Virus record (IMG/VR): IMGVR_UViG_3300048924_000196
Length of the DNA stretch: 35,571 bases
Origin: a virus
Reading direction: 5' to 3' (one strand)
Below the pieces are notes generated by a model. That model ran no database searches and was not told the origin of the DNA. It worked only from the letters and a program-made list of their open reading frames with translations. Position numbers and translations under genes: made by a program. This document shows positions 1-35,571 of this stretch, piece by piece. Numbering within the stretch: position 1 is the first letter of the stretch; every line of letters begins with the position of its first letter.

Positions 1-127
1 TGCTGCCGGTCCCCATCGACGAGCCAAACCTTTTTGCCATCAAGCGCGAGACCTAATGCGATCTGCACGCCTACCGTCGATTTTCCGACGCCGCCTTTGC
101 CGTGTCCTACCGTGAAAATCATATTGA
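1..127. repeat. Terminal direct overlap (circular wrap-around): 1-127 = 35445-35571. Contains the first 122 nt of parA on the minus strand.
   Basis: Read directly: tgctgccggtccccatcgac...gtgaaaatcatattga occurs at both ends. The parA ATG is at 35566-35564 = 122-120. Confidence 0.95.
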
Positions 128-151
128 CCTCTTTTGGTTATGTTGCACCAG

Positions 152-350
152 CATTCACATGTACATGATCATTCGCATGTACATGCACACGCACATGCGC
201 ATGCACATTCTACCTCGCATGCACAATCAGGTTCACATGTGAATTTACATTAGCATGCACATCTGCATTTACACGTACATTTACATGTACATGTACGTTC
301 ACATTCAAATGTACATGCACATGCGAGTTTACGCAACCTGCACGTGCGGT
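152..350. promoter_or_regulatory. Array of at least 13 CATG-centred boxes (GCATGCACA / ACATGTACATG types) immediately upstream of parA on the circular map. Candidate partition centromere/operator (parC/parH-like).
   Basis: Seen in sequence: ttcacatgtacatg, cgcatgtacatgcacacgcacatgcgcatgcaca, gcatgcacaat, ttcacatgtgaa, gcatgcacatc, ttacatgtacatgtacg, aatgtacatgcacatgc. Its position upstream of a ParA + RHH operon matches type Ib par loci. Confidence 0.6.
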
Positions 351-630
351 AGTACGCGCTGCAATCCCTTTGGTGCAATAATTGACCCGTCAAATAATAA
401 AATCTCGGGTGCGAAATCACATAAAACTATGGTTAATAAAATCAATGACTTATCCGCGTCGCCAGCTGATCGAGCGCCGGCGGCCGCGGCGACGATCGAC
501 GGCAAATAAATGCTGGCCTGAGCAAGCATCACGAATGCCCTAACCGGCACCAGGCGCGCGACCGGAATAAAGGCCCGACCTAGACAAACCCCGCCCGCCG
601 ACTAGCTGGCATGGAGCGGTGGGAGATTCA

Positions 631-1036
631 GTGAGGGGCGTTTTCGTGAGTACAATTCCCGCAAACCCTTGTGAGAGTAAGGCTTGACGACCCCTCACCC
701 CGCAAAGCCTTATGACACCGTAAAACCCTTGCTGCATAAGGCTTTGAAGCCCCTCACTGATAAACTGTGGCCGTAACTTTTGCAACGCCGCCCGCCCTTC
801 TTTCTCTCTCTCTAAATAATTGAAAAGAAAGAAGAAAAGAGAGCATTGAAGGGGGAGGCAGTTCGCGCGGAAGGTCAAAAGATGGGGTGAGGGGTTAGTG
901 AGGTCCAGTGAGGGGTTTTTGGCTAAGCCCTCAGTCCACTCATACCCCCTCACTCACCCACTGAGGGCGTCAAGGCCTTATCCAATAAGGGTTTGCGGCT
1001 TGACCCTCACTCCCTCACTAAAAAACCGTCCCTCAC
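631..1036. repeat. Array of about 12 heptamers GTGAGGG/CCCTCAC in both orientations. Candidate iteron field of a second origin or another protein-binding array.
   Basis: GTGAGGG at 631, 887, 908 (GTGAGGT at 898, CTGAGGG at 961). CCCTCAC at 692, 751, 947, 1004, 1012, 1030 (CCCTCAG at 928). No credible ORF in the region. Confidence 0.55.
791..843. other. Polypyrimidine run, AT core and polypurine run (cccgcccttctttctctctctct-aaataatt-gaaaagaaagaagaaaagagag) in the centre of the heptamer array. Candidate easily melted (DUE-like) element.
   Basis: Read directly. It is strongly strand-asymmetric and the most AT-rich patch of the region, flanked on both sides by the heptamers. Confidence 0.4.
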
Positions 1037-1259
1037 CGTCTTTGAAGCCCCTTTTTCCTTGCTCGACGCTTTTTAATGGGGACACATCAATGCGTTTTCG
1101 TGCCATTAGTCAGGGCATCAAAACGGGCCTCTGAGCGCATCTAATCGCATCAGGCCCATAGGAACAAAAAATCGCCGCGAGCCCGCCAGAAAGGCTGTAA
1201 GCGATCCGCAGCGGCATCGCCGGAAAATGCATGAAAAGCGACCCTTTATGAAAGGGGCG

Positions 1260-1278
1260 GGCGCGGCGGGGTGACTGC
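1260..1278. other. cos: Candidate cos (cohesive end) core: GGCGCGGCGGGGTGACTGC
   Basis: Resembles the P2/186 19-nt cohesive ends as I recall them (P2 GGCGAGGCGGGGAAAGCAC). 11 of the first 12 positions match. It lies in an ORF-free region on the Q-proximal side, as in P2. Confidence 0.35.
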
Positions 1279-1545
1279 TTTTTGGCCGGTTCGAAACCGC
1301 CACAGATTGCAATCAATAGGTTGGGCCTATCGACGGATGTGACTAATAGCCGTCGCCTAACGTTCGTCTGGAATTTGTAACGTTTACTACGTTGACGGTC
1401 GCTGCGCGCGCCGACCGCGTAAACCGTGCAACAAGCGCCCGCCGTGTCGTGGAACATCGCCGTCGAGAATGACGGATCGCCAATCGTCTCAATGATTTGA
1501 GCGGCACCGAAGTTTGCCGCCCGATGTTTCACGGGGACCGGTATA

Positions 1546-1562
1546 ACCCGGAAAATGTTGGG
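1546..1562 (-). repeat. Inverted copy of the RepA iteron (acccggaaaatgttggg)
   Basis: Reverse complement cccaacattttccgggt matches the direct iterons at 1753-1808. Confidence 0.6.
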
Positions 1563-1680
1563 ATAAGGGCGGTCAACCAACGGTGTCGGAGCAGGGCGCT
1601 TTCTGTTGCATGCCTAGGTTTCGGGGGGTAGGTTCGGCCTCTGTCTCCAAGATTTTCGCGCGGCGCTTCGCACGCGCGGT

Positions 1681-1710
1681 TTCTTAAACGTTTCGTATAC
1701 GTTTTTAGAT
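1681..1710. other. AT-rich patch with small palindrome (aaacg-N9-cgttt) next to the iterons. Candidate DNA unwinding element of oriV.
   Basis: ttcttaaacgtttcgtatacgtttttagat read directly, 40-70 bp from the iterons. Confidence 0.35.
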
Positions 1711-1748
1711 GCCCGCAAACCGTTGCTGGTATTGGGTTTGCAGGGAGC

Positions 1749-1808
1749 TATTCCAACGTTTTCCGGGTTTCACCAACGGTTTTCCGGGACTAGCCAACAT
1801 TTTCCGGG
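1749..1808 (+). repeat. Three direct iterons CCAAC(G/GG/A)TTTTCCGGG spaced 20-21 bp apart (oriV of RepA)
   Basis: ccaacgttttccggg at 1753-1767, ccaacggttttccggg at 1773-1788, ccaacattttccggg at 1794-1808, directly upstream of a Rep_3-type gene. Confidence 0.85.
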
Positions 1809-1810
1809 TG

Positions 1811-1843
1811 CTATCCACAGGCCGGGTAGGGCGGTTATCCACA
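1811..1843 (+). promoter_or_regulatory. Two DnaA boxes (CTATCCACA at 1811-1819, TTATCCACA at 1835-1843)
   Basis: One exact and one 8/9 match to the DnaA box consensus TTATCCACA, adjacent to the iterons. Confidence 0.75.
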
Positions 1844-1910
1844 GTGCCCACTATTGACCGTTGATGTTGGAATACGCACAATCAGACAGCCAACTGACAA
1901 TGTTGGAATG

Positions 1911-1929
1911 ACCCGGAGAATGTTGGAAT
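1911..1929 (-). repeat. Inverted iteron overlapping the repA start codon (probable autorepression operator). TGTTGGAAT also at 1865 and 1901.
   Basis: The reverse complement of acccggagaatgttggaat is attccaacattctccgggt, which resembles iteron 1 with its flank (attccaacgttttccgggt). Confidence 0.6.
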
Positions 1930-2686
1930 GCGAAGACAACGAGCCGCGCTCGTGATGAACCCAGATGCGCCAGTGGCAGAAAAAAACGTCAACATGAGCA
2001 ACGCACTGATCCGCGCTGCTCACTCGCTGTCTCTGTCAGAGAAACGGCTTGTATGTGCGTGCATCTCGAAAATCGATTCGCTGCCCGCGCATGCGCCGAT
2101 TGTCCGTAACGGTGCCTGGACGGTGCGCCTGTCTGCGGCAGAGTACGCGGAGACATTTGAAGTCGACTTGAACACCGCTTACGAGCAATTGCACGGCGCG
2201 AGTGAAAACCTGTTTCAGCGTCATATCCGCGTGATGCGCGACACGAGCAAAGGGCCGAAAGAGAAAAAATTCCGATGGGTCGGCGGCGTCGAATACCACA
2301 AGGGCGAGGGATGGGTGGAGCTGCACTGGTGGCATGAAGTCGTGCCGCACCTGTACGGCTTGCGAAAGGAATTCACGTCTTACAAGCTGCGGCAGGCGGC
2401 GGCGCTGCGATCTGGGTATAGCTGGCGATTGTTCGAATGCTTCCAGTCGTGGAAGTCGACCGGGCAATACACGCCAACAATTGAAGACTTCCATAGGGCT
2501 ATGGACACGCCTGAAAGCGTTATGCGTGACTTTAGCCTTTTGCGTATGCGCGTGATTGAACCGGCTGTGTCCGAACTGCGCGAAAAGAACGGACTTGAAA
2601 TCGAATGGTCGACGCGCAAGGCCGGTCGAAAGGTGATCGGCCTCGAATTCAGGTTCAAGCCTGATCCGCAAACGAAACTGTTTTGA
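1928..2686 (+). CDS. repA: Iteron-type plasmid replication initiator RepA (Rep_3 family)
   Basis: N-terminal NALIRAAHSLSLSEKRLVCACISKID matches the Rep_3 signature (N-L-I-x-A-x-y-x-L-s-x-x-E-x-R-L). About 250 aa, preceded by iterons and DnaA boxes. Start uncertain: ATG at 1928, 1955 or 1994. Confidence 0.85.
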   Translation: MRRQRAALVMNPDAPVAEKNVNMSNALIRAAHSLSLSEKRLVCACISKIDSLPAHAPIVRNGAWTVRLSAAEYAETFEVDLNTAYEQLHGASENLFQRHIRVMRDTSKGPKEKKFRWVGGVEYHKGEGWVELHWWHEVVPHLYGLRKEFTSYKLRQAAALRSGYSWRLFECFQSWKSTGQYTPTIEDFHRAMDTPESVMRDFSLLRMRVIEPAVSELREKNGLEIEWSTRKAGRKVIGLEFRFKPDPQTKLF

Positions 2687-2706
2687 AATGGCTTAACAAG
2701 GATCGG

Positions 2707-2739
2707 AAAAGCCCCGCCTTAACAACGCGGGGCCTTTTA
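2707..2739. terminator. Bidirectional rho-independent terminator between convergent repA and Q. The CTTAACAAC motif forms its loop.
   Basis: aaaa-GCCCCGC-cttaacaac-GCGGGGC-ctttta: 7-bp GC stem with A-run and T-run flanks. Confidence 0.8.
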
Positions 2740-2740
2740 T

Positions 2741-3820
2741 TTACTTCGCGACCCCTTGCGCCGGAATAATCCGGTACGTGTTGAACCGCACAACCTCTTC
2801 GCCTGCGAAGTCATTGAGAGCCGTGAACCGGCGCTGCAATGGCTCAATCTCGTTCGTGGCAAACACAGCGGTGGCAGTGTCTGATGCGCCCATGCCGCCT
2901 GACGTGCCTTGCGCCGGTACGATGCCGATCAATTGGCCCGGTATGCGGTGCGCCGCAAGCAAGTCGTCACGAGTAACATTCTTGATGTTAAAGAACTCGT
3001 CTTTGGCGCTCGCCTCACTCAGCGGAATCAATTTGATGGAATCCGGCTTGCCGCCCGGTGCATACATGAACAGGTTTTTCCATGCGCCGATACCCTTACC
3101 CGATTTGAACGCGTCCCGAAGCCGGTCAATGTCATCTTGCGATTGCCCCGCATCCGACATGTAAAAGATGTAGCCCGAACTGCCGCCGCGCTCGTGATAC
3201 TTGCGCCGGAACAGCGTAGCCGATTCGTTGAGCCACGCACTGTTAAGCGCGCCCAAGTATTCCGGCAAGCCGTAGACCTCTTGGTTAATGTCCGGCTCCA
3301 TCATGTGATGCAGTTCGGGAAACTCGTATTCGATCTGCGTCGCCGCGCTGATCTGCAAGAATCGCTGAAGATCGGTCGTGCGACGCACGTATTTCGATGG
3401 CGCACGTTTGAATGCCATCGTGCCGCCAAGCCTGTTCTTTCTCGGCTCCATATAGCCGTTGCCAAACACGAGGTAATCAAGCGCCCACTTGTCGAATTCC
3501 TCGCGCGACAGAAGCTTATGAGGGATGAACGTAGAGGAAAGCACGTTACGTTTGAAGTAGATCGCGCTCGAATGATGTACGCCCGCGCGGAACGATTTCG
3601 AGAGCCCCGAAAACGAGATCGGCGGTTCGTACCATTGGCCGTTCGACCACGCTTGCACGTAGTCGAGAATTTCGGCGCGGTCCATGACGGGTATCGGATC
3701 GTCAAACGAGAATGCCTCAACGCGTGCCGGTGCGTGCTCGGCGCTGTCCGGTCGTGCGCCTGGTGAGGGTGCGGACATATCTGCGTTGATGGTCGTGGCG
3801 CGCATGCGTCGCTTGCTCAT
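2741..3820 (-). CDS. Q: Portal protein (P2 gpQ-like)
   Basis: 359 aa. Overlaps and is co-oriented with the terminase large subunit, divergent from O-N-M-L as in P2. Size matches gpQ. Confidence 0.85.
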   Translation of the reverse strand: MSKRRMRATTINADMSAPSPGARPDSAEHAPARVEAFSFDDPIPVMDRAEILDYVQAWSNGQWYEPPISFSGLSKSFRAGVHHSSAIYFKRNVLSSTFIPHKLLSREEFDKWALDYLVFGNGYMEPRKNRLGGTMAFKRAPSKYVRRTTDLQRFLQISAATQIEYEFPELHHMMEPDINQEVYGLPEYLGALNSAWLNESATLFRRKYHERGGSSGYIFYMSDAGQSQDDIDRLRDAFKSGKGIGAWKNLFMYAPGGKPDSIKLIPLSEASAKDEFFNIKNVTRDDLLAAHRIPGQLIGIVPAQGTSGGMGASDTATAVFATNEIEPLQRRFTALNDFAGEEVVRFNTYRIIPAQGVAK

Positions 3821-5643
3821 GAAAACTCCATAATGGATTCGGGGCGGCTGTCAGCGCCCGCAAAGGGTTCGTTATCTAGTGCGTGCATCAACGACCACGC
3901 TACATCAGCATGTCCGACCTCTTTGCTACGCGATGCCTCGTATGTGACCTTTTGGCCGGATGCCGTCATGGTCTTTTTGATCGAGAGCAGAGAGGCGGAA
4001 ACATCCGTCCATGACGTGTCGTACTCAAGACGGCCTTTCGTGATGATGTTGAGCGCCTTAATAACAAGGCGCGACTTCACTTCCGGCGAATACGTGATTG
4101 CGACGACACGAGGGAAAAACATCTTGACGTTCTGGTGAACGCCATGCCCGATACCCGTTACGTCGATGCCGATATACGTGACGTTGTATTGAAGGGTGAT
4201 GGCTTTGATTGCTGCTGCTTGCGCTTCGAAGTCCATGCCCCTGAATTGCTGGCGATGGAGCAAGCGAAACTTGCCGCCCGGTACATCAGGCGGCGCAACG
4301 ACAGTCAACGCGGCACTGTCGCCGCTCAACGCAGGGTCATAGCCAACCCATACCGGTTTATTACCGAACGGGCGGGGCATGAGCGGCTTGAAATCGTGCG
4401 ACCACACATCCCATGAATCGACCATGCATCGCTGCAACTCCGCGAGCGAGAACAGCGATTCCCCCTCGTCCAGAAAGTTGCACATGTATAGCTGCTCGAA
4501 GTCGCGCGGATTGTTCTCACGCAAAATCTGTTCGAGCGTGACGAGATTAAGACCGGCTGCAAGCGCGTCTTTGATCGTGCAAATCTGTCGCCAGTGGTAA
4601 TCGCTGCAAAGCATGCCCTTAACAAGGCGCGCATGCGATGTATCGATGGCAACGTGATCGGCTTTCGGTCGACCTTCGTTATAGTTTTCGCCGGACCATA
4701 CGCGATAGTACGGATGCGCTTTTGATGACGGCGTGGTGAAGAACGTTTTCCGAAAGCGCGTATGAGTCGCCATAGCGCCAGCAAGCTTGTACATTTCGTC
4801 AAACTTGGGCAACCATCCGCATTCATCGATATAGCAATCGGCGGGGCGTCCCTGTGCGGTGCGGCTGTTCGTGCCCAAGTAGTGCATGGTGGCGTTGCCG
4901 CCTTTCGCCCCAACGCCCTTAATTGTGATCGTGTCGCCGCCCGTTAATTCGCGGTCCAGCACTTCCGCAATGAAGTTCTTCTGATAGCGCTGGAATTGGA
5001 ACGCCTGAGCTTTTGACGCGGAGATAAACGCTTGATCGTTGCCGGTCGTAATGCAACGATCAAGCGCCTCGTGCGCGAAGTAGAACGTCGCGCCGATCTG
5101 ACGCGACTTGAGGATATTCCGCTGACGTTCAGACCCGGCGCGATACCAAACCTTCTGATAGTCGAATATGGTGTCCATGAATGCCTCATGGATTTTCTTG
5201 ACCTCTTCGTCCGTGAACTCGTTTCCGATTTCCTTGCGCGGTGCCTTGCGAGCCTTAACAAGGCGCTCGGCCACGTTCGGGTTCAAGTCGCTCTCTTTCC
5301 CCGTTTCGCCGTACTTGTTCACGCGTGCAGTGCGCTCAACCTGCCGCATTAGCAAGTCAATCTCTTTGAAGTCGCCGCCCGTCTTTACCTCTTTCGCGAT
5401 CAGCATGCAAAGGCGCGTCTCAATGGCGCTCTCAACCTTTTGCAATGGCGTTGCTTCGTCCCATTTATCGCGCTGCTTCCATGCTTCGATAGTGGGGCGC
5501 TTGATGCCAAGGTGCTTTGAGATGGACGTGACGCGCCACCCCTGCCAATACAGGGAGCGCGACATCTTTCGCGGGTCCATGATGTCTTGCGGCGATTTGA
5601 TGGCCGGTTCGTCGTCGCGTTCGTGGTGAGCGGCATTTTCCAT
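3817..5643 (-). CDS. P: Terminase large (ATPase/nuclease) subunit (P2 gpP-like)
   Basis: 608 aa. KSRQIGATFYFAHEALD ATPase motif typical of gpP. N-terminal HTH segment (ISKHLGIKRPTIEAWKQRDKW). Confidence 0.9.
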   Translation of the reverse strand: MENAAHHERDDEPAIKSPQDIMDPRKMSRSLYWQGWRVTSISKHLGIKRPTIEAWKQRDKWDEATPLQKVESAIETRLCMLIAKEVKTGGDFKEIDLLMRQVERTARVNKYGETGKESDLNPNVAERLVKARKAPRKEIGNEFTDEEVKKIHEAFMDTIFDYQKVWYRAGSERQRNILKSRQIGATFYFAHEALDRCITTGNDQAFISASKAQAFQFQRYQKNFIAEVLDRELTGGDTITIKGVGAKGGNATMHYLGTNSRTAQGRPADCYIDECGWLPKFDEMYKLAGAMATHTRFRKTFFTTPSSKAHPYYRVWSGENYNEGRPKADHVAIDTSHARLVKGMLCSDYHWRQICTIKDALAAGLNLVTLEQILRENNPRDFEQLYMCNFLDEGESLFSLAELQRCMVDSWDVWSHDFKPLMPRPFGNKPVWVGYDPALSGDSAALTVVAPPDVPGGKFRLLHRQQFRGMDFEAQAAAIKAITLQYNVTYIGIDVTGIGHGVHQNVKMFFPRVVAITYSPEVKSRLVIKALNIITKGRLEYDTSWTDVSASLLSIKKTMTASGQKVTYEASRSKEVGHADVAWSLMHALDNEPFAGADSRPESIMEFS

Positions 5644-5798
5644 GCACGCATTGTCGTGCTTCTAACGGGCAGATAGTTGACCTGTCAGATGTCCCGGAAG
5701 CGCTTACAAACGCCGCACGTTGGCGGAAATTAAGGCCGCGTCCATGATGGTGATTCGCGGAATTAGTCCGTGTCCCTTAACAACATTCTGGAGTGAGC

Positions 5799-6752
5799 AT
5801 GATGAAAAACCCGTGGCGCGTCGCGTTGATGGGCGTTGCATTGGCGGCGCTGGCGTGCGTGGCGCAAGTGGCGTTCGCGCACAACCTTGTGCCGGTCGAC
5901 GTGATGGGCGCGGCTGGCGTGGCGCTGATGGGCGTTGGTAGCACGGCAAGCGTTGACCTTGCAAAGTCGAAGATGTTTCGCGTTGCTGTCGAGGGTGCAA
6001 CCATCGACGGGCGCACCATCGACCGGGCATGGTTGACGCAAGCGGCGGCGCAATATAACCCGACCGTCTACGGCGCGCGCGTGAACATGGAACACATCCG
6101 TGGTTACAGCGCTAACAGCGACTTCAAGGCGTACGGCGACGTGCTGGAGCTGTCGGCAAGCGAGATTACAGAAGGTCCGCTTAAGGGAAAGATGGCGCTA
6201 TACGCGTCGATTCAACCGACAGCCGATCTGGTGAAGCTTAACAAGGCAGGCCAAAAGATCTATACCTCGTGCGAGTTCAACCCGTCGTTTGCTGACACAA
6301 AGCAAGCCTATCTGACGGGCTTGGCCGTGACGGACAACCCGGCATCGCTCGGAACTCAAGTCCTTTCTTTCTCCGCTGCACATCCGACGACGAACCTTTT
6401 TTCGGAAGCGCTGGAAACGTCCATCGAGTTCGAAGAACAGAAAACGTCGATCGTTTCGGAACTGCTGTCGAAGGTCACGGCAATGCTGTCGAAGAAGCCG
6501 GATACGCCGGAAGTCGCAAAGCATTTCGCTGACGTGTCGGAGGCTGTCGAAGCCGTTGCGAATCACTCGGCACAGCAGGCGACGGCCATCGAAAATCTGT
6601 CGTCGCAACTCGCGACGGAGAAGGCGCGCGGCGACAAGCTCGCGACGGAATTCAGTGAACTCGTGCAGAAGCTCAACGCGACGGACGGCGGCGCACATCG
6701 CCCGAACGTCACGGGAAACGCGGGAGGCGGCGCAGCAGTAACCGACTGCTGA
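5799..6752 (+). CDS. O: Capsid scaffold/protease (P2 gpO-like) with an unusual hydrophobic N-terminal extension of about 58 aa
   Basis: From SKMFRVAVEGATIDGRTI... onward it aligns with gpO as I recall it (FFRIGVEGDTCDGR, VNMEHIRGY, YTSCEFNPSFA, LAVTDNPASLGT). GGAG at 5790-5793 precedes the ATG at 5799. Alternative start ATG at 5973. Confidence 0.85.
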   Translation: MMKNPWRVALMGVALAALACVAQVAFAHNLVPVDVMGAAGVALMGVGSTASVDLAKSKMFRVAVEGATIDGRTIDRAWLTQAAAQYNPTVYGARVNMEHIRGYSANSDFKAYGDVLELSASEITEGPLKGKMALYASIQPTADLVKLNKAGQKIYTSCEFNPSFADTKQAYLTGLAVTDNPASLGTQVLSFSAAHPTTNLFSEALETSIEFEEQKTSIVSELLSKVTAMLSKKPDTPEVAKHFADVSEAVEAVANHSAQQATAIENLSSQLATEKARGDKLATEFSELVQKLNATDGGAHRPNVTGNAGGGAAVTDC

Positions 6753-6830
6753 TCACATCAACGCATCACAGATTCGCATTGCTTTAGCACAACCTTCTTA
6801 ACAAGACGCCCCAACGGGCACGGAGTATAA

Positions 6831-7838
6831 ATGCGCAACGAAACCCGCGTTCTGTTCAATGCCTATCTGGCTGCAGTCGCGAAGCTCAACGCAGTGCAAT
6901 CGGTTACGGAGAAGTTCGCCGTTTCGCCGTCCGTCCAGCAAACGCTGGAATCGAAGATTCAGGAAAGTTCGGCTTTCCTGAAATCGATCAACATGATCCC
7001 CGTGCAAGAGCAGTCGGGGTCGAAGCTCGGGTTGGGTATCGGCGGCCCGATTGCCAGTACCACCGACACGAAGACCAAGGATCGCGTGCCGACGCAGCCG
7101 ACCACGATGGACGAAAACGGCTTCGTGTGTCAGCAGATCAACAGCGACACGGCGATTCCGTACGCGCTGCTTGACTCGTGGGCGATTTTCCCGGACTTCC
7201 AGACGCGTGTTCGCGATCAGATCATCAAGCGTCAAGCGCTCGACCGTATGGTTATCGGCTTCAACGGAACGAGCCGTGCGGCTACTTCGGATCGCGCAAC
7301 GAACCCGCTGTTGCAGGACGTAGGCAAGGGCTGGCTTCAAAAGCTGCGCGAGCAGGCGGCGGCGCGTGTGCTGAAAGAAACGACCGAAGGTAGCGGCAAG
7401 GTGACGGTAGGCGCGACAGGCGCTTACAAGAACCTTGATGCGCTCGTGATGGATGCGATCAACGATCTGTTGGACCCGTGGCATACGGAAGCGCCCGACC
7501 TCGTTGCGATCTGCGGGCGCGGCTTGCTGCAAGACAAGTATTTTCCGCTCGTCAACCAGTCGCAACCCAACACGGAAACGCTCGCCGCTGACGTGATCAT
7601 GTCGCAGAAGCGTATCGGCGGCGTGCCCGCAGTGACGGTGCCGTATTTCCCCGCCGGAAAGGTGCTGGTTACGTCGCTGTCGAACCTGTCGATCTACTAC
7701 CAGAACGGCGGGCGTCGCCGCACCATCGTCGACAACGCAAAGCGCGATCAGATCGAAAACTACGAATCGTCGAATGACGATTACGTTGTCGAAGACCTCG
7801 GCAAGTGCGCGCTCGTGGAAAACATCACCGCAGTATAA
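6831..7838 (+). CDS. N: Major capsid protein (P2 gpN-like)
   Basis: MRNETRVLFNAYL..KLN, IASTTDT, SDRATNPLLQDVGKGWLQK, LDALVMDA, QKRIGGVPAVTVPYFP and ENYESSNDDYVVED all parallel gpN. Confidence 0.95.
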   Translation: MRNETRVLFNAYLAAVAKLNAVQSVTEKFAVSPSVQQTLESKIQESSAFLKSINMIPVQEQSGSKLGLGIGGPIASTTDTKTKDRVPTQPTTMDENGFVCQQINSDTAIPYALLDSWAIFPDFQTRVRDQIIKRQALDRMVIGFNGTSRAATSDRATNPLLQDVGKGWLQKLREQAAARVLKETTEGSGKVTVGATGAYKNLDALVMDAINDLLDPWHTEAPDLVAICGRGLLQDKYFPLVNQSQPNTETLAADVIMSQKRIGGVPAVTVPYFPAGKVLVTSLSNLSIYYQNGGRRRTIVDNAKRDQIENYESSNDDYVVEDLGKCALVENITAV

Positions 7839-7900
7839 GCAGTCTCGTGGCGGGCGCTTGTTAAGGCCCGTCTCTTAAAACCCAACTTCCGGATAGAACA

Positions 7901-8548
7901 ATGACCAGCCCCGCCCGCCGACACTTCCAGATGGTTACGGCGCGAATTGCCGCAGAGAAAGCAGGCGACGCGCCTGTTATGAGCGGCAACGCGTACGACA
8001 TGATGCTTGTGAAGCTCCACGCTGATCGCGTGCGCCTGAAAGCCGTTAGATCTGTCGTCGCAAAAGTCGGCGTGAAAGTGAAGGTGCTGCCTGAATATGT
8101 GTCGTACGTGGATGGCGCATTGGCAGGCGGGCGGGGCGCACAGGATGACGTTCTAACCACAATCATGCTGTGGCGTATCGACGTGGGCGACTTCGATGGA
8201 GCGCTTGCTATCGGTGAATACGCGATCAAGCACAACATGACTCTTGCCGACGACTTCAAGCGCGATCTTCCTACGGCGCTTGTCGAGGAAATCTCGGACG
8301 CTGCTCTTTCGACGCTCGAAACCACGCCTGTATCTATCCGCCAACTTCAGCAAGTTGAATTCCTGACCGGTGCAAAGGACATGCACGACCAAGTGCGCGC
8401 CAAGCTTAACAAGGCGCTGGGCGTCGCTAACCAAAAGGCGGGCGAACTCGCCGCCGCACTTGAATACTTCAAGCGCGCGCTGACGCTCGACAAGCGCAGC
8501 GGCGTAAAACAAGACATTGCGCGGCTTGAAAAGCTGCTGCAAGCCTGA
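7901..8548 (+). CDS. M: Terminase small subunit (P2 gpM-like)
   Basis: MTSPARRH..., YDMMLVKLHADRVRLKA, GAQDDVLTTIMLWRIDVGDFDGAL and DQVRAKLNK parallel gpM. Confidence 0.9.
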   Translation: MTSPARRHFQMVTARIAAEKAGDAPVMSGNAYDMMLVKLHADRVRLKAVRSVVAKVGVKVKVLPEYVSYVDGALAGGRGAQDDVLTTIMLWRIDVGDFDGALAIGEYAIKHNMTLADDFKRDLPTALVEEISDAALSTLETTPVSIRQLQQVEFLTGAKDMHDQVRAKLNKALGVANQKAGELAAALEYFKRALTLDKRSGVKQDIARLEKLLQA

Positions 8549-8568
8549 GTCCCCGCGACCGGGCGGCA

Positions 8569-8614
8569 CGCCGTTGAATAACTGGACTCTTCGGACGAAG
8601 GGAATTCAACGGCG
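8569..8614 (+). promoter_or_regulatory. Perfect 11-bp inverted repeat CGCCGTTGAAT-N24-ATTCAACGGCG between M and L (RNA stem-loop or protein site)
   Basis: Read directly. No T-run follows it, so it is not a canonical terminator. Confidence 0.5.
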
Positions 8615-8650
8615 TCCACCGCCCATGACCGAAAGCACAGAGAGCCCTAT

Positions 8651-9139
8651 ATGTCGTCATTCTCCGCAGTGCAAGCGCCGACTCACGCCGATCTATCCGC
8701 GCCGTCATCGGATGGCGTGACCATCGATCAGGAATGGTTTCCCGCCGTCGACGTGGCGCACGTACGCAAAGCCGTATATCTGAAAGGCAGCGTGACGGAT
8801 GAACGTCTCGTGGCGGCGCTCGTGCGCTCTATCGATGAAGTGAACCGCGCTTTGTCGGCGTGGCAAGCGCCGTTCGTTGCGGCGGGCGTAGTCAGCCTGG
8901 CCGAAGTGCCCGCACCGAAGATCGGCGGCGAATCGGTGCATCTGAGCCGATACAGGGACGCTGTGTATTACCTCGCGCGCGCTGACCTGATCGAGCAATA
9001 CAAAGACTTCGATTCAAGCCCGGACGGCGTGAAAGACGCTGACGCGCTTGACGAAACGGTATGCAGTGATAGGCGCATCGCGCGCAACGCCCTCAACGAC
9101 ATTCGCGGAACCGCCCGCATGGCTGTGGAGCTTGTGTAA
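8651..9139 (+). CDS. L: Head completion/stabilisation protein (P2 gpL-like)
   Basis: 162 aa at the gpL position. WFPAVDVAHVRKA and VP..I.GES...Y..AV segments resemble gpL. Confidence 0.8.
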   Translation: MSSFSAVQAPTHADLSAPSSDGVTIDQEWFPAVDVAHVRKAVYLKGSVTDERLVAALVRSIDEVNRALSAWQAPFVAAGVVSLAEVPAPKIGGESVHLSRYRDAVYYLARADLIEQYKDFDSSPDGVKDADALDETVCSDRRIARNALNDIRGTARMAVELV

Positions 9140-9348
9140 TGGCGACCGTCTATTCAATGCAAGGCGACACCGTCGACGCGCTGTGCTGGCGTCATCTCGG
9201 CGTGACAAAGGGGGTTGTCGAGATGGTGATGGAAATGAACCCCGGCCTGTCCCTGTTGGGGCTGGTGTTGCCGGTCGGAACGCCGGTCGATCTGCCTGAG
9301 CAGCAACAGGCGCAATCGACGGTGAAGCTTGTTAACCTTTTTGATTGA
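9139..9348 (+). CDS. X: Tail protein X (P2 gpX-like, LysM-like)
   Basis: 69 aa, start overlaps the L stop. GDTVDALCWRHLG...NPGL...LPVGTPVDLP is the typical tail-X sequence. Confidence 0.85.
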   Translation: MATVYSMQGDTVDALCWRHLGVTKGVVEMVMEMNPGLSLLGLVLPVGTPVDLPEQQQAQSTVKLVNLFD

Positions 9349-9362
9349 TGGAGCATTGAAAA

Positions 9363-9707
9363 ATGGCGGAACCGAGTACCGCCGCGTTGGTTGCGGCATC
9401 CACCACTGTCGGGCTGGCGAGTATTTTCCCCGGCATCGACGGTAACGCGTTGATCGGTGCATTCGCCGGTGCCGCTTTAGTCGTCGTCACGTCGAAAGAC
9501 CTGAGCGTGCTGACGCGCATCGCGTACATGATTATTTCGGTAGTAATCGGCTATATCGCCGCGCCGGAAGTCATCAAGCACAGTCCGCTCACGTCGACGG
9601 GCGTCGCTGCTTTCTTCGCTGCCGCTTTGGCGATTACCGTCACGCTTCAATTGATCGAACGCATTCGCAACTTCGATCTGTTGTCGCTGATCCGCAAGGA
9701 GGACTGA
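9363..9707 (+). CDS. Holin-like membrane protein
   Basis: 114 aa with several hydrophobic helices. First gene of the lysis cassette, at the gpY position. Confidence 0.65.
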   Translation: MAEPSTAALVAASTTVGLASIFPGIDGNALIGAFAGAALVVVTSKDLSVLTRIAYMIISVVIGYIAAPEVIKHSPLTSTGVAAFFAAALAITVTLQLIERIRNFDLLSLIRKED

Positions 9708-9976
9708 TGCATACGTGGCTTGCTTCAACGGCAATCGTTGCGAACGTCATCGCCGCGTTTTACATCGTGACGTATCGCCGTGGCGACGCAGCGCACAAAC
9801 ATCATGTGGCGTGGTCCGCGTGGCTGCTGCTCGTGGTACTCGGCGGCAACGCGCTCGACATGCTGGTTCATCCGCGTCATGTCGGTGTGTTCGAAGTGCT
9901 GCTCGCGCTGTTCATTGAACTCATCGTCTACAACGCACGCGGCAACGTCGCAAAAATAGTGTGGGGTGCGGAATGA
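9707..9976 (+). CDS. Second small membrane protein of the lysis cassette (holin/antiholin candidate)
   Basis: 89 aa with about 3 predicted TM segments. ATGA-type overlaps with both neighbours. Confidence 0.6.
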   Translation: MHTWLASTAIVANVIAAFYIVTYRRGDAAHKHHVAWSAWLLLVVLGGNALDMLVHPRHVGVFEVLLALFIELIVYNARGNVAKIVWGAE

Positions 9977-10530
9977 TCTACACCGCAGCGGCAACCCTGC
10001 TTGGCGTTGAAGTCGCATTGATTCACGCCGTTGCCGAGGTCGAAAGCAAAGGCGCGGGTTTCCTTGACGCGCACCGACCGAAAATACTTTTCGAACGTCA
10101 CTGCTTTTACAAGGCGCTCAAAGCAAAGGGCGCTGACGCCGATGGATTCGCCACGCGTATGCCGGACATCTGCAACCCGGTAGCGGGCGGATACGAGGGC
10201 GGCGCGCACGAATACGACCGGCTCGAAATTGCGGCAACCATCGACCACGCCGCCGCATACGAGTCGGCATCGTGGGGCGCGTTTCAAATCATGGGCTTCC
10301 ACTGGAAAGCGTTGGGATACGCCTCAATCGATGACTTTGTCAGCGAAATGCACGAGTCAGAAGAGGCGCAGTTAGACGCGTTCGTGCGGTTCGTGAAAGC
10401 AAGTCCGAAACTTGTTAAGGCGCTCAAGACGAAAGACTTTGCGGCGTTCGCGGAGGGCTACAACGGCGAGGAATACCGCAAGTTCGCCTATGACACAAAG
10501 ATGGCCGCTGCATACCGGAGATACGCGTAA
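9973..10530 (+). CDS. Endolysin, N-acetylmuramidase (DUF3380/Muramidase family)
   Basis: ALIHAVAEVESKGAGF...ILFERHCF and SWGAFQIMGFHW motifs. ATG at 9973 overlaps the upstream stop (ATGA). Confidence 0.85.
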   Translation: MIYTAAATLLGVEVALIHAVAEVESKGAGFLDAHRPKILFERHCFYKALKAKGADADGFATRMPDICNPVAGGYEGGAHEYDRLEIAATIDHAAAYESASWGAFQIMGFHWKALGYASIDDFVSEMHESEEAQLDAFVRFVKASPKLVKALKTKDFAAFAEGYNGEEYRKFAYDTKMAAAYRRYA

Positions 10531-10970
10531 TGGAATTTCTTGAGCCGTACATTGCAAAGATCGGCATTGCGCTCGCGGCGATTGCTGCCGCAATAGCGAT
10601 GTGGTTCTACGTTCAATCGCTGCGTTCGGATGTGACTGTGGCGAAAGACGCGGCGAGCAAGGCGCAGCAAATCGCAGACGATCGTGGCGCGACGATTGCC
10701 GATATGCAGAAGAAGCAGCGCGAGCAGGCGGACGCGCTTAACAAGCTGGACAAGCAACGCGCTGACATCGCCGCGCAACTGTCCAAGACTCAATCCGATT
10801 TCGAGGCGTTGAAACGTGAAAACAAGCAAGTGCAAAAGTGGGCTGCTCATGCTGTGCCTGACCCTGTCGGCGTGTTCTACAGCCGTCCAGCCGTCGCCGG
10901 ATACGCGGCGTACGCTGCAATGCGCGCCGGTGAGCCCGTGCAACCTGTCGGCGGTAACGATTCGAAGTAA
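10530..10970 (+). CDS. i-spanin (Rz-like)
   Basis: N-terminal TM helix (IALAAIAAAIAMWFYV) followed by a charged coiled-coil. Directly follows the endolysin. Confidence 0.8.
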   Translation: MEFLEPYIAKIGIALAAIAAAIAMWFYVQSLRSDVTVAKDAASKAQQIADDRGATIADMQKKQREQADALNKLDKQRADIAAQLSKTQSDFEALKRENKQVQKWAAHAVPDPVGVFYSRPAVAGYAAYAAMRAGEPVQPVGGNDSK

Positions 10971-11112
10971 CGACGACTTGGGCAAGGCGCTAAAACAGAC
11001 TGAGGCGGATTGGTCCGTGTGCGCTGCTGTCGTGGATCTGATCGTGGATTGCCAGAACAAGGTTCTCCATGCGGAAGCGGCGAAAGGGGCGAGCGATGGA
11101 CAAGGCAACTAG
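10816..11112 (+). CDS. o-spanin lipoprotein (Rz1-like), overlapped architecture with a GTG start
   Basis: +1-frame ORF starting inside Rz. Signal peptide plus lipobox: MKTSKCKSGLLMLCLTLSAC. Runs past the Rz stop and 17 nt into R. Confidence 0.7.
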   Translation: MKTSKCKSGLLMLCLTLSACSTAVQPSPDTRRTLQCAPVSPCNLSAVTIRSNDDLGKALKQTEADWSVCAAVVDLIVDCQNKVLHAEAAKGASDGQGN

Positions 11113-11533
11113 CGTTCGGGCGGCGCTTAACAACGCGTTCCCGGAGTTCGTGACGGACCCGAATCGGCTCAAGGTGTTTGCCGACAAGGGAAAGATCGTC
11201 GCAAGTTTGGCGCGCACCGATTCTTTCGATTACCAGTACACGCTCAATGTGATCGTGCTCGACTTCACGGGCGATGCAGACAAGGTGTTTCTGGCAATGG
11301 TTAAGTGGATGCGAGCCAATCAACCGGACGCCTTGTTAAACGTCGACGCTCGCGACGATGCCATAGGGTTCGAAGCGGACTTTAACGATGACACGTCCGT
11401 CGACCTGAGCATAACGCTCAAGCTCACTGAAAGCGTTGTCGAGAACCCGGACGGCACGACGACGCACGTTGCCGAACCGCAGCCGGACTACGGATTGGGT
11501 AGTGACGGCCTGGGCGGCGAGTGGACATCATGA
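11096..11533 (+). CDS. R: Tail completion protein (P2 gpR-like)
   Basis: 145 aa from the ATG at 11096 (AAGGGG Shine-Dalgarno upstream). Position and size match gpR. Confidence 0.8.
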   Translation: MDKATSVRAALNNAFPEFVTDPNRLKVFADKGKIVASLARTDSFDYQYTLNVIVLDFTGDADKVFLAMVKWMRANQPDALLNVDARDDAIGFEADFNDDTSVDLSITLKLTESVVENPDGTTTHVAEPQPDYGLGSDGLGGEWTS

Positions 11534-11982
11534 GCGAAGACCTCAAGGCGTTCGATACGTGGGCGAGCCATCTGCTTTCCAAGCTCGACGGTAGTGCTCG
11601 CCGTGCTGCCTTGCGTGACGTTGCCAAGAATCTACAGGCGTCGCAACGCAAGCGCATCGCATCGAACCGGAACCCGGACGGCAGTGCTTACGCCAAGCGC
11701 AAGCCGCGATTGAAAGACAAAGTCGGTCGCATCAAGCGCGGCGCGATGTTTCCCGGCTTGCGCAAAGCGAAGTATCTGAAAGCGGAAGTGACGTCAGAGG
11801 GCGTTGCCGTTGGATTCGCCGGTCGTATCGCGCGCGTTGCTCGAGTCCACCAATACGGGCTCACTGATGCGGTGTCGAAAGGCGGGCCGCAACACAGGTA
11901 CGCGGAGCGTGTCCTGTTGGGATTCACTGACGCCGACCACGAAATGATTGCGGACGTGCTGTTGAAACACCTCGCACCTTAA
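11530..11982 (+). CDS. S: Tail completion protein (P2 gpS-like)
   Basis: 150 aa, the same length as gpS. ATGA overlap with R. Typical virion morphogenesis sequence (RKRIASNRNPDGSAYA). Confidence 0.8.
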   Translation: MSEDLKAFDTWASHLLSKLDGSARRAALRDVAKNLQASQRKRIASNRNPDGSAYAKRKPRLKDKVGRIKRGAMFPGLRKAKYLKAEVTSEGVAVGFAGRIARVARVHQYGLTDAVSKGGPQHRYAERVLLGFTDADHEMIADVLLKHLAP

Positions 11983-12051
11983 CACTGTGCCCGATGCACA
12001 TACAAACGCCGCCGCTTTGATGCGCGCGCACGCACGCGGAGAATCGCATAC

Positions 12052-12705
12052 ATGAACACTGAAACACAGCGCCAGAGTTTGAACGGCATTCGAGAGGGGT
12101 CCGTAATGGAGGTAAGCGGATCGCTTTGCCGTGTCGAATCGGGCGGGATTGAAACGGACTGGATTAAATGGTTTGTGCCGATGGCTGGCGAGTCAATCGA
12201 ATGGTCCGCGCCGTCCGTTGGGGAGTCTGTGGTGCTGCTTTGCCCTAGTGGTGATACCGCGCAAGGTTTCGCGCTGCGCGGTTATTACAGCGATGAATTC
12301 CCGCCCCCTTCGGAAGACCCGAATAAACACCTTCGTGTGTATAAGGACGGCGCATCGGTCGAATACGACATGGCGGCGCACAAGTTCACGATCGATTTGC
12401 CGGGTGGCGGGCAAGTCGTCGTAAACGCCGCTGACGCCGCGACGGTCAACGCCAAGAAAGCAGACGTGAACGCCGATGCAATCACGCTAAACGGCGACAC
12501 GACAGTTACAAAGACGCTGCTTGTTAAGGGTGCGTTGACGTTCGAATCCGGTATGACCGGCAAGGGCGGCGCGGATGGCGGAAAGACGATGAAGATTGAC
12601 GGTGAAGCCGAATATACAGGCGAAGTAAGCGCGCGCGGCATCAAGCTTTCGACGCACGTTCACACAGAACAGGGTGACGGCAAAGACGTGAGCGCGCCGA
12701 AATGA
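12052..12705 (+). CDS. V: Baseplate spike/assembly protein (P2 gpV-like)
   Basis: 217 aa, first gene of the V-W-J-I-H-G block. The C-terminal HVHTEQGDG motif is typical of spike proteins. Confidence 0.85.
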   Translation: MNTETQRQSLNGIREGSVMEVSGSLCRVESGGIETDWIKWFVPMAGESIEWSAPSVGESVVLLCPSGDTAQGFALRGYYSDEFPPPSEDPNKHLRVYKDGASVEYDMAAHKFTIDLPGGGQVVVNAADAATVNAKKADVNADAITLNGDTTVTKTLLVKGALTFESGMTGKGGADGGKTMKIDGEAEYTGEVSARGIKLSTHVHTEQGDGKDVSAPK

Positions 12706-13046
12706 GAGGACTGAACGCAAAGACCGGGCGAACAGCCGTTGGCGTCGACCACCTGTATCAGTCCATTGACAAGATTCTGACGACGCCGCTCGGCACGCGT
12801 GTCGAGCGGCGCGACTTTGGTTCCGAATTGCCGGAACTGCAGGACGCGCCGAACAACGCGGTGTATCGAGTCCTGCTCTTCTCCGCTATTGCGACGGCGT
12901 TAATGCGATGGGAGCCCCGGTTGAAACTGTCGAGCATTGAGCTTGAAGCGCCGTCGCTGGACGGTTCGCAGAACGTGAACCTCGAAGGAGTCACAACCGA
13001 AACAGGCGAGCCGTACAGCGCCGCATTCAACACAGGAACGAAATGA
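12702..13046 (+). CDS. W: Baseplate wedge protein (P2 gpW/gp25-like)
   Basis: 114 aa. GVDHLYQSIDKILTTPLGTRVERRDFGS is the gp25/GPW signature. ATGA overlaps. Confidence 0.9.
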   Translation: MRGLNAKTGRTAVGVDHLYQSIDKILTTPLGTRVERRDFGSELPELQDAPNNAVYRVLLFSAIATALMRWEPRLKLSSIELEAPSLDGSQNVNLEGVTTETGEPYSAAFNTGTK

Positions 13047-13981
13047 GTACGGCACCGATTGACCTTAGCAAGCTGCCGCCGCCCGAGATTGTCGAGCAGA
13101 TTGATTACGAAGAAATCCTCTTCGAACTAAAGGCGAAGCTCGTTAGCCTTTACCCGGCTGCGCAACAGGCTGAAATCGCGCAAGCGCTCGCGCTCGAAAG
13201 CGAGCCGATCAATATCATGTTGCAGGGCGCAGCCTACCGCGAATTCATGTTGCGGCAGGCGTTCAACGACCGTGCGCGAGGCATGCTGCTCGCGTTCGCT
13301 CGTGGTGCCAATCTGGAACACCTTGCCGCGCTGTTTGACGTTGAACGACAGACGATTCAGGAGGCTGACGAAGAGCAGGGCATACCTGAGATTAAAGAGG
13401 ATGACGACAGCCTGTTAGAGCGCACGCAGATGGCCCCGCAAAGCTTCACATGCGCCGGACCTACCGGTATGTACGTGTCTATTGCGCGCAGCGCTGACGG
13501 GCGAGTGCTCGACGCATCCGCGATCAGCCCAAGCCCGTGCAGCGCGGTTATTACCGTGCTGGCTCGTGACGGTGACGGTACGGCATCGAAAGAGCTTACG
13601 GACATCGTTGAAGCGGCGTTGAATCCGAAGACCGTACGCCCGCTGTGCGACTTCGTTAAGGCCCAATCGGCAAAGATTCATCGCTACTCCGTAGCGGCGC
13701 AACTCGTGTTCTTTCAAGGTCCGGACAGGGCGTTGGCGCTGCAATCGGCTATCGATGGTCTCAACGCGTTCACGAAAAAAATGCGCAAGCTCGGACAAGC
13801 TGTAACGCTTGACGGTATTTCCGGCGTGCTGCGCGTGTCCGGCGTCCAGCGCGTGATTCTGACGAGCCCCGCCACCGACATCGAATGCACGTTGCAGGAG
13901 TCTACGTTTTGCGAGGGATTCTCGATTTCGGATGGCGGTTTATATACCCCGGTCGACGGCGCATATGAGGCGGAGCAATGA
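13043..13981 (+). CDS. J: Baseplate protein (P2 gpJ-like)
   Basis: 312 aa. LPPPEIVEQIDYEEIL N-terminus typical of gpJ. Synteny. Confidence 0.9.
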   Translation: MSTAPIDLSKLPPPEIVEQIDYEEILFELKAKLVSLYPAAQQAEIAQALALESEPINIMLQGAAYREFMLRQAFNDRARGMLLAFARGANLEHLAALFDVERQTIQEADEEQGIPEIKEDDDSLLERTQMAPQSFTCAGPTGMYVSIARSADGRVLDASAISPSPCSAVITVLARDGDGTASKELTDIVEAALNPKTVRPLCDFVKAQSAKIHRYSVAAQLVFFQGPDRALALQSAIDGLNAFTKKMRKLGQAVTLDGISGVLRVSGVQRVILTSPATDIECTLQESTFCEGFSISDGGLYTPVDGAYEAEQ

Positions 13982-14529
13982 CGTTCCGCTCGCTGCTGCC
14001 GCCGAATTCGACCATTCACGAGCGCGCGCTTGAATTCGCGTCGTCACGTGTCGGTGACATTCCTATCCCGCTGGAACTGCTTAACGATCCGCAGAATATT
14101 CCTCTGTCGATGTTGCCTTACCTCGCGTTCGGGCGCGGCATCGATAGCTGGTCATCGGACTGGCCGGAGCAGGTGAAGCGGGCGCGCGTCGCGCAGGCGA
14201 TACCCATCGCTCGACGCAAAGGCACCGTGTCAGCCGTTGAGGATGTCGTTGCGGCGTTCGGCGCGGCGGTGTCCATTCGCGAATGGTGGGAAACCACGCC
14301 GCAAGGCACGCCCGGAACGTTTGACGTGGTGTTGACGGTGTCGGCGCGTGATGGCAAATCGCCTACCGCTGCATACGTTGCTGACATCGTGGCGGAAATC
14401 GACCGCGTGAAGCCCTTAACAAGGCATTACACATTTACACAGGGCGTCCAGCTACAAGCGGACATCGGAATAATCGGGGCGGCACGCTTCGCCGTGTTTG
14501 CGCGCCTCTCATTGACGGAGAAGGTATGA
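13978..14529 (+). CDS. I: Baseplate/tail protein (P2 gpI-like)
   Basis: 183 aa. LLPPNSTIHERALE N-terminus typical of gpI. Synteny. Confidence 0.9.
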   Translation: MTFRSLLPPNSTIHERALEFASSRVGDIPIPLELLNDPQNIPLSMLPYLAFGRGIDSWSSDWPEQVKRARVAQAIPIARRKGTVSAVEDVVAAFGAAVSIREWWETTPQGTPGTFDVVLTVSARDGKSPTAAYVADIVAEIDRVKPLTRHYTFTQGVQLQADIGIIGAARFAVFARLSLTEKV

Positions 14530-15953
14530 GCGTGATCGTAGAAAACGCATCGGCGTTGATCAACATCTATGCGAAAGGGCGTGCGGCGCTAATCGCCCTG
14601 GGCAACGAAGGGACACGCGCCGCCAAGGTGACGGAAATCGGCATCGCTGGCGCGCCGTTTGATGACACGCTTGAAACGTGGGATGCGGTCCCGAACGAAG
14701 TCAAGCGCATCACGAGCTTCGGCGGCAAGAACATTGCAGCGGACACCATCCACGTGTCAATTCAGGACGCGGGCCCGGATGAATACCCGATGTACGGCTT
14801 TGGCATCTATCTCGAAGACGGGACGCTGCTCGGCGCGTATTGTCAAGACACGCCGATTATTGACAAGTCGAAGGTTTCGATGTCGATGGCAGCGTTTGAC
14901 ATCCGCTTGATTGACATCGACGTGGAGTCCATCGATTTCGGCGACGCGGTATTCAGCAACCCGCCCGCTACGGAAACCGTAGTCGGCGTTGCGCGTATTG
15001 CCACTCAAGCGGAAGTCGACGCAGGCACCGATGACACGACCATTCTGACGCCGAAGAAAGCGGCGAAGCGATTCGCGGCGCTCACTGGCGCGGCGTTCAC
15101 TGGCCTTATTAAGATCGCTCGTGGCATTGGGTTCAAGACCCTTTCTTTCGACGCTGACGACAAAGGCGCTTCGATTCTCACTGACGGTCCGTTGGCGATT
15201 GGCTCGACTGCTACGGATGGCGCGGTGCGCGTCATATCTGGTGGCACAGAGACGGGGCGATTCACTCCGGCAAGCCAATTGCTGATCGGGATGACGACGA
15301 CCGTAGCAACCGAAAAGCTTCAAGTTACGGGCGGCGGGCGATTCGACGCGCTGGCAACCATCAACGCAATTACCGTAGGCGGCGCACTGACGGCAAACGG
15401 CGCGACGCTGCTTAACAGCACGCTTACGACGCGCGGCACGGCGATATTCACGGGCTCGCTTCAAACCACGGGAACGAACGACTTTCAGGGTATTAGCCAA
15501 TCGTACTTTACGGGGCGCGTGACGGTTCGAAATAACGGCGGCGGTAGTGCCGAACTCGCGATGATCGCGGGCGGCGCACAAAGTGCCACGTACCTTCGTG
15601 CGCGCATCGGCGGCGGAGTTGAATTCATCAACGCGTCTTATACCGCCGTGCCGCTGTGGTGGGACGATCCGGGCAACCTGCACATGTCGGGCAATGCGTA
15701 CGTTGGCGGCGCGATAGTGGCGACAAACGGCGACATCTATATGCCGTGGGCGGGCGCGTACCTTTCGACCGTGCTATCGCAGCATCCCGGCGTAGCCGTG
15801 TGCCAGTGGAACACGGGCGTTAACAATTTCGGCTTGATCGCGAACATCAACGGGCCGATCCCCGCGCCTTGGGTTGTCGTAGGCATGAGCGGACCCGGCA
15901 ACGGCACGGCAAACGCAATCAGTGTATACGGCGTTCAACTCCGCAACGCATAA
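14526..15953 (+). CDS. H: Tail fiber protein (P2 gpH-like)
   Basis: 475 aa. ETVVGVARIATQAEVDAGTDDTTILTPKKAAKRF is the conserved fiber N-domain motif. The C-terminus is divergent. Confidence 0.85.
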   Translation: MSVIVENASALINIYAKGRAALIALGNEGTRAAKVTEIGIAGAPFDDTLETWDAVPNEVKRITSFGGKNIAADTIHVSIQDAGPDEYPMYGFGIYLEDGTLLGAYCQDTPIIDKSKVSMSMAAFDIRLIDIDVESIDFGDAVFSNPPATETVVGVARIATQAEVDAGTDDTTILTPKKAAKRFAALTGAAFTGLIKIARGIGFKTLSFDADDKGASILTDGPLAIGSTATDGAVRVISGGTETGRFTPASQLLIGMTTTVATEKLQVTGGGRFDALATINAITVGGALTANGATLLNSTLTTRGTAIFTGSLQTTGTNDFQGISQSYFTGRVTVRNNGGGSAELAMIAGGAQSATYLRARIGGGVEFINASYTAVPLWWDDPGNLHMSGNAYVGGAIVATNGDIYMPWAGAYLSTVLSQHPGVAVCQWNTGVNNFGLIANINGPIPAPWVVVGMSGPGNGTANAISVYGVQLRNA

Positions 15954-15979
15954 CGCGACAAATAAAAAGAGGCTTAACA

Positions 15980-16408
15980 ATGTCATTCCTTCACCGAGAC
16001 CTTTTGCAATACGCACTGGAACAGGAGTTCCCAACCCTGAGGCACGCAAAGGATTACTGGTGCGCGCATCGGGTAGACGATAACGACTTTTCGATTCAGG
16101 TGGCTGACGCGGCAATCATCGCGTGGCAACCGCAGGACATCGAAGAGCCGACGCTTGTCGAGTACATCACCATGTGCGCGAAGCATTACACCGCATGGAA
16201 CATGATCGACCTCGCTGCAAAGGCGCGCACTCAACGTGATGCGCTGCTCGTGGCTGCTGACGCGCTTATCTACAAGGCAGAAGACGCGGGGCAAAACTCG
16301 ACGGCACTGCGCGCCTACCGACAGGCGTTGCGCGACGTGCCGGAGCAGACCGGATTCCCGACAGATATTCAATGGCCCGTTGTCCCCGTGGCACCCACAA
16401 CGGCCTGA
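15980..16408 (+). CDS. G: Tail fiber assembly chaperone (P2 gpG-like)
   Basis: 142 aa from the ATG at 15980. RDALLVAADALIYKAED...YRQALRDVPEQTGFPTDIQWP is typical of tail-fiber assembly proteins. Confidence 0.8.
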   Translation: MSFLHRDLLQYALEQEFPTLRHAKDYWCAHRVDDNDFSIQVADAAIIAWQPQDIEEPTLVEYITMCAKHYTAWNMIDLAAKARTQRDALLVAADALIYKAEDAGQNSTALRAYRQALRDVPEQTGFPTDIQWPVVPVAPTTA

Positions 16409-16500
16409 ACGACCCGCGCACGCGGGAACGCTTTACCCTGATGCACTGAAATCGAAAGCCCCTCTTTTCAACGCTACATCCATCCTGAATAGGACTACTA

Positions 16501-17700
16501 ATGGCAGATGAATATTTCCACGGCACGCGCGTTACGGAAATTCCGGGCGGCGCGCGTCCCATCCGAACGATTTCCACGGCCATCATTGGCATGGTTTGCA
16601 CCGCGAGCGACGCCGACCCGGCAACGTTCCCGCTGAATACGCCCGTGCTGCTCACGAACGTGCAAACGGCAATCGGCAAGGCTGGCAAGACGGGTACTCT
16701 CGCCAAGACGCTGACGGCCATCGCCGCGAACGCGAAGCCGGTCACGGTCGTGGTGCGCGTCGAAGAGGGCGAGACGGACGAAGAGACGGCGGCAAACGTC
16801 ATTGGAACCACGCTCCCGGATGGCAGCTATACCGGCATGCAAGCCTTGCTGTCGTCGCAATCCCGCAATGCCGTTACGCCGCGTATTCTCGGCGTGCCGT
16901 TCATCGATTCTGAACCGGTAGCCGTTGCGCTCGCCGCAGTGGCTCAAAAGCTTCGTGCGTTCACATACATCAGCGGCAACGCTGCAACGCCCATCGAGGG
17001 GCAAACGGAAGTCACGAAAGAGGCTGTGACGGCGTACCGAAATAAATTCGGTCAACGCGAAGTCATGGTGATCTGGCCGGACTTCACCGCGTTCGATACG
17101 GCCACGGCAACGGACATTACCGTCTCTGCTATCGCTGTGGCACTCGGACTGCGAGCGAAGCTCGATAACGACATAGGCTGGCACAAGAACATTTCGAATG
17201 TCGTCGTGAACGGCGTTACCGGAATCAGCAAGCCGGTTTCGTGGGCGCTGCAAGACCCGGCGACCGATGCGGGCTACCTCAACGAAAACGAAGTGACGAC
17301 CCTGATTCAAAAGGACGGCTTCCGCTTCTGGGGATCGCGCACGTGCTCGGACGATCCGCTGTTTGCTTTCGAGCAATACACGCGTACGGCGCAAGTGCTC
17401 GCTGACACGATGGCAGACGCGCAGTTTACGTACAACGACAAGCCGCTTTCGGCGGGGCTCGTGCGCGACATGCTCGAAGGCATCAACGCGAAACTCCGCG
17501 CGATGACCACGGCGGGCTATCTGATGGGTGGCGAGGCGTGGTACGACGAGGCAGAGAACGAAGTAACGGACCTTGAAGCGGGCAAGCTCACGATCAGCTA
17601 TGCGTACACCGCCGTACCGTCGCTGGAAAACATCAACCTCAATCAGCGCGTGACGGACACGTACTTGATGGACTTCGCGTCCAAGGTCAACGTTTCTTAA
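16501..17700 (+). CDS. FI: Contractile tail sheath (P2 gpFI-like)
   Basis: 399 aa. YFHGTRV N-terminus and WGSRTCSDDPLFAFE motif. Followed by the tube gene. Confidence 0.95.
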   Translation: MADEYFHGTRVTEIPGGARPIRTISTAIIGMVCTASDADPATFPLNTPVLLTNVQTAIGKAGKTGTLAKTLTAIAANAKPVTVVVRVEEGETDEETAANVIGTTLPDGSYTGMQALLSSQSRNAVTPRILGVPFIDSEPVAVALAAVAQKLRAFTYISGNAATPIEGQTEVTKEAVTAYRNKFGQREVMVIWPDFTAFDTATATDITVSAIAVALGLRAKLDNDIGWHKNISNVVVNGVTGISKPVSWALQDPATDAGYLNENEVTTLIQKDGFRFWGSRTCSDDPLFAFEQYTRTAQVLADTMADAQFTYNDKPLSAGLVRDMLEGINAKLRAMTTAGYLMGGEAWYDEAENEVTDLEAGKLTISYAYTAVPSLENINLNQRVTDTYLMDFASKVNVS

Positions 17701-17755
17701 CAAGACGTGGCCGGAGTATATCCGGTCTGCTTTCACCTGACAGGAGCATCACACA

Positions 17756-18265
17756 ATGGCTTTGCCGAATACCCTGAAAAACTATCTCACGTTCATCGAC
17801 GGCGACAACTATGCCGGTGAAGTCGAGGAAATCGCCTTGCCAAAGCTCACGCGAAAGACCGAAGAGTATCGCGGCGCGGGCATGGGCGGCGTAATCGAAC
17901 TCGATCAAGGCATGAACGTTCTCACGATGGATTCGACGTTCGGCGGATTCATGAAAGACGTGTTCAACAAGTTCGGCGCGCTCCAGCACGACGCGACGCA
18001 GATTCGCTATACCGGCGCGTACCGCCGTGAAGGCGATACGCGACACGACACGGTCGAAATCGTGATGCGTGGCCGTCACAAGGAAATCGACATGGGCAAC
18101 GCCAAGGCGGGCGAGCGTGGTTCGTTCAAGGTCACGACTACCCTGAGCTACTACAAACTGTCGGTCAATGGTGCTGTGCTGTACGAAATCGACGTGGTGA
18201 ACATGATCGAAAAGAACGGCGGCGGCGACTTGATGCAAGACCTGAAACGCGCTCTCGGCCTGTAA
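17756..18265 (+). CDS. FII: Tail tube (P2 gpFII-like)
   Basis: 169 aa. LKNYLTFIDGDNYAGEVEEIALPKLTRKTEEYRGAGM is the typical FII sequence. Confidence 0.95.
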   Translation: MALPNTLKNYLTFIDGDNYAGEVEEIALPKLTRKTEEYRGAGMGGVIELDQGMNVLTMDSTFGGFMKDVFNKFGALQHDATQIRYTGAYRREGDTRHDTVEIVMRGRHKEIDMGNAKAGERGSFKVTTTLSYYKLSVNGAVLYEIDVVNMIEKNGGGDLMQDLKRALGL

Positions 18266-18364
18266 GCGGCGCACCGCAACACTGACCCATAACGCGCCTG
18301 GCCCGCTACCGGACATCGAAGCGGGCGGCGCAAACCCTTCTCTTTCTTTGCTCAAGGATTTGCC

Positions 18365-18640
18365 ATGAAAAAACCGAATACCGTTGATCTGGATACGCCC
18401 ATCAAGCAAGGCGACGCCGAAATCAAGTCGCTGACGCTGCGCAAGCCGAATGCTGGCGCACTGCGCGGCACGTCGATTAACGCACTCGTTAATCTCGACA
18501 TCGACGCGTTGACCAAGGTGTTGCCGCGTATCTGCACGCCGACCATCACCGAGCTTGATATCCAGTTCATGGACCCGGCCGACCTGATCCGCGTGGGGGT
18601 CGAATTCGGCGCTTTTTTGCTGCCGAAAGCCGCGCAGTAA
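18365..18640 (+). CDS. E: Tail assembly chaperone gpE
   Basis: 91 aa, the same length as P2 gpE. Ends just after the T_TTT_TTG slippery site. Confidence 0.9.
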   Translation: MKKPNTVDLDTPIKQGDAEIKSLTLRKPNAGALRGTSINALVNLDIDALTKVLPRICTPTITELDIQFMDPADLIRVGVEFGAFLLPKAAQ

Positions 18641-18792
18641 CGGGCGGCGTTGTGAACCGGATTGAGAATGCGCTTTGTGACATCGCAATCGTGTTCCCCG
18701 GATTATTCTCCGCGAACGACATGTATGAAATGTCGCTTGCGGAGCTTTCTGAATGGCGCGAACGTGCGCGCATCCGACATGAGGGCGAGTGA
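18365..18792 (+). CDS. E': Tail assembly chaperone gpE+E', made by programmed -1 frameshift at 18613-18619
   Basis: My hand translation of the -1 frame after TTTTTTG gives FFAAESRAVTGGVVNRIENALCDIAIVFPGLFSANDMYEMSLAELSEWRERARIRHEGE*. The stop is at 18790-18792, abutting the T start. Confidence 0.8.
18613..18619 (+). promoter_or_regulatory. -1 ribosomal frameshift slippery heptamer T_TTT_TTG
   Basis: Same heptamer, at the same position relative to the E stop, as I recall for P2 E/E'. Confidence 0.8.
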
Positions 18793-20885
18793 TGGCAGAT
18801 AACAGCCTGAAACTGCAAGTGCTGTTTAACATGGTCGACAAGGTCACGCGACCATTGAAAGCCATGCTAGACGGCAACAAGAACCTCGCCGCAGGCTTGA
18901 AGAACTCACGCGCCGAACTCGCCAAGCTTAACAAGACGCAAGACGATGTTGACGGGTTCCGCAAGCTGCGCACGGGTTTGGCTGGCACAACGGACAAGCT
19001 GAAAGAGACGGAAGCCAGTATAAAAGCGATGGCAAAGGGCTTGCGTTCGGCTGGCCCGCCGTCACAGGCGATGGTCGACGCGCTCGACAAGGCGCGCGCA
19101 TCCGCATCGAAGCTACGAAAAGAGCAGCGCTCGCAAGCGGAGCAAGTCGATGCGCTGCGCGTCAAGCTGTCGTCGGCGGGCATCGACACGCGCAACCTGT
19201 CCACGCATGAGCAGCAATTACGCGGGTCCATCAATGCGACTACTGCGGCAGTAGCGGCGCAAACAGCGAAGCTACAGGCGGCGAACGCGGCGCAACAGAA
19301 GCTTGCCGCGAGCAAGGCCCGTATGGCAAAGATCAAAGAGGCGGGCATTGGCGCGGGTATGACGGCGGGGGTTATGGGCGCTGGTGGGCTTGCCGCTGTC
19401 GGCGGCATGGTGGGCGCTTACGCCGATCAGGAAAACGCCTCAACGGACCTGAAAGCCGCGATGATGGGCAAGGGCGGAACGGTGCCGGATACGTTCGCCA
19501 AGGTGAACGAACTCGCCACGCGGTTAGGGGACAAGCTCCCCGGCACGACCGCCGACTTCCAGAACATGATGACGATGCTGATACGTCAGGGCATACCCGT
19601 TCAATCGGTCCTTGGCGGCGTTGGCGAAGCGGCGGCATACCTCGGCGTGCAATTGAAGAAAGACCCCGCCGAAGCTGCCGAATTCATGTCGAAGCTTCAA
19701 GACGCGACGCGCACCGCTGACGGCGACATGCTCGGATTGGGCGACACCATTCAGCGTACGTTCATGCTCGGCGTTGACAGTGAAAACATGCTTCAGTTCT
19801 ACAGCAAGACGACAAGCGCGCTTGGCATTCTCGGCATGAAGGGCAAGCAAGCCGCTGACGCGTTGGCACCGCTGGCCGTGATGTCGGATCAGTCCGGCAT
19901 GGCAGGCGAAGCGGCGGGTAACGCAGTTCGCAAGGTGCTGCAAATGACGATGGACGCGAAGAAAGTCGCCAAGGGCGCAAAGATGGCGGGCGTAAAGCTT
20001 GACTTTACAAACGGCAAAGGCGAGTTCGGCGGCTTCGATAAGCTGTTTGCACAGATGGACAAGCTGAAAGGCCTGTCGACGCAGAAGAAATTGGGCGTGC
20101 TGAAAACGATCTTTGGCGACGACGCCGAAACGCTGCAAGTCGTGTCGCTGCTGATCGATAAGGGCAAGGCTGGTTACGTCGAGGTTCAACAGAAGATGGC
20201 GGCACAGGCGACTATGCAGGAGCGCGTGAACGTCCAGCTTGGCACGCTGAAAAACCTTTGGGACGCCGCCACGGGCACGTTCACGAATAGCCTTGCGTCA
20301 TTCGGTGAAACTATCTCGCCAGAACTGAAAGGGCTATCGACGTTTTTTGGCGACCTGTCCTCAAAGGTCAGCGCGTTCGTTGCCGCTAACCCGGAGTTCG
20401 CCCGCGTGATCGTGCTTTGCACCGCCCTTTTTTCCGGGCTGCTCGTTGTCGCTGGTGGGCTCGCTGTCGCTGTTTCTGTCATCACGTTGCCGATGCTTGC
20501 CGTTGCCGGAGCAATCGCCGCCGTGGTCGCGATCGGTGTCACGCTGTATGAGAACTGGGGATACCTGACGGACAAGGCGAAAGAGCTTTGGGAGTGGGTT
20601 ACAAAGATCGGAAGCGCGGCGGGCTCGTGGATTGGCGACAAGCTCGGCATATCCGCGAACGTGAGCGCCGATGCGCCGACCATCGAGGGCGTGCCGATCA
20701 ACGTTGCGCCGGACAAGCCGCTGACTTCGAAGGCGGGCGGATCGACGTACACGAGCAACGACACGTACGAGGTGAATATTCACGATGCGAACGACCCGAA
20801 AGCCGTTGGCGCTGAAGTAAAGCGGCAATTGGCGGCGCATGCGAATAACAAGCGCCTCGCCGCATCGAACCGTTTGGAGGATTAA
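18792..20885 (+). CDS. T: Tail tape measure protein (P2 gpT-like)
   Basis: 697 aa, Ala/Gly/Lys-rich coiled-coil with a central hydrophobic segment. Position after E/E'. Confidence 0.9.
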   Translation: MADNSLKLQVLFNMVDKVTRPLKAMLDGNKNLAAGLKNSRAELAKLNKTQDDVDGFRKLRTGLAGTTDKLKETEASIKAMAKGLRSAGPPSQAMVDALDKARASASKLRKEQRSQAEQVDALRVKLSSAGIDTRNLSTHEQQLRGSINATTAAVAAQTAKLQAANAAQQKLAASKARMAKIKEAGIGAGMTAGVMGAGGLAAVGGMVGAYADQENASTDLKAAMMGKGGTVPDTFAKVNELATRLGDKLPGTTADFQNMMTMLIRQGIPVQSVLGGVGEAAAYLGVQLKKDPAEAAEFMSKLQDATRTADGDMLGLGDTIQRTFMLGVDSENMLQFYSKTTSALGILGMKGKQAADALAPLAVMSDQSGMAGEAAGNAVRKVLQMTMDAKKVAKGAKMAGVKLDFTNGKGEFGGFDKLFAQMDKLKGLSTQKKLGVLKTIFGDDAETLQVVSLLIDKGKAGYVEVQQKMAAQATMQERVNVQLGTLKNLWDAATGTFTNSLASFGETISPELKGLSTFFGDLSSKVSAFVAANPEFARVIVLCTALFSGLLVVAGGLAVAVSVITLPMLAVAGAIAAVVAIGVTLYENWGYLTDKAKELWEWVTKIGSAAGSWIGDKLGISANVSADAPTIEGVPINVAPDKPLTSKAGGSTYTSNDTYEVNIHDANDPKAVGAEVKRQLAAHANNKRLAASNRLED

Positions 20886-20887
20886 CA

Positions 20888-21553
20888 ATGTTGATGGCGC
20901 TAGGCAAATTCGTTTTCAGCATGCAAACGCTCGCGTATCAGGAATTCCAGCGCCGGACGCAATGGAAACTCGCGAGTACGTCGCGTGTCAACGCTCGCAA
21001 CGGTCGACAGTTCACCGGACCGGGAGACGATACGATTACGTTCACGGGCTGGTTTATGCCCGATCAGATGGGCGGCAAAACAGAGTCGCTTGATGACATG
21101 CGTTCGATGGGCGATACGGGCGCGGCGTTCGTGCTCGTTGACGGCGCTGGAAAGGTCTATGGCGCGTTCCTGATCGAGGGGCTGGACGAAGGGCATACGA
21201 TCATCGGGCAGGACGGCACAGGACGGCGTATTGAATTCACCATCAACCTGACGCGTACGGATGATGATGCCGCCGTTGCTGCCGCCGTCGAGACAGCAAA
21301 GAAGAAAGCGGCTTTCTCCCTCAAGTCACTCGTGCCGCAGCAGATACAGGACGGCGCAGCGTCGGCACTGGCGACGGTCAAGTCAGCCGTGACGACCGCC
21401 AAGGCCGCTGCGAAAGAGGCGGGCGAGGTAGTCGCGCCCGTGATTAACATCGCCGGTCAGGTTCAAAACACGGTGTATGCCCTCAAGAACACGTCGCCGC
21501 AAGCGATTCTTGAAGAGGCGAAGAACATCGCCAAGAACGGGGCGGGGCTGTAA
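20888..21553 (+). CDS. U: Tail protein (P2 gpU-like) with an Ala-rich C-terminal extension
   Basis: MLMALGKFVFSMQTLAYQEFQRRTQW is the typical gpU N-terminus. 221 aa versus about 160 aa in P2. Confidence 0.85.
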   Translation: MLMALGKFVFSMQTLAYQEFQRRTQWKLASTSRVNARNGRQFTGPGDDTITFTGWFMPDQMGGKTESLDDMRSMGDTGAAFVLVDGAGKVYGAFLIEGLDEGHTIIGQDGTGRRIEFTINLTRTDDDAAVAAAVETAKKKAAFSLKSLVPQQIQDGAASALATVKSAVTTAKAAAKEAGEVVAPVINIAGQVQNTVYALKNTSPQAILEEAKNIAKNGAGL

Positions 21554-22578
21554 TGCGCGCACCGATATATTCCATTGAACTGAACGGCAAGCAACTCGCT
21601 GACGCCCTGAGCCCCTATCTTTCGTCGCTGACACTTACCGAATCACGCGAGGATGACGCCGACACCGTGCGGCTTGCGCTTGACGACAGCAAGGGCAAGC
21701 TAGCATTGCCCAAGCGTGGCGAAGTGCTGCGCGTGAGCTTTGGATGGTCCGATTCCGGCCTGGTGGACAAGGGGACATTCACCATCACCGAAGTGCAGCA
21801 TTCTGGAGCTCCGGACGTGCTGACCATTCAGGCGCGATCCGCTTCGATGACAAAGGAGATGGTCGAACGCAAGGAAAAGTCTTGGCATGGCACGACCTTG
21901 GGCGCAATCGTTAAGACCATTGCCGCCGCACACGGCTTAAAAGCGGCTGTAACGGCTTCGCTGGCTTCGGTGGCAATTCCGCACATCGATCAGACCAACG
22001 AGGGCGACATGAGCTTTTTGAGGCGTCTGAGCAAGCGTTACGACGCAACCATGACGGTGAAGGACGGAAACCTGCTGTTCACGGCCATCGGCAAGGGCAC
22101 CGCGAGCGGAAAGGAAATCCCGTTCCTGTTTATACGGCGGTATCGCGGCGACAGGCATTCGTACCACGTGAGCGAGCGCGAGAATTACAACGGCGTGCGG
22201 GCTCAATATCGCGGCACGGGCCGCAAAAAGCATTTGAGCGTGACGGTAGGGGGCGAGAACAGCAAGGGCATGAAGGTGTTGCCGGAGATATACCCGACCA
22301 AAGAACAGGCGATGGCGGCGGCGCAAGCCGAGTTTAATCGTACGCAGCGGTCTCAGGCGACATTCGATTACGAACTGGCGTTCGGCGTTCCGGATGCGAT
22401 CCCGGAGCGCGCCGTGTTCGTTGAGGGGTTCAAGCCGGAGATTGACGAGCAGGCTTGGTTGATCCGCAGCGCCGAACATGAGCTTGGCGACGGCGGATTT
22501 ACTACGCGCCTGATGATGGAGCAGGCCGACGACCCGACCACGCAGAAGCACAGGGAGAATTTCCAGCGGCCCAAATGA
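21553..22578 (+). CDS. D: Late control / tail protein D (P2 gpD-like)
   Basis: 341 aa. PIYSIELNGKQL...LSSLTLTESREDDADTV is typical of gpD. Last gene of the F operon. Confidence 0.9.
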   Translation: MRAPIYSIELNGKQLADALSPYLSSLTLTESREDDADTVRLALDDSKGKLALPKRGEVLRVSFGWSDSGLVDKGTFTITEVQHSGAPDVLTIQARSASMTKEMVERKEKSWHGTTLGAIVKTIAAAHGLKAAVTASLASVAIPHIDQTNEGDMSFLRRLSKRYDATMTVKDGNLLFTAIGKGTASGKEIPFLFIRRYRGDRHSYHVSERENYNGVRAQYRGTGRKKHLSVTVGGENSKGMKVLPEIYPTKEQAMAAAQAEFNRTQRSQATFDYELAFGVPDAIPERAVFVEGFKPEIDEQAWLIRSAEHELGDGGFTTRLMMEQADDPTTQKHRENFQRPK

Positions 22579-22612
22579 GAAACGCCCCGATGTTGAGTCG
22601 GGGCGTTTTTCT
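22579..22612. terminator. Rho-independent terminator after D (bidirectional; also ends the minus-strand 4-gene operon)
   Basis: aaacgccccga-tgttgag-tcggggcgttttt. Confidence 0.85.
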
Positions 22613-22622
22613 TTGCGTGTCG

Positions 22623-22799
22623 TCAGAACTGCATTCGAACGTCACTCGGCACGTGATACGTCTTGCCGCATTCGTCGCACTCGTGATTCCTGCCGCGCGG
22701 ATCAATCAGCCAGCCATCCTGTCGCGCGTCGCAGTGCGGACAATCAAGCGTGCAATCGTTGACCGTCAATCGCTCGACGCTTTTATTCTCTCCGCTCAT
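22623..22799 (-). CDS. 58-aa zinc-ribbon protein (CPHC...CDEC), below the ORF-track cutoff
   Basis: Hand translation: MSGENKSVERLTVNDCTLDCPHCDARQDGWLIDPRGRNHECDECGKTYHVPSDVRMQF*. ATGA overlap with the upstream ORF. Followed by a terminator. Confidence 0.6.
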   Translation of the reverse strand: MSGENKSVERLTVNDCTLDCPHCDARQDGWLIDPRGRNHECDECGKTYHVPSDVRMQF

Positions 22800-23086
22800 G
22801 CCGCAACCTCGCTCGTGAGTCCAGCCGCTTGCATGAACGCCGTAACGCTCTCCATATGAGCCGTCGACGCCGCCATGAGATTGCCTATCGTTGCGTCTTG
22901 CTGTTCGATGAACTGGCGCTGATCGGCAAGACGCGATTCGAGGTACGCGACACGCAAATTCAATGCATTGATGCGCGCCTCGTCTTCTGTGACGCGCTTT
23001 GCGGCTTGCTCAATGCATCGTTGCTGGTGAGGCGATGTACGCTTTCCGTATTCGCGCAGATTGGCAGCGAGTTGCTTCGCTTTCAT
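22796..23086 (-). CDS. 96-aa coiled-coil protein, function unknown
   Basis: Heptad-like EDEARINALNLRVAYLESRLADQRQFIEQQDATIGNL. ATGA overlaps on both sides. Confidence 0.6.
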   Translation of the reverse strand: MKAKQLAANLREYGKRTSPHQQRCIEQAAKRVTEDEARINALNLRVAYLESRLADQRQFIEQQDATIGNLMAASTAHMESVTAFMQAAGLTSEVAA

Positions 23087-23304
23087 TGACCATCCCCCAT
23101 CATATCCGCCATCTTAATAAGGCGCGCGCCAAGGTCGCGCGCTTCGGCGGAAGTCATTTCGAGCGAGAATCCAGAACGGATAGACGGGTCATTGGTCGTG
23201 AGCAGGCGAAGCGTTACCGAGTCAAGCGCCTTTGTTCCGATGACGCCGGATAGGCACTCGACCATTGCTTTGCTGCGGCGGCTGAATCGTTCCGATGCTT
23301 TCAT
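23083..23304 (-). CDS. 73-aa protein, function unknown
   Basis: ORF translationally coupled (ATGA) to both neighbours. No recognisable motif. Confidence 0.5.
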   Translation of the reverse strand: MKASERFSRRSKAMVECLSGVIGTKALDSVTLRLLTTNDPSIRSGFSLEMTSAEARDLGARLIKMADMMGDGQ

Positions 23305-23978
23305 GCTGACGCCCCCAATTGAACGGCCATCGAAGCCAGCGACGAAAGGGGCGAGCCTTTTGCCACGCGAGCGGCGCGAAGCTTCGCGACCATGCGCGAC
23401 TGAGTGGGGCGCACTTCAGCGAACAACGCCACGCGACGCGATACCGGCTTCTCTGCGTCTACACCTTCACCGGCCTTGTAGATGGCGACGCAGTCATACA
23501 CCGAACTTGTGTCCGATTGCCAGCCGGAGATGTGAATCAGCGATGCCGCCCGGAGTTTATTCACGTGATACAGCGCCGAATTACGCACTACGCCGACCAT
23601 CGATGCGACCTCGCCCGCCGTCATCGGCAGAGCGAGCGCCTTTAAAATTCGTGCAGCAGCGCCGTCTATCGTGCCAGCCGGACACACGGCATTCTTTCCC
23701 GGACCGAACGCATACACCGCAAACCGCGACTTGTCGCGCGCCTTACCTGCATCCCATCGCAATATATGCGACTCACCATCGGCAACGGCACGGTTAAGGT
23801 TCGAGCGAACGCTTTCGATGTGCATGCCCGTTAAAGACGACAGGTCACGAGCGCTTGCGCCCATCTCGCCGGACGCTTTGAGCAGCGACATGATGTATTC
23901 GCGGTTAGATTGCGGGGCGATTTGACCCAAGCTGTAACGCGTTCCCGAAGCTGCGCTCAATGCAATGCTGATATCCAT
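23301..23978 (-). CDS. Tandem winged-helix (2 x wHTH) DNA-binding protein
   Basis: ATG at 23978 with an AGGA Shine-Dalgarno. Internal duplication: YIMSLLKASGEMGASARDLSSLTGMHIESVRSNLNRAVADGESHILRW and ARILKALALPMTAGEVASMVGVVRNSALYHVNKLRAASLIHISGW. Confidence 0.65.
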   Translation of the reverse strand: MDISIALSAASGTRYSLGQIAPQSNREYIMSLLKASGEMGASARDLSSLTGMHIESVRSNLNRAVADGESHILRWDAGKARDKSRFAVYAFGPGKNAVCPAGTIDGAAARILKALALPMTAGEVASMVGVVRNSALYHVNKLRAASLIHISGWQSDTSSVYDCVAIYKAGEGVDAEKPVSRRVALFAEVRPTQSRMVAKLRAARVAKGSPLSSLASMAVQLGASA

Positions 23979-24063
23979 TTTCCTAGTCCCGTGTTGGTTT
24001 GTTCGCGCGCCAGTCCATCGGCACATTTCAAACTGTACTCCTAAACTTGTAGCGGCACAACAT

Positions 24064-24092
24064 CTTGTTAAGATTATTGACACCTTGTTAAG
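24064..24092. promoter_or_regulatory. Two direct copies of CTTGTTAAG 20 bp apart, bracketing a TTGACA hexamer (24077-24082) in the divergent promoter region. Candidate operator.
   Basis: catCTTGTTAAGattaTTGACAcCTTGTTAAGcc read directly, between divergent starts at 23978 (-) and 24150 (+). Confidence 0.55.
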
Positions 24093-24149
24093 CCTCAGGC
24101 AAGATTCGTCTTGCGGTACAGGACACGAATAAACACAGGGGAACACGAA

Positions 24150-24371
24150 ATGACTTGCAAAGAAGTTATCGCGCAGTGCAACGCAATGCGCCCCGCACTG
24201 AACGCATTGAAGGCCGCGCGATACGACGCGTGGCTTAACGCAGATTGCTTGATAGAAATAAGTGACCCTGTTCAGCGCTGTACACCGGGCGGGCGCGTTG
24301 CGTACGTGTACGAGACGCGCGTTTTATCGAACCCGCGCGCCGCCTACAAATTCCTGATGGACCGCAGCTAA
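24150..24371 (+). CDS. 73-aa protein, function unknown
   Basis: ATG at 24150 preceded by AGGGG. Followed by a terminator at 24400-24426. Confidence 0.5.
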   Translation: MTCKEVIAQCNAMRPALNALKAARYDAWLNADCLIEISDPVQRCTPGGRVAYVYETRVLSNPRAAYKFLMDRS

Positions 24372-24399
24372 CAGCCGCGCCAGATACAGCGCACCACTA

Positions 24400-24426
24400 A
24401 CAAGCCCGCCGCGTGCGGGCTTTTTC
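24400..24426 (+). terminator. Rho-independent terminator (aagcccgc-cgcgt-gcgggcttttt)
   Basis: 8-bp GC stem plus T-run, preceded by CTAACAAG. Confidence 0.75.
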
Positions 24427-24478
24427 ACTGAGAGGGCATTTCGCCCGATCCACCACGCGCCAAAGCGCAAGGAACCAC

Positions 24479-25096
24479 ATGAAAATCATTCACACCCCGA
24501 TCAGCAAGCGAAACCCGGTCATCGACTCGGAAATCAATAGCCTGTTTGGTTGCGCTCGCGATATCGACGGCAATCGCACGCTCAACCTCAACCTCTCTAA
24601 CGGCACCGGCACGGTCTACATTTCGATGACGCAAGCCGAAGCGACGGCTATGGCCTCGACTATGGCGAGCCCGGATGCGAGCGTTGCGGCAGTGGCAACC
24701 GGCGTGCTGGCCGAAGTCGCCGGAGAGCGTTCGCGTCAAATCCTGACGAAGGGCTACACGCAGGCATTCGACGACAAGCGCACACCCGGCGAACTGGCGG
24801 CGGCGGGCAGCGCTTACGCGATAAAAGCGGCTTGCGGGATTCACCCCAGCTATACAGAGGTTGACCCGAACACGCCGCCCACTATCTGGCCGTGGGCAGC
24901 GAAGGCGTTCAAGCCCGACGACGCGCGAACGAACCTGATCAAAGCCGCAGCGCTGATCATCAGCGAGATTGAGCGGATGGACCGCGATGCACTGGCAGCA
25001 GCGCACGAAGCGGCAGCGGCAGAAGAACAGGCGGCAGCGCAAGCAGCAGCGGCGGCGATTGCAGCGGCAGCGGCATCGTCTAACCCTTCGGCTTAA
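24479..25096 (+). CDS. 205-aa phage protein of unknown function with a low-complexity Ala/Gln tail
   Basis: ATG at 24479 with an AAGGA Shine-Dalgarno. The central segment ERSRQILTKGYT..DD..TPGELAAAGSAYA...WPW..KAFKP.D.RTNLIKAAALIISEIERMDR resembles a domain I recall seeing repeatedly in phage proteins. Family not confidently named. Confidence 0.6.
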   Translation: MKIIHTPISKRNPVIDSEINSLFGCARDIDGNRTLNLNLSNGTGTVYISMTQAEATAMASTMASPDASVAAVATGVLAEVAGERSRQILTKGYTQAFDDKRTPGELAAAGSAYAIKAACGIHPSYTEVDPNTPPTIWPWAAKAFKPDDARTNLIKAAALIISEIERMDRDALAAAHEAAAAEEQAAAQAAAAAIAAAAASSNPSA

Positions 25097-25147
25097 CAAC
25101 GCTAACGCCGGGTTTATACCCGGCAACTCACACGCAAAGGCAATGTC

Positions 25148-25357
25148 ATGACAAAGATTTCCGCGAAGCCCCTCGTCAATAAGCCGGTATCGATCGGCAT
25201 GCCCCCGGAGTACGTCGCAGCGTTGAAAAAGGAGCTTCCGAAGCGCGGTTACGTGTCCCTGTCGGAGTTCGTCCGCGAACTGATCGAAGCCAATTCGCCG
25301 CAATGCGCGGTGATCAAACGGCACGCTGAGCGCGGCACCGCCAAGGCGCGCAAGTGA
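25148..25357 (+). CDS. Ribbon-helix-helix (CopG/Arc-like) DNA-binding protein
   Basis: KPVSIGMPPEYVAALKKE...VSLSEFVRELI fits the beta-alpha-alpha RHH pattern. Confidence 0.65.
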   Translation: MTKISAKPLVNKPVSIGMPPEYVAALKKELPKRGYVSLSEFVRELIEANSPQCAVIKRHAERGTAKARK

Positions 25358-25542
25358 AGCGCCTGTGCAACCGCACGGACGGCCTTTTGGCCGTCGCTGC
25401 GCTACTCATTCTCGCGGCTTCCATCCTCAACAGCCACAGCAACAGGGGCAATCATGTATGTGATCGACCGGGCAACGCCGCCCCAAGTATTCAGCGCGAC
25501 GGTGCCCGCCAATTCCACGGTGATCGGCGTTATCAAACCTAA
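25354..25542 (+). CDS. Possible small membrane protein (62 aa, GTG start coupled GTGA to the RHH gene)
   Basis: TM helix LLAVAALLILAASIL. Third-position GC is high only in the first 33 codons or so. The 3' part overlaps the next gene out of frame. Confidence 0.3.
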   Translation: MKRLCNRTDGLLAVAALLILAASILNSHSNRGNHVCDRPGNAAPSIQRDGARQFHGDRRYQT

Positions 25543-25729
25543 GATCGGCGGGGCGGCGTTCGGCGGCGTTTTAGTGCATTTCGAGCGCGCCGACATGTAC
25601 GCGATGGTTGTTAATGGCCGGATGAAGCCCATCGAGCAGCACGCAGCCCGCAAGGCGCATCAGGCCGAACAAGCCTTCGCCCAAGCGTTCGCAGACACAT
25701 TCTTTGACATGGACGAGGCAACGGCATGA
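25454..25729 (+). CDS. 91-aa protein, function unknown
   Basis: ATG preceded by AGGGG. ATGA overlap with the P-loop gene. Confidence 0.55.
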   Translation: MYVIDRATPPQVFSATVPANSTVIGVIKPKIGGAAFGGVLVHFERADMYAMVVNGRMKPIEQHAARKAHQAEQAFAQAFADTFFDMDEATA

Positions 25730-26628
25730 AAGTAATCGAAACGCCCATCACAACAGCCGTCATCATTTACGGTCCGAAGGGCAGCGGCAAGACGACACAC
25801 GCGGCAGCGCTCGCCGCGCACTACGGAAAATCGCGCATCGTTGACGACTTCAAGCCGTCTAGCGCGGGATACCGGCGCGTCATCGACATGCCGTCCGACA
25901 CGCTGTTTATACTCAGTGGCGAGGGACCGGAGCGCACCGACCCCGGCAAAGACGCGTTCGTGCACATCTACCACGCGTGCAAGGCAGCGGGCATCGACCC
26001 GCATCCGATGTTTTACGGCTTGGGCATGACGCCGGTATATATCGCGTTCGAACCGGGCACCGAAGCGAAACGAGAGTTTCAAATTGCCTTTGAGAGGTCG
26101 CGCAGCATGCGCCAGTTGCCCAAGCTTTTCGCGTACGAACCCGGCACCGAACCGCAGCGCACCCGAACATCCGAATGGTTCGCACAGGAATACATGCTGC
26201 GCCCGAAGACCCCGCCCGTGTCGCACGAGTTCAACCCGCGCATCATGCCGGACCGCATGAGCGGCTTGCATTACGACTACCCGGACCGCAGCGGCATGGA
26301 CGCGGAAGCACTCAAGGCATTCGACCGGGCTCGATATGAGTGCGCCGCCGCACTCGCCGCGATGGTTTCGGCAATCGTCGCGCTGGATTTCATCGAGCGC
26401 CCGCGCGCAATTCAAGAGGCGTTCGAAATGCGTGAGGCGCACAAGGGCTGCGCGTATTACCTGCCTGAGTCGTTCGCGCTTCAGTTCGAACGGCAGCGCC
26501 GGTATTACCGCGACTTGCGCAACGGCAGCGGGTACGGGCGGCATGCGTACCTGAATGGACTGTGGCACGGCTGGCGCATGGCAATCGAAGCCGCGTGTCT
26601 CGCTCACGACACCAAAACCGTTTCTTAA
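25726..26628 (+). CDS. 300-aa protein with an N-terminal P-loop (Walker A GPKGSGKT) and an uncharacterised C-terminal domain
   Basis: VIIYGPKGSGKTTHAAALAAHYG at residues 12-34. Possible Walker B TLFILSGE. No named family recognised for the remainder. Confidence 0.65.
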   Translation: MKVIETPITTAVIIYGPKGSGKTTHAAALAAHYGKSRIVDDFKPSSAGYRRVIDMPSDTLFILSGEGPERTDPGKDAFVHIYHACKAAGIDPHPMFYGLGMTPVYIAFEPGTEAKREFQIAFERSRSMRQLPKLFAYEPGTEPQRTRTSEWFAQEYMLRPKTPPVSHEFNPRIMPDRMSGLHYDYPDRSGMDAEALKAFDRARYECAAALAAMVSAIVALDFIERPRAIQEAFEMREAHKGCAYYLPESFALQFERQRRYYRDLRNGSGYGRHAYLNGLWHGWRMAIEAACLAHDTKTVS

Positions 26629-26659
26629 CAACGTTCCACGGCACACAACAGGGGTGAAC

Positions 26660-27022
26660 ATGAAAGCAACAAAACGCGTCATCGTCATCACGGCAGTATC
26701 CACGGCTGTCGCGCTGGCCACTGTCGCACTGGCTAACAAGGCGCGCGCCGCGAGCGTGGATGACTACCACGCGTGCCAGTCACAAGCTCGTGTCGGCGCG
26801 GTGGCCGCTGACGCCAATCGCCGTCACATGAGCCGTGACCGCGCCCGCGCCGCCGTCCTGCTGGCCATTCGCGAGTCCGACGAAGACCGCGACACGCAAG
26901 CCGGTATGCGTGCATTAACGAGCAGGGTTATTCAAACGGTGTACGCCCAAGGCATCCGCGACACCGCCGCAGGCAAGCGCCTCGCCCTCAACGCGTGCCT
27001 CGACATGGCCGATGGAATGTGA
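26660..27022 (+). CDS. Secreted/periplasmic small protein (120 aa)
   Basis: Signal peptide MKATKRVIVITAVSTAVALATVALANKARA-AS with an AxA cleavage site. Last gene before a terminator. Confidence 0.6.
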   Translation: MKATKRVIVITAVSTAVALATVALANKARAASVDDYHACQSQARVGAVAADANRRHMSRDRARAAVLLAIRESDEDRDTQAGMRALTSRVIQTVYAQGIRDTAAGKRLALNACLDMADGM

Positions 27023-27103
27023 TGAATCGAGCGGCTTGCTCGCGCGACAAAGAACAGGACTAGCGGCAAAAGGATGGGGCCTAACAACGCTGCGCCTTAG
27101 CAC

Positions 27104-27138
27104 ACGCCGGGTTTCCGAAGGGTTTCCCGGCGTTTTTC
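27104..27138 (+). terminator. Rho-independent terminator ending the plus-strand cargo operon
   Basis: acgccggg-N14-cccggcgttttt. Confidence 0.7.
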
Positions 27139-27185
27139 ATTGGACGCACCGACCGCCGCAACGGCCCCGGACAGCTGACATTTAC

Positions 27186-27228
27186 GTACGTACACAAATA
27201 TGTTGCGGACCCGCATTTGTGTACGTAC
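27186..27228. promoter_or_regulatory. Perfect 14-bp inverted repeat GTACGTACACAAAT-N15-ATTTGTGTACGTAC directly upstream of brnT. Probable BrnA operator.
   Basis: Read directly. The right arm ends 10 nt before the brnT ATG. A TACAAT hexamer lies at 27227-27232. Confidence 0.6.
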
Positions 27229-27237
27229 AATAATCAC

Positions 27238-27507
27238 ATGGAAATCGAATTCGATCCCGCCAAAGACGCGGAAAACCAAATAAAGCACGGCATCCCGCTG
27301 TCGCTCGCTGCATCCTTCGAATGGGACGCAGCACAGGTGCAAGTAGACGATCGTTTCGACTACCGGGAAACGCGCATGGTTGCTATCGGCCCGATTGGTG
27401 ATCGCATTCATGTGCTCGTGTACACGATGCGCGGAGAAACCTTGCGTCCAATCAGCCTGCGCAAAGCAAACCGTAGAGAGGTTCTTAAATATGTCGACCA
27501 AGCGTAA
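27238..27507 (+). CDS. brnT: BrnT-family (DUF497) ribonuclease toxin
   Basis: MEIEFDPAKDAENQIKHGIPL....FEWD...VQVDDRFDYRETRMVAIGPIG..IHVLVYTMRGETLRPISLRKANRREV matches the BrnT pattern. Confidence 0.85.
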   Translation: MEIEFDPAKDAENQIKHGIPLSLAASFEWDAAQVQVDDRFDYRETRMVAIGPIGDRIHVLVYTMRGETLRPISLRKANRREVLKYVDQA

Positions 27508-27841
27508 GTTTCATATTCCATCGGACGCCGAAGATTCGGCCATCACGCGCGCGGCAGAGAGCGACCCGGACAACCCGCCCATCACTGACGCCGAATTCAA
27601 GCGAATGAAGCCCGCGCGCGAAGCGCTTCCGGCTCTCGTTGGCGACAAGGTTGCAGGGGAGTTATTGAAGCGGCGAGGACGCCGCCCGTTGCCAGCCGAT
27701 GAACGCAAAGTTCCAACAACGCTGCGTCTAGACCCGGATGTGCTGGACGCGTTCAAGGCAACCGGCGATGGGTGGCAAACACGCGCTAACGACGCGTTGC
27801 GCGCGTGGGCAAAATCACATCGCATGCTTCCGTCCAGATAG
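27491..27841 (+). CDS. brnA: BrnA-family (DUF4415) antitoxin
   Basis: RGRRPLPADERKVPTTLRLDPDVLDAFKATGDGWQTRANDALRAW is the BrnA C-terminal signature. Overlaps brnT by 17 nt. Confidence 0.85.
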   Translation: MSTKRKFHIPSDAEDSAITRAAESDPDNPPITDAEFKRMKPAREALPALVGDKVAGELLKRRGRRPLPADERKVPTTLRLDPDVLDAFKATGDGWQTRANDALRAWAKSHRMLPSR

Positions 27842-27871
27842 TCACAACGCGGGGCACGTTAAGCTGTGATG

Positions 27872-27902
27872 AAAGGGGCGGGCCTACAGGGCTTGCCCCT
27901 TT
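27872..27902. terminator. Hairpin between convergent brnA and the recombinase gene (aaaggggc-N15-gccccttt)
   Basis: 8-bp stem read directly. It overlaps the last recombinase codons. Confidence 0.45.
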
Positions 27903-28585
27903 GTATTTTGCATGCCGCACAGTGCGTCTACCCGCTTAACAAGGGCGCTGATTCCCGCAAGCGACCATCGATTGCCGCGCGATGTAGTGATTCCAAGGTT
28001 ATTCAAATGCGCGACCATATGGCGTTGTGTAAGTCCAGCGGCGCGCATTGCATTGACTTCATGCGCCATCGACATAGCGAAGGCGTCGGCACCCTCTACA
28101 AGCCGCGCGTTTGCCGCCGCTATGTTCGCCGCGCCGGTCGTGCCGAGCTTCACGCCTCGCGCTTTCGCCGCTCTCAGTGCATCTTTCGTGCGCTCGCTTA
28201 TCCGCTTCGCTTCGAACTGTCCGAATGCGGCCATTAGATGAATCGTGAACTCGTTTGCTTCGGGCAAGTCGAGCGCCCGAAATTTCACGCCACTTTCCAT
28301 CAATGTGGCGATGAACAGGACGTTACGCGCCAATCTGTCGAGCTTGGCGACGACTAGCGTAGCTTTTTCGGCTTTGGCGTGTGCCAGTGCAGCGGCAAGC
28401 TGCGGACGCTTGTTAAGAGCGTTTGCGCCTTTGCCCGTTTCGACTTCGATGTATTCACCGACCATCGATGCGCCCGTTGCCGACAGGTGATTGCGGATCG
28501 CGTCTTGCTGCGCCTCGAGTCCGAGCCCTGACATTCCTTGGCGTTGTGTGGATACGCGGATATACGCAACGATGCGGCCTGACAT
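27884..28585 (-). CDS. Small serine recombinase (resolvase/invertase family)
   Basis: IVAYIRVSTQRQ catalytic-serine motif, LVVAKLDRLARN, FGQFEAKRISERTKDAL, and a C-terminal HTH. Confidence 0.9.
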   Translation of the reverse strand: MSGRIVAYIRVSTQRQGMSGLGLEAQQDAIRNHLSATGASMVGEYIEVETGKGANALNKRPQLAAALAHAKAEKATLVVAKLDRLARNVLFIATLMESGVKFRALDLPEANEFTIHLMAAFGQFEAKRISERTKDALRAAKARGVKLGTTGAANIAAANARLVEGADAFAMSMAHEVNAMRAAGLTQRHMVAHLNNLGITTSRGNRWSLAGISALVKRVDALCGMQNTKGQAL

Positions 28586-28685
28586 GCTTCACTCCTGGGC
28601 TAACGGAACAAGCTGAACGAACGTCCAGCACACGAACAGCGCCGCGAACAATACCCTGGAGTCCGAACAATCGTCAACTTGTTAA

Positions 28686-28748
28686 TGACAGTCAATCACT
28701 TCCGAATGCGTTTTTGACAAATCGACCGATTTTGTACTGACAGATTGA
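28686..28748. promoter_or_regulatory. Three TGACA-containing repeats (TGACAGTCAAT 28686, TTGACAAATCG 28714, TGACAGATTGA 28738) upstream of the recombinase gene. Candidate res/crossover or operator sites.
   Basis: Read directly. The outer pair share TGACAG followed by mutually complementary pentamers (TCAAT/ATTGA). Confidence 0.3.
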
Positions 28749-28800
28749 GCGGCGAAAAAATGAGCCCTACGCCACCGTTTGTAAGGTTTGGCGATACCTG

Positions 28801-29007
28801 TTAGTGCGTGCCGAACGTGCGCCTTAGATTGGCCCGGAAATTCTTGATAGCTCGCCAGTCTGACGCACTGATAGGCGCTGGCATCCATGCGCCTGAGCCA
28901 TCGACAACGCGCATATGCTTTCCGCCGCGCTCGACAGAAAGCCGCTTTCCAGTGCGCCCCATGTATTCATCGAGCGCGGCGCGGAATTCCCGTTTTAGCG
29001 ATTTCAC
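28801..29007 (-). CDS. 68-aa basic protein translationally coupled (GTGA) to the CI-like repressor. Weak HicA-like resemblance.
   Basis: The GTG at 29007-29005 overlaps the CI stop TGA at 29006-29004. KSLKREFRAAL...GGKHMRVV..G...MPAPIS...IKNFRANLRR loosely parallels HicA (K..EF...L...G..H......G....P.H...I......I.KQL). Confidence 0.5.
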   Translation of the reverse strand: MKSLKREFRAALDEYMGRTGKRLSVERGGKHMRVVDGSGAWMPAPISASDWRAIKNFRANLRRTFGTH

Positions 29008-29642
29008 ACGACACCCCGCAAGACGGCAAACGGACGGCCCATGCATACGACGAGGCTGGACGGCACCACGGCAGATTCATATAGCTGGTTATCGACTGCA
29101 AGGCGTATATCACCGTTGTGCAGCGTCATGACACGACGCAGCGACAGCCGGTCGTGAATCGACAGGATGTATAACCCATCGGCCTCAATGTCGCGGAATC
29201 GCGTGTCTATCAGCACGAGTTCGCCAACGCCTACAGTGGGATGCATGGCGTTGTCTTCGCATACCCACGCCGTAGCGCAATCCGGGTCCGCGCCGAACCG
29301 ACGAATAAATTCTGTGTTGAGCATCGCGAACGCCGGATGCGCGCGAAGCATGTCCGGCTGTACGCCAGGCGGAAGCAGCGGCACCGCCGAAAGACCCTCG
29401 CCCGAATCCATGCGCCCGGTCAAAAGCCAATCGACCGACACGGGACGCATTAACGAGACGCGTACGGCCTCGACGTAAGGCACTGAGCCGCGCTTGCGCC
29501 ACTGCGAAAGCGTCGCGCCTGAAAGGCCCAAATTCGCCGCCAATAGTACGTCCGTTTCGCACTGCATCGCCTCTTTCATGCGGTCAATAACTTCACCGGC
29601 GTCCACCGCGCACGAAACCGCATCGTGTTGTTTTCTTTTCAT
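29004..29642 (-). CDS. cI: CI-type prophage repressor (XRE HTH plus S24 LexA-like peptidase domain)
   Basis: HTH LAANLGLSGATLSQWRKRGSVPY. S24 core CEDNAMHPTVGVGELVLIDT...DGLYILSI. ATG at 29642 preceded by GGGAG. Confidence 0.85.
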   Translation of the reverse strand: MKRKQHDAVSCAVDAGEVIDRMKEAMQCETDVLLAANLGLSGATLSQWRKRGSVPYVEAVRVSLMRPVSVDWLLTGRMDSGEGLSAVPLLPPGVQPDMLRAHPAFAMLNTEFIRRFGADPDCATAWVCEDNAMHPTVGVGELVLIDTRFRDIEADGLYILSIHDRLSLRRVMTLHNGDIRLAVDNQLYESAVVPSSLVVCMGRPFAVLRGVV

Positions 29643-29681
29643 TTTTCTATCACTCCCTTTCAAAAAAGATGGACGGTCATT

Positions 29682-29732
29682 CTGTCAACGCGTAGTATTC
29701 AATCTGTACCAATTTGCTACAGTTCGTTACAG
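29682..29732. promoter_or_regulatory. Immunity-switch intergenic region with CTGT(A/C)/TACAG repeats (CTGTACCAATTTGCTACAG 29704-29722, TTACAG 29727-29732). Candidate CI/Cro operators.
   Basis: Read directly, between divergent cI (start 29642) and the RHH gene (start 29746). Confidence 0.35.
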
Positions 29733-29745
29733 CACACAGAAGATC

Positions 29746-29925
29746 ATGACACGAAAAAGCATAACGGCCGGACGAATCCCGCTACCACTCACCGCGACGG
29801 AGCTTTCCGACCTGAGAGCGTTGGCAGAGAAAGAGGGGCGGAGTGAGGCACAGATGGTGAAACAGATTTATCTGGACGGCCTTCGAAGTCGCGCACGAGC
29901 GGCACAACGCGGCAGACAGAAGTAA
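29746..29925 (+). CDS. 59-aa ribbon-helix-helix protein at the Cro/Cox position
   Basis: Divergent from cI. IPLPLTATELSDLRALAEKEGRSEAQMVKQIYLDGL fits an RHH fold. Confidence 0.6.
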   Translation: MTRKSITAGRIPLPLTATELSDLRALAEKEGRSEAQMVKQIYLDGLRSRARAAQRGRQK

Positions 29926-29997
29926 AGAGCGCGCAGCGCCTTAACAAGACGTAACAAATTCCGATGATGGACGGGGGTTCACTCGGAGAAATACACG

Positions 29998-30267
29998 ATG
30001 GCACGCGAACAAATCGGCTTCCGTTTCGGTATTCACTGCCCGCACTGCGATTCAAAGACCACGGCGCGGACCTCGAAAGGACTGAGCAGGACACTTCGCG
30101 AGATTGTTTTTCAGTGCAACGACTTCCGCTGCGGACATACGTTCGTGGCAAACCTCGAAGCGGTGCGGACGCTTAGCCCGTCAGCGATGCCTAACGAGGA
30201 TGTGAAGCTCCCGATTTCTGAGCACGTCCGGGAAAGGGTGATGACTCAACTTCAATTACTAGGGTGA
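29998..30267 (+). CDS. ogr: Ogr/Delta-family zinc-finger late-gene activator
   Basis: IHCPHCDSKTTARTS......IVFQCNDFRCGHTF is the Ogr/Delta C-x2-C...C-x4-C pattern. Confidence 0.85.
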   Translation: MAREQIGFRFGIHCPHCDSKTTARTSKGLSRTLREIVFQCNDFRCGHTFVANLEAVRTLSPSAMPNEDVKLPISEHVRERVMTQLQLLG

Positions 30268-30272
30268 ATGAA

Positions 30273-30659
30273 ATGAACAAAATCAAAGTGCCGATGCACG
30301 AAGCCGCTAATAACTTCATCGTGATTCACGCGGCGCGCCTGAGCCGTACGGACCTTATCTTGCAAGCCGTTGACATGATCGTTGACACGCACGAGGTTTC
30401 CCGGCGCACGGCTGAAATCGTTGTGTTGCAGGCTTTCAGCGAGTACGAGGCGGGCAAGTGCGGCGCGTACATCGACGGGTCTTTAACGACCGCGTACGGC
30501 CTGTTTATTCGCGACGTGACCACGGGCACCATGCGGGTATTCAACGTCAACGAACTGGTAGAGCTTGCCCGCAACGGCACCATCAAGTCCATGCCGGTAC
30601 CGTCGCGAACCGAGTTCCTTGCTACCGGATGCATGAGAGCCGAACCTGTAGCCGCTTAA
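30273..30659 (+). CDS. 128-aa protein, function unknown
   Basis: ATG at 30273 after AGGGTG. Stop TAA lies inside a CTTAACAAG copy. Followed by a terminator. Confidence 0.55.
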   Translation: MNKIKVPMHEAANNFIVIHAARLSRTDLILQAVDMIVDTHEVSRRTAEIVVLQAFSEYEAGKCGAYIDGSLTTAYGLFIRDVTTGTMRVFNVNELVELARNGTIKSMPVPSRTEFLATGCMRAEPVAA

Positions 30660-30674
30660 CAAGTATCACACCAA

Positions 30675-30700
30675 CGCCCCGATAGACCACGGGGCTTTTG
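30675..30700 (+). terminator. Rho-independent terminator (gcccc-gatagaccac-ggggctttt) upstream of the primase gene
   Basis: Short 5-bp GC stem plus T-run, read directly. Confidence 0.5.
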
Positions 30701-30731
30701 CACTTCCGGACAAGGCTTTCAGATATACCAA

Positions 30732-33509
30732 ATGGCGAACGCATCCGAACTCAAACGAATTATTGACTTGCACGTTTTGGCCGACAAGCTCGGCTTGAAG
30801 CGCGGCAAGGGCGAAGGGGCGAACTACCACAGCCCGCACTCTACCGACTCCAAACCGTCTCTCTCGATATTCGAGAAAGACGGCGTGCGCATGTTCAAGG
30901 ACCATTCCGCCAATATCGGCGGATCGTGCATTGACCTCGTTTGCCACGTGCAAGGCTGTGAAGTGCCCGAAGCAATGCGCTACCTGCACGACACTTTTGG
31001 CATTGAGCGCGACAAACCGAAAGGCAGCAATGCGCCGCGCCGCACCAAAACCGCCGTCGACTACATCGCGGAGCGAGCGCTACAGCACGCACAAGGTTGC
31101 CGGGAATACCTGACGGGGCGAGGCATCAGCGACGCCGCTATAGACCGTGCAATCAAGGCCCGCACATTGGGCATGAATAACTGGACAAGCGATAGCAAGA
31201 AAGAGGGCGAGCTTGGTTACGGCGGCGACGGCGTATGTTTCCTGATCTATGACGCGAACGGCTTTCCCATCGGCGCAGACACGCGTTATTTCGATCCCGC
31301 GAAGAACGGCGACACGAAGACAAACAGCCAAGGCACCAAATCGGCAGGCTGGACGGCTGACCCGCGCAAGCTCAAAGCGGCTACTTCCGTTTTCATCGTT
31401 GAGTCCTCCATCAATGCCTTGTCCATCGACACCGCCGACATTCCTTATACGGCGTCTTTTGCCATTCGCGGCATTGCAAACATCGACGCAATCGACTGGT
31501 CTTTCTTGCACGGCAAACAGGTTTATCTGTGCCTCGACAACGACGAGCCGAACGAAAAGGGCCACGCGCCCGGACCGGAAGCCGAAGCCCTGTTGTACGA
31601 AAAGCTAACAGCCATGAACATCGGCGCGATTTGCGTCGACAAGTCCGGCTGGCGTTACGACAGTGCCGACGATTGCAAGCCGGATCAAGTCGGCAAGTCG
31701 ATTAATGACGTGAACGACTACCTTCAAGCTCGCGACCCGGCAACACTCAAAAGCGCCTTGCAAGTTCTCGAAACATGCATCATTCCCGGCATGTATACCG
31801 AAAAGACCCGCCGCAAGGGCCGCATGCGTGTCTACCTGCCCGACCATGACTTTGCACAGTATGGCCGCTACTACACCCGCACCGATTTCATGCACGTCAT
31901 CACCAAGCGTGGCGTGAGCGCAGAAGAGGCGGAAGAGAATGGCGGCGAAGTGAAAGCGCCTGAATTCGCTGACCTCGCCACGTTCCGGGTAGCTAGCTTT
32001 TCTCGCGTGACGATCGCCGGGTATTCTGCAACGACATCCGGCGCGGCAGACAATGACCCGTCGACGCAATTCGCTGTGTCCGTACAGACGGCCCGTAACG
32101 GTGCCAAGCTGACGCGCGCAGTGCTCAACGACAACGAGGTACACAACGCCGCTTCGTGGAACCAGTTTGGCACCGTGTTTGATCCTAAGGCATTCGCTCG
32201 GATGGTGAATATTCTCGAACGCACGTCGAGCTTGGGCGCACGCAACGCCGTGAATTACGTTGGCCTGTGCTGGAAAGATCAGCGCCTAGCCGTCAACGAG
32301 GGTTCCGACTGCTATTTCACCGACCCGGCGCAGCAGTGCACGTATTCGGGCCTGACGTTTAACAACGGCACGCAAGCCGATGCAGCACCGGTAATCGATG
32401 CGTACCAAGCGACGATGACGCAAAACGCCGCCATGATCCCGTTCGTGTGGGCACTCGGCGCGCACCTCAAGTGCATCTTTGGCTTCTGGCCTCATTTCAC
32501 GATGCAAGCGGGCAAAGGTTCCGGAAAGTCGACCCTTATTAAGGCGATGGAGCGCACCATCGGTTTCAAGATGTTGTCCGGTCAATCGGTGCAAACGGAA
32601 TTCCGCTTGCTCACGGCTTCCAGCTATACGAGCCACCCCGTAGGGTTCGAAGAACTGTCGGCGCGCGGCCAGCAAATCATCGACAAGGCTGTTTCTATCC
32701 TGCAAGAGTCGTACAACTATTCACCGACCAAGCGCGGCGCGCAAATGCTTGAATTCGTGCTGTGCGCGCCCGTCATGCTCGCCGGTGAGGACGTGCCCGT
32801 GAAAAGTATTCTCGGCAAGCTGGTTCGGTGCGACCTGACGGGCAAGAAAGGAACACCGATTGATCCGAACATGCCGGTATTCCCTGTTAAGCAATGGTTG
32901 CAATTTCTTGCGACGCTCGACCCGGACGTGATTCGCGGAAAGCTCGAAGCCAATGAGCGCAACATGCGTGGCAAGCTGTCGGAATCCACCGAATCAGGCG
33001 GCAATCGTATCGTCTTGAACTACGCGGCGCTTGCCACAGCATGGGGCTTGCTGTGCGACTTTGCAGGCATCGATAAGGCGCAAGGCGGGTTCCCGCATGA
33101 CTTGCTTGACGAGATGAACCGTCACTTGCGCGAAACCGTGTCCGATCGCTCGCCGTGGACATGGATTATGGAAAGCAGCCTTAGCGCCATCGACGCCCGC
33201 ACGTTCGGCTATCCGCACCTGTTCGATACCGTTGACGGCGTCGAATGCATTCTCGTGCGCCCGTCGCACATCATGGAATACATGAGCGTGACGCCCGCAC
33301 TACGCGGCAAGTTCGATGCGCTCCCCGTTAAGACGGCGGGCGTGTTCGAAAAGCAGATGGAAGAGGCAGGCGTTGTCTACAAGTCGGGACTCGAACGCGT
33401 CATCATGAATCGCCGCATCCAGCGTTTGTCTGCAATCTCGCTTTCTAAGCTTGCCGAATTCGGCTTGACCGTTGCTGTTGACCTTAACCACGTCCGGGAG
33501 AACGGCTAA
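30732..33509 (+). CDS. Bifunctional primase-helicase (degenerate zinc-finger-like N-terminus, Toprim domain, C-terminal P-loop NTPase; P4-alpha/DUF927-like architecture)
   Basis: Toprim Glu in VFIVESSINALS and DxD in YLCLDNDEPNEKG. Walker A MQAGKGSGKST. Walker B-like VMLAGEDV. 925 aa. Confidence 0.85.
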   Translation: MANASELKRIIDLHVLADKLGLKRGKGEGANYHSPHSTDSKPSLSIFEKDGVRMFKDHSANIGGSCIDLVCHVQGCEVPEAMRYLHDTFGIERDKPKGSNAPRRTKTAVDYIAERALQHAQGCREYLTGRGISDAAIDRAIKARTLGMNNWTSDSKKEGELGYGGDGVCFLIYDANGFPIGADTRYFDPAKNGDTKTNSQGTKSAGWTADPRKLKAATSVFIVESSINALSIDTADIPYTASFAIRGIANIDAIDWSFLHGKQVYLCLDNDEPNEKGHAPGPEAEALLYEKLTAMNIGAICVDKSGWRYDSADDCKPDQVGKSINDVNDYLQARDPATLKSALQVLETCIIPGMYTEKTRRKGRMRVYLPDHDFAQYGRYYTRTDFMHVITKRGVSAEEAEENGGEVKAPEFADLATFRVASFSRVTIAGYSATTSGAADNDPSTQFAVSVQTARNGAKLTRAVLNDNEVHNAASWNQFGTVFDPKAFARMVNILERTSSLGARNAVNYVGLCWKDQRLAVNEGSDCYFTDPAQQCTYSGLTFNNGTQADAAPVIDAYQATMTQNAAMIPFVWALGAHLKCIFGFWPHFTMQAGKGSGKSTLIKAMERTIGFKMLSGQSVQTEFRLLTASSYTSHPVGFEELSARGQQIIDKAVSILQESYNYSPTKRGAQMLEFVLCAPVMLAGEDVPVKSILGKLVRCDLTGKKGTPIDPNMPVFPVKQWLQFLATLDPDVIRGKLEANERNMRGKLSESTESGGNRIVLNYAALATAWGLLCDFAGIDKAQGGFPHDLLDEMNRHLRETVSDRSPWTWIMESSLSAIDARTFGYPHLFDTVDGVECILVRPSHIMEYMSVTPALRGKFDALPVKTAGVFEKQMEEAGVVYKSGLERVIMNRRIQRLSAISLSKLAEFGLTVAVDLNHVRENG

Positions 33510-33802
33510 TGCGAGCAGCCCTCAATGCCCCGCAAGGGGCTTCACGATCCAACGCGCCGCGCTACGGCGCTTCGTCGCTTGCCGGGTATTGGGCGCAAGA
33601 CGAAGTATTCAAGGCATGGGCGGGGTCGCTCGACCCCGACTGTAACCGGCCTTATACCGATGACGAGGCGGCGCAGTTCATCAGAGACTTTTGCCGGGTA
33701 GCGTCGAGAAAAGAGCTTGACGGCGCACGCGGCGAGGTTTTAAGCCGATTCAATTTCATGCGCAAGGCGTTCGCGGCTTGGCGTGACGAATATTTGCGCT
33801 AA
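33509..33802 (+). CDS. 97-aa protein, function unknown
   Basis: The ATG overlaps the primase stop (TAATG). Confidence 0.5.
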   Translation: MRAALNAPQGASRSNAPRYGASSLAGYWAQDEVFKAWAGSLDPDCNRPYTDDEAAQFIRDFCRVASRKELDGARGEVLSRFNFMRKAFAAWRDEYLR

Positions 33803-33830
33803 TAATTCTGGCTCACCCCTAGTCCTACTT

Positions 33831-33868
33831 AGCCCGCCAAGCGAAAGCCGAAGCGGGCATTTTTTTAT
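33831..33868 (+). terminator. Rho-independent terminator (gcccgc-N15-gcgggcattttttt)
   Basis: Read directly after the 97-aa ORF. Confidence 0.7.
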
Positions 33869-33889
33869 TCAACCAATCACGAGGCACGT

Positions 33890-34081
33890 ATGCACCGAAT
33901 CGCCGCGAACATGCAAACCACCAAAGCCCGCGCTAAGCCCCTTCGCTATCAGGACGGCGTTTTATTCTGGGAAGTGAGGCACGACAACGCGCCCGGCACA
34001 TGGCTAAGCGACTTCCCGCATGACTGCGCCTCACAGATGATGCGTCAATCCGTTCTCCGCACACAGCTTGAACCGCGCTAG
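33890..34081 (+). CDS. Possible 63-aa protein, function unknown
   Basis: ATG preceded by GAGG. Flanked by terminators on both sides. No motif recognised. Confidence 0.35.
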   Translation: MHRIAANMQTTKARAKPLRYQDGVLFWEVRHDNAPGTWLSDFPHDCASQMMRQSVLRTQLEPR

Positions 34082-34103
34082 CTGTCCGCTCGACAGCCAG
34101 GCA

Positions 34104-34132
34104 CAAAAAAGCCCGCTCTAGGCGGGCTTCTT
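34104..34132. terminator. Bidirectional rho-independent terminator (aaaaaagcccgc-tctag-gcgggcttcttt)
   Basis: 8-bp stem with A-run and T-run flanks, at the end of the par operon. Confidence 0.85.
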
Positions 34133-34438
34133 TCATTCCGTTCCAACTATTCCGGGTCCGTATATCGGCCATCCGTACCACGTATAACCGCTTGCTACGC
34201 TTTCCGGCCTCTTTTCCGGATCTCTGACGGGTTCGGGCGGTGCATCGAATACCAAACCGACTTGACGCGGATCGACCGGCCTAGGCGCTTCAAAATTCGT
34301 CCTGCTACGCCCTTTGATCCAGTCTGGCTCCCTACCCCGCCCCGCCCATGTGCGGCCCGTTTCCGGGTCGCGATACTTCGGGTCAACGTCCTGCCTACGA
34401 TCCCGTTGCCCGTCACGGCGTCGAAGATCGTTGTCCAT
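34133..34438 (-). CDS. H-NS-family DNA-binding-domain protein lacking the oligomerisation domain
   Basis: KYRDPETGRTWAGRGREPDWIKG is the H-NS/Bv3F C-terminal DNA-binding signature (TW-G-RGR-P-W). It starts at residue 21 and is followed by a Pro/Trp-rich tail. Confidence 0.7.
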   Translation of the reverse strand: MDNDLRRRDGQRDRRQDVDPKYRDPETGRTWAGRGREPDWIKGRSRTNFEAPRPVDPRQVGLVFDAPPEPVRDPEKRPESVASGYTWYGWPIYGPGIVGTE

Positions 34439-34620
34439 CAGTCCACCTTTACCGGCCCGATGTGCACGAATTTCAGCGGCTCTTCCGGCGTGAACTCATA
34501 GTCAAGCGTATAGCCCGTATCCGTCACATGCACAGCCTTGAGCTTCGCGCCGTCCGGGAATTCGCCGCGCTTCGATTCGAGCCACAGGGCATGGCTCATT
34601 GCCAGAAGCTGCGCGTTCAT
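34438..34620 (-). CDS. 60-aa protein, function unknown (third gene of the par operon)
   Basis: ATGA overlap with the upstream RHH gene and TGATG junction with the downstream H-NS-like gene. Confidence 0.5.
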   Translation of the reverse strand: MNAQLLAMSHALWLESKRGEFPDGAKLKAVHVTDTGYTLDYEFTPEEPLKFVHIGPVKVD

Positions 34621-34919
34621 TTCGCCCCCTGCTTCGCGAGCCAGTCAGTAACCGCATCCTCGAATGCATCGGCTCGACTCATTCCCAACGCTTCGGCCTG
34701 CTCAGTCATCCGAACTACAAGACTGGGTTTCATAGTCAGCGACAGCGGCGCTTTCGCTTCGCGCTTTGCCTTTCGAGCTACAGCCACAGGCGCAACAGGC
34801 ATGACCGGCGCGACCTCGACAATCTCTTTAACTTGCTGCACGCCATCCGGCGCACCGCCGATGAATGCCGCCGCCGCTGCCGGATCGCGCTTGGCAATCG
34901 GATTCGAAAACTTGCTCAT
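34617..34919 (-). CDS. ParG-like ribbon-helix-helix centromere-binding protein
   Basis: 100 aa with a flexible N-terminus. C-terminal RHH: LSLTMKPSLVVRMTEQAEALGMSRADAFEDAVTDWL. ATGA overlap with parA. Confidence 0.7.
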   Translation of the reverse strand: MSKFSNPIAKRDPAAAAAFIGGAPDGVQQVKEIVEVAPVMPVAPVAVARKAKREAKAPLSLTMKPSLVVRMTEQAEALGMSRADAFEDAVTDWLAKQGAK

Positions 34920-35566
34920 GCCGTCACCCCCATTGCCGCAAAGAATTCATCACGTACGCGCTCAATCTCCGCGCACGCCTTAACATCACGCTTCGTCATT
35001 TCGTCAACGTGCCTACCCTCGCCGCACGCGTTCGCAAACGCCTTGCGATCAGCCATGCGAGCCGACAGCAGTTCAATGCCCGGATATTCAGCGACAGCCG
35101 CAGCAGCGCCCGCGTTATCCGATCCGCCCGGATCAGCCCGATTGATGAAGGCGAACGCGCGCAAGTCAGCGATTGCGCGAGCCTCTTCGATCAGCGAGGC
35201 GATATCGGCCAATGCCCAAACATCGAACGAGCGCGGAAGGAAAGGGATTAAAACCGCATCGCTCACCGTCAACGCGCCGCGCAGCGCCGACGAATCACGC
35301 CCGCCCGCATCGATGACCACGTGATCGTAAGCGCCCGCCTGTTGCGTCACTTGAGCGCGCAGCGTCGCGCCGTCCGAATACGCTGATGCCGCGATCATCG
35401 GCAGACCTGTGCTGGCACGCACCGTGATAACGCTCGTTGCCGTTTGCTGCCGGTCCCCATCGACGAGCCAAACCTTTTTGCCATCAAGCGCGAGACCTAA
35501 TGCGATCTGCACGCCTACCGTCGATTTTCCGACGCCGCCTTTGCCGTGTCCTACCGTGAAAATCAT
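34916..35566 (-). CDS. parA: ParA partition ATPase (small type Ib, deviant Walker A)
   Basis: MIFTVGHGKGGVGKSTVGVQIAL. 216 aa with no N-terminal HTH extension. Confidence 0.9.
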   Translation of the reverse strand: MIFTVGHGKGGVGKSTVGVQIALGLALDGKKVWLVDGDRQQTATSVITVRASTGLPMIAASAYSDGATLRAQVTQQAGAYDHVVIDAGGRDSSALRGALTVSDAVLIPFLPRSFDVWALADIASLIEEARAIADLRAFAFINRADPGGSDNAGAAAAVAEYPGIELLSARMADRKAFANACGEGRHVDEMTKRDVKACAEIERVRDEFFAAMGVTA

Positions 35567-35571
35567 ATTGA

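Follow-up and report, generated by a model that had tools for sequence, protein, structure and literature searches.

The 9-mer CTTAACAAG is probably the dispersed recognition site of a sequence-specific DNA-binding protein encoded by the element that carries it, most likely the tandem winged-helix protein HTH225 (225 aa; 23301-23978, minus strand), with its copies constituting an operator- or stoperator-like regulon. The word is present in 19 exact copies, against about 0.2 expected, in the 35,571-nucleotide stretch of DNA that was analysed (the window), and the lineage of elements that it tracks is, among the elements examined, the sole carrier of HTH225. The window represents a circular phage-plasmid of the KS14-like, P2 type (~35 kb, 58% GC), whose gene set includes Rep3, ParA, an H-NS-domain protein, a CI/S24 repressor, Ogr and a primase. 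Its host setting is that of Paraburkholderia soil bacteria, where the virus is kept as a plasmid, and a close relative, a further member of the lineage, forms a separate contig in a Paraburkholderia hospita isolate (BPUT01000055.1). From these data we infer the identity of the binder, repression on binding and the timing of that repression.

Enrichment and shape of the site

The expected number of CTTAACAAG copies is 0.16 by dinucleotide shuffles and 0.25 by an order-3 Markov model. The word ranks first for over-representation among all 9-mers in the window, its sub-words head the corresponding lists of 7-, 8- and 10-mers, and sites with at most one mismatch number 34, against 3.3 expected. 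The density of exact copies is 0.54 per kb. An earlier note, made by a model from the letters alone, had reported the 19 copies, nine variants differing at an end base, and further copies that keep only the core or carry indels, and had judged the word over-represented. Every coordinate and strand of the exact copies was correct, the nine variants lie where it had placed them, the core-only and indel variants are present at most 1-2 nt away, and the k-mer counts confirm the enrichment.

The word is strictly asymmetric, its core, centre base and terminal C and G are invariant, and the flanks of the sites hold no information beyond the 9 bp, so that the boundary is sharp. The same note had described a quasi-palindrome; this is probably incidental, since no copy of CTTGNCAAG occurs in the window and the centre base never varies. 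Along the replicon, site orientation shows no switch. The region from primase to rep is free of sites (P=0.012, a post-hoc observation), the largest inter-site gap is unremarkable in a max-gap test (P=0.26), and the window-specific cargo segments (6.1 kb) contain no exact site.

Placement between and within genes

The sites are spread over late, lysis and early operons. Eight of the 19 exact sites, and 14 of the 28 when end variants are included, are intergenic or abut a gene, in agreement with the earlier estimate of about half at gene boundaries; intergenic DNA makes up 13% of the replicon (P=0.0016). The claim that such copies follow the orientation of their genes also holds, as 13 of the 14 intergenic sites run in the sense direction of their local transcription unit (P=0.002). 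The exception is a conserved minus-strand copy in a hairpin loop of the gap between the capsid and small terminase genes (7857-7865). Several sites lie immediately 5' of terminator-like hairpins or in a hairpin loop, and four contribute the stop codon of the gene before them. These four comprise two conserved exact plus-strand copies, one giving the TAA of the sheath gene, with a hairpin after it (17696-17704) and one that of orf128, with a terminator and the primase gene downstream (30655-30663), and two plus-strand variants CTTAACAAC, which give the TAA of orf205 (25092-25100) and of orf300 (26624-26632). Other plus-strand copies are found 5 nt past the Rep3 stop codon (2692-2700, kept in a relative of ~80% nucleotide identity), in the scaffold/capsid gap (6797-6805, sense, CTTAACAAC in that relative) and in the Arc-like/ogr gap (29940-29948, conserved, with a second copy abutting the ogr ATG in the relative). 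Plus-strand CTTAACAAC variants occupy the loop of the terminator hairpin behind rep (2718-2726) and a position 17 nt upstream of scaffold gene O (5776-5784), and a minus-strand ATTAACAAG variant lies in the CI/resolvase gap in the sense orientation (28678-28686).

Eleven of the 19 exact sites (58%) lie inside genes with no orientation preference, six being sense and five antisense. As had been claimed, nearly all of them (10 of 11) are read in one frame, as CTT-AAC-AAG or CTT-GTT-AAG (L-N-K or L-V-K). On the plus strand, the large terminase gene has two antisense copies, one read as L-V-K, kept in the relative and replaced by L-A-R in outgroups (4618-4626), and one conserved (5254-5262). The conserved L-N-K copies in the scaffold gene (6237-6245) and the small terminase gene (8405-8413) correspond to M/L-T-K and L-H-K, respectively, in outgroups. 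On the minus strand, L-V-K copies are found in the muramidase gene (10411-10419; conserved; outgroups L-L-S) and in gpV (12520-12528; outgroups T-V-K). Window-specific plus-strand copies are located in the Rz-like gene (10737-10745; GTGAAGCGC in the relative) and in the tape-measure gene (18927-18935), and the plus-strand copy in gpI, which is ATTAACAAG in the relative, is the sole coding site in another frame (14415-14423; P-L-T-R). Finally, the resolvase gene carries an antisense plus-strand copy that is not conserved in the relative (27935-27943) and a sense minus-strand copy with one base different there (28409-28417).

Conservation and restriction to one lineage

Positional conservation, which the earlier note had proposed to examine, was found for 12 of 17 aligned sites, kept exactly in the ~80% relative; over all aligned 9-mers between the two, the baseline is 19.8% (P=8e-6). 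Every lineage has sites of its own as well, with gains or losses elsewhere. At coding sites the residues encoded in outgroups are different (LAR to LVK, MTK to LNK and LHK to LNK are examples), and it was amino-acid changes that created the in-gene sites. The note had argued for selection on the nucleic acid from the rarity of the Leu and Val codons used. That argument fails, for neither codon is rare, CTT making up 20% of Leu and GTT 24% of Val codons; selection on DNA is nevertheless supported by the outgroup comparison of coding sites. The sites are under purifying selection with turnover.

The motif is a property of a narrow element lineage and not of the host. Among 80 P2-like relatives from IMG/VR, retrieved by capsid, a single one carries the motif; its capsid is 91% identical, and it is also the only one with an HTH225 homologue. 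The 79 remaining loci (1.15 Mb, many of them from Burkholderiaceae) contain one copy in total. KS14, FLC5 and FLC10 share the architecture of the window, yet they lack HTH225, orf69, orf120, orf73b and the H-NS gene and have 0-1 motif copy each. L332, L327 and BPUT01000055.1 are all motif-enriched, each with three copies in front of the HTH225 gene, and in L332 and L327 gpD is 84-86% identical while HTH225 is only 35% identical.

HTH225 as the candidate reader

Every lineage member has two or three copies of the site in the HTH225 promoter region. In the window, this region comprises predicted overlapping divergent promoters (24073-24105; rightward TTGACA-17 nt-CAAGAT, leftward TTGCCT-18 nt-AATAAT), both bracketed by a candidate operator pair on the minus strand. 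One copy (24064-24072), conserved in all relatives, lies 4 nt left of the TTGACA -35 hexamer (24077-24082); the other (24084-24092), also conserved, is in the spacer, 1 nt past TTGACA and 20 bp start-to-start from its partner. The AlphaFold2 model of HTH225 (pLDDT 85.7) predicts two winged-helix domains followed by C-terminal helices. The residues invariant between alleles of 35% identity (V57, R58, S59, L61, R63 and A64; R132, S134, H138 and L142) are concentrated in both predicted recognition helices.

In the proposed mechanism, HTH225 would bind at its own divergent promoters, where the two copies (three in relatives) bracket the rightward -35 and overlap the leftward promoter. These copies would act as classical operators, leading to autoregulation of HTH225 and repression of the rightward operon. 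At the ~30 other copies across the late, lysis and early operons, the bound protein would block or dampen any transcription leaking past the primary switch during replication of the element as a plasmid, a functional parallel of the stoperators of L5 or of the operators for C1, 22 in number and dispersed, in P1. The dispersed operator hypothesis, one of three in the earlier note, is favoured by restriction to a lineage that is the sole carrier of HTH225, a protein the note had already named, by the copies at the HTH225 promoters and by the purifying selection with turnover. Several observations weigh against it. The 11 sites inside genes have no orientation preference, whereas L5 stoperators are almost all intergenic and co-oriented; 9 bp is short for a two-domain protein; retention of the same site by an HTH225 allele of 35% identity is unusual for an immunity repressor; and orf69 and orf120 match the occurrence of the motif as well as HTH225 does. 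Because a CI/S24 repressor is already present in the element, the need for a second global repressor is an assumption.

Other element-encoded DNA-binding proteins were considered as binders and set aside. Rep3 has iterons of its own, and the par locus a separate centromere-like repeat array. Ogr and the Arc-like protein are common to KS14, which is without the motif, and orf73b and orf58 are absent from L332, where the motif is present. The CI/Arc promoter region is free of copies.

Alternative explanations

The same mechanism could operate with a different binder, namely the ribbon-helix-helix protein orf69 (25148-25357, plus strand) or orf120 (26660-27022, plus strand; fold unassigned), the third gene co-occurring with the motif in all members examined, although we regard this as unlikely. 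Both genes occur in each of the four lineage members that were examined and in none of KS14, FLC5 and FLC10. In L332 and L327, orf69 and HTH225 are adjacent and divergent, and the three sites lie between them; in the window the variant at 25092 lies 47 nt upstream of orf69. The conservation of orf69 (67-77%, against 35-72% for HTH225) fits an unchanged site, and RHH dimers such as omega and MetJ read short sites of 7-9 bp. However, such dimers usually need adjacent repeated subsites for stable binding, and most copies here are solitary and strictly asymmetric with an invariant centre. Moreover, the match of orf69 to RHH_1 barely reaches the threshold (E=4e-4; 20.6 bits, cut-off 20.5), and no DNA-binding fold is recognisable in orf120.

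A tandem winged-helix reader might instead use the sites in a DNA transaction other than transcription, such as compacting or segregating the plasmid prophage, blocking replication forks in a polar manner, or marking the DNA as 'self' for exclusion or defence. Coding sites without orientation preference, and the presence of sites throughout late, lysis and early operons, are compatible with this, as are the best structural matches of HTH225 in Foldseek, which are tandem-WH architectural proteins (e.g. ScpB and TFIIIC tauB), and a weak PHROG match to a Ren-like exclusion protein. The TM-scores of ~0.27 indicate generic tandem-WH similarity only, segregation already has the centromere-like array of the par locus, and promoter clustering and the intergenic sense bias point to transcription; we consider this explanation rather improbable.

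Little credence can be given to a role in RNA, where CUUAACAAG would mark the ends of genes for processing, stability or termination/antitermination. In its favour are the sense bias between genes, the stop codons that four sites supply and the association of several sites with terminator-like hairpins. Against it, the copies inside genes, five of them antisense, compare with ~0.2 expected in total, an Rfam search gave no match, the flanks have no conserved structure or sequence, and the promoter-proximal pair lies partly upstream of any transcript. Equally little can be given to AT-rich nucleation points for the H-NS-domain protein (34133-34438), the second hypothesis of the earlier note. The motif is AT-rich amid 58% GC DNA, and the protein has a homologue in the relative and is absent from KS14-type phages. 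H-NS-type domains, however, read minor-groove shape in degenerate AT tracts, and no copy lies near the H-NS gene; the invariant G/C ends, the sharp 9-bp boundary and the asymmetric, invariant core fit base-specific major-groove readout and not AT-tract recognition. The third hypothesis, a host-wide uptake, Chi or architecture signal acquired by the element, matches uptake sequences in density in their hosts and has some copies in terminators, but it is effectively refuted at genus level by one copy in P. phymatum, P. caribensis and P. fungorum replicons totalling 250 kb, none in the Ralstonia plasmid bearing the nearest Rep3, the single copy in 1.15 Mb of P2-like phages, cargo free of exact sites, an orientation without switch and a genome-wide pattern scan with no dominating genome among the matches listed (the chance level for the complete P. 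hospita genome, GCA_022179905.1, being ~30 copies).

Comparison with known systems

The regulon proposed for HTH225 resembles the KorA/KorB regulon of IncP-1 plasmids, in which a single regulator encoded by the plasmid acts at a dozen operators across the replicon, some of them well away from promoters. The Kor operators differ in being palindromic and located at or near promoters, with no sites inside coding sequence by design, and KorB belongs to the ParB family. KS14 (Kisquattuordecimvirus), a Burkholderia phage for which plasmid persistence has been shown (PMC3091744), and its relatives have the same replicon type and gene order as the window, with P2-like morphogenesis, Rep3, ParA, CHC2 primase, a CI-like repressor, an Arc-like protein, Ogr and a serine recombinase in common. 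Phage P1 is likewise a plasmid prophage with many copies of one asymmetric site across the replicon, and its c1 repressor gene is preceded by its own sites (PMC8546580). Its 22 dispersed asymmetric 17-bp operators (ATTGCTCTAATAAATTT), located at promoters of discrete operons (PMC8546580), are sparser (0.23 per kb), and no C1-like family is among the Pfam/PHROG matches of HTH225.

The L5-type system of cluster A mycobacteriophages differs in a 13-bp site of unrelated sequence and in a reader, L5 gp71, with an HTH and a 'stoperator' domain and no detectable relation to the tandem winged helix of HTH225. Here, moreover, 58% of exact sites lie in genes in either orientation, the host is a Gram-negative member of the Burkholderiaceae, and the element is a P2-type myovirus kept as a plasmid with a separate CI/S24 repressor. 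The likenesses are that these temperate phages (L5 gp71, TipsytheTRex repressor; PMC9283540) also carry a short asymmetric site in more than 20 copies, located at promoters and in small gaps between genes of an operon, with the intergenic copies co-oriented with transcription (PMC9283540), at a density of ~0.5 per kb in both, and have a reader (a candidate one here) with two DNA-binding domains in one polypeptide (PMC9283540). Genome-wide control by dispersed sites has so far been known mainly from mycobacterial phages and phage P1.

Abundance of the 9-mer

Counting both strands, CTTAACAAG occurs 19 times in the window, where dinucleotide-preserving shuffles give an expectation of 0.16 copies and none of 100 shuffles contained more than one. 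When up to one mismatch is allowed, 34 sites are found against 3.3 expected. An order-3 Markov model predicts 0.25 copies and ranks the word first of all 9-mers, which bears out the over-representation claimed in an earlier note on this DNA, and the lists of 7-, 8- and 10-mers are headed by its sub-words. Every coordinate given in that note for an exact copy was matched exactly, its nine variants at an end base are all present, and the copies that keep only the core or carry indels are real. Its supporting argument that the intragenic copies use rare Leu and Val codons was wrong, since CTT makes up 20% of the Leu codons and GTT 24% of the Val codons in the element. A second over-represented word, CAGCTATA, is present in 6 copies (2417, 4487, 16824, 24847, 29080 and 32621; 0.31 expected), all within genes. 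As the related element IMGVR_UViG_3300013105_000019 (hereafter, the relative) keeps only 2 copies, this abundance is probably due to chance or to a codon effect, and the word was dropped as a further signal.

The replicon and its other repeats

The window has an exact 127-bp terminal duplication (bases 1-127 equal 35445-35571), so that the contig is circular, with a true length of 35,444 bp; parA (34916-35566) spans the junction. According to gene calls on identical public contigs, it carries a complete P2-type morphogenesis and lysis set, together with Rep3 (1928-2686), ParA, a CI/S24 repressor (29004-29642), an H-NS-domain protein, BrnT/BrnA, a resolvase, Ogr and a 925-aa primase, and no integrase was found among these calls. 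The architecture is that of Burkholderia phage KS14, which persists as a plasmid prophage (PMC3091744). A gene for an Arc-like ribbon-helix-helix (RHH) protein (29746-29925, + strand, 59 aa), overlooked by public gene calls, sits between the CI/S24 repressor gene and ogr, and its product is 50% identical to KS14 gp4. The cargo region (24452-27913) varies among members of the lineage: orf205, orf91, the P-loop orf300 and BrnT/BrnA are found in the window only, and an element of Paraburkholderia hospita has a ParE/HTH toxin-antitoxin pair in place of this cargo.

Three direct copies of the Rep3 iteron CCAACRTTTTCCGGGT, spaced by 20-21 bp, lie at 1753-1809, and inverted copies are found upstream of and over the rep start codon (1540-1565 and 1896-1930), an arrangement that suggests an origin plus an autoregulatory operator. 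Just upstream of parA, a dense array of ACATGY hexamers (143-334; period 6/12 bp, with many internal palindromes) probably serves as the centromere in type Ib partition, with orf100 or orf60 as the small partner of the system. Rep3 iterons and type Ib centromeres are tandem repeats clustered beside rep or par. The 9-mer was rejected as a repeat of either kind, both CCAACRTTTTCCGGGT and ACATGY being unrelated to CTTAACAAG.

Restriction to one lineage and selection on the DNA

Related P2-like phages are nearly devoid of the word: the outgroup phages KS14, FLC5 and FLC10 contain 0-1 copy each, and among 80 IMG/VR loci retrieved by their capsid the relative (capsid 91% identical) is the sole enriched one, with 1 copy in total in the remaining 79 (1.15 Mb). 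The relative is also the only one of the 80 with a homologue (72% identity) of HTH225, a 225-aa tandem winged-helix protein encoded at 23301-23978 (- strand). Profile searches added a further two members of the lineage, the fragments L332 (6.1 kb) and L327 (2.1 kb), in which gpD is 84-86% identical to that of the window and the HTH225 allele just 35%. The TTAACAA core is enriched in both: L332 has 8 copies in 6 kb, of which 3 are exact 9-mers, and L327 has 4 in its 2.1 kb. In these fragments three copies lie directly upstream of the HTH225 gene and one on its stop codon. The 90% cluster of the relative's HTH225 includes GJH39050.1 from P. hospita, encoded on a separate 35.15-kb contig (BPUT01000055.1, GCA_022179905.1), and the 20.7 kb read of this contig hold 8 exact copies and 11 near ones, of which three precede the HTH225 gene.

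Aligned DNA of the window and the relative is 80% identical, and the sites are positionally conserved beyond this background: 12 of 17 aligned exact sites are identical in the relative, compared with 19.8% of all aligned 9-mers (P=8e-6). Each lineage has private sites, at 10737 and 18927 in the window and, in the relative, at the window-equivalent positions 16633, 29989 and 11297 plus a third copy at the HTH225 promoter, a distribution that amounts to turnover of sites, with selection acting on their number. At coding sites, KS14-group orthologues encode other residues than the window (LAR to LVK, MTK to LNK, LHK to LNK, LLS to LVK, LAQ to LNK, TVK to LVK, PVS to PLT and LQR to LNK, outgroup to window), which indicates that the word entered genes via conservative amino-acid changes. 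No exact site lies in the 6.1 kb of cargo and variable tail genes that only the window has, against 3.3 expected (P=0.03).

Placement, orientation and shape of the sites

Eight of the 19 exact sites are located in or abutting intergenic DNA, a 3-fold enrichment (P=0.0016), and the remaining 11 are intragenic; with end variants included, the proportion is 14 of 28, in a replicon of which 13% is intergenic. The claims that about half of the copies lie at gene boundaries and share the orientation of the genes there hold, as 13 of the 14 intergenic sites point in the direction of local transcription (P=0.002). Of the exact coding sites, 6 are sense and 5 antisense, and the exact copies are split 13:6 between strands with no switch point along the replicon. 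At four sites (17696, 25092, 26624 and 30655), the preceding gene ends on a TAA that the site provides, and several sites are directly 5' of terminator-like hairpins or in a hairpin loop. A hairpin formed by the motif itself was discarded, its flanks not being complementary in most copies, and no Rfam family was found in the window. A sigma-70-type -35 element is accompanied by a -10 hexamer 16-18 nt downstream; no -10 element is conserved at a fixed distance 3' of the intergenic sites of the window and the relative, and TTAACA within the word is therefore not a -35 box. Exact sites are absent from 30732-35444 and 1-2686 (7.4 kb, running from the primase gene across the par locus and the origin to rep; P=0.012, post hoc). 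This gap is also seen in the relative and is not significant in a max-gap test (P=0.26). Avoidance of maintenance genes, a weak and post hoc pattern, was given no weight.

In the window as in the relative, information content drops to background right at the edges of the 9 bp. Among CTTNNNAAG words, CTTAACAAG has 19-20 copies, CTTAATAAG has 3 and 1, and CTTGNCAAG has zero. The central A never changes and C6 is also invariant, with variation tolerated at position 1 (C or A) and position 9 (G or C). CTTAACAAG is a truly asymmetric word; given the lack of CTTGNCAAG and the fixed central A, the quasi-palindrome described in the earlier note is probably incidental, and a monomeric or intrinsically asymmetric protein would be the better fit as its reader.

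The promoter cluster and the candidate readers

Sites 24064 and 24084, a direct repeat with 20-bp spacing, flank a perfect TTGACA (24077-24082), which together with CAAGAT 17 nt on constitutes a rightward promoter for orf73b and then for genes including the RHH gene orf69 (25148-25357, + strand). Both sites overlap a leftward promoter-like element for HTH225 (TTGCCT, 18 nt, AATAAT). Between the window and the relative this promoter block is near-invariant and its flanks have diverged, and a third copy is located 17-18 bp further on in the relative and in the P. hospita element. The layout at 24064-24092 is that of an autoregulated operator.

The window and the relative have in common these genes that KS14, FLC5 and FLC10 lack: orf58, orf96, HTH225, orf73b, orf69, orf120 (26660-27022, + strand), orf63 and the H-NS gene. 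As L332 has the motif and lacks orf73b and orf58, HTH225, orf69 and orf120 remain. Ogr and the Arc-like protein were rejected as binders, both being also present in phages without the motif, and the CI/Arc promoter region holds no copy of it. Of the three, HTH225 is favoured as the binder, as it is a two-domain protein that would read an asymmetric site, in the way that a two-domain protein does in L5 (PMC9283540); orf69 could be the binder instead.

HTH225 matches only generic winged-helix models (HTH_20), with MarR-like models matched by its relatives. HMMER detected 78 relatives over 1.8 billion representatives, mostly of 200-230 aa with two repeats; a word-indexed protein search returned the query and one relative only, and tblastn against PLSDB plasmids and GenBank phages gave no match. 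AlphaFold2 reached a pLDDT of 85.7 with a 40-sequence alignment (31 with two sequences) and models winged helices at residues 25-91 and 106-169, followed by C-terminal helices. Foldseek matches of this model are the tandem winged-helix proteins ScpB, TFIIIC tauB, RPC34 and SelB, at a TM of ~0.27, a likeness of predicted architecture only. Residues fixed between the 35%-identical alleles are concentrated in both predicted recognition helices, which could explain why the site is unchanged across them. Downstream of HTH225 in its operon (22623-23304, - strand) are the small genes orf73, orf96 and the zinc-ribbon orf58 (phrog_16376), whose presence varies among lineage members. Among the search representatives, protein P0003 (1338 aa) shows 11 consecutive matches to the winged-helix unit of HTH225, as a long module array. 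In a lambdoid-type prophage, the early operon encodes a remote member, P0031 (L338, 10001-10609), immediately followed by a PD-(D/E)XK exonuclease and RecT. The family thus occurs widely in phages, in varied contexts.

Function of the sites

Among the three explanations offered in the earlier note, dispersed operators or stoperators for an element-encoded protein are the best supported. The sites are selected, lineage-specific, asymmetric, promoter-clustered and, where intergenic, oriented; the binder and the effect on transcription are proposals. The motif set is best read as a regulon of dispersed operators, whose candidate reader belongs to an uncharacterised protein family. The candidate binder would repress the divergent promoters at HTH225, and at the ~30 solitary sites the bound protein may dampen or block transcription of late, lysis and early operons in plasmid maintenance.

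A different and improbable reading takes the 9-mer as a replicon-wide address code and not as an operator, read by the new tandem winged-helix family to compact, position or self-mark the plasmid prophage. Selection would then be strong enough to rewrite amino acids of structural genes, and we know of no sequence-coded identity system of this type described for phage-plasmids. Nucleation of H-NS, the second explanation, is disfavoured: H-NS nucleation sites are degenerate AT-rich tracts read in the minor groove, and the sites here are an exact 9-bp word with an invariant C6 and no AT-rich flank.

A host-wide signal, the third explanation, is also disfavoured, as five 50-kb Paraburkholderia stretches (P. 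phymatum pBPHY01 and pBPHY02, two from the 2.5-Mb replicon of P. caribensis MBA4 and one from a P. fungorum plasmid) contain 1 copy in all 250 kb, with no enrichment. In PLSDB, the closest Rep3 is that of a Ralstonia plasmid, which has no copy. From base composition, ~31 copies are expected by chance in an 11-Mb genome at 62% GC, so that the rarity of this AT-rich word in the host is natural. DNA uptake sequences (DUS/USS) are hyper-abundant across the host chromosome, at about 1 per kb, and this reading was rejected on the same count. Chi-type signals are over-represented host-wide, with a strand bias relative to replication or to a packaging end; the sampled Paraburkholderia DNA shows no over-representation, and the 13:6 strand split has no switch point. 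Pairs of copies within 31 bp, searched in IMG/VR and 185,579 species genomes, were chance matches among the matches listed, mostly in low-GC taxa, and did not point to a host. DnaA boxes, IHF and CtrA sites, restriction and recombinase sites do not match in sequence or arrangement.

Comparison with known systems

To our knowledge, genome-wide repressor-site arrays acting beyond promoters are well documented only in cluster A mycobacteriophages, with a promoter-bound form in P1. If the regulon reading is true, this P2-type phage-plasmid of a Gram-negative host would add an independent case, unrelated to those two, and many solitary short asymmetric sites would represent a recurrent answer for silencing a plasmid-borne prophage. 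The small tandem winged-helix proteins of phages, an uncharacterised family with 78 relatives detected, would also gain a function, and the compact 9-bp site with its protein might be a tool for Burkholderiaceae. The element-bearing P. hospita isolate makes this reading directly testable.

When repressor occupies a cluster A stoperator, transcription elongation is halted, and the effect depends on the orientation of the site. These phages have >20 copies of one asymmetric site, and the window likewise has its 19 exact and 34 one-mismatch sites, although the site is 9 bp long here and 13 in cluster A. Cluster A sites are found at promoters and in short intergenic gaps and their orientation tracks transcription; here intergenic enrichment is 3-fold, with 11 exact sites intragenic, and orientation is followed by the intergenic sites and not by the coding ones. 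The cluster A reader is of the gp71 type (N-terminal HTH plus stoperator domain), whereas HTH225 has two predicted MarR/ArsR-like winged-helix domains, and the TipsytheTRex repressor does not figure among its listed matches by PDB sequence or by fold. P1 has 22 sites in 94 kb (PMC8546580). Its C1 operator is the 17-bp asymmetric ATTGCTCTAATAAATTT, in contrast to a 9-bp motif with no flanking information, and no C1-like family was found in Pfam/PHROG scans of HTH225 and its neighbours. Site density in this lineage (0.54-0.9 per kb) equals that of L5 and is above that of P1. Unlike in L5 and P1, most sites here are intragenic and face either way, the candidate reader has an unrelated fold, and a separate CI/S24 switch coexists with them.

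Follow-up and report, generated by a model that had tools for sequence, protein, structure and literature searches.

A coupled four-gene operon beside gpD in a KS14-like P2-type phage-plasmid and its possible role as a regulatory and accessory module

Small genes located beyond the tail operon of a P2-like phage raise the question of whether they protect the lysogen against other phages or serve the phage itself. Such a group, termed here the cassette, lies next to gpD in the stretch of DNA analyzed in this study (IMG/VR record IMGVR_UViG_3300048924_000196, 35,571 nucleotides; hereafter the window). The window spans an entire phage-plasmid of the P2 type that resembles KS14. Its host is probably a betaproteobacterium, and the best plasmid match to its ParA came from Caballeronia (61%). 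A first-pass annotation, made from the sequence alone, had described the cassette as a translationally coupled operon ending in an unannotated zinc-ribbon ORF, had placed it in a variable cargo slot of the kind in which P2-like phages carry anti-phage genes, and had proposed that its products may form a complex. In this study, we report how far each of these proposals stands and which function may be assigned to the cassette.

Organization and conservation of the operon

The four minus-strand ORFs (225, 73, 96, and 58 aa) were confirmed with all coordinates as first noted, chained by three ATGA junctions (Table 1), and a Shine-Dalgarno-like G-run was found 4–12 nt 5′ of every ORF start. The overlaps and the translational coupling deduced from them are thus present as described. 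It must be considered that nine other ATGA junctions were counted from the ORF lists of the same phage genome and therefore the coupling of the cassette is not unusual in itself. The GC content of the cassette is that of the phage genome. The terminator that the cassette was said to share with gpD was also confirmed, as its hairpin reached −28 kcal/mol on the plus strand, where it is followed by UUUUUCUUU, and −21.5 kcal/mol on the minus strand, with z-scores of −5.8 and −4.1, respectively, and none of 200 shuffles folded as well. The small operon in this plasmid-type P2-like phage is real. The 58-aa ORF, in contrast to what had been stated, is not truly unannotated, because all four ORFs are already included in the JGI/IMG gene calls.

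Table 1. Positions in the window of the cassette, its control region and the other phage functions considered.
Feature	Position	Strand	Remarks
Hexamer-type, centromere-like repeat array	146–334		Accompanies ParA/ParG
Rep3 iterons	1753–1809		21 bp
Rep3 initiator	1928–2686		Rep3_N 9e-36, Rep3_C 5.6e-15
Bidirectional intrinsic terminator	22577–22615	both	Common to gpD (+) and cassette (−)
Zinc-ribbon protein, 58 aa	22623–22799	−	CPHC...CDEC; member of phrog_16376
ATGA junction	22796–22799	−	96-aa and 58-aa ORFs
Predicted coiled-coil protein, 96 aa	22796–23086	−	Heptad pattern, residues 39–70
ATGA junction	23083–23086	−	73-aa and 96-aa ORFs
73-aa ORFan	23083–23304	−	Strain-specific insertion into the cassette
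ATGA junction	23301–23304	−	225-aa and 73-aa ORFs
Tandem winged-helix protein, 225 aa	23301–23978	−	Cassette gene 1; ATG start, HTH_20, AlphaFold2 model
Divergent control region	23979–24149		Two tandem CTTAACAAG copies
Candidate leftward −10 box	24037–24032	−	TACAGT, own reading
Candidate leftward −35 box	24060–24055	−	Own reading
CTTAACAAG copy	24064–24072	−	Control region
Rightward −35 box	24077–24082	+	TTGACA, perfect
CTTAACAAG copy	24084–24092	−	Control region
p73b, 73-aa gene	24150–24371	+	Head of rightward accessory operon, divergent from cassette
BrnT/BrnA toxin-antitoxin pair	27217–27841		Genuine
Phage_CI_repr + Peptidase_S24 repressor	29004–29663		Divergent from RHH-Ogr-primase operon
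Ogr	29998–30267		Pfam PF04606 at 2.4e-18

Four sister phage contigs hold a three-gene cassette in the same order (winged helix, coiled coil, zinc ribbon) and without the 73-aa gene. The dN/dS ratios with respect to the sister phages were 0.21–0.25 for the winged-helix gene, 0.14–0.20 for the coiled-coil gene and 0.07–0.09 for the zinc-ribbon gene. Judged from this shared order and these ratios, three of the four cassette genes are real and under purifying selection, while the 73-aa ORF had no comparator. The cassette diverges among the sister phages at a rate like that of gpD and is kept in all four. Contig L012, the gpD of which is closer (84% identity), carries at the same locus a diverged winged-helix gene alone (35% identical), in which both predicted recognition helices are kept (VRSxLxRA and SxxYHVxxL, read from the translations) and the promoter of which contains two imperfect copies of the 9-mer CTTAACAAG discussed below. 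Co-occurrence of the four genes across genomes, which had been suggested as a check, was therefore not observed, since this phage has all four, the sister phages have three and L012 has one.

The interval from gpD to the recombinase gene differs between KS14, FLC5 and this phage, and it is therefore variable at that scale. The description of the locus as variable cargo agrees with this comparison but not with the situation within the clade, in which the cassette is conserved backbone and the truly variable cargo, made up of differing toxin-antitoxin modules and further genes, lies beyond the divergent promoter. When the cassette was sought at the DNA and protein levels in INPHARED phages and PLSDB plasmids, nothing useful was obtained. 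Scanning metagenomes for the zinc ribbon contributed no more than a sister contig and one spurious match, and a scan of viral contigs with gpD provided no new cassette variants.

Several functions that could be attributed to the cassette proteins were rejected. The 225-aa protein was considered as the primary immunity repressor, a role filled by a CI/S24 repressor that, together with the divergently oriented RHH-Ogr-primase operon, lies at 29.0–33.5 kb in the same layout as in KS14 and FLC5. It was likewise considered as a tandem winged-helix plasmid Rep initiator, but Rep3 and its iterons are found at 1.75–2.69 kb and the Pfam search revealed no Rep3 domain in the 225-aa protein. Nor is the 58-aa protein an Ogr, since it gave no Pfam match to Ogr_Delta (PF04606) and the real Ogr is encoded elsewhere (Table 1). 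As CI, Ogr, Rep3 with its iterons and ParA with its array are all located outside the cassette, the cassette is none of these and is accessory.

The tandem winged-helix protein and the small proteins

The assignment of the first gene to a tandem winged-helix protein was well founded. Pfam HTH_20 (PF12840) matched residues 105–149 with 31.3 bits, above the cutoff of 27, and the AlphaFold2 model (mean pLDDT of 85.8) contains two H-H-H-beta-beta winged helices followed by C-terminal helices. The best Foldseek matches in the PDB were tandem winged-helix proteins, namely ScpB, TFIIIC/RPC34, and SelB. ScpB gave the best E-values (5e-7), yet with TM-scores of 0.25–0.36, rmsd above 11 Å and identities of 10–21%, and the likeness to all of these proteins is one of architecture only, consisting of two consecutive winged helices. 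There is no ScpA/SMC, Pol III or SelB context, and no SMC- or kleisin-like ORF was seen among the ORFs of the whole window. ScpB and the Pol III and TFIIIC subunits use their tandem winged helices largely for protein contacts, a use that would tell against a DNA-binding role.

Matches in PDB sequences included PH1932, SmtB, and NolR. In common with the ArsR/SmtB-type regulators, the second winged-helix domain passes the HTH_20 gathering threshold and the gene starts from a divergent promoter, an arrangement common among autoregulators. However, ArsR/SmtB proteins are single-domain dimers acting on palindromic operators, often metal-sensing, whereas the 225-aa protein has two non-identical winged-helix domains per chain and the repeats near its gene are direct and asymmetric.

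At the sequence level, the 225-aa protein belongs to a rare, uncharacterised winged-helix family, of which 78 representatives with the repeat signature hHIxGW...VYxxGxGxDAPxP were found, and its repeats weakly resemble lambda Ren, the protein by which lambda escapes Rex exclusion. The Ren-like family phrog_142 matched residues 24–69 of the 225-aa protein (E 3.1e-5) and was matched by 17/55 members of the family (best E 1e-8), while direct comparison of the family profile with lambda Ren by hhalign was weak and not significant (probability 16%, E 0.0016). Ren and the Ren-like proteins consist of one winged-helix module followed by a beta-hairpin, and each half of the 225-aa protein and of its family weakly matches the phrog_142 profile. 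Unlike Ren, the 225-aa protein is a tandem duplicate with a C-terminal helical tail, and its gene leads a separate operon in a phage of the P2 type. The family members in the lambdoid contigs L005 and L006 occupy a ren-like position, after the replication genes and before NinG; they lie in the middle of the operon, beside replication and nin genes, without a promoter of their own.

Regarding the small proteins, the 73-aa ORF was found only in this genome, with no homologs in viral contigs or GenBank phages. It has no counterpart in L001, L007, and L008, in which the stop codon of the winged-helix gene abuts the coiled-coil start (TGATG). The insertion is clean, flanked by ATGAAAGC repeats, and supplies a GGGGGA ribosome-binding site for the next gene; from this arrangement, the 73-aa gene is probably a recent insertion into the operon. 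Its only resemblance, to a 74-aa ORF near the zinc-ribbon homolog of contig L002, was weak, with a pairwise E-value of 4e-4 and a non-significant 0.8 against a small database.

The heptad pattern of the 96-aa protein was read by eye as a spacing of 3-4 between hydrophobic residues, I39-L42-V46-L49-L53-(Q56)-I60-(Q63)-I67-L70, and weak coiled-coil Pfam matches agree with it. Homologs of 80–81 aa with about 70% identity occupy the corresponding place in L001, L007, and L008, and no significant homolog was detected beyond the clade of the sister phages.

The 58-aa protein matched phrog_16376 with an E-value of 8.7e-12 (residues 12–56 on profile positions 9–53 of 56). Its CPHC and CDxC cysteines are invariant among close homologs and its AlphaFold2 model is an all-beta ribbon (pLDDT of 70.8), both of which support the zinc ribbon proposed by the first-pass annotation; Foldseek searches with this model gave no significant match. 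By tblastn, matches were found in 30 phage records. Homologs occur in a T7-like prophage of B. cenocepacia, in the jumbo phages BcepSauron and BcepSaruman, and in T4-like phages of Aeromonas and Vibrio. They lie directly 3′ of an RNA polymerase gene of the T7-like type, within the early rIIB-alc region in Aeromonas phage 65, and in jumbo phages. Going by this distribution, the zinc ribbon is encoded by a small phage gene that stands by itself and is shared with virulent phages, which suggests a function apart from prophage regulation and argues against both an obligate complex and a defence role specific to lysogeny. The proposed complex is further disfavoured by a gene content that is not kept as a unit.

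These observations bear on the possibility that the cassette is an early lytic accessory module, modelled on lambda Ren and on the small proteins that T4 and T7 make early, in which the Ren-like winged-helix protein and the zinc ribbon would act after induction in host takeover or counter-exclusion. The resemblance of each winged-helix repeat to phrog_142, the ren-like position of the family in two lambdoid contigs and the early lytic contexts of the zinc-ribbon homologs (T7-like, phage 65, and jumbo) would all be accounted for. However, the lambda Ren profile match is weak, the cassette is served by a separate, conserved divergent control region and is not part of the early operon that starts from the CI/Cox-like switch, and its orientation is that of the prophage-state genes. 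In addition, the analogy predicts little because the mechanism of lambda Ren itself is, to our knowledge, not established. We consider this alternative unlikely, although it deserves attention.

The divergent control region and the dispersed 9-mer

A core of about 75 bp within the 170-bp divergent intergenic region is nearly invariant with respect to the sister phages, at a dS of 0.8–1.4, that is, with synonymous sites near saturation. The two copies of CTTAACAAG in this region correspond to three direct copies in the sister phages, with spacings of 20 and 17 bp. One copy lies in the spacer of the rightward promoter and the other just upstream of its −35 box. For the leftward promoter, the candidate given in Table 1 differs from that of a promoter scan tool, which proposed TTGCCT-18-AATAAT on the minus strand; the predicted promoter hexamers are weak and only partly conserved. 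The rightward gene p73b is 89–93% identical in the sister phages (dN/dS of 0.03–0.07) and the genes downstream of it vary, with BrnT/BrnA in this phage and ParE/HTH modules in L007 and L008. Operator words of CI common to the main switch and the cassette promoter were sought and rejected, as only a 7-mer resemblance at chance level was found.

Our tentative preference is to consider the cassette a lineage-specific regulatory and accessory module of this KS14-like P2-type phage-plasmid, an explanation to which we give somewhat less than an even chance. The 225-aa protein with its two winged helices, probably a monomer, would bind the conserved tandem CTTAACAAG repeats between and inside the two back-to-back promoters. 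Its binding would autoregulate the leftward cassette operon and would presumably repress the accessory operon on the right, which extends from p73b as far as the toxin-antitoxin genes. The cassette would be expressed in the plasmid-prophage state, and the coiled-coil and zinc-ribbon proteins may be dispensable co-translated passengers or modulators rather than obligatory subunits.

The DNA-binding-type domain and the fold of the lead protein count in favour of a regulator, and the position of its gene, first in an operon that starts at a divergent region with a near-invariant core, argues for an autoregulator. The CTTAACAAG repeats overlap the rightward −35 box and spacer and adjoin the leftward promoter candidate, which points to an operator role. 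The winged-helix gene of L012, at the same locus with its recognition helices kept and with imperfect copies of the motif, also favours a regulator. A monomer whose two winged-helix domains are not identical would be suited to an asymmetric 9-bp site. The other leftward non-late genes of the phage are those of CI, the recombinase and ParA/ParG, all with prophage-state functions, and the shared orientation weakly supports expression of the cassette in that state. On the other hand, the lambdoid members lie mid-operon without their own promoter and therefore the family is not generally autoregulatory. The dispersal of 19 exact copies of CTTAACAAG also means that those at the promoters need not be a dedicated operator, and another protein could bind them. 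That homology searches might assign the genes to ordinary phage regulatory functions had been anticipated as an argument against a defence operon; this is half borne out, by the lead gene of the winged-helix DNA-binding type, the other genes being unassigned.

The excess of CTTAACAAG extends across the genome. The 19 exact copies compare with about 0.25 expected under an order-3 Markov model (about 70-fold), giving a density of approximately one copy per 1.9 kb, and 34 copies were found with one mismatch (3.3 expected). Most copies are inside coding regions, not at promoters; intergenic DNA and gene ends are nevertheless enriched (8/19, P 4e-4), and the replication/partition module contains none (P about 0.01). 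The coding copies are read as LNK or LVK and use the rare codons CTT and GTT, an indication that selection acts on the DNA itself. In 5/5 related contigs (the window, L001, L007, L008, and L012), the motif co-occurs with this winged-helix subfamily, and both are absent from KS14, FLC5, and KL3. A scan of genome contigs for two copies within 30 bp retrieved at least 120 loci in scattered taxa, none of those listed with dispersed enrichment. The repeats were rejected as Rep iterons or parS because distinct 21-bp iterons and a hexamer-type array exist. The 10-mer GCGCAGCTCG, present in 19 copies in KS14, 12 in FLC5, and 4 in KL3, was rejected as an analogous lineage word, as 17 of the 19 KS14 copies are coding, mostly as ELR or AQL in preferred codons.

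It is conceivable, albeit with a rather low probability, that the 225-aa protein is a monomeric, sequence-specific binder of CTTAACAAG, that the phage clade has spread this word over its structural and regulatory DNA, and that the cassette constitutes a second genome-wide control or self-marking layer of the phage-plasmid. The cassette would then be an analogue, built from unrelated proteins, of a known system of phage P1. P1 is a plasmid prophage with a repressor, C1, whose asymmetric operator is scattered over many sites, and C1 is modulated by the small proteins Lxc and Coi. The likeness would lie in a tandem winged-helix protein, a dispersed asymmetric 9-mer as its predicted site and small co-expressed proteins. 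There is, however, no sequence or fold relationship between C1 and the 225-aa protein, this phage already has a CI/S24 repressor, and most copies of the motif are coding.

The same features were weighed for a role in plasmid-prophage maintenance or genome organization, in which the winged-helix protein, partnered by the coiled-coil protein and bound to the dispersed CTTAACAAG sites, would compact, silence or segregate the genome in the manner of ScpB, ParB, or P1 C1 with its scattered operators. ScpB chains being the best Foldseek matches would agree with such a role, as would the excess of the motif, its enrichment at gene ends, its absence from the replication/partition module, its rare codons and its co-occurrence with the winged-helix subfamily. 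Nevertheless, KS14 is kept as a plasmid (PMC3091744) and does so without this cassette, the phage already has a dedicated Rep3 with iterons and ParA/ParG with a repeat array, and the TM-scores to ScpB are low, and neither an SMC nor a kleisin partner is present. Phylogeny and host confound the co-occurrence, and the 9-mer may be an uptake-type or Chi-type word of the host. We consider this role improbable.

The defence question and the meaning of the cassette

P2-like phages carry defence genes in accessory slots, and the hotspots of P2 are found chiefly in the gpA-gpQ interval, lesser ones being those at int-att, at int-primase and 3′ of gpL (PMC13586616). The slot after gpD is not among these published hotspots, and the view of this location as typical of anti-phage genes is not supported. 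Searches against PADLOC-DB v2 gave no meaningful defence match for the cassette. The incidental matches were to the helix-turn-helix regions of Csa3 and CARF proteins (E 1.7e-4 to 5e-3) and to the zinc-ribbon regions of Cas12f/Cas12u2 (about 2e-3), and the 73-aa and 96-aa proteins had no match. Pfam and NCBIfam revealed no toxin or antitoxin domains in the four proteins, and no nuclease, NTPase, protease, membrane or sensor domain was found in the cassette products by domain and profile searches. PADLOC, Pfam and NCBIfam thus agree with the first-pass annotation, which had recognised no known defence, anti-defence or toxin-antitoxin family.

Like the P2 accessory genes old, tin, and fun(Z), the cassette is separate from the morphogenetic operons and occupies an interval that is not constant among related phages. 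Unlike the hotspot genes of P2, it is located outside the documented hotspots, matches no defence model and is kept rather than swapped within its clade. A prophage anti-phage defence or superinfection-exclusion operon, the four products of which would act in a complex, would be in accordance with an interval in which KS14, FLC5 and this clade are unlike one another, with the leftward orientation shared with prophage-state genes, with the accessory slots of other P2-like phages (PMC13586616) and with the fact that all the products are uncharacterised, leaving room for a new system. Against it stand the merely incidental PADLOC matches and the absence of the domains listed above, a gene content that changes from four genes in this phage to three in its sister phages and a single one in L012, a zinc ribbon common in virulent phages, conservation at a gpD-like rate instead of the swapping of defence cargo, and a slot outside the documented P2 hotspots (PMC13586616). 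In attention to this, we consider a defence operon improbable. Nothing found marks the cassette as an anti-phage defence system; the candidate defence finding does not hold and, therefore, the cassette has no priority for phage-challenge screens on present evidence.

The interest of the cassette lies elsewhere. It defines a rare family of tandem Ren-like winged-helix phage proteins with a confident structural model, which could help to explain proteins of the lambda Ren type. Additionally, it offers a clean case in which one gene has entered a translationally coupled operon and brought its own ribosome-binding site. Of more interest than the operon itself is the very large excess of CTTAACAAG across the phage genome and in its clade. 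If the winged-helix protein reads this word, it would represent a new kind of genome-wide control in phage-plasmids, whereas a word of host origin could represent an uptake-type or Chi-type sequence, so far undescribed, from a betaproteobacterium.

Phage-plasmid context and layout of the cassette

The structural genes of the window shared ~67-69% DNA identity with those of FLC5 and KS14, two Burkholderia phages of the genus Kisquattuordecimvirus, and immunity, late activation, replication and partition were all encoded outside the cassette. No tyrosine integrase was seen in the window, and experiments have established that KS14 is a plasmid in its lysogens (PMC3091744). Therefore, given its KS14-like gene set, the window looks like a complete, apparently circular KS14-like phage-plasmid. 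The repeat array beside ParA and its RHH partner is probably the centromere. In addition, a small gene for an 81-aa product, sharing 43 bp with the 3' end of the CI gene, was conserved between CI and the recombinase (78% identity in the sister phage contig L001), and genes of similar size were called in the sisters L007 and L008.

The four minus-strand ORFs chained by ATGA overlaps were found exactly where the first-pass annotation had placed them, each start being preceded by a G-rich Shine-Dalgarno-like element. A longer, GTG-initiated form of the winged-helix ORF is unlikely because the GC3 of its N-terminal extension was low. The tight coupling is real and yet ordinary for this genome, in which ATGA or one-base overlaps are the norm (nine further four-base overlaps were counted elsewhere in the window from the ORF tables). 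The zinc-ribbon ORF had been taken for unannotated, but all four ORFs were already gene calls in JGI/IMG. The bidirectional terminator common to the cassette and gpD, the latter identified by Pfam Phage_GPD and phrog_52 matches, was borne out by folding (-28 kcal/mol on the plus strand and -21.5 on the minus strand, far better than shuffled controls). Its hairpin, which a consensus scan did not detect, is followed by a U-run on the plus strand; on the minus strand the U-rich tail is weaker.

Positions of the features of the window considered here (other contigs where named)
Feature	Position	Strand	Details
Repeat array	146-334		hexamer-type 6/12/18-bp CATGTACATGCA-type repeats
Iterons	1753-1809		21 bp
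Rep3 initiator	1928-2686
Hairpin terminator	22577-22615		between gpD stop and 58-aa gene stop
Zinc ribbon	22623-22799	-	58 aa
Coiled-coil protein	22796-23086	-	96 aa
ORFan	23083-23304	-	73 aa
Winged-helix protein	23301-23978	-	225 aa, ATG start
Control region	between winged-helix gene and p73b		170 bp
Candidate leftward promoter	-35 24060-24055; -10 24037-24032		-10 TACAGT; adjoins other CTTAACAAG copy
Candidate rightward -35	24077-24082		perfect TTGACA; one CTTAACAAG copy in spacer, one just upstream
p73b	24150-24371	+	73 aa, cysteine-containing
205-aa protein	24479-25096	+
300-aa protein	25726-26628	+	N-terminal P-loop (Walker A)
BrnT/BrnA pair (toxin-antitoxin slot)	27217-27841		slot in L007 8887-9454, L008 4354-4921, L012 1068-1635
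Serine recombinase	27884-28585		invertase-like
81-aa ORF	28801-29046	-
CI/S24 repressor	29004-29663		divergent from RHH protein, Ogr, 925-aa primase
Ogr	29998-30267
ParA and RHH partner	34617-35566		adjoin the repeat array
Exact CTTAACAAG copies	2692, 4618, 5254, 6237, 6797, 7857, 8405, 10411, 10737, 12520, 14415, 17696, 18927, 24064, 24084, 27935, 28409, 29940, 30655

Conservation and gene content of the cassette

Among 5.8 billion proteins, the 225-aa protein had one close relative cluster, and four related contigs were recovered (L001, L007, L008 and the short fragment L009). The first three carried a three-gene cassette convergent with gpD, whose products were a winged-helix protein (223-225 aa), a coiled-coil protein (80-81 aa) and a zinc ribbon (58 aa); L009 kept the divergent gene p73b and a control region bearing three motif copies, together with the beginning of a leftward gene. 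Relative to the window, dN/dS was 0.21-0.25 for the winged-helix protein, 0.14-0.20 for the coiled-coil protein and 0.07-0.09 for the zinc ribbon, with gpD at 0.19 for comparison. These values, at dS 0.8-1.7, indicate that the three genes are under purifying selection.

This does not extend to the 73-aa ORFan, which was absent from all sister contigs examined. In the alignment with the sisters, 219 bp were cleanly inserted after the winged-helix stop and ahead of the start of the coiled-coil gene; the insert is bounded at both ends by ATGAAAGC and brings with it a GGGGGA ribosome-binding site for the gene that follows. No homologs were found in the viral contigs and GenBank phages searched, and the resemblance to a 74-aa ORF in L002, a Burkholderia cenocepacia contig, ~0.9 kb downstream of its zinc-ribbon homolog, was weak and not significant.

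In L012, a relative whose gpD is 84% identical to that of the window and closer than those of the sisters, a lone winged-helix gene (35% identical) ended 70 bp from gpD, with no coiled-coil or zinc-ribbon gene at the locus. The four genes thus do not co-occur as a unit, the locus having four of them in the window, three in the sisters and the winged-helix gene alone in L012. This varying content, together with the independent distribution of the zinc ribbon, argues against an obligate multi-subunit system. The cassette was absent from KS14 and FLC5, and an unrelated gene was convergent with gpD in its place in KS14. To this extent the locus behaves as the proposed variable cargo slot; within the clade, however, the truly variable cargo was found past the divergent promoter on its rightward side, where the window has BrnTA and several further genes, and L007 and L008 have ParE/HTH modules along with different ones.

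Regarding this cargo, the interval that separates the serine recombinase from the accessory operon is a slot for toxin-antitoxin swapping in the phage-plasmid. It held a ParE-like toxin and HTH modules in L007 and L008 and, by ORF reading alone, a similar pair in L012. The P-loop was the sole match of the 300-aa protein, whose gene was absent from L001. The 205-aa protein had no Pfam match; its C-terminal ~130 residues matched the C-termini of much larger phage proteins (phrog_6628, 1e-31; phrog_9763; phrog_11504), none with an assigned function, and look like a widespread uncharacterised phage domain.

Relatives of the cassette products

The tandem winged-helix assignment was upheld by a Pfam HTH_20 match above threshold on the second domain and by a confident AlphaFold2 model built with the family alignment (pLDDT 85.8), in which a helical tail accompanies two winged helices. 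When 1.84 billion representatives were searched exhaustively by HMM, 78 relatives emerged, only six of them with E <1e-10; most relatives were of 180-250 aa with two repeats each, and their sources named them MarR-type at best or hypothetical. Each repeat comprises a winged helix with hHIxGW at its end, then a strand and a GxGxDAPxP motif. One member, P0006 (1338 aa), contained 11 matched stretches (E 2.9e-43) and, as judged from sequence, is a long array of winged-helix modules in one chain. The best Foldseek matches in the PDB, with low TM-scores, were tandem winged-helix proteins (ScpB, TFIIIC and RPC34 subunits, SelB) and also ArsR-type regulators; the best viral matches were uncharacterised phage proteins, some from Burkholderia phages.

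Outside the clade, no significant relatives of the coiled-coil protein were found. The zinc ribbon belongs to phrog_16376, and its model was of a generic, all-beta zinc-ribbon type for which no significant structural neighbour was found. Homologs are carried by the jumbo phages BcepSauron and BcepSaruman, by Vibrio phages and by T4-like Aeromonas phages, in the last of which they lie in the rIIB-alc early region. The closest in an isolate genome (64% identity; L002 8001-8177, GCA_046054065.1, JAIMHO010000018.1) lies 10 bp past a T7-like single-subunit RNA polymerase gene. Given this polymerase, a DNA polymerase A gene and, by ORF reading, an integrase at the end, L002 carries a T7-like prophage-type element. 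In addition, many winged-helix family members weakly matched the Ren-like exclusion protein PHROG, and in two lambdoid-type contigs members lay directly downstream of replication-type genes, in one of them (L005) also upstream of NinG, as lambda ren does; direct comparison with lambda Ren, however, was not significant. An early lytic module serving host takeover or anti-exclusion seems rather unlikely.

In keeping with the first-pass annotation, which had recognised no known defence, anti-defence or toxin-antitoxin family, no cassette product matched PADLOC, toxin-antitoxin or NCBIfam families. The anti-phage reading was not supported, and the published P2 defence hotspots lie elsewhere than after gpD, where the cassette is located (PMC13586616). 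A novel defence or exclusion operon is regarded as improbable.

Control region and dispersed 9-mer

Among phages so diverged that their synonymous sites approach saturation, a ~75-bp block of the control region hardly varied. It contained two direct CTTAACAAG copies 20 bp apart in the window and three, spaced 20 and 17 bp, in the sisters. A different leftward promoter pair proposed by a scan tool was not conserved. Binding at these repeats would bring both promoters under the control of the bound protein, for which role the winged-helix protein encoded alongside is the obvious candidate. On the rightward side, p73b surpassed the other genes of the region in conservation (89-93% identity in the sisters, dN/dS 0.03-0.07); it was absent from L012 and had no family match. 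In L007 an extra 57-aa ORF (6741-6914) was inserted between the conserved block and p73b, so the control region tolerates gene insertion on that side.

The best-supported reading, which we hold tentatively, is a lineage-specific regulatory and accessory cassette. The tandem winged-helix DNA-binding protein would act through the tandem repeats, autoregulating its own cassette and also controlling the divergent accessory operon; the small proteins would be co-translated, non-obligatory factors, and the 73-aa gene may be a recent insertion.

It must be noted that CTTAACAAG was the most over-represented 9-mer of the window (~70-fold), with 19 exact copies (13 on the plus and 6 on the minus strand) against ~0.25 expected under an order-3 Markov model, and 34 against 3.3 in shuffles when one mismatch was allowed. 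Eight of the 19 were intergenic or overlapped a stop codon (P 4e-4), and none fell in the replication/partition module (P about 0.01). A role in genome organisation or maintenance through the dispersed motif is very unlikely in our judgement. The 11 copies within genes encode LNK, LVK or PLTR and do so with CTT and GTT, which are rare codons in GC-rich genomes. The motif was common to L001, L007, L008 and L012 but not to KS14, FLC5 or KL3, and no taxon with dispersed enrichment appeared among the matches listed in a genome-collection scan for paired copies. The 10-mer GCGCAGCTCG (19 copies in KS14, 12 in FLC5 and 4 in KL3; about 1.4 expected) was considered as an analogue and rejected: in KS14, 17 of its 19 copies were coding, most of them spelling ELR or AQL with preferred codons, a codon and peptide-word effect that is probably compositional and not a binding site.

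CTTAACAAG is either the site of a clade-specific DNA-binding protein, for which the winged-helix protein is one candidate reader, or a host signature such as an uptake or Chi-type word. The cassette is undescribed, yet of a familiar kind, a phage accessory operon headed by a winged-helix protein; it is in itself of modest interest, and follow-up would be best spent on the dispersed 9-mer.
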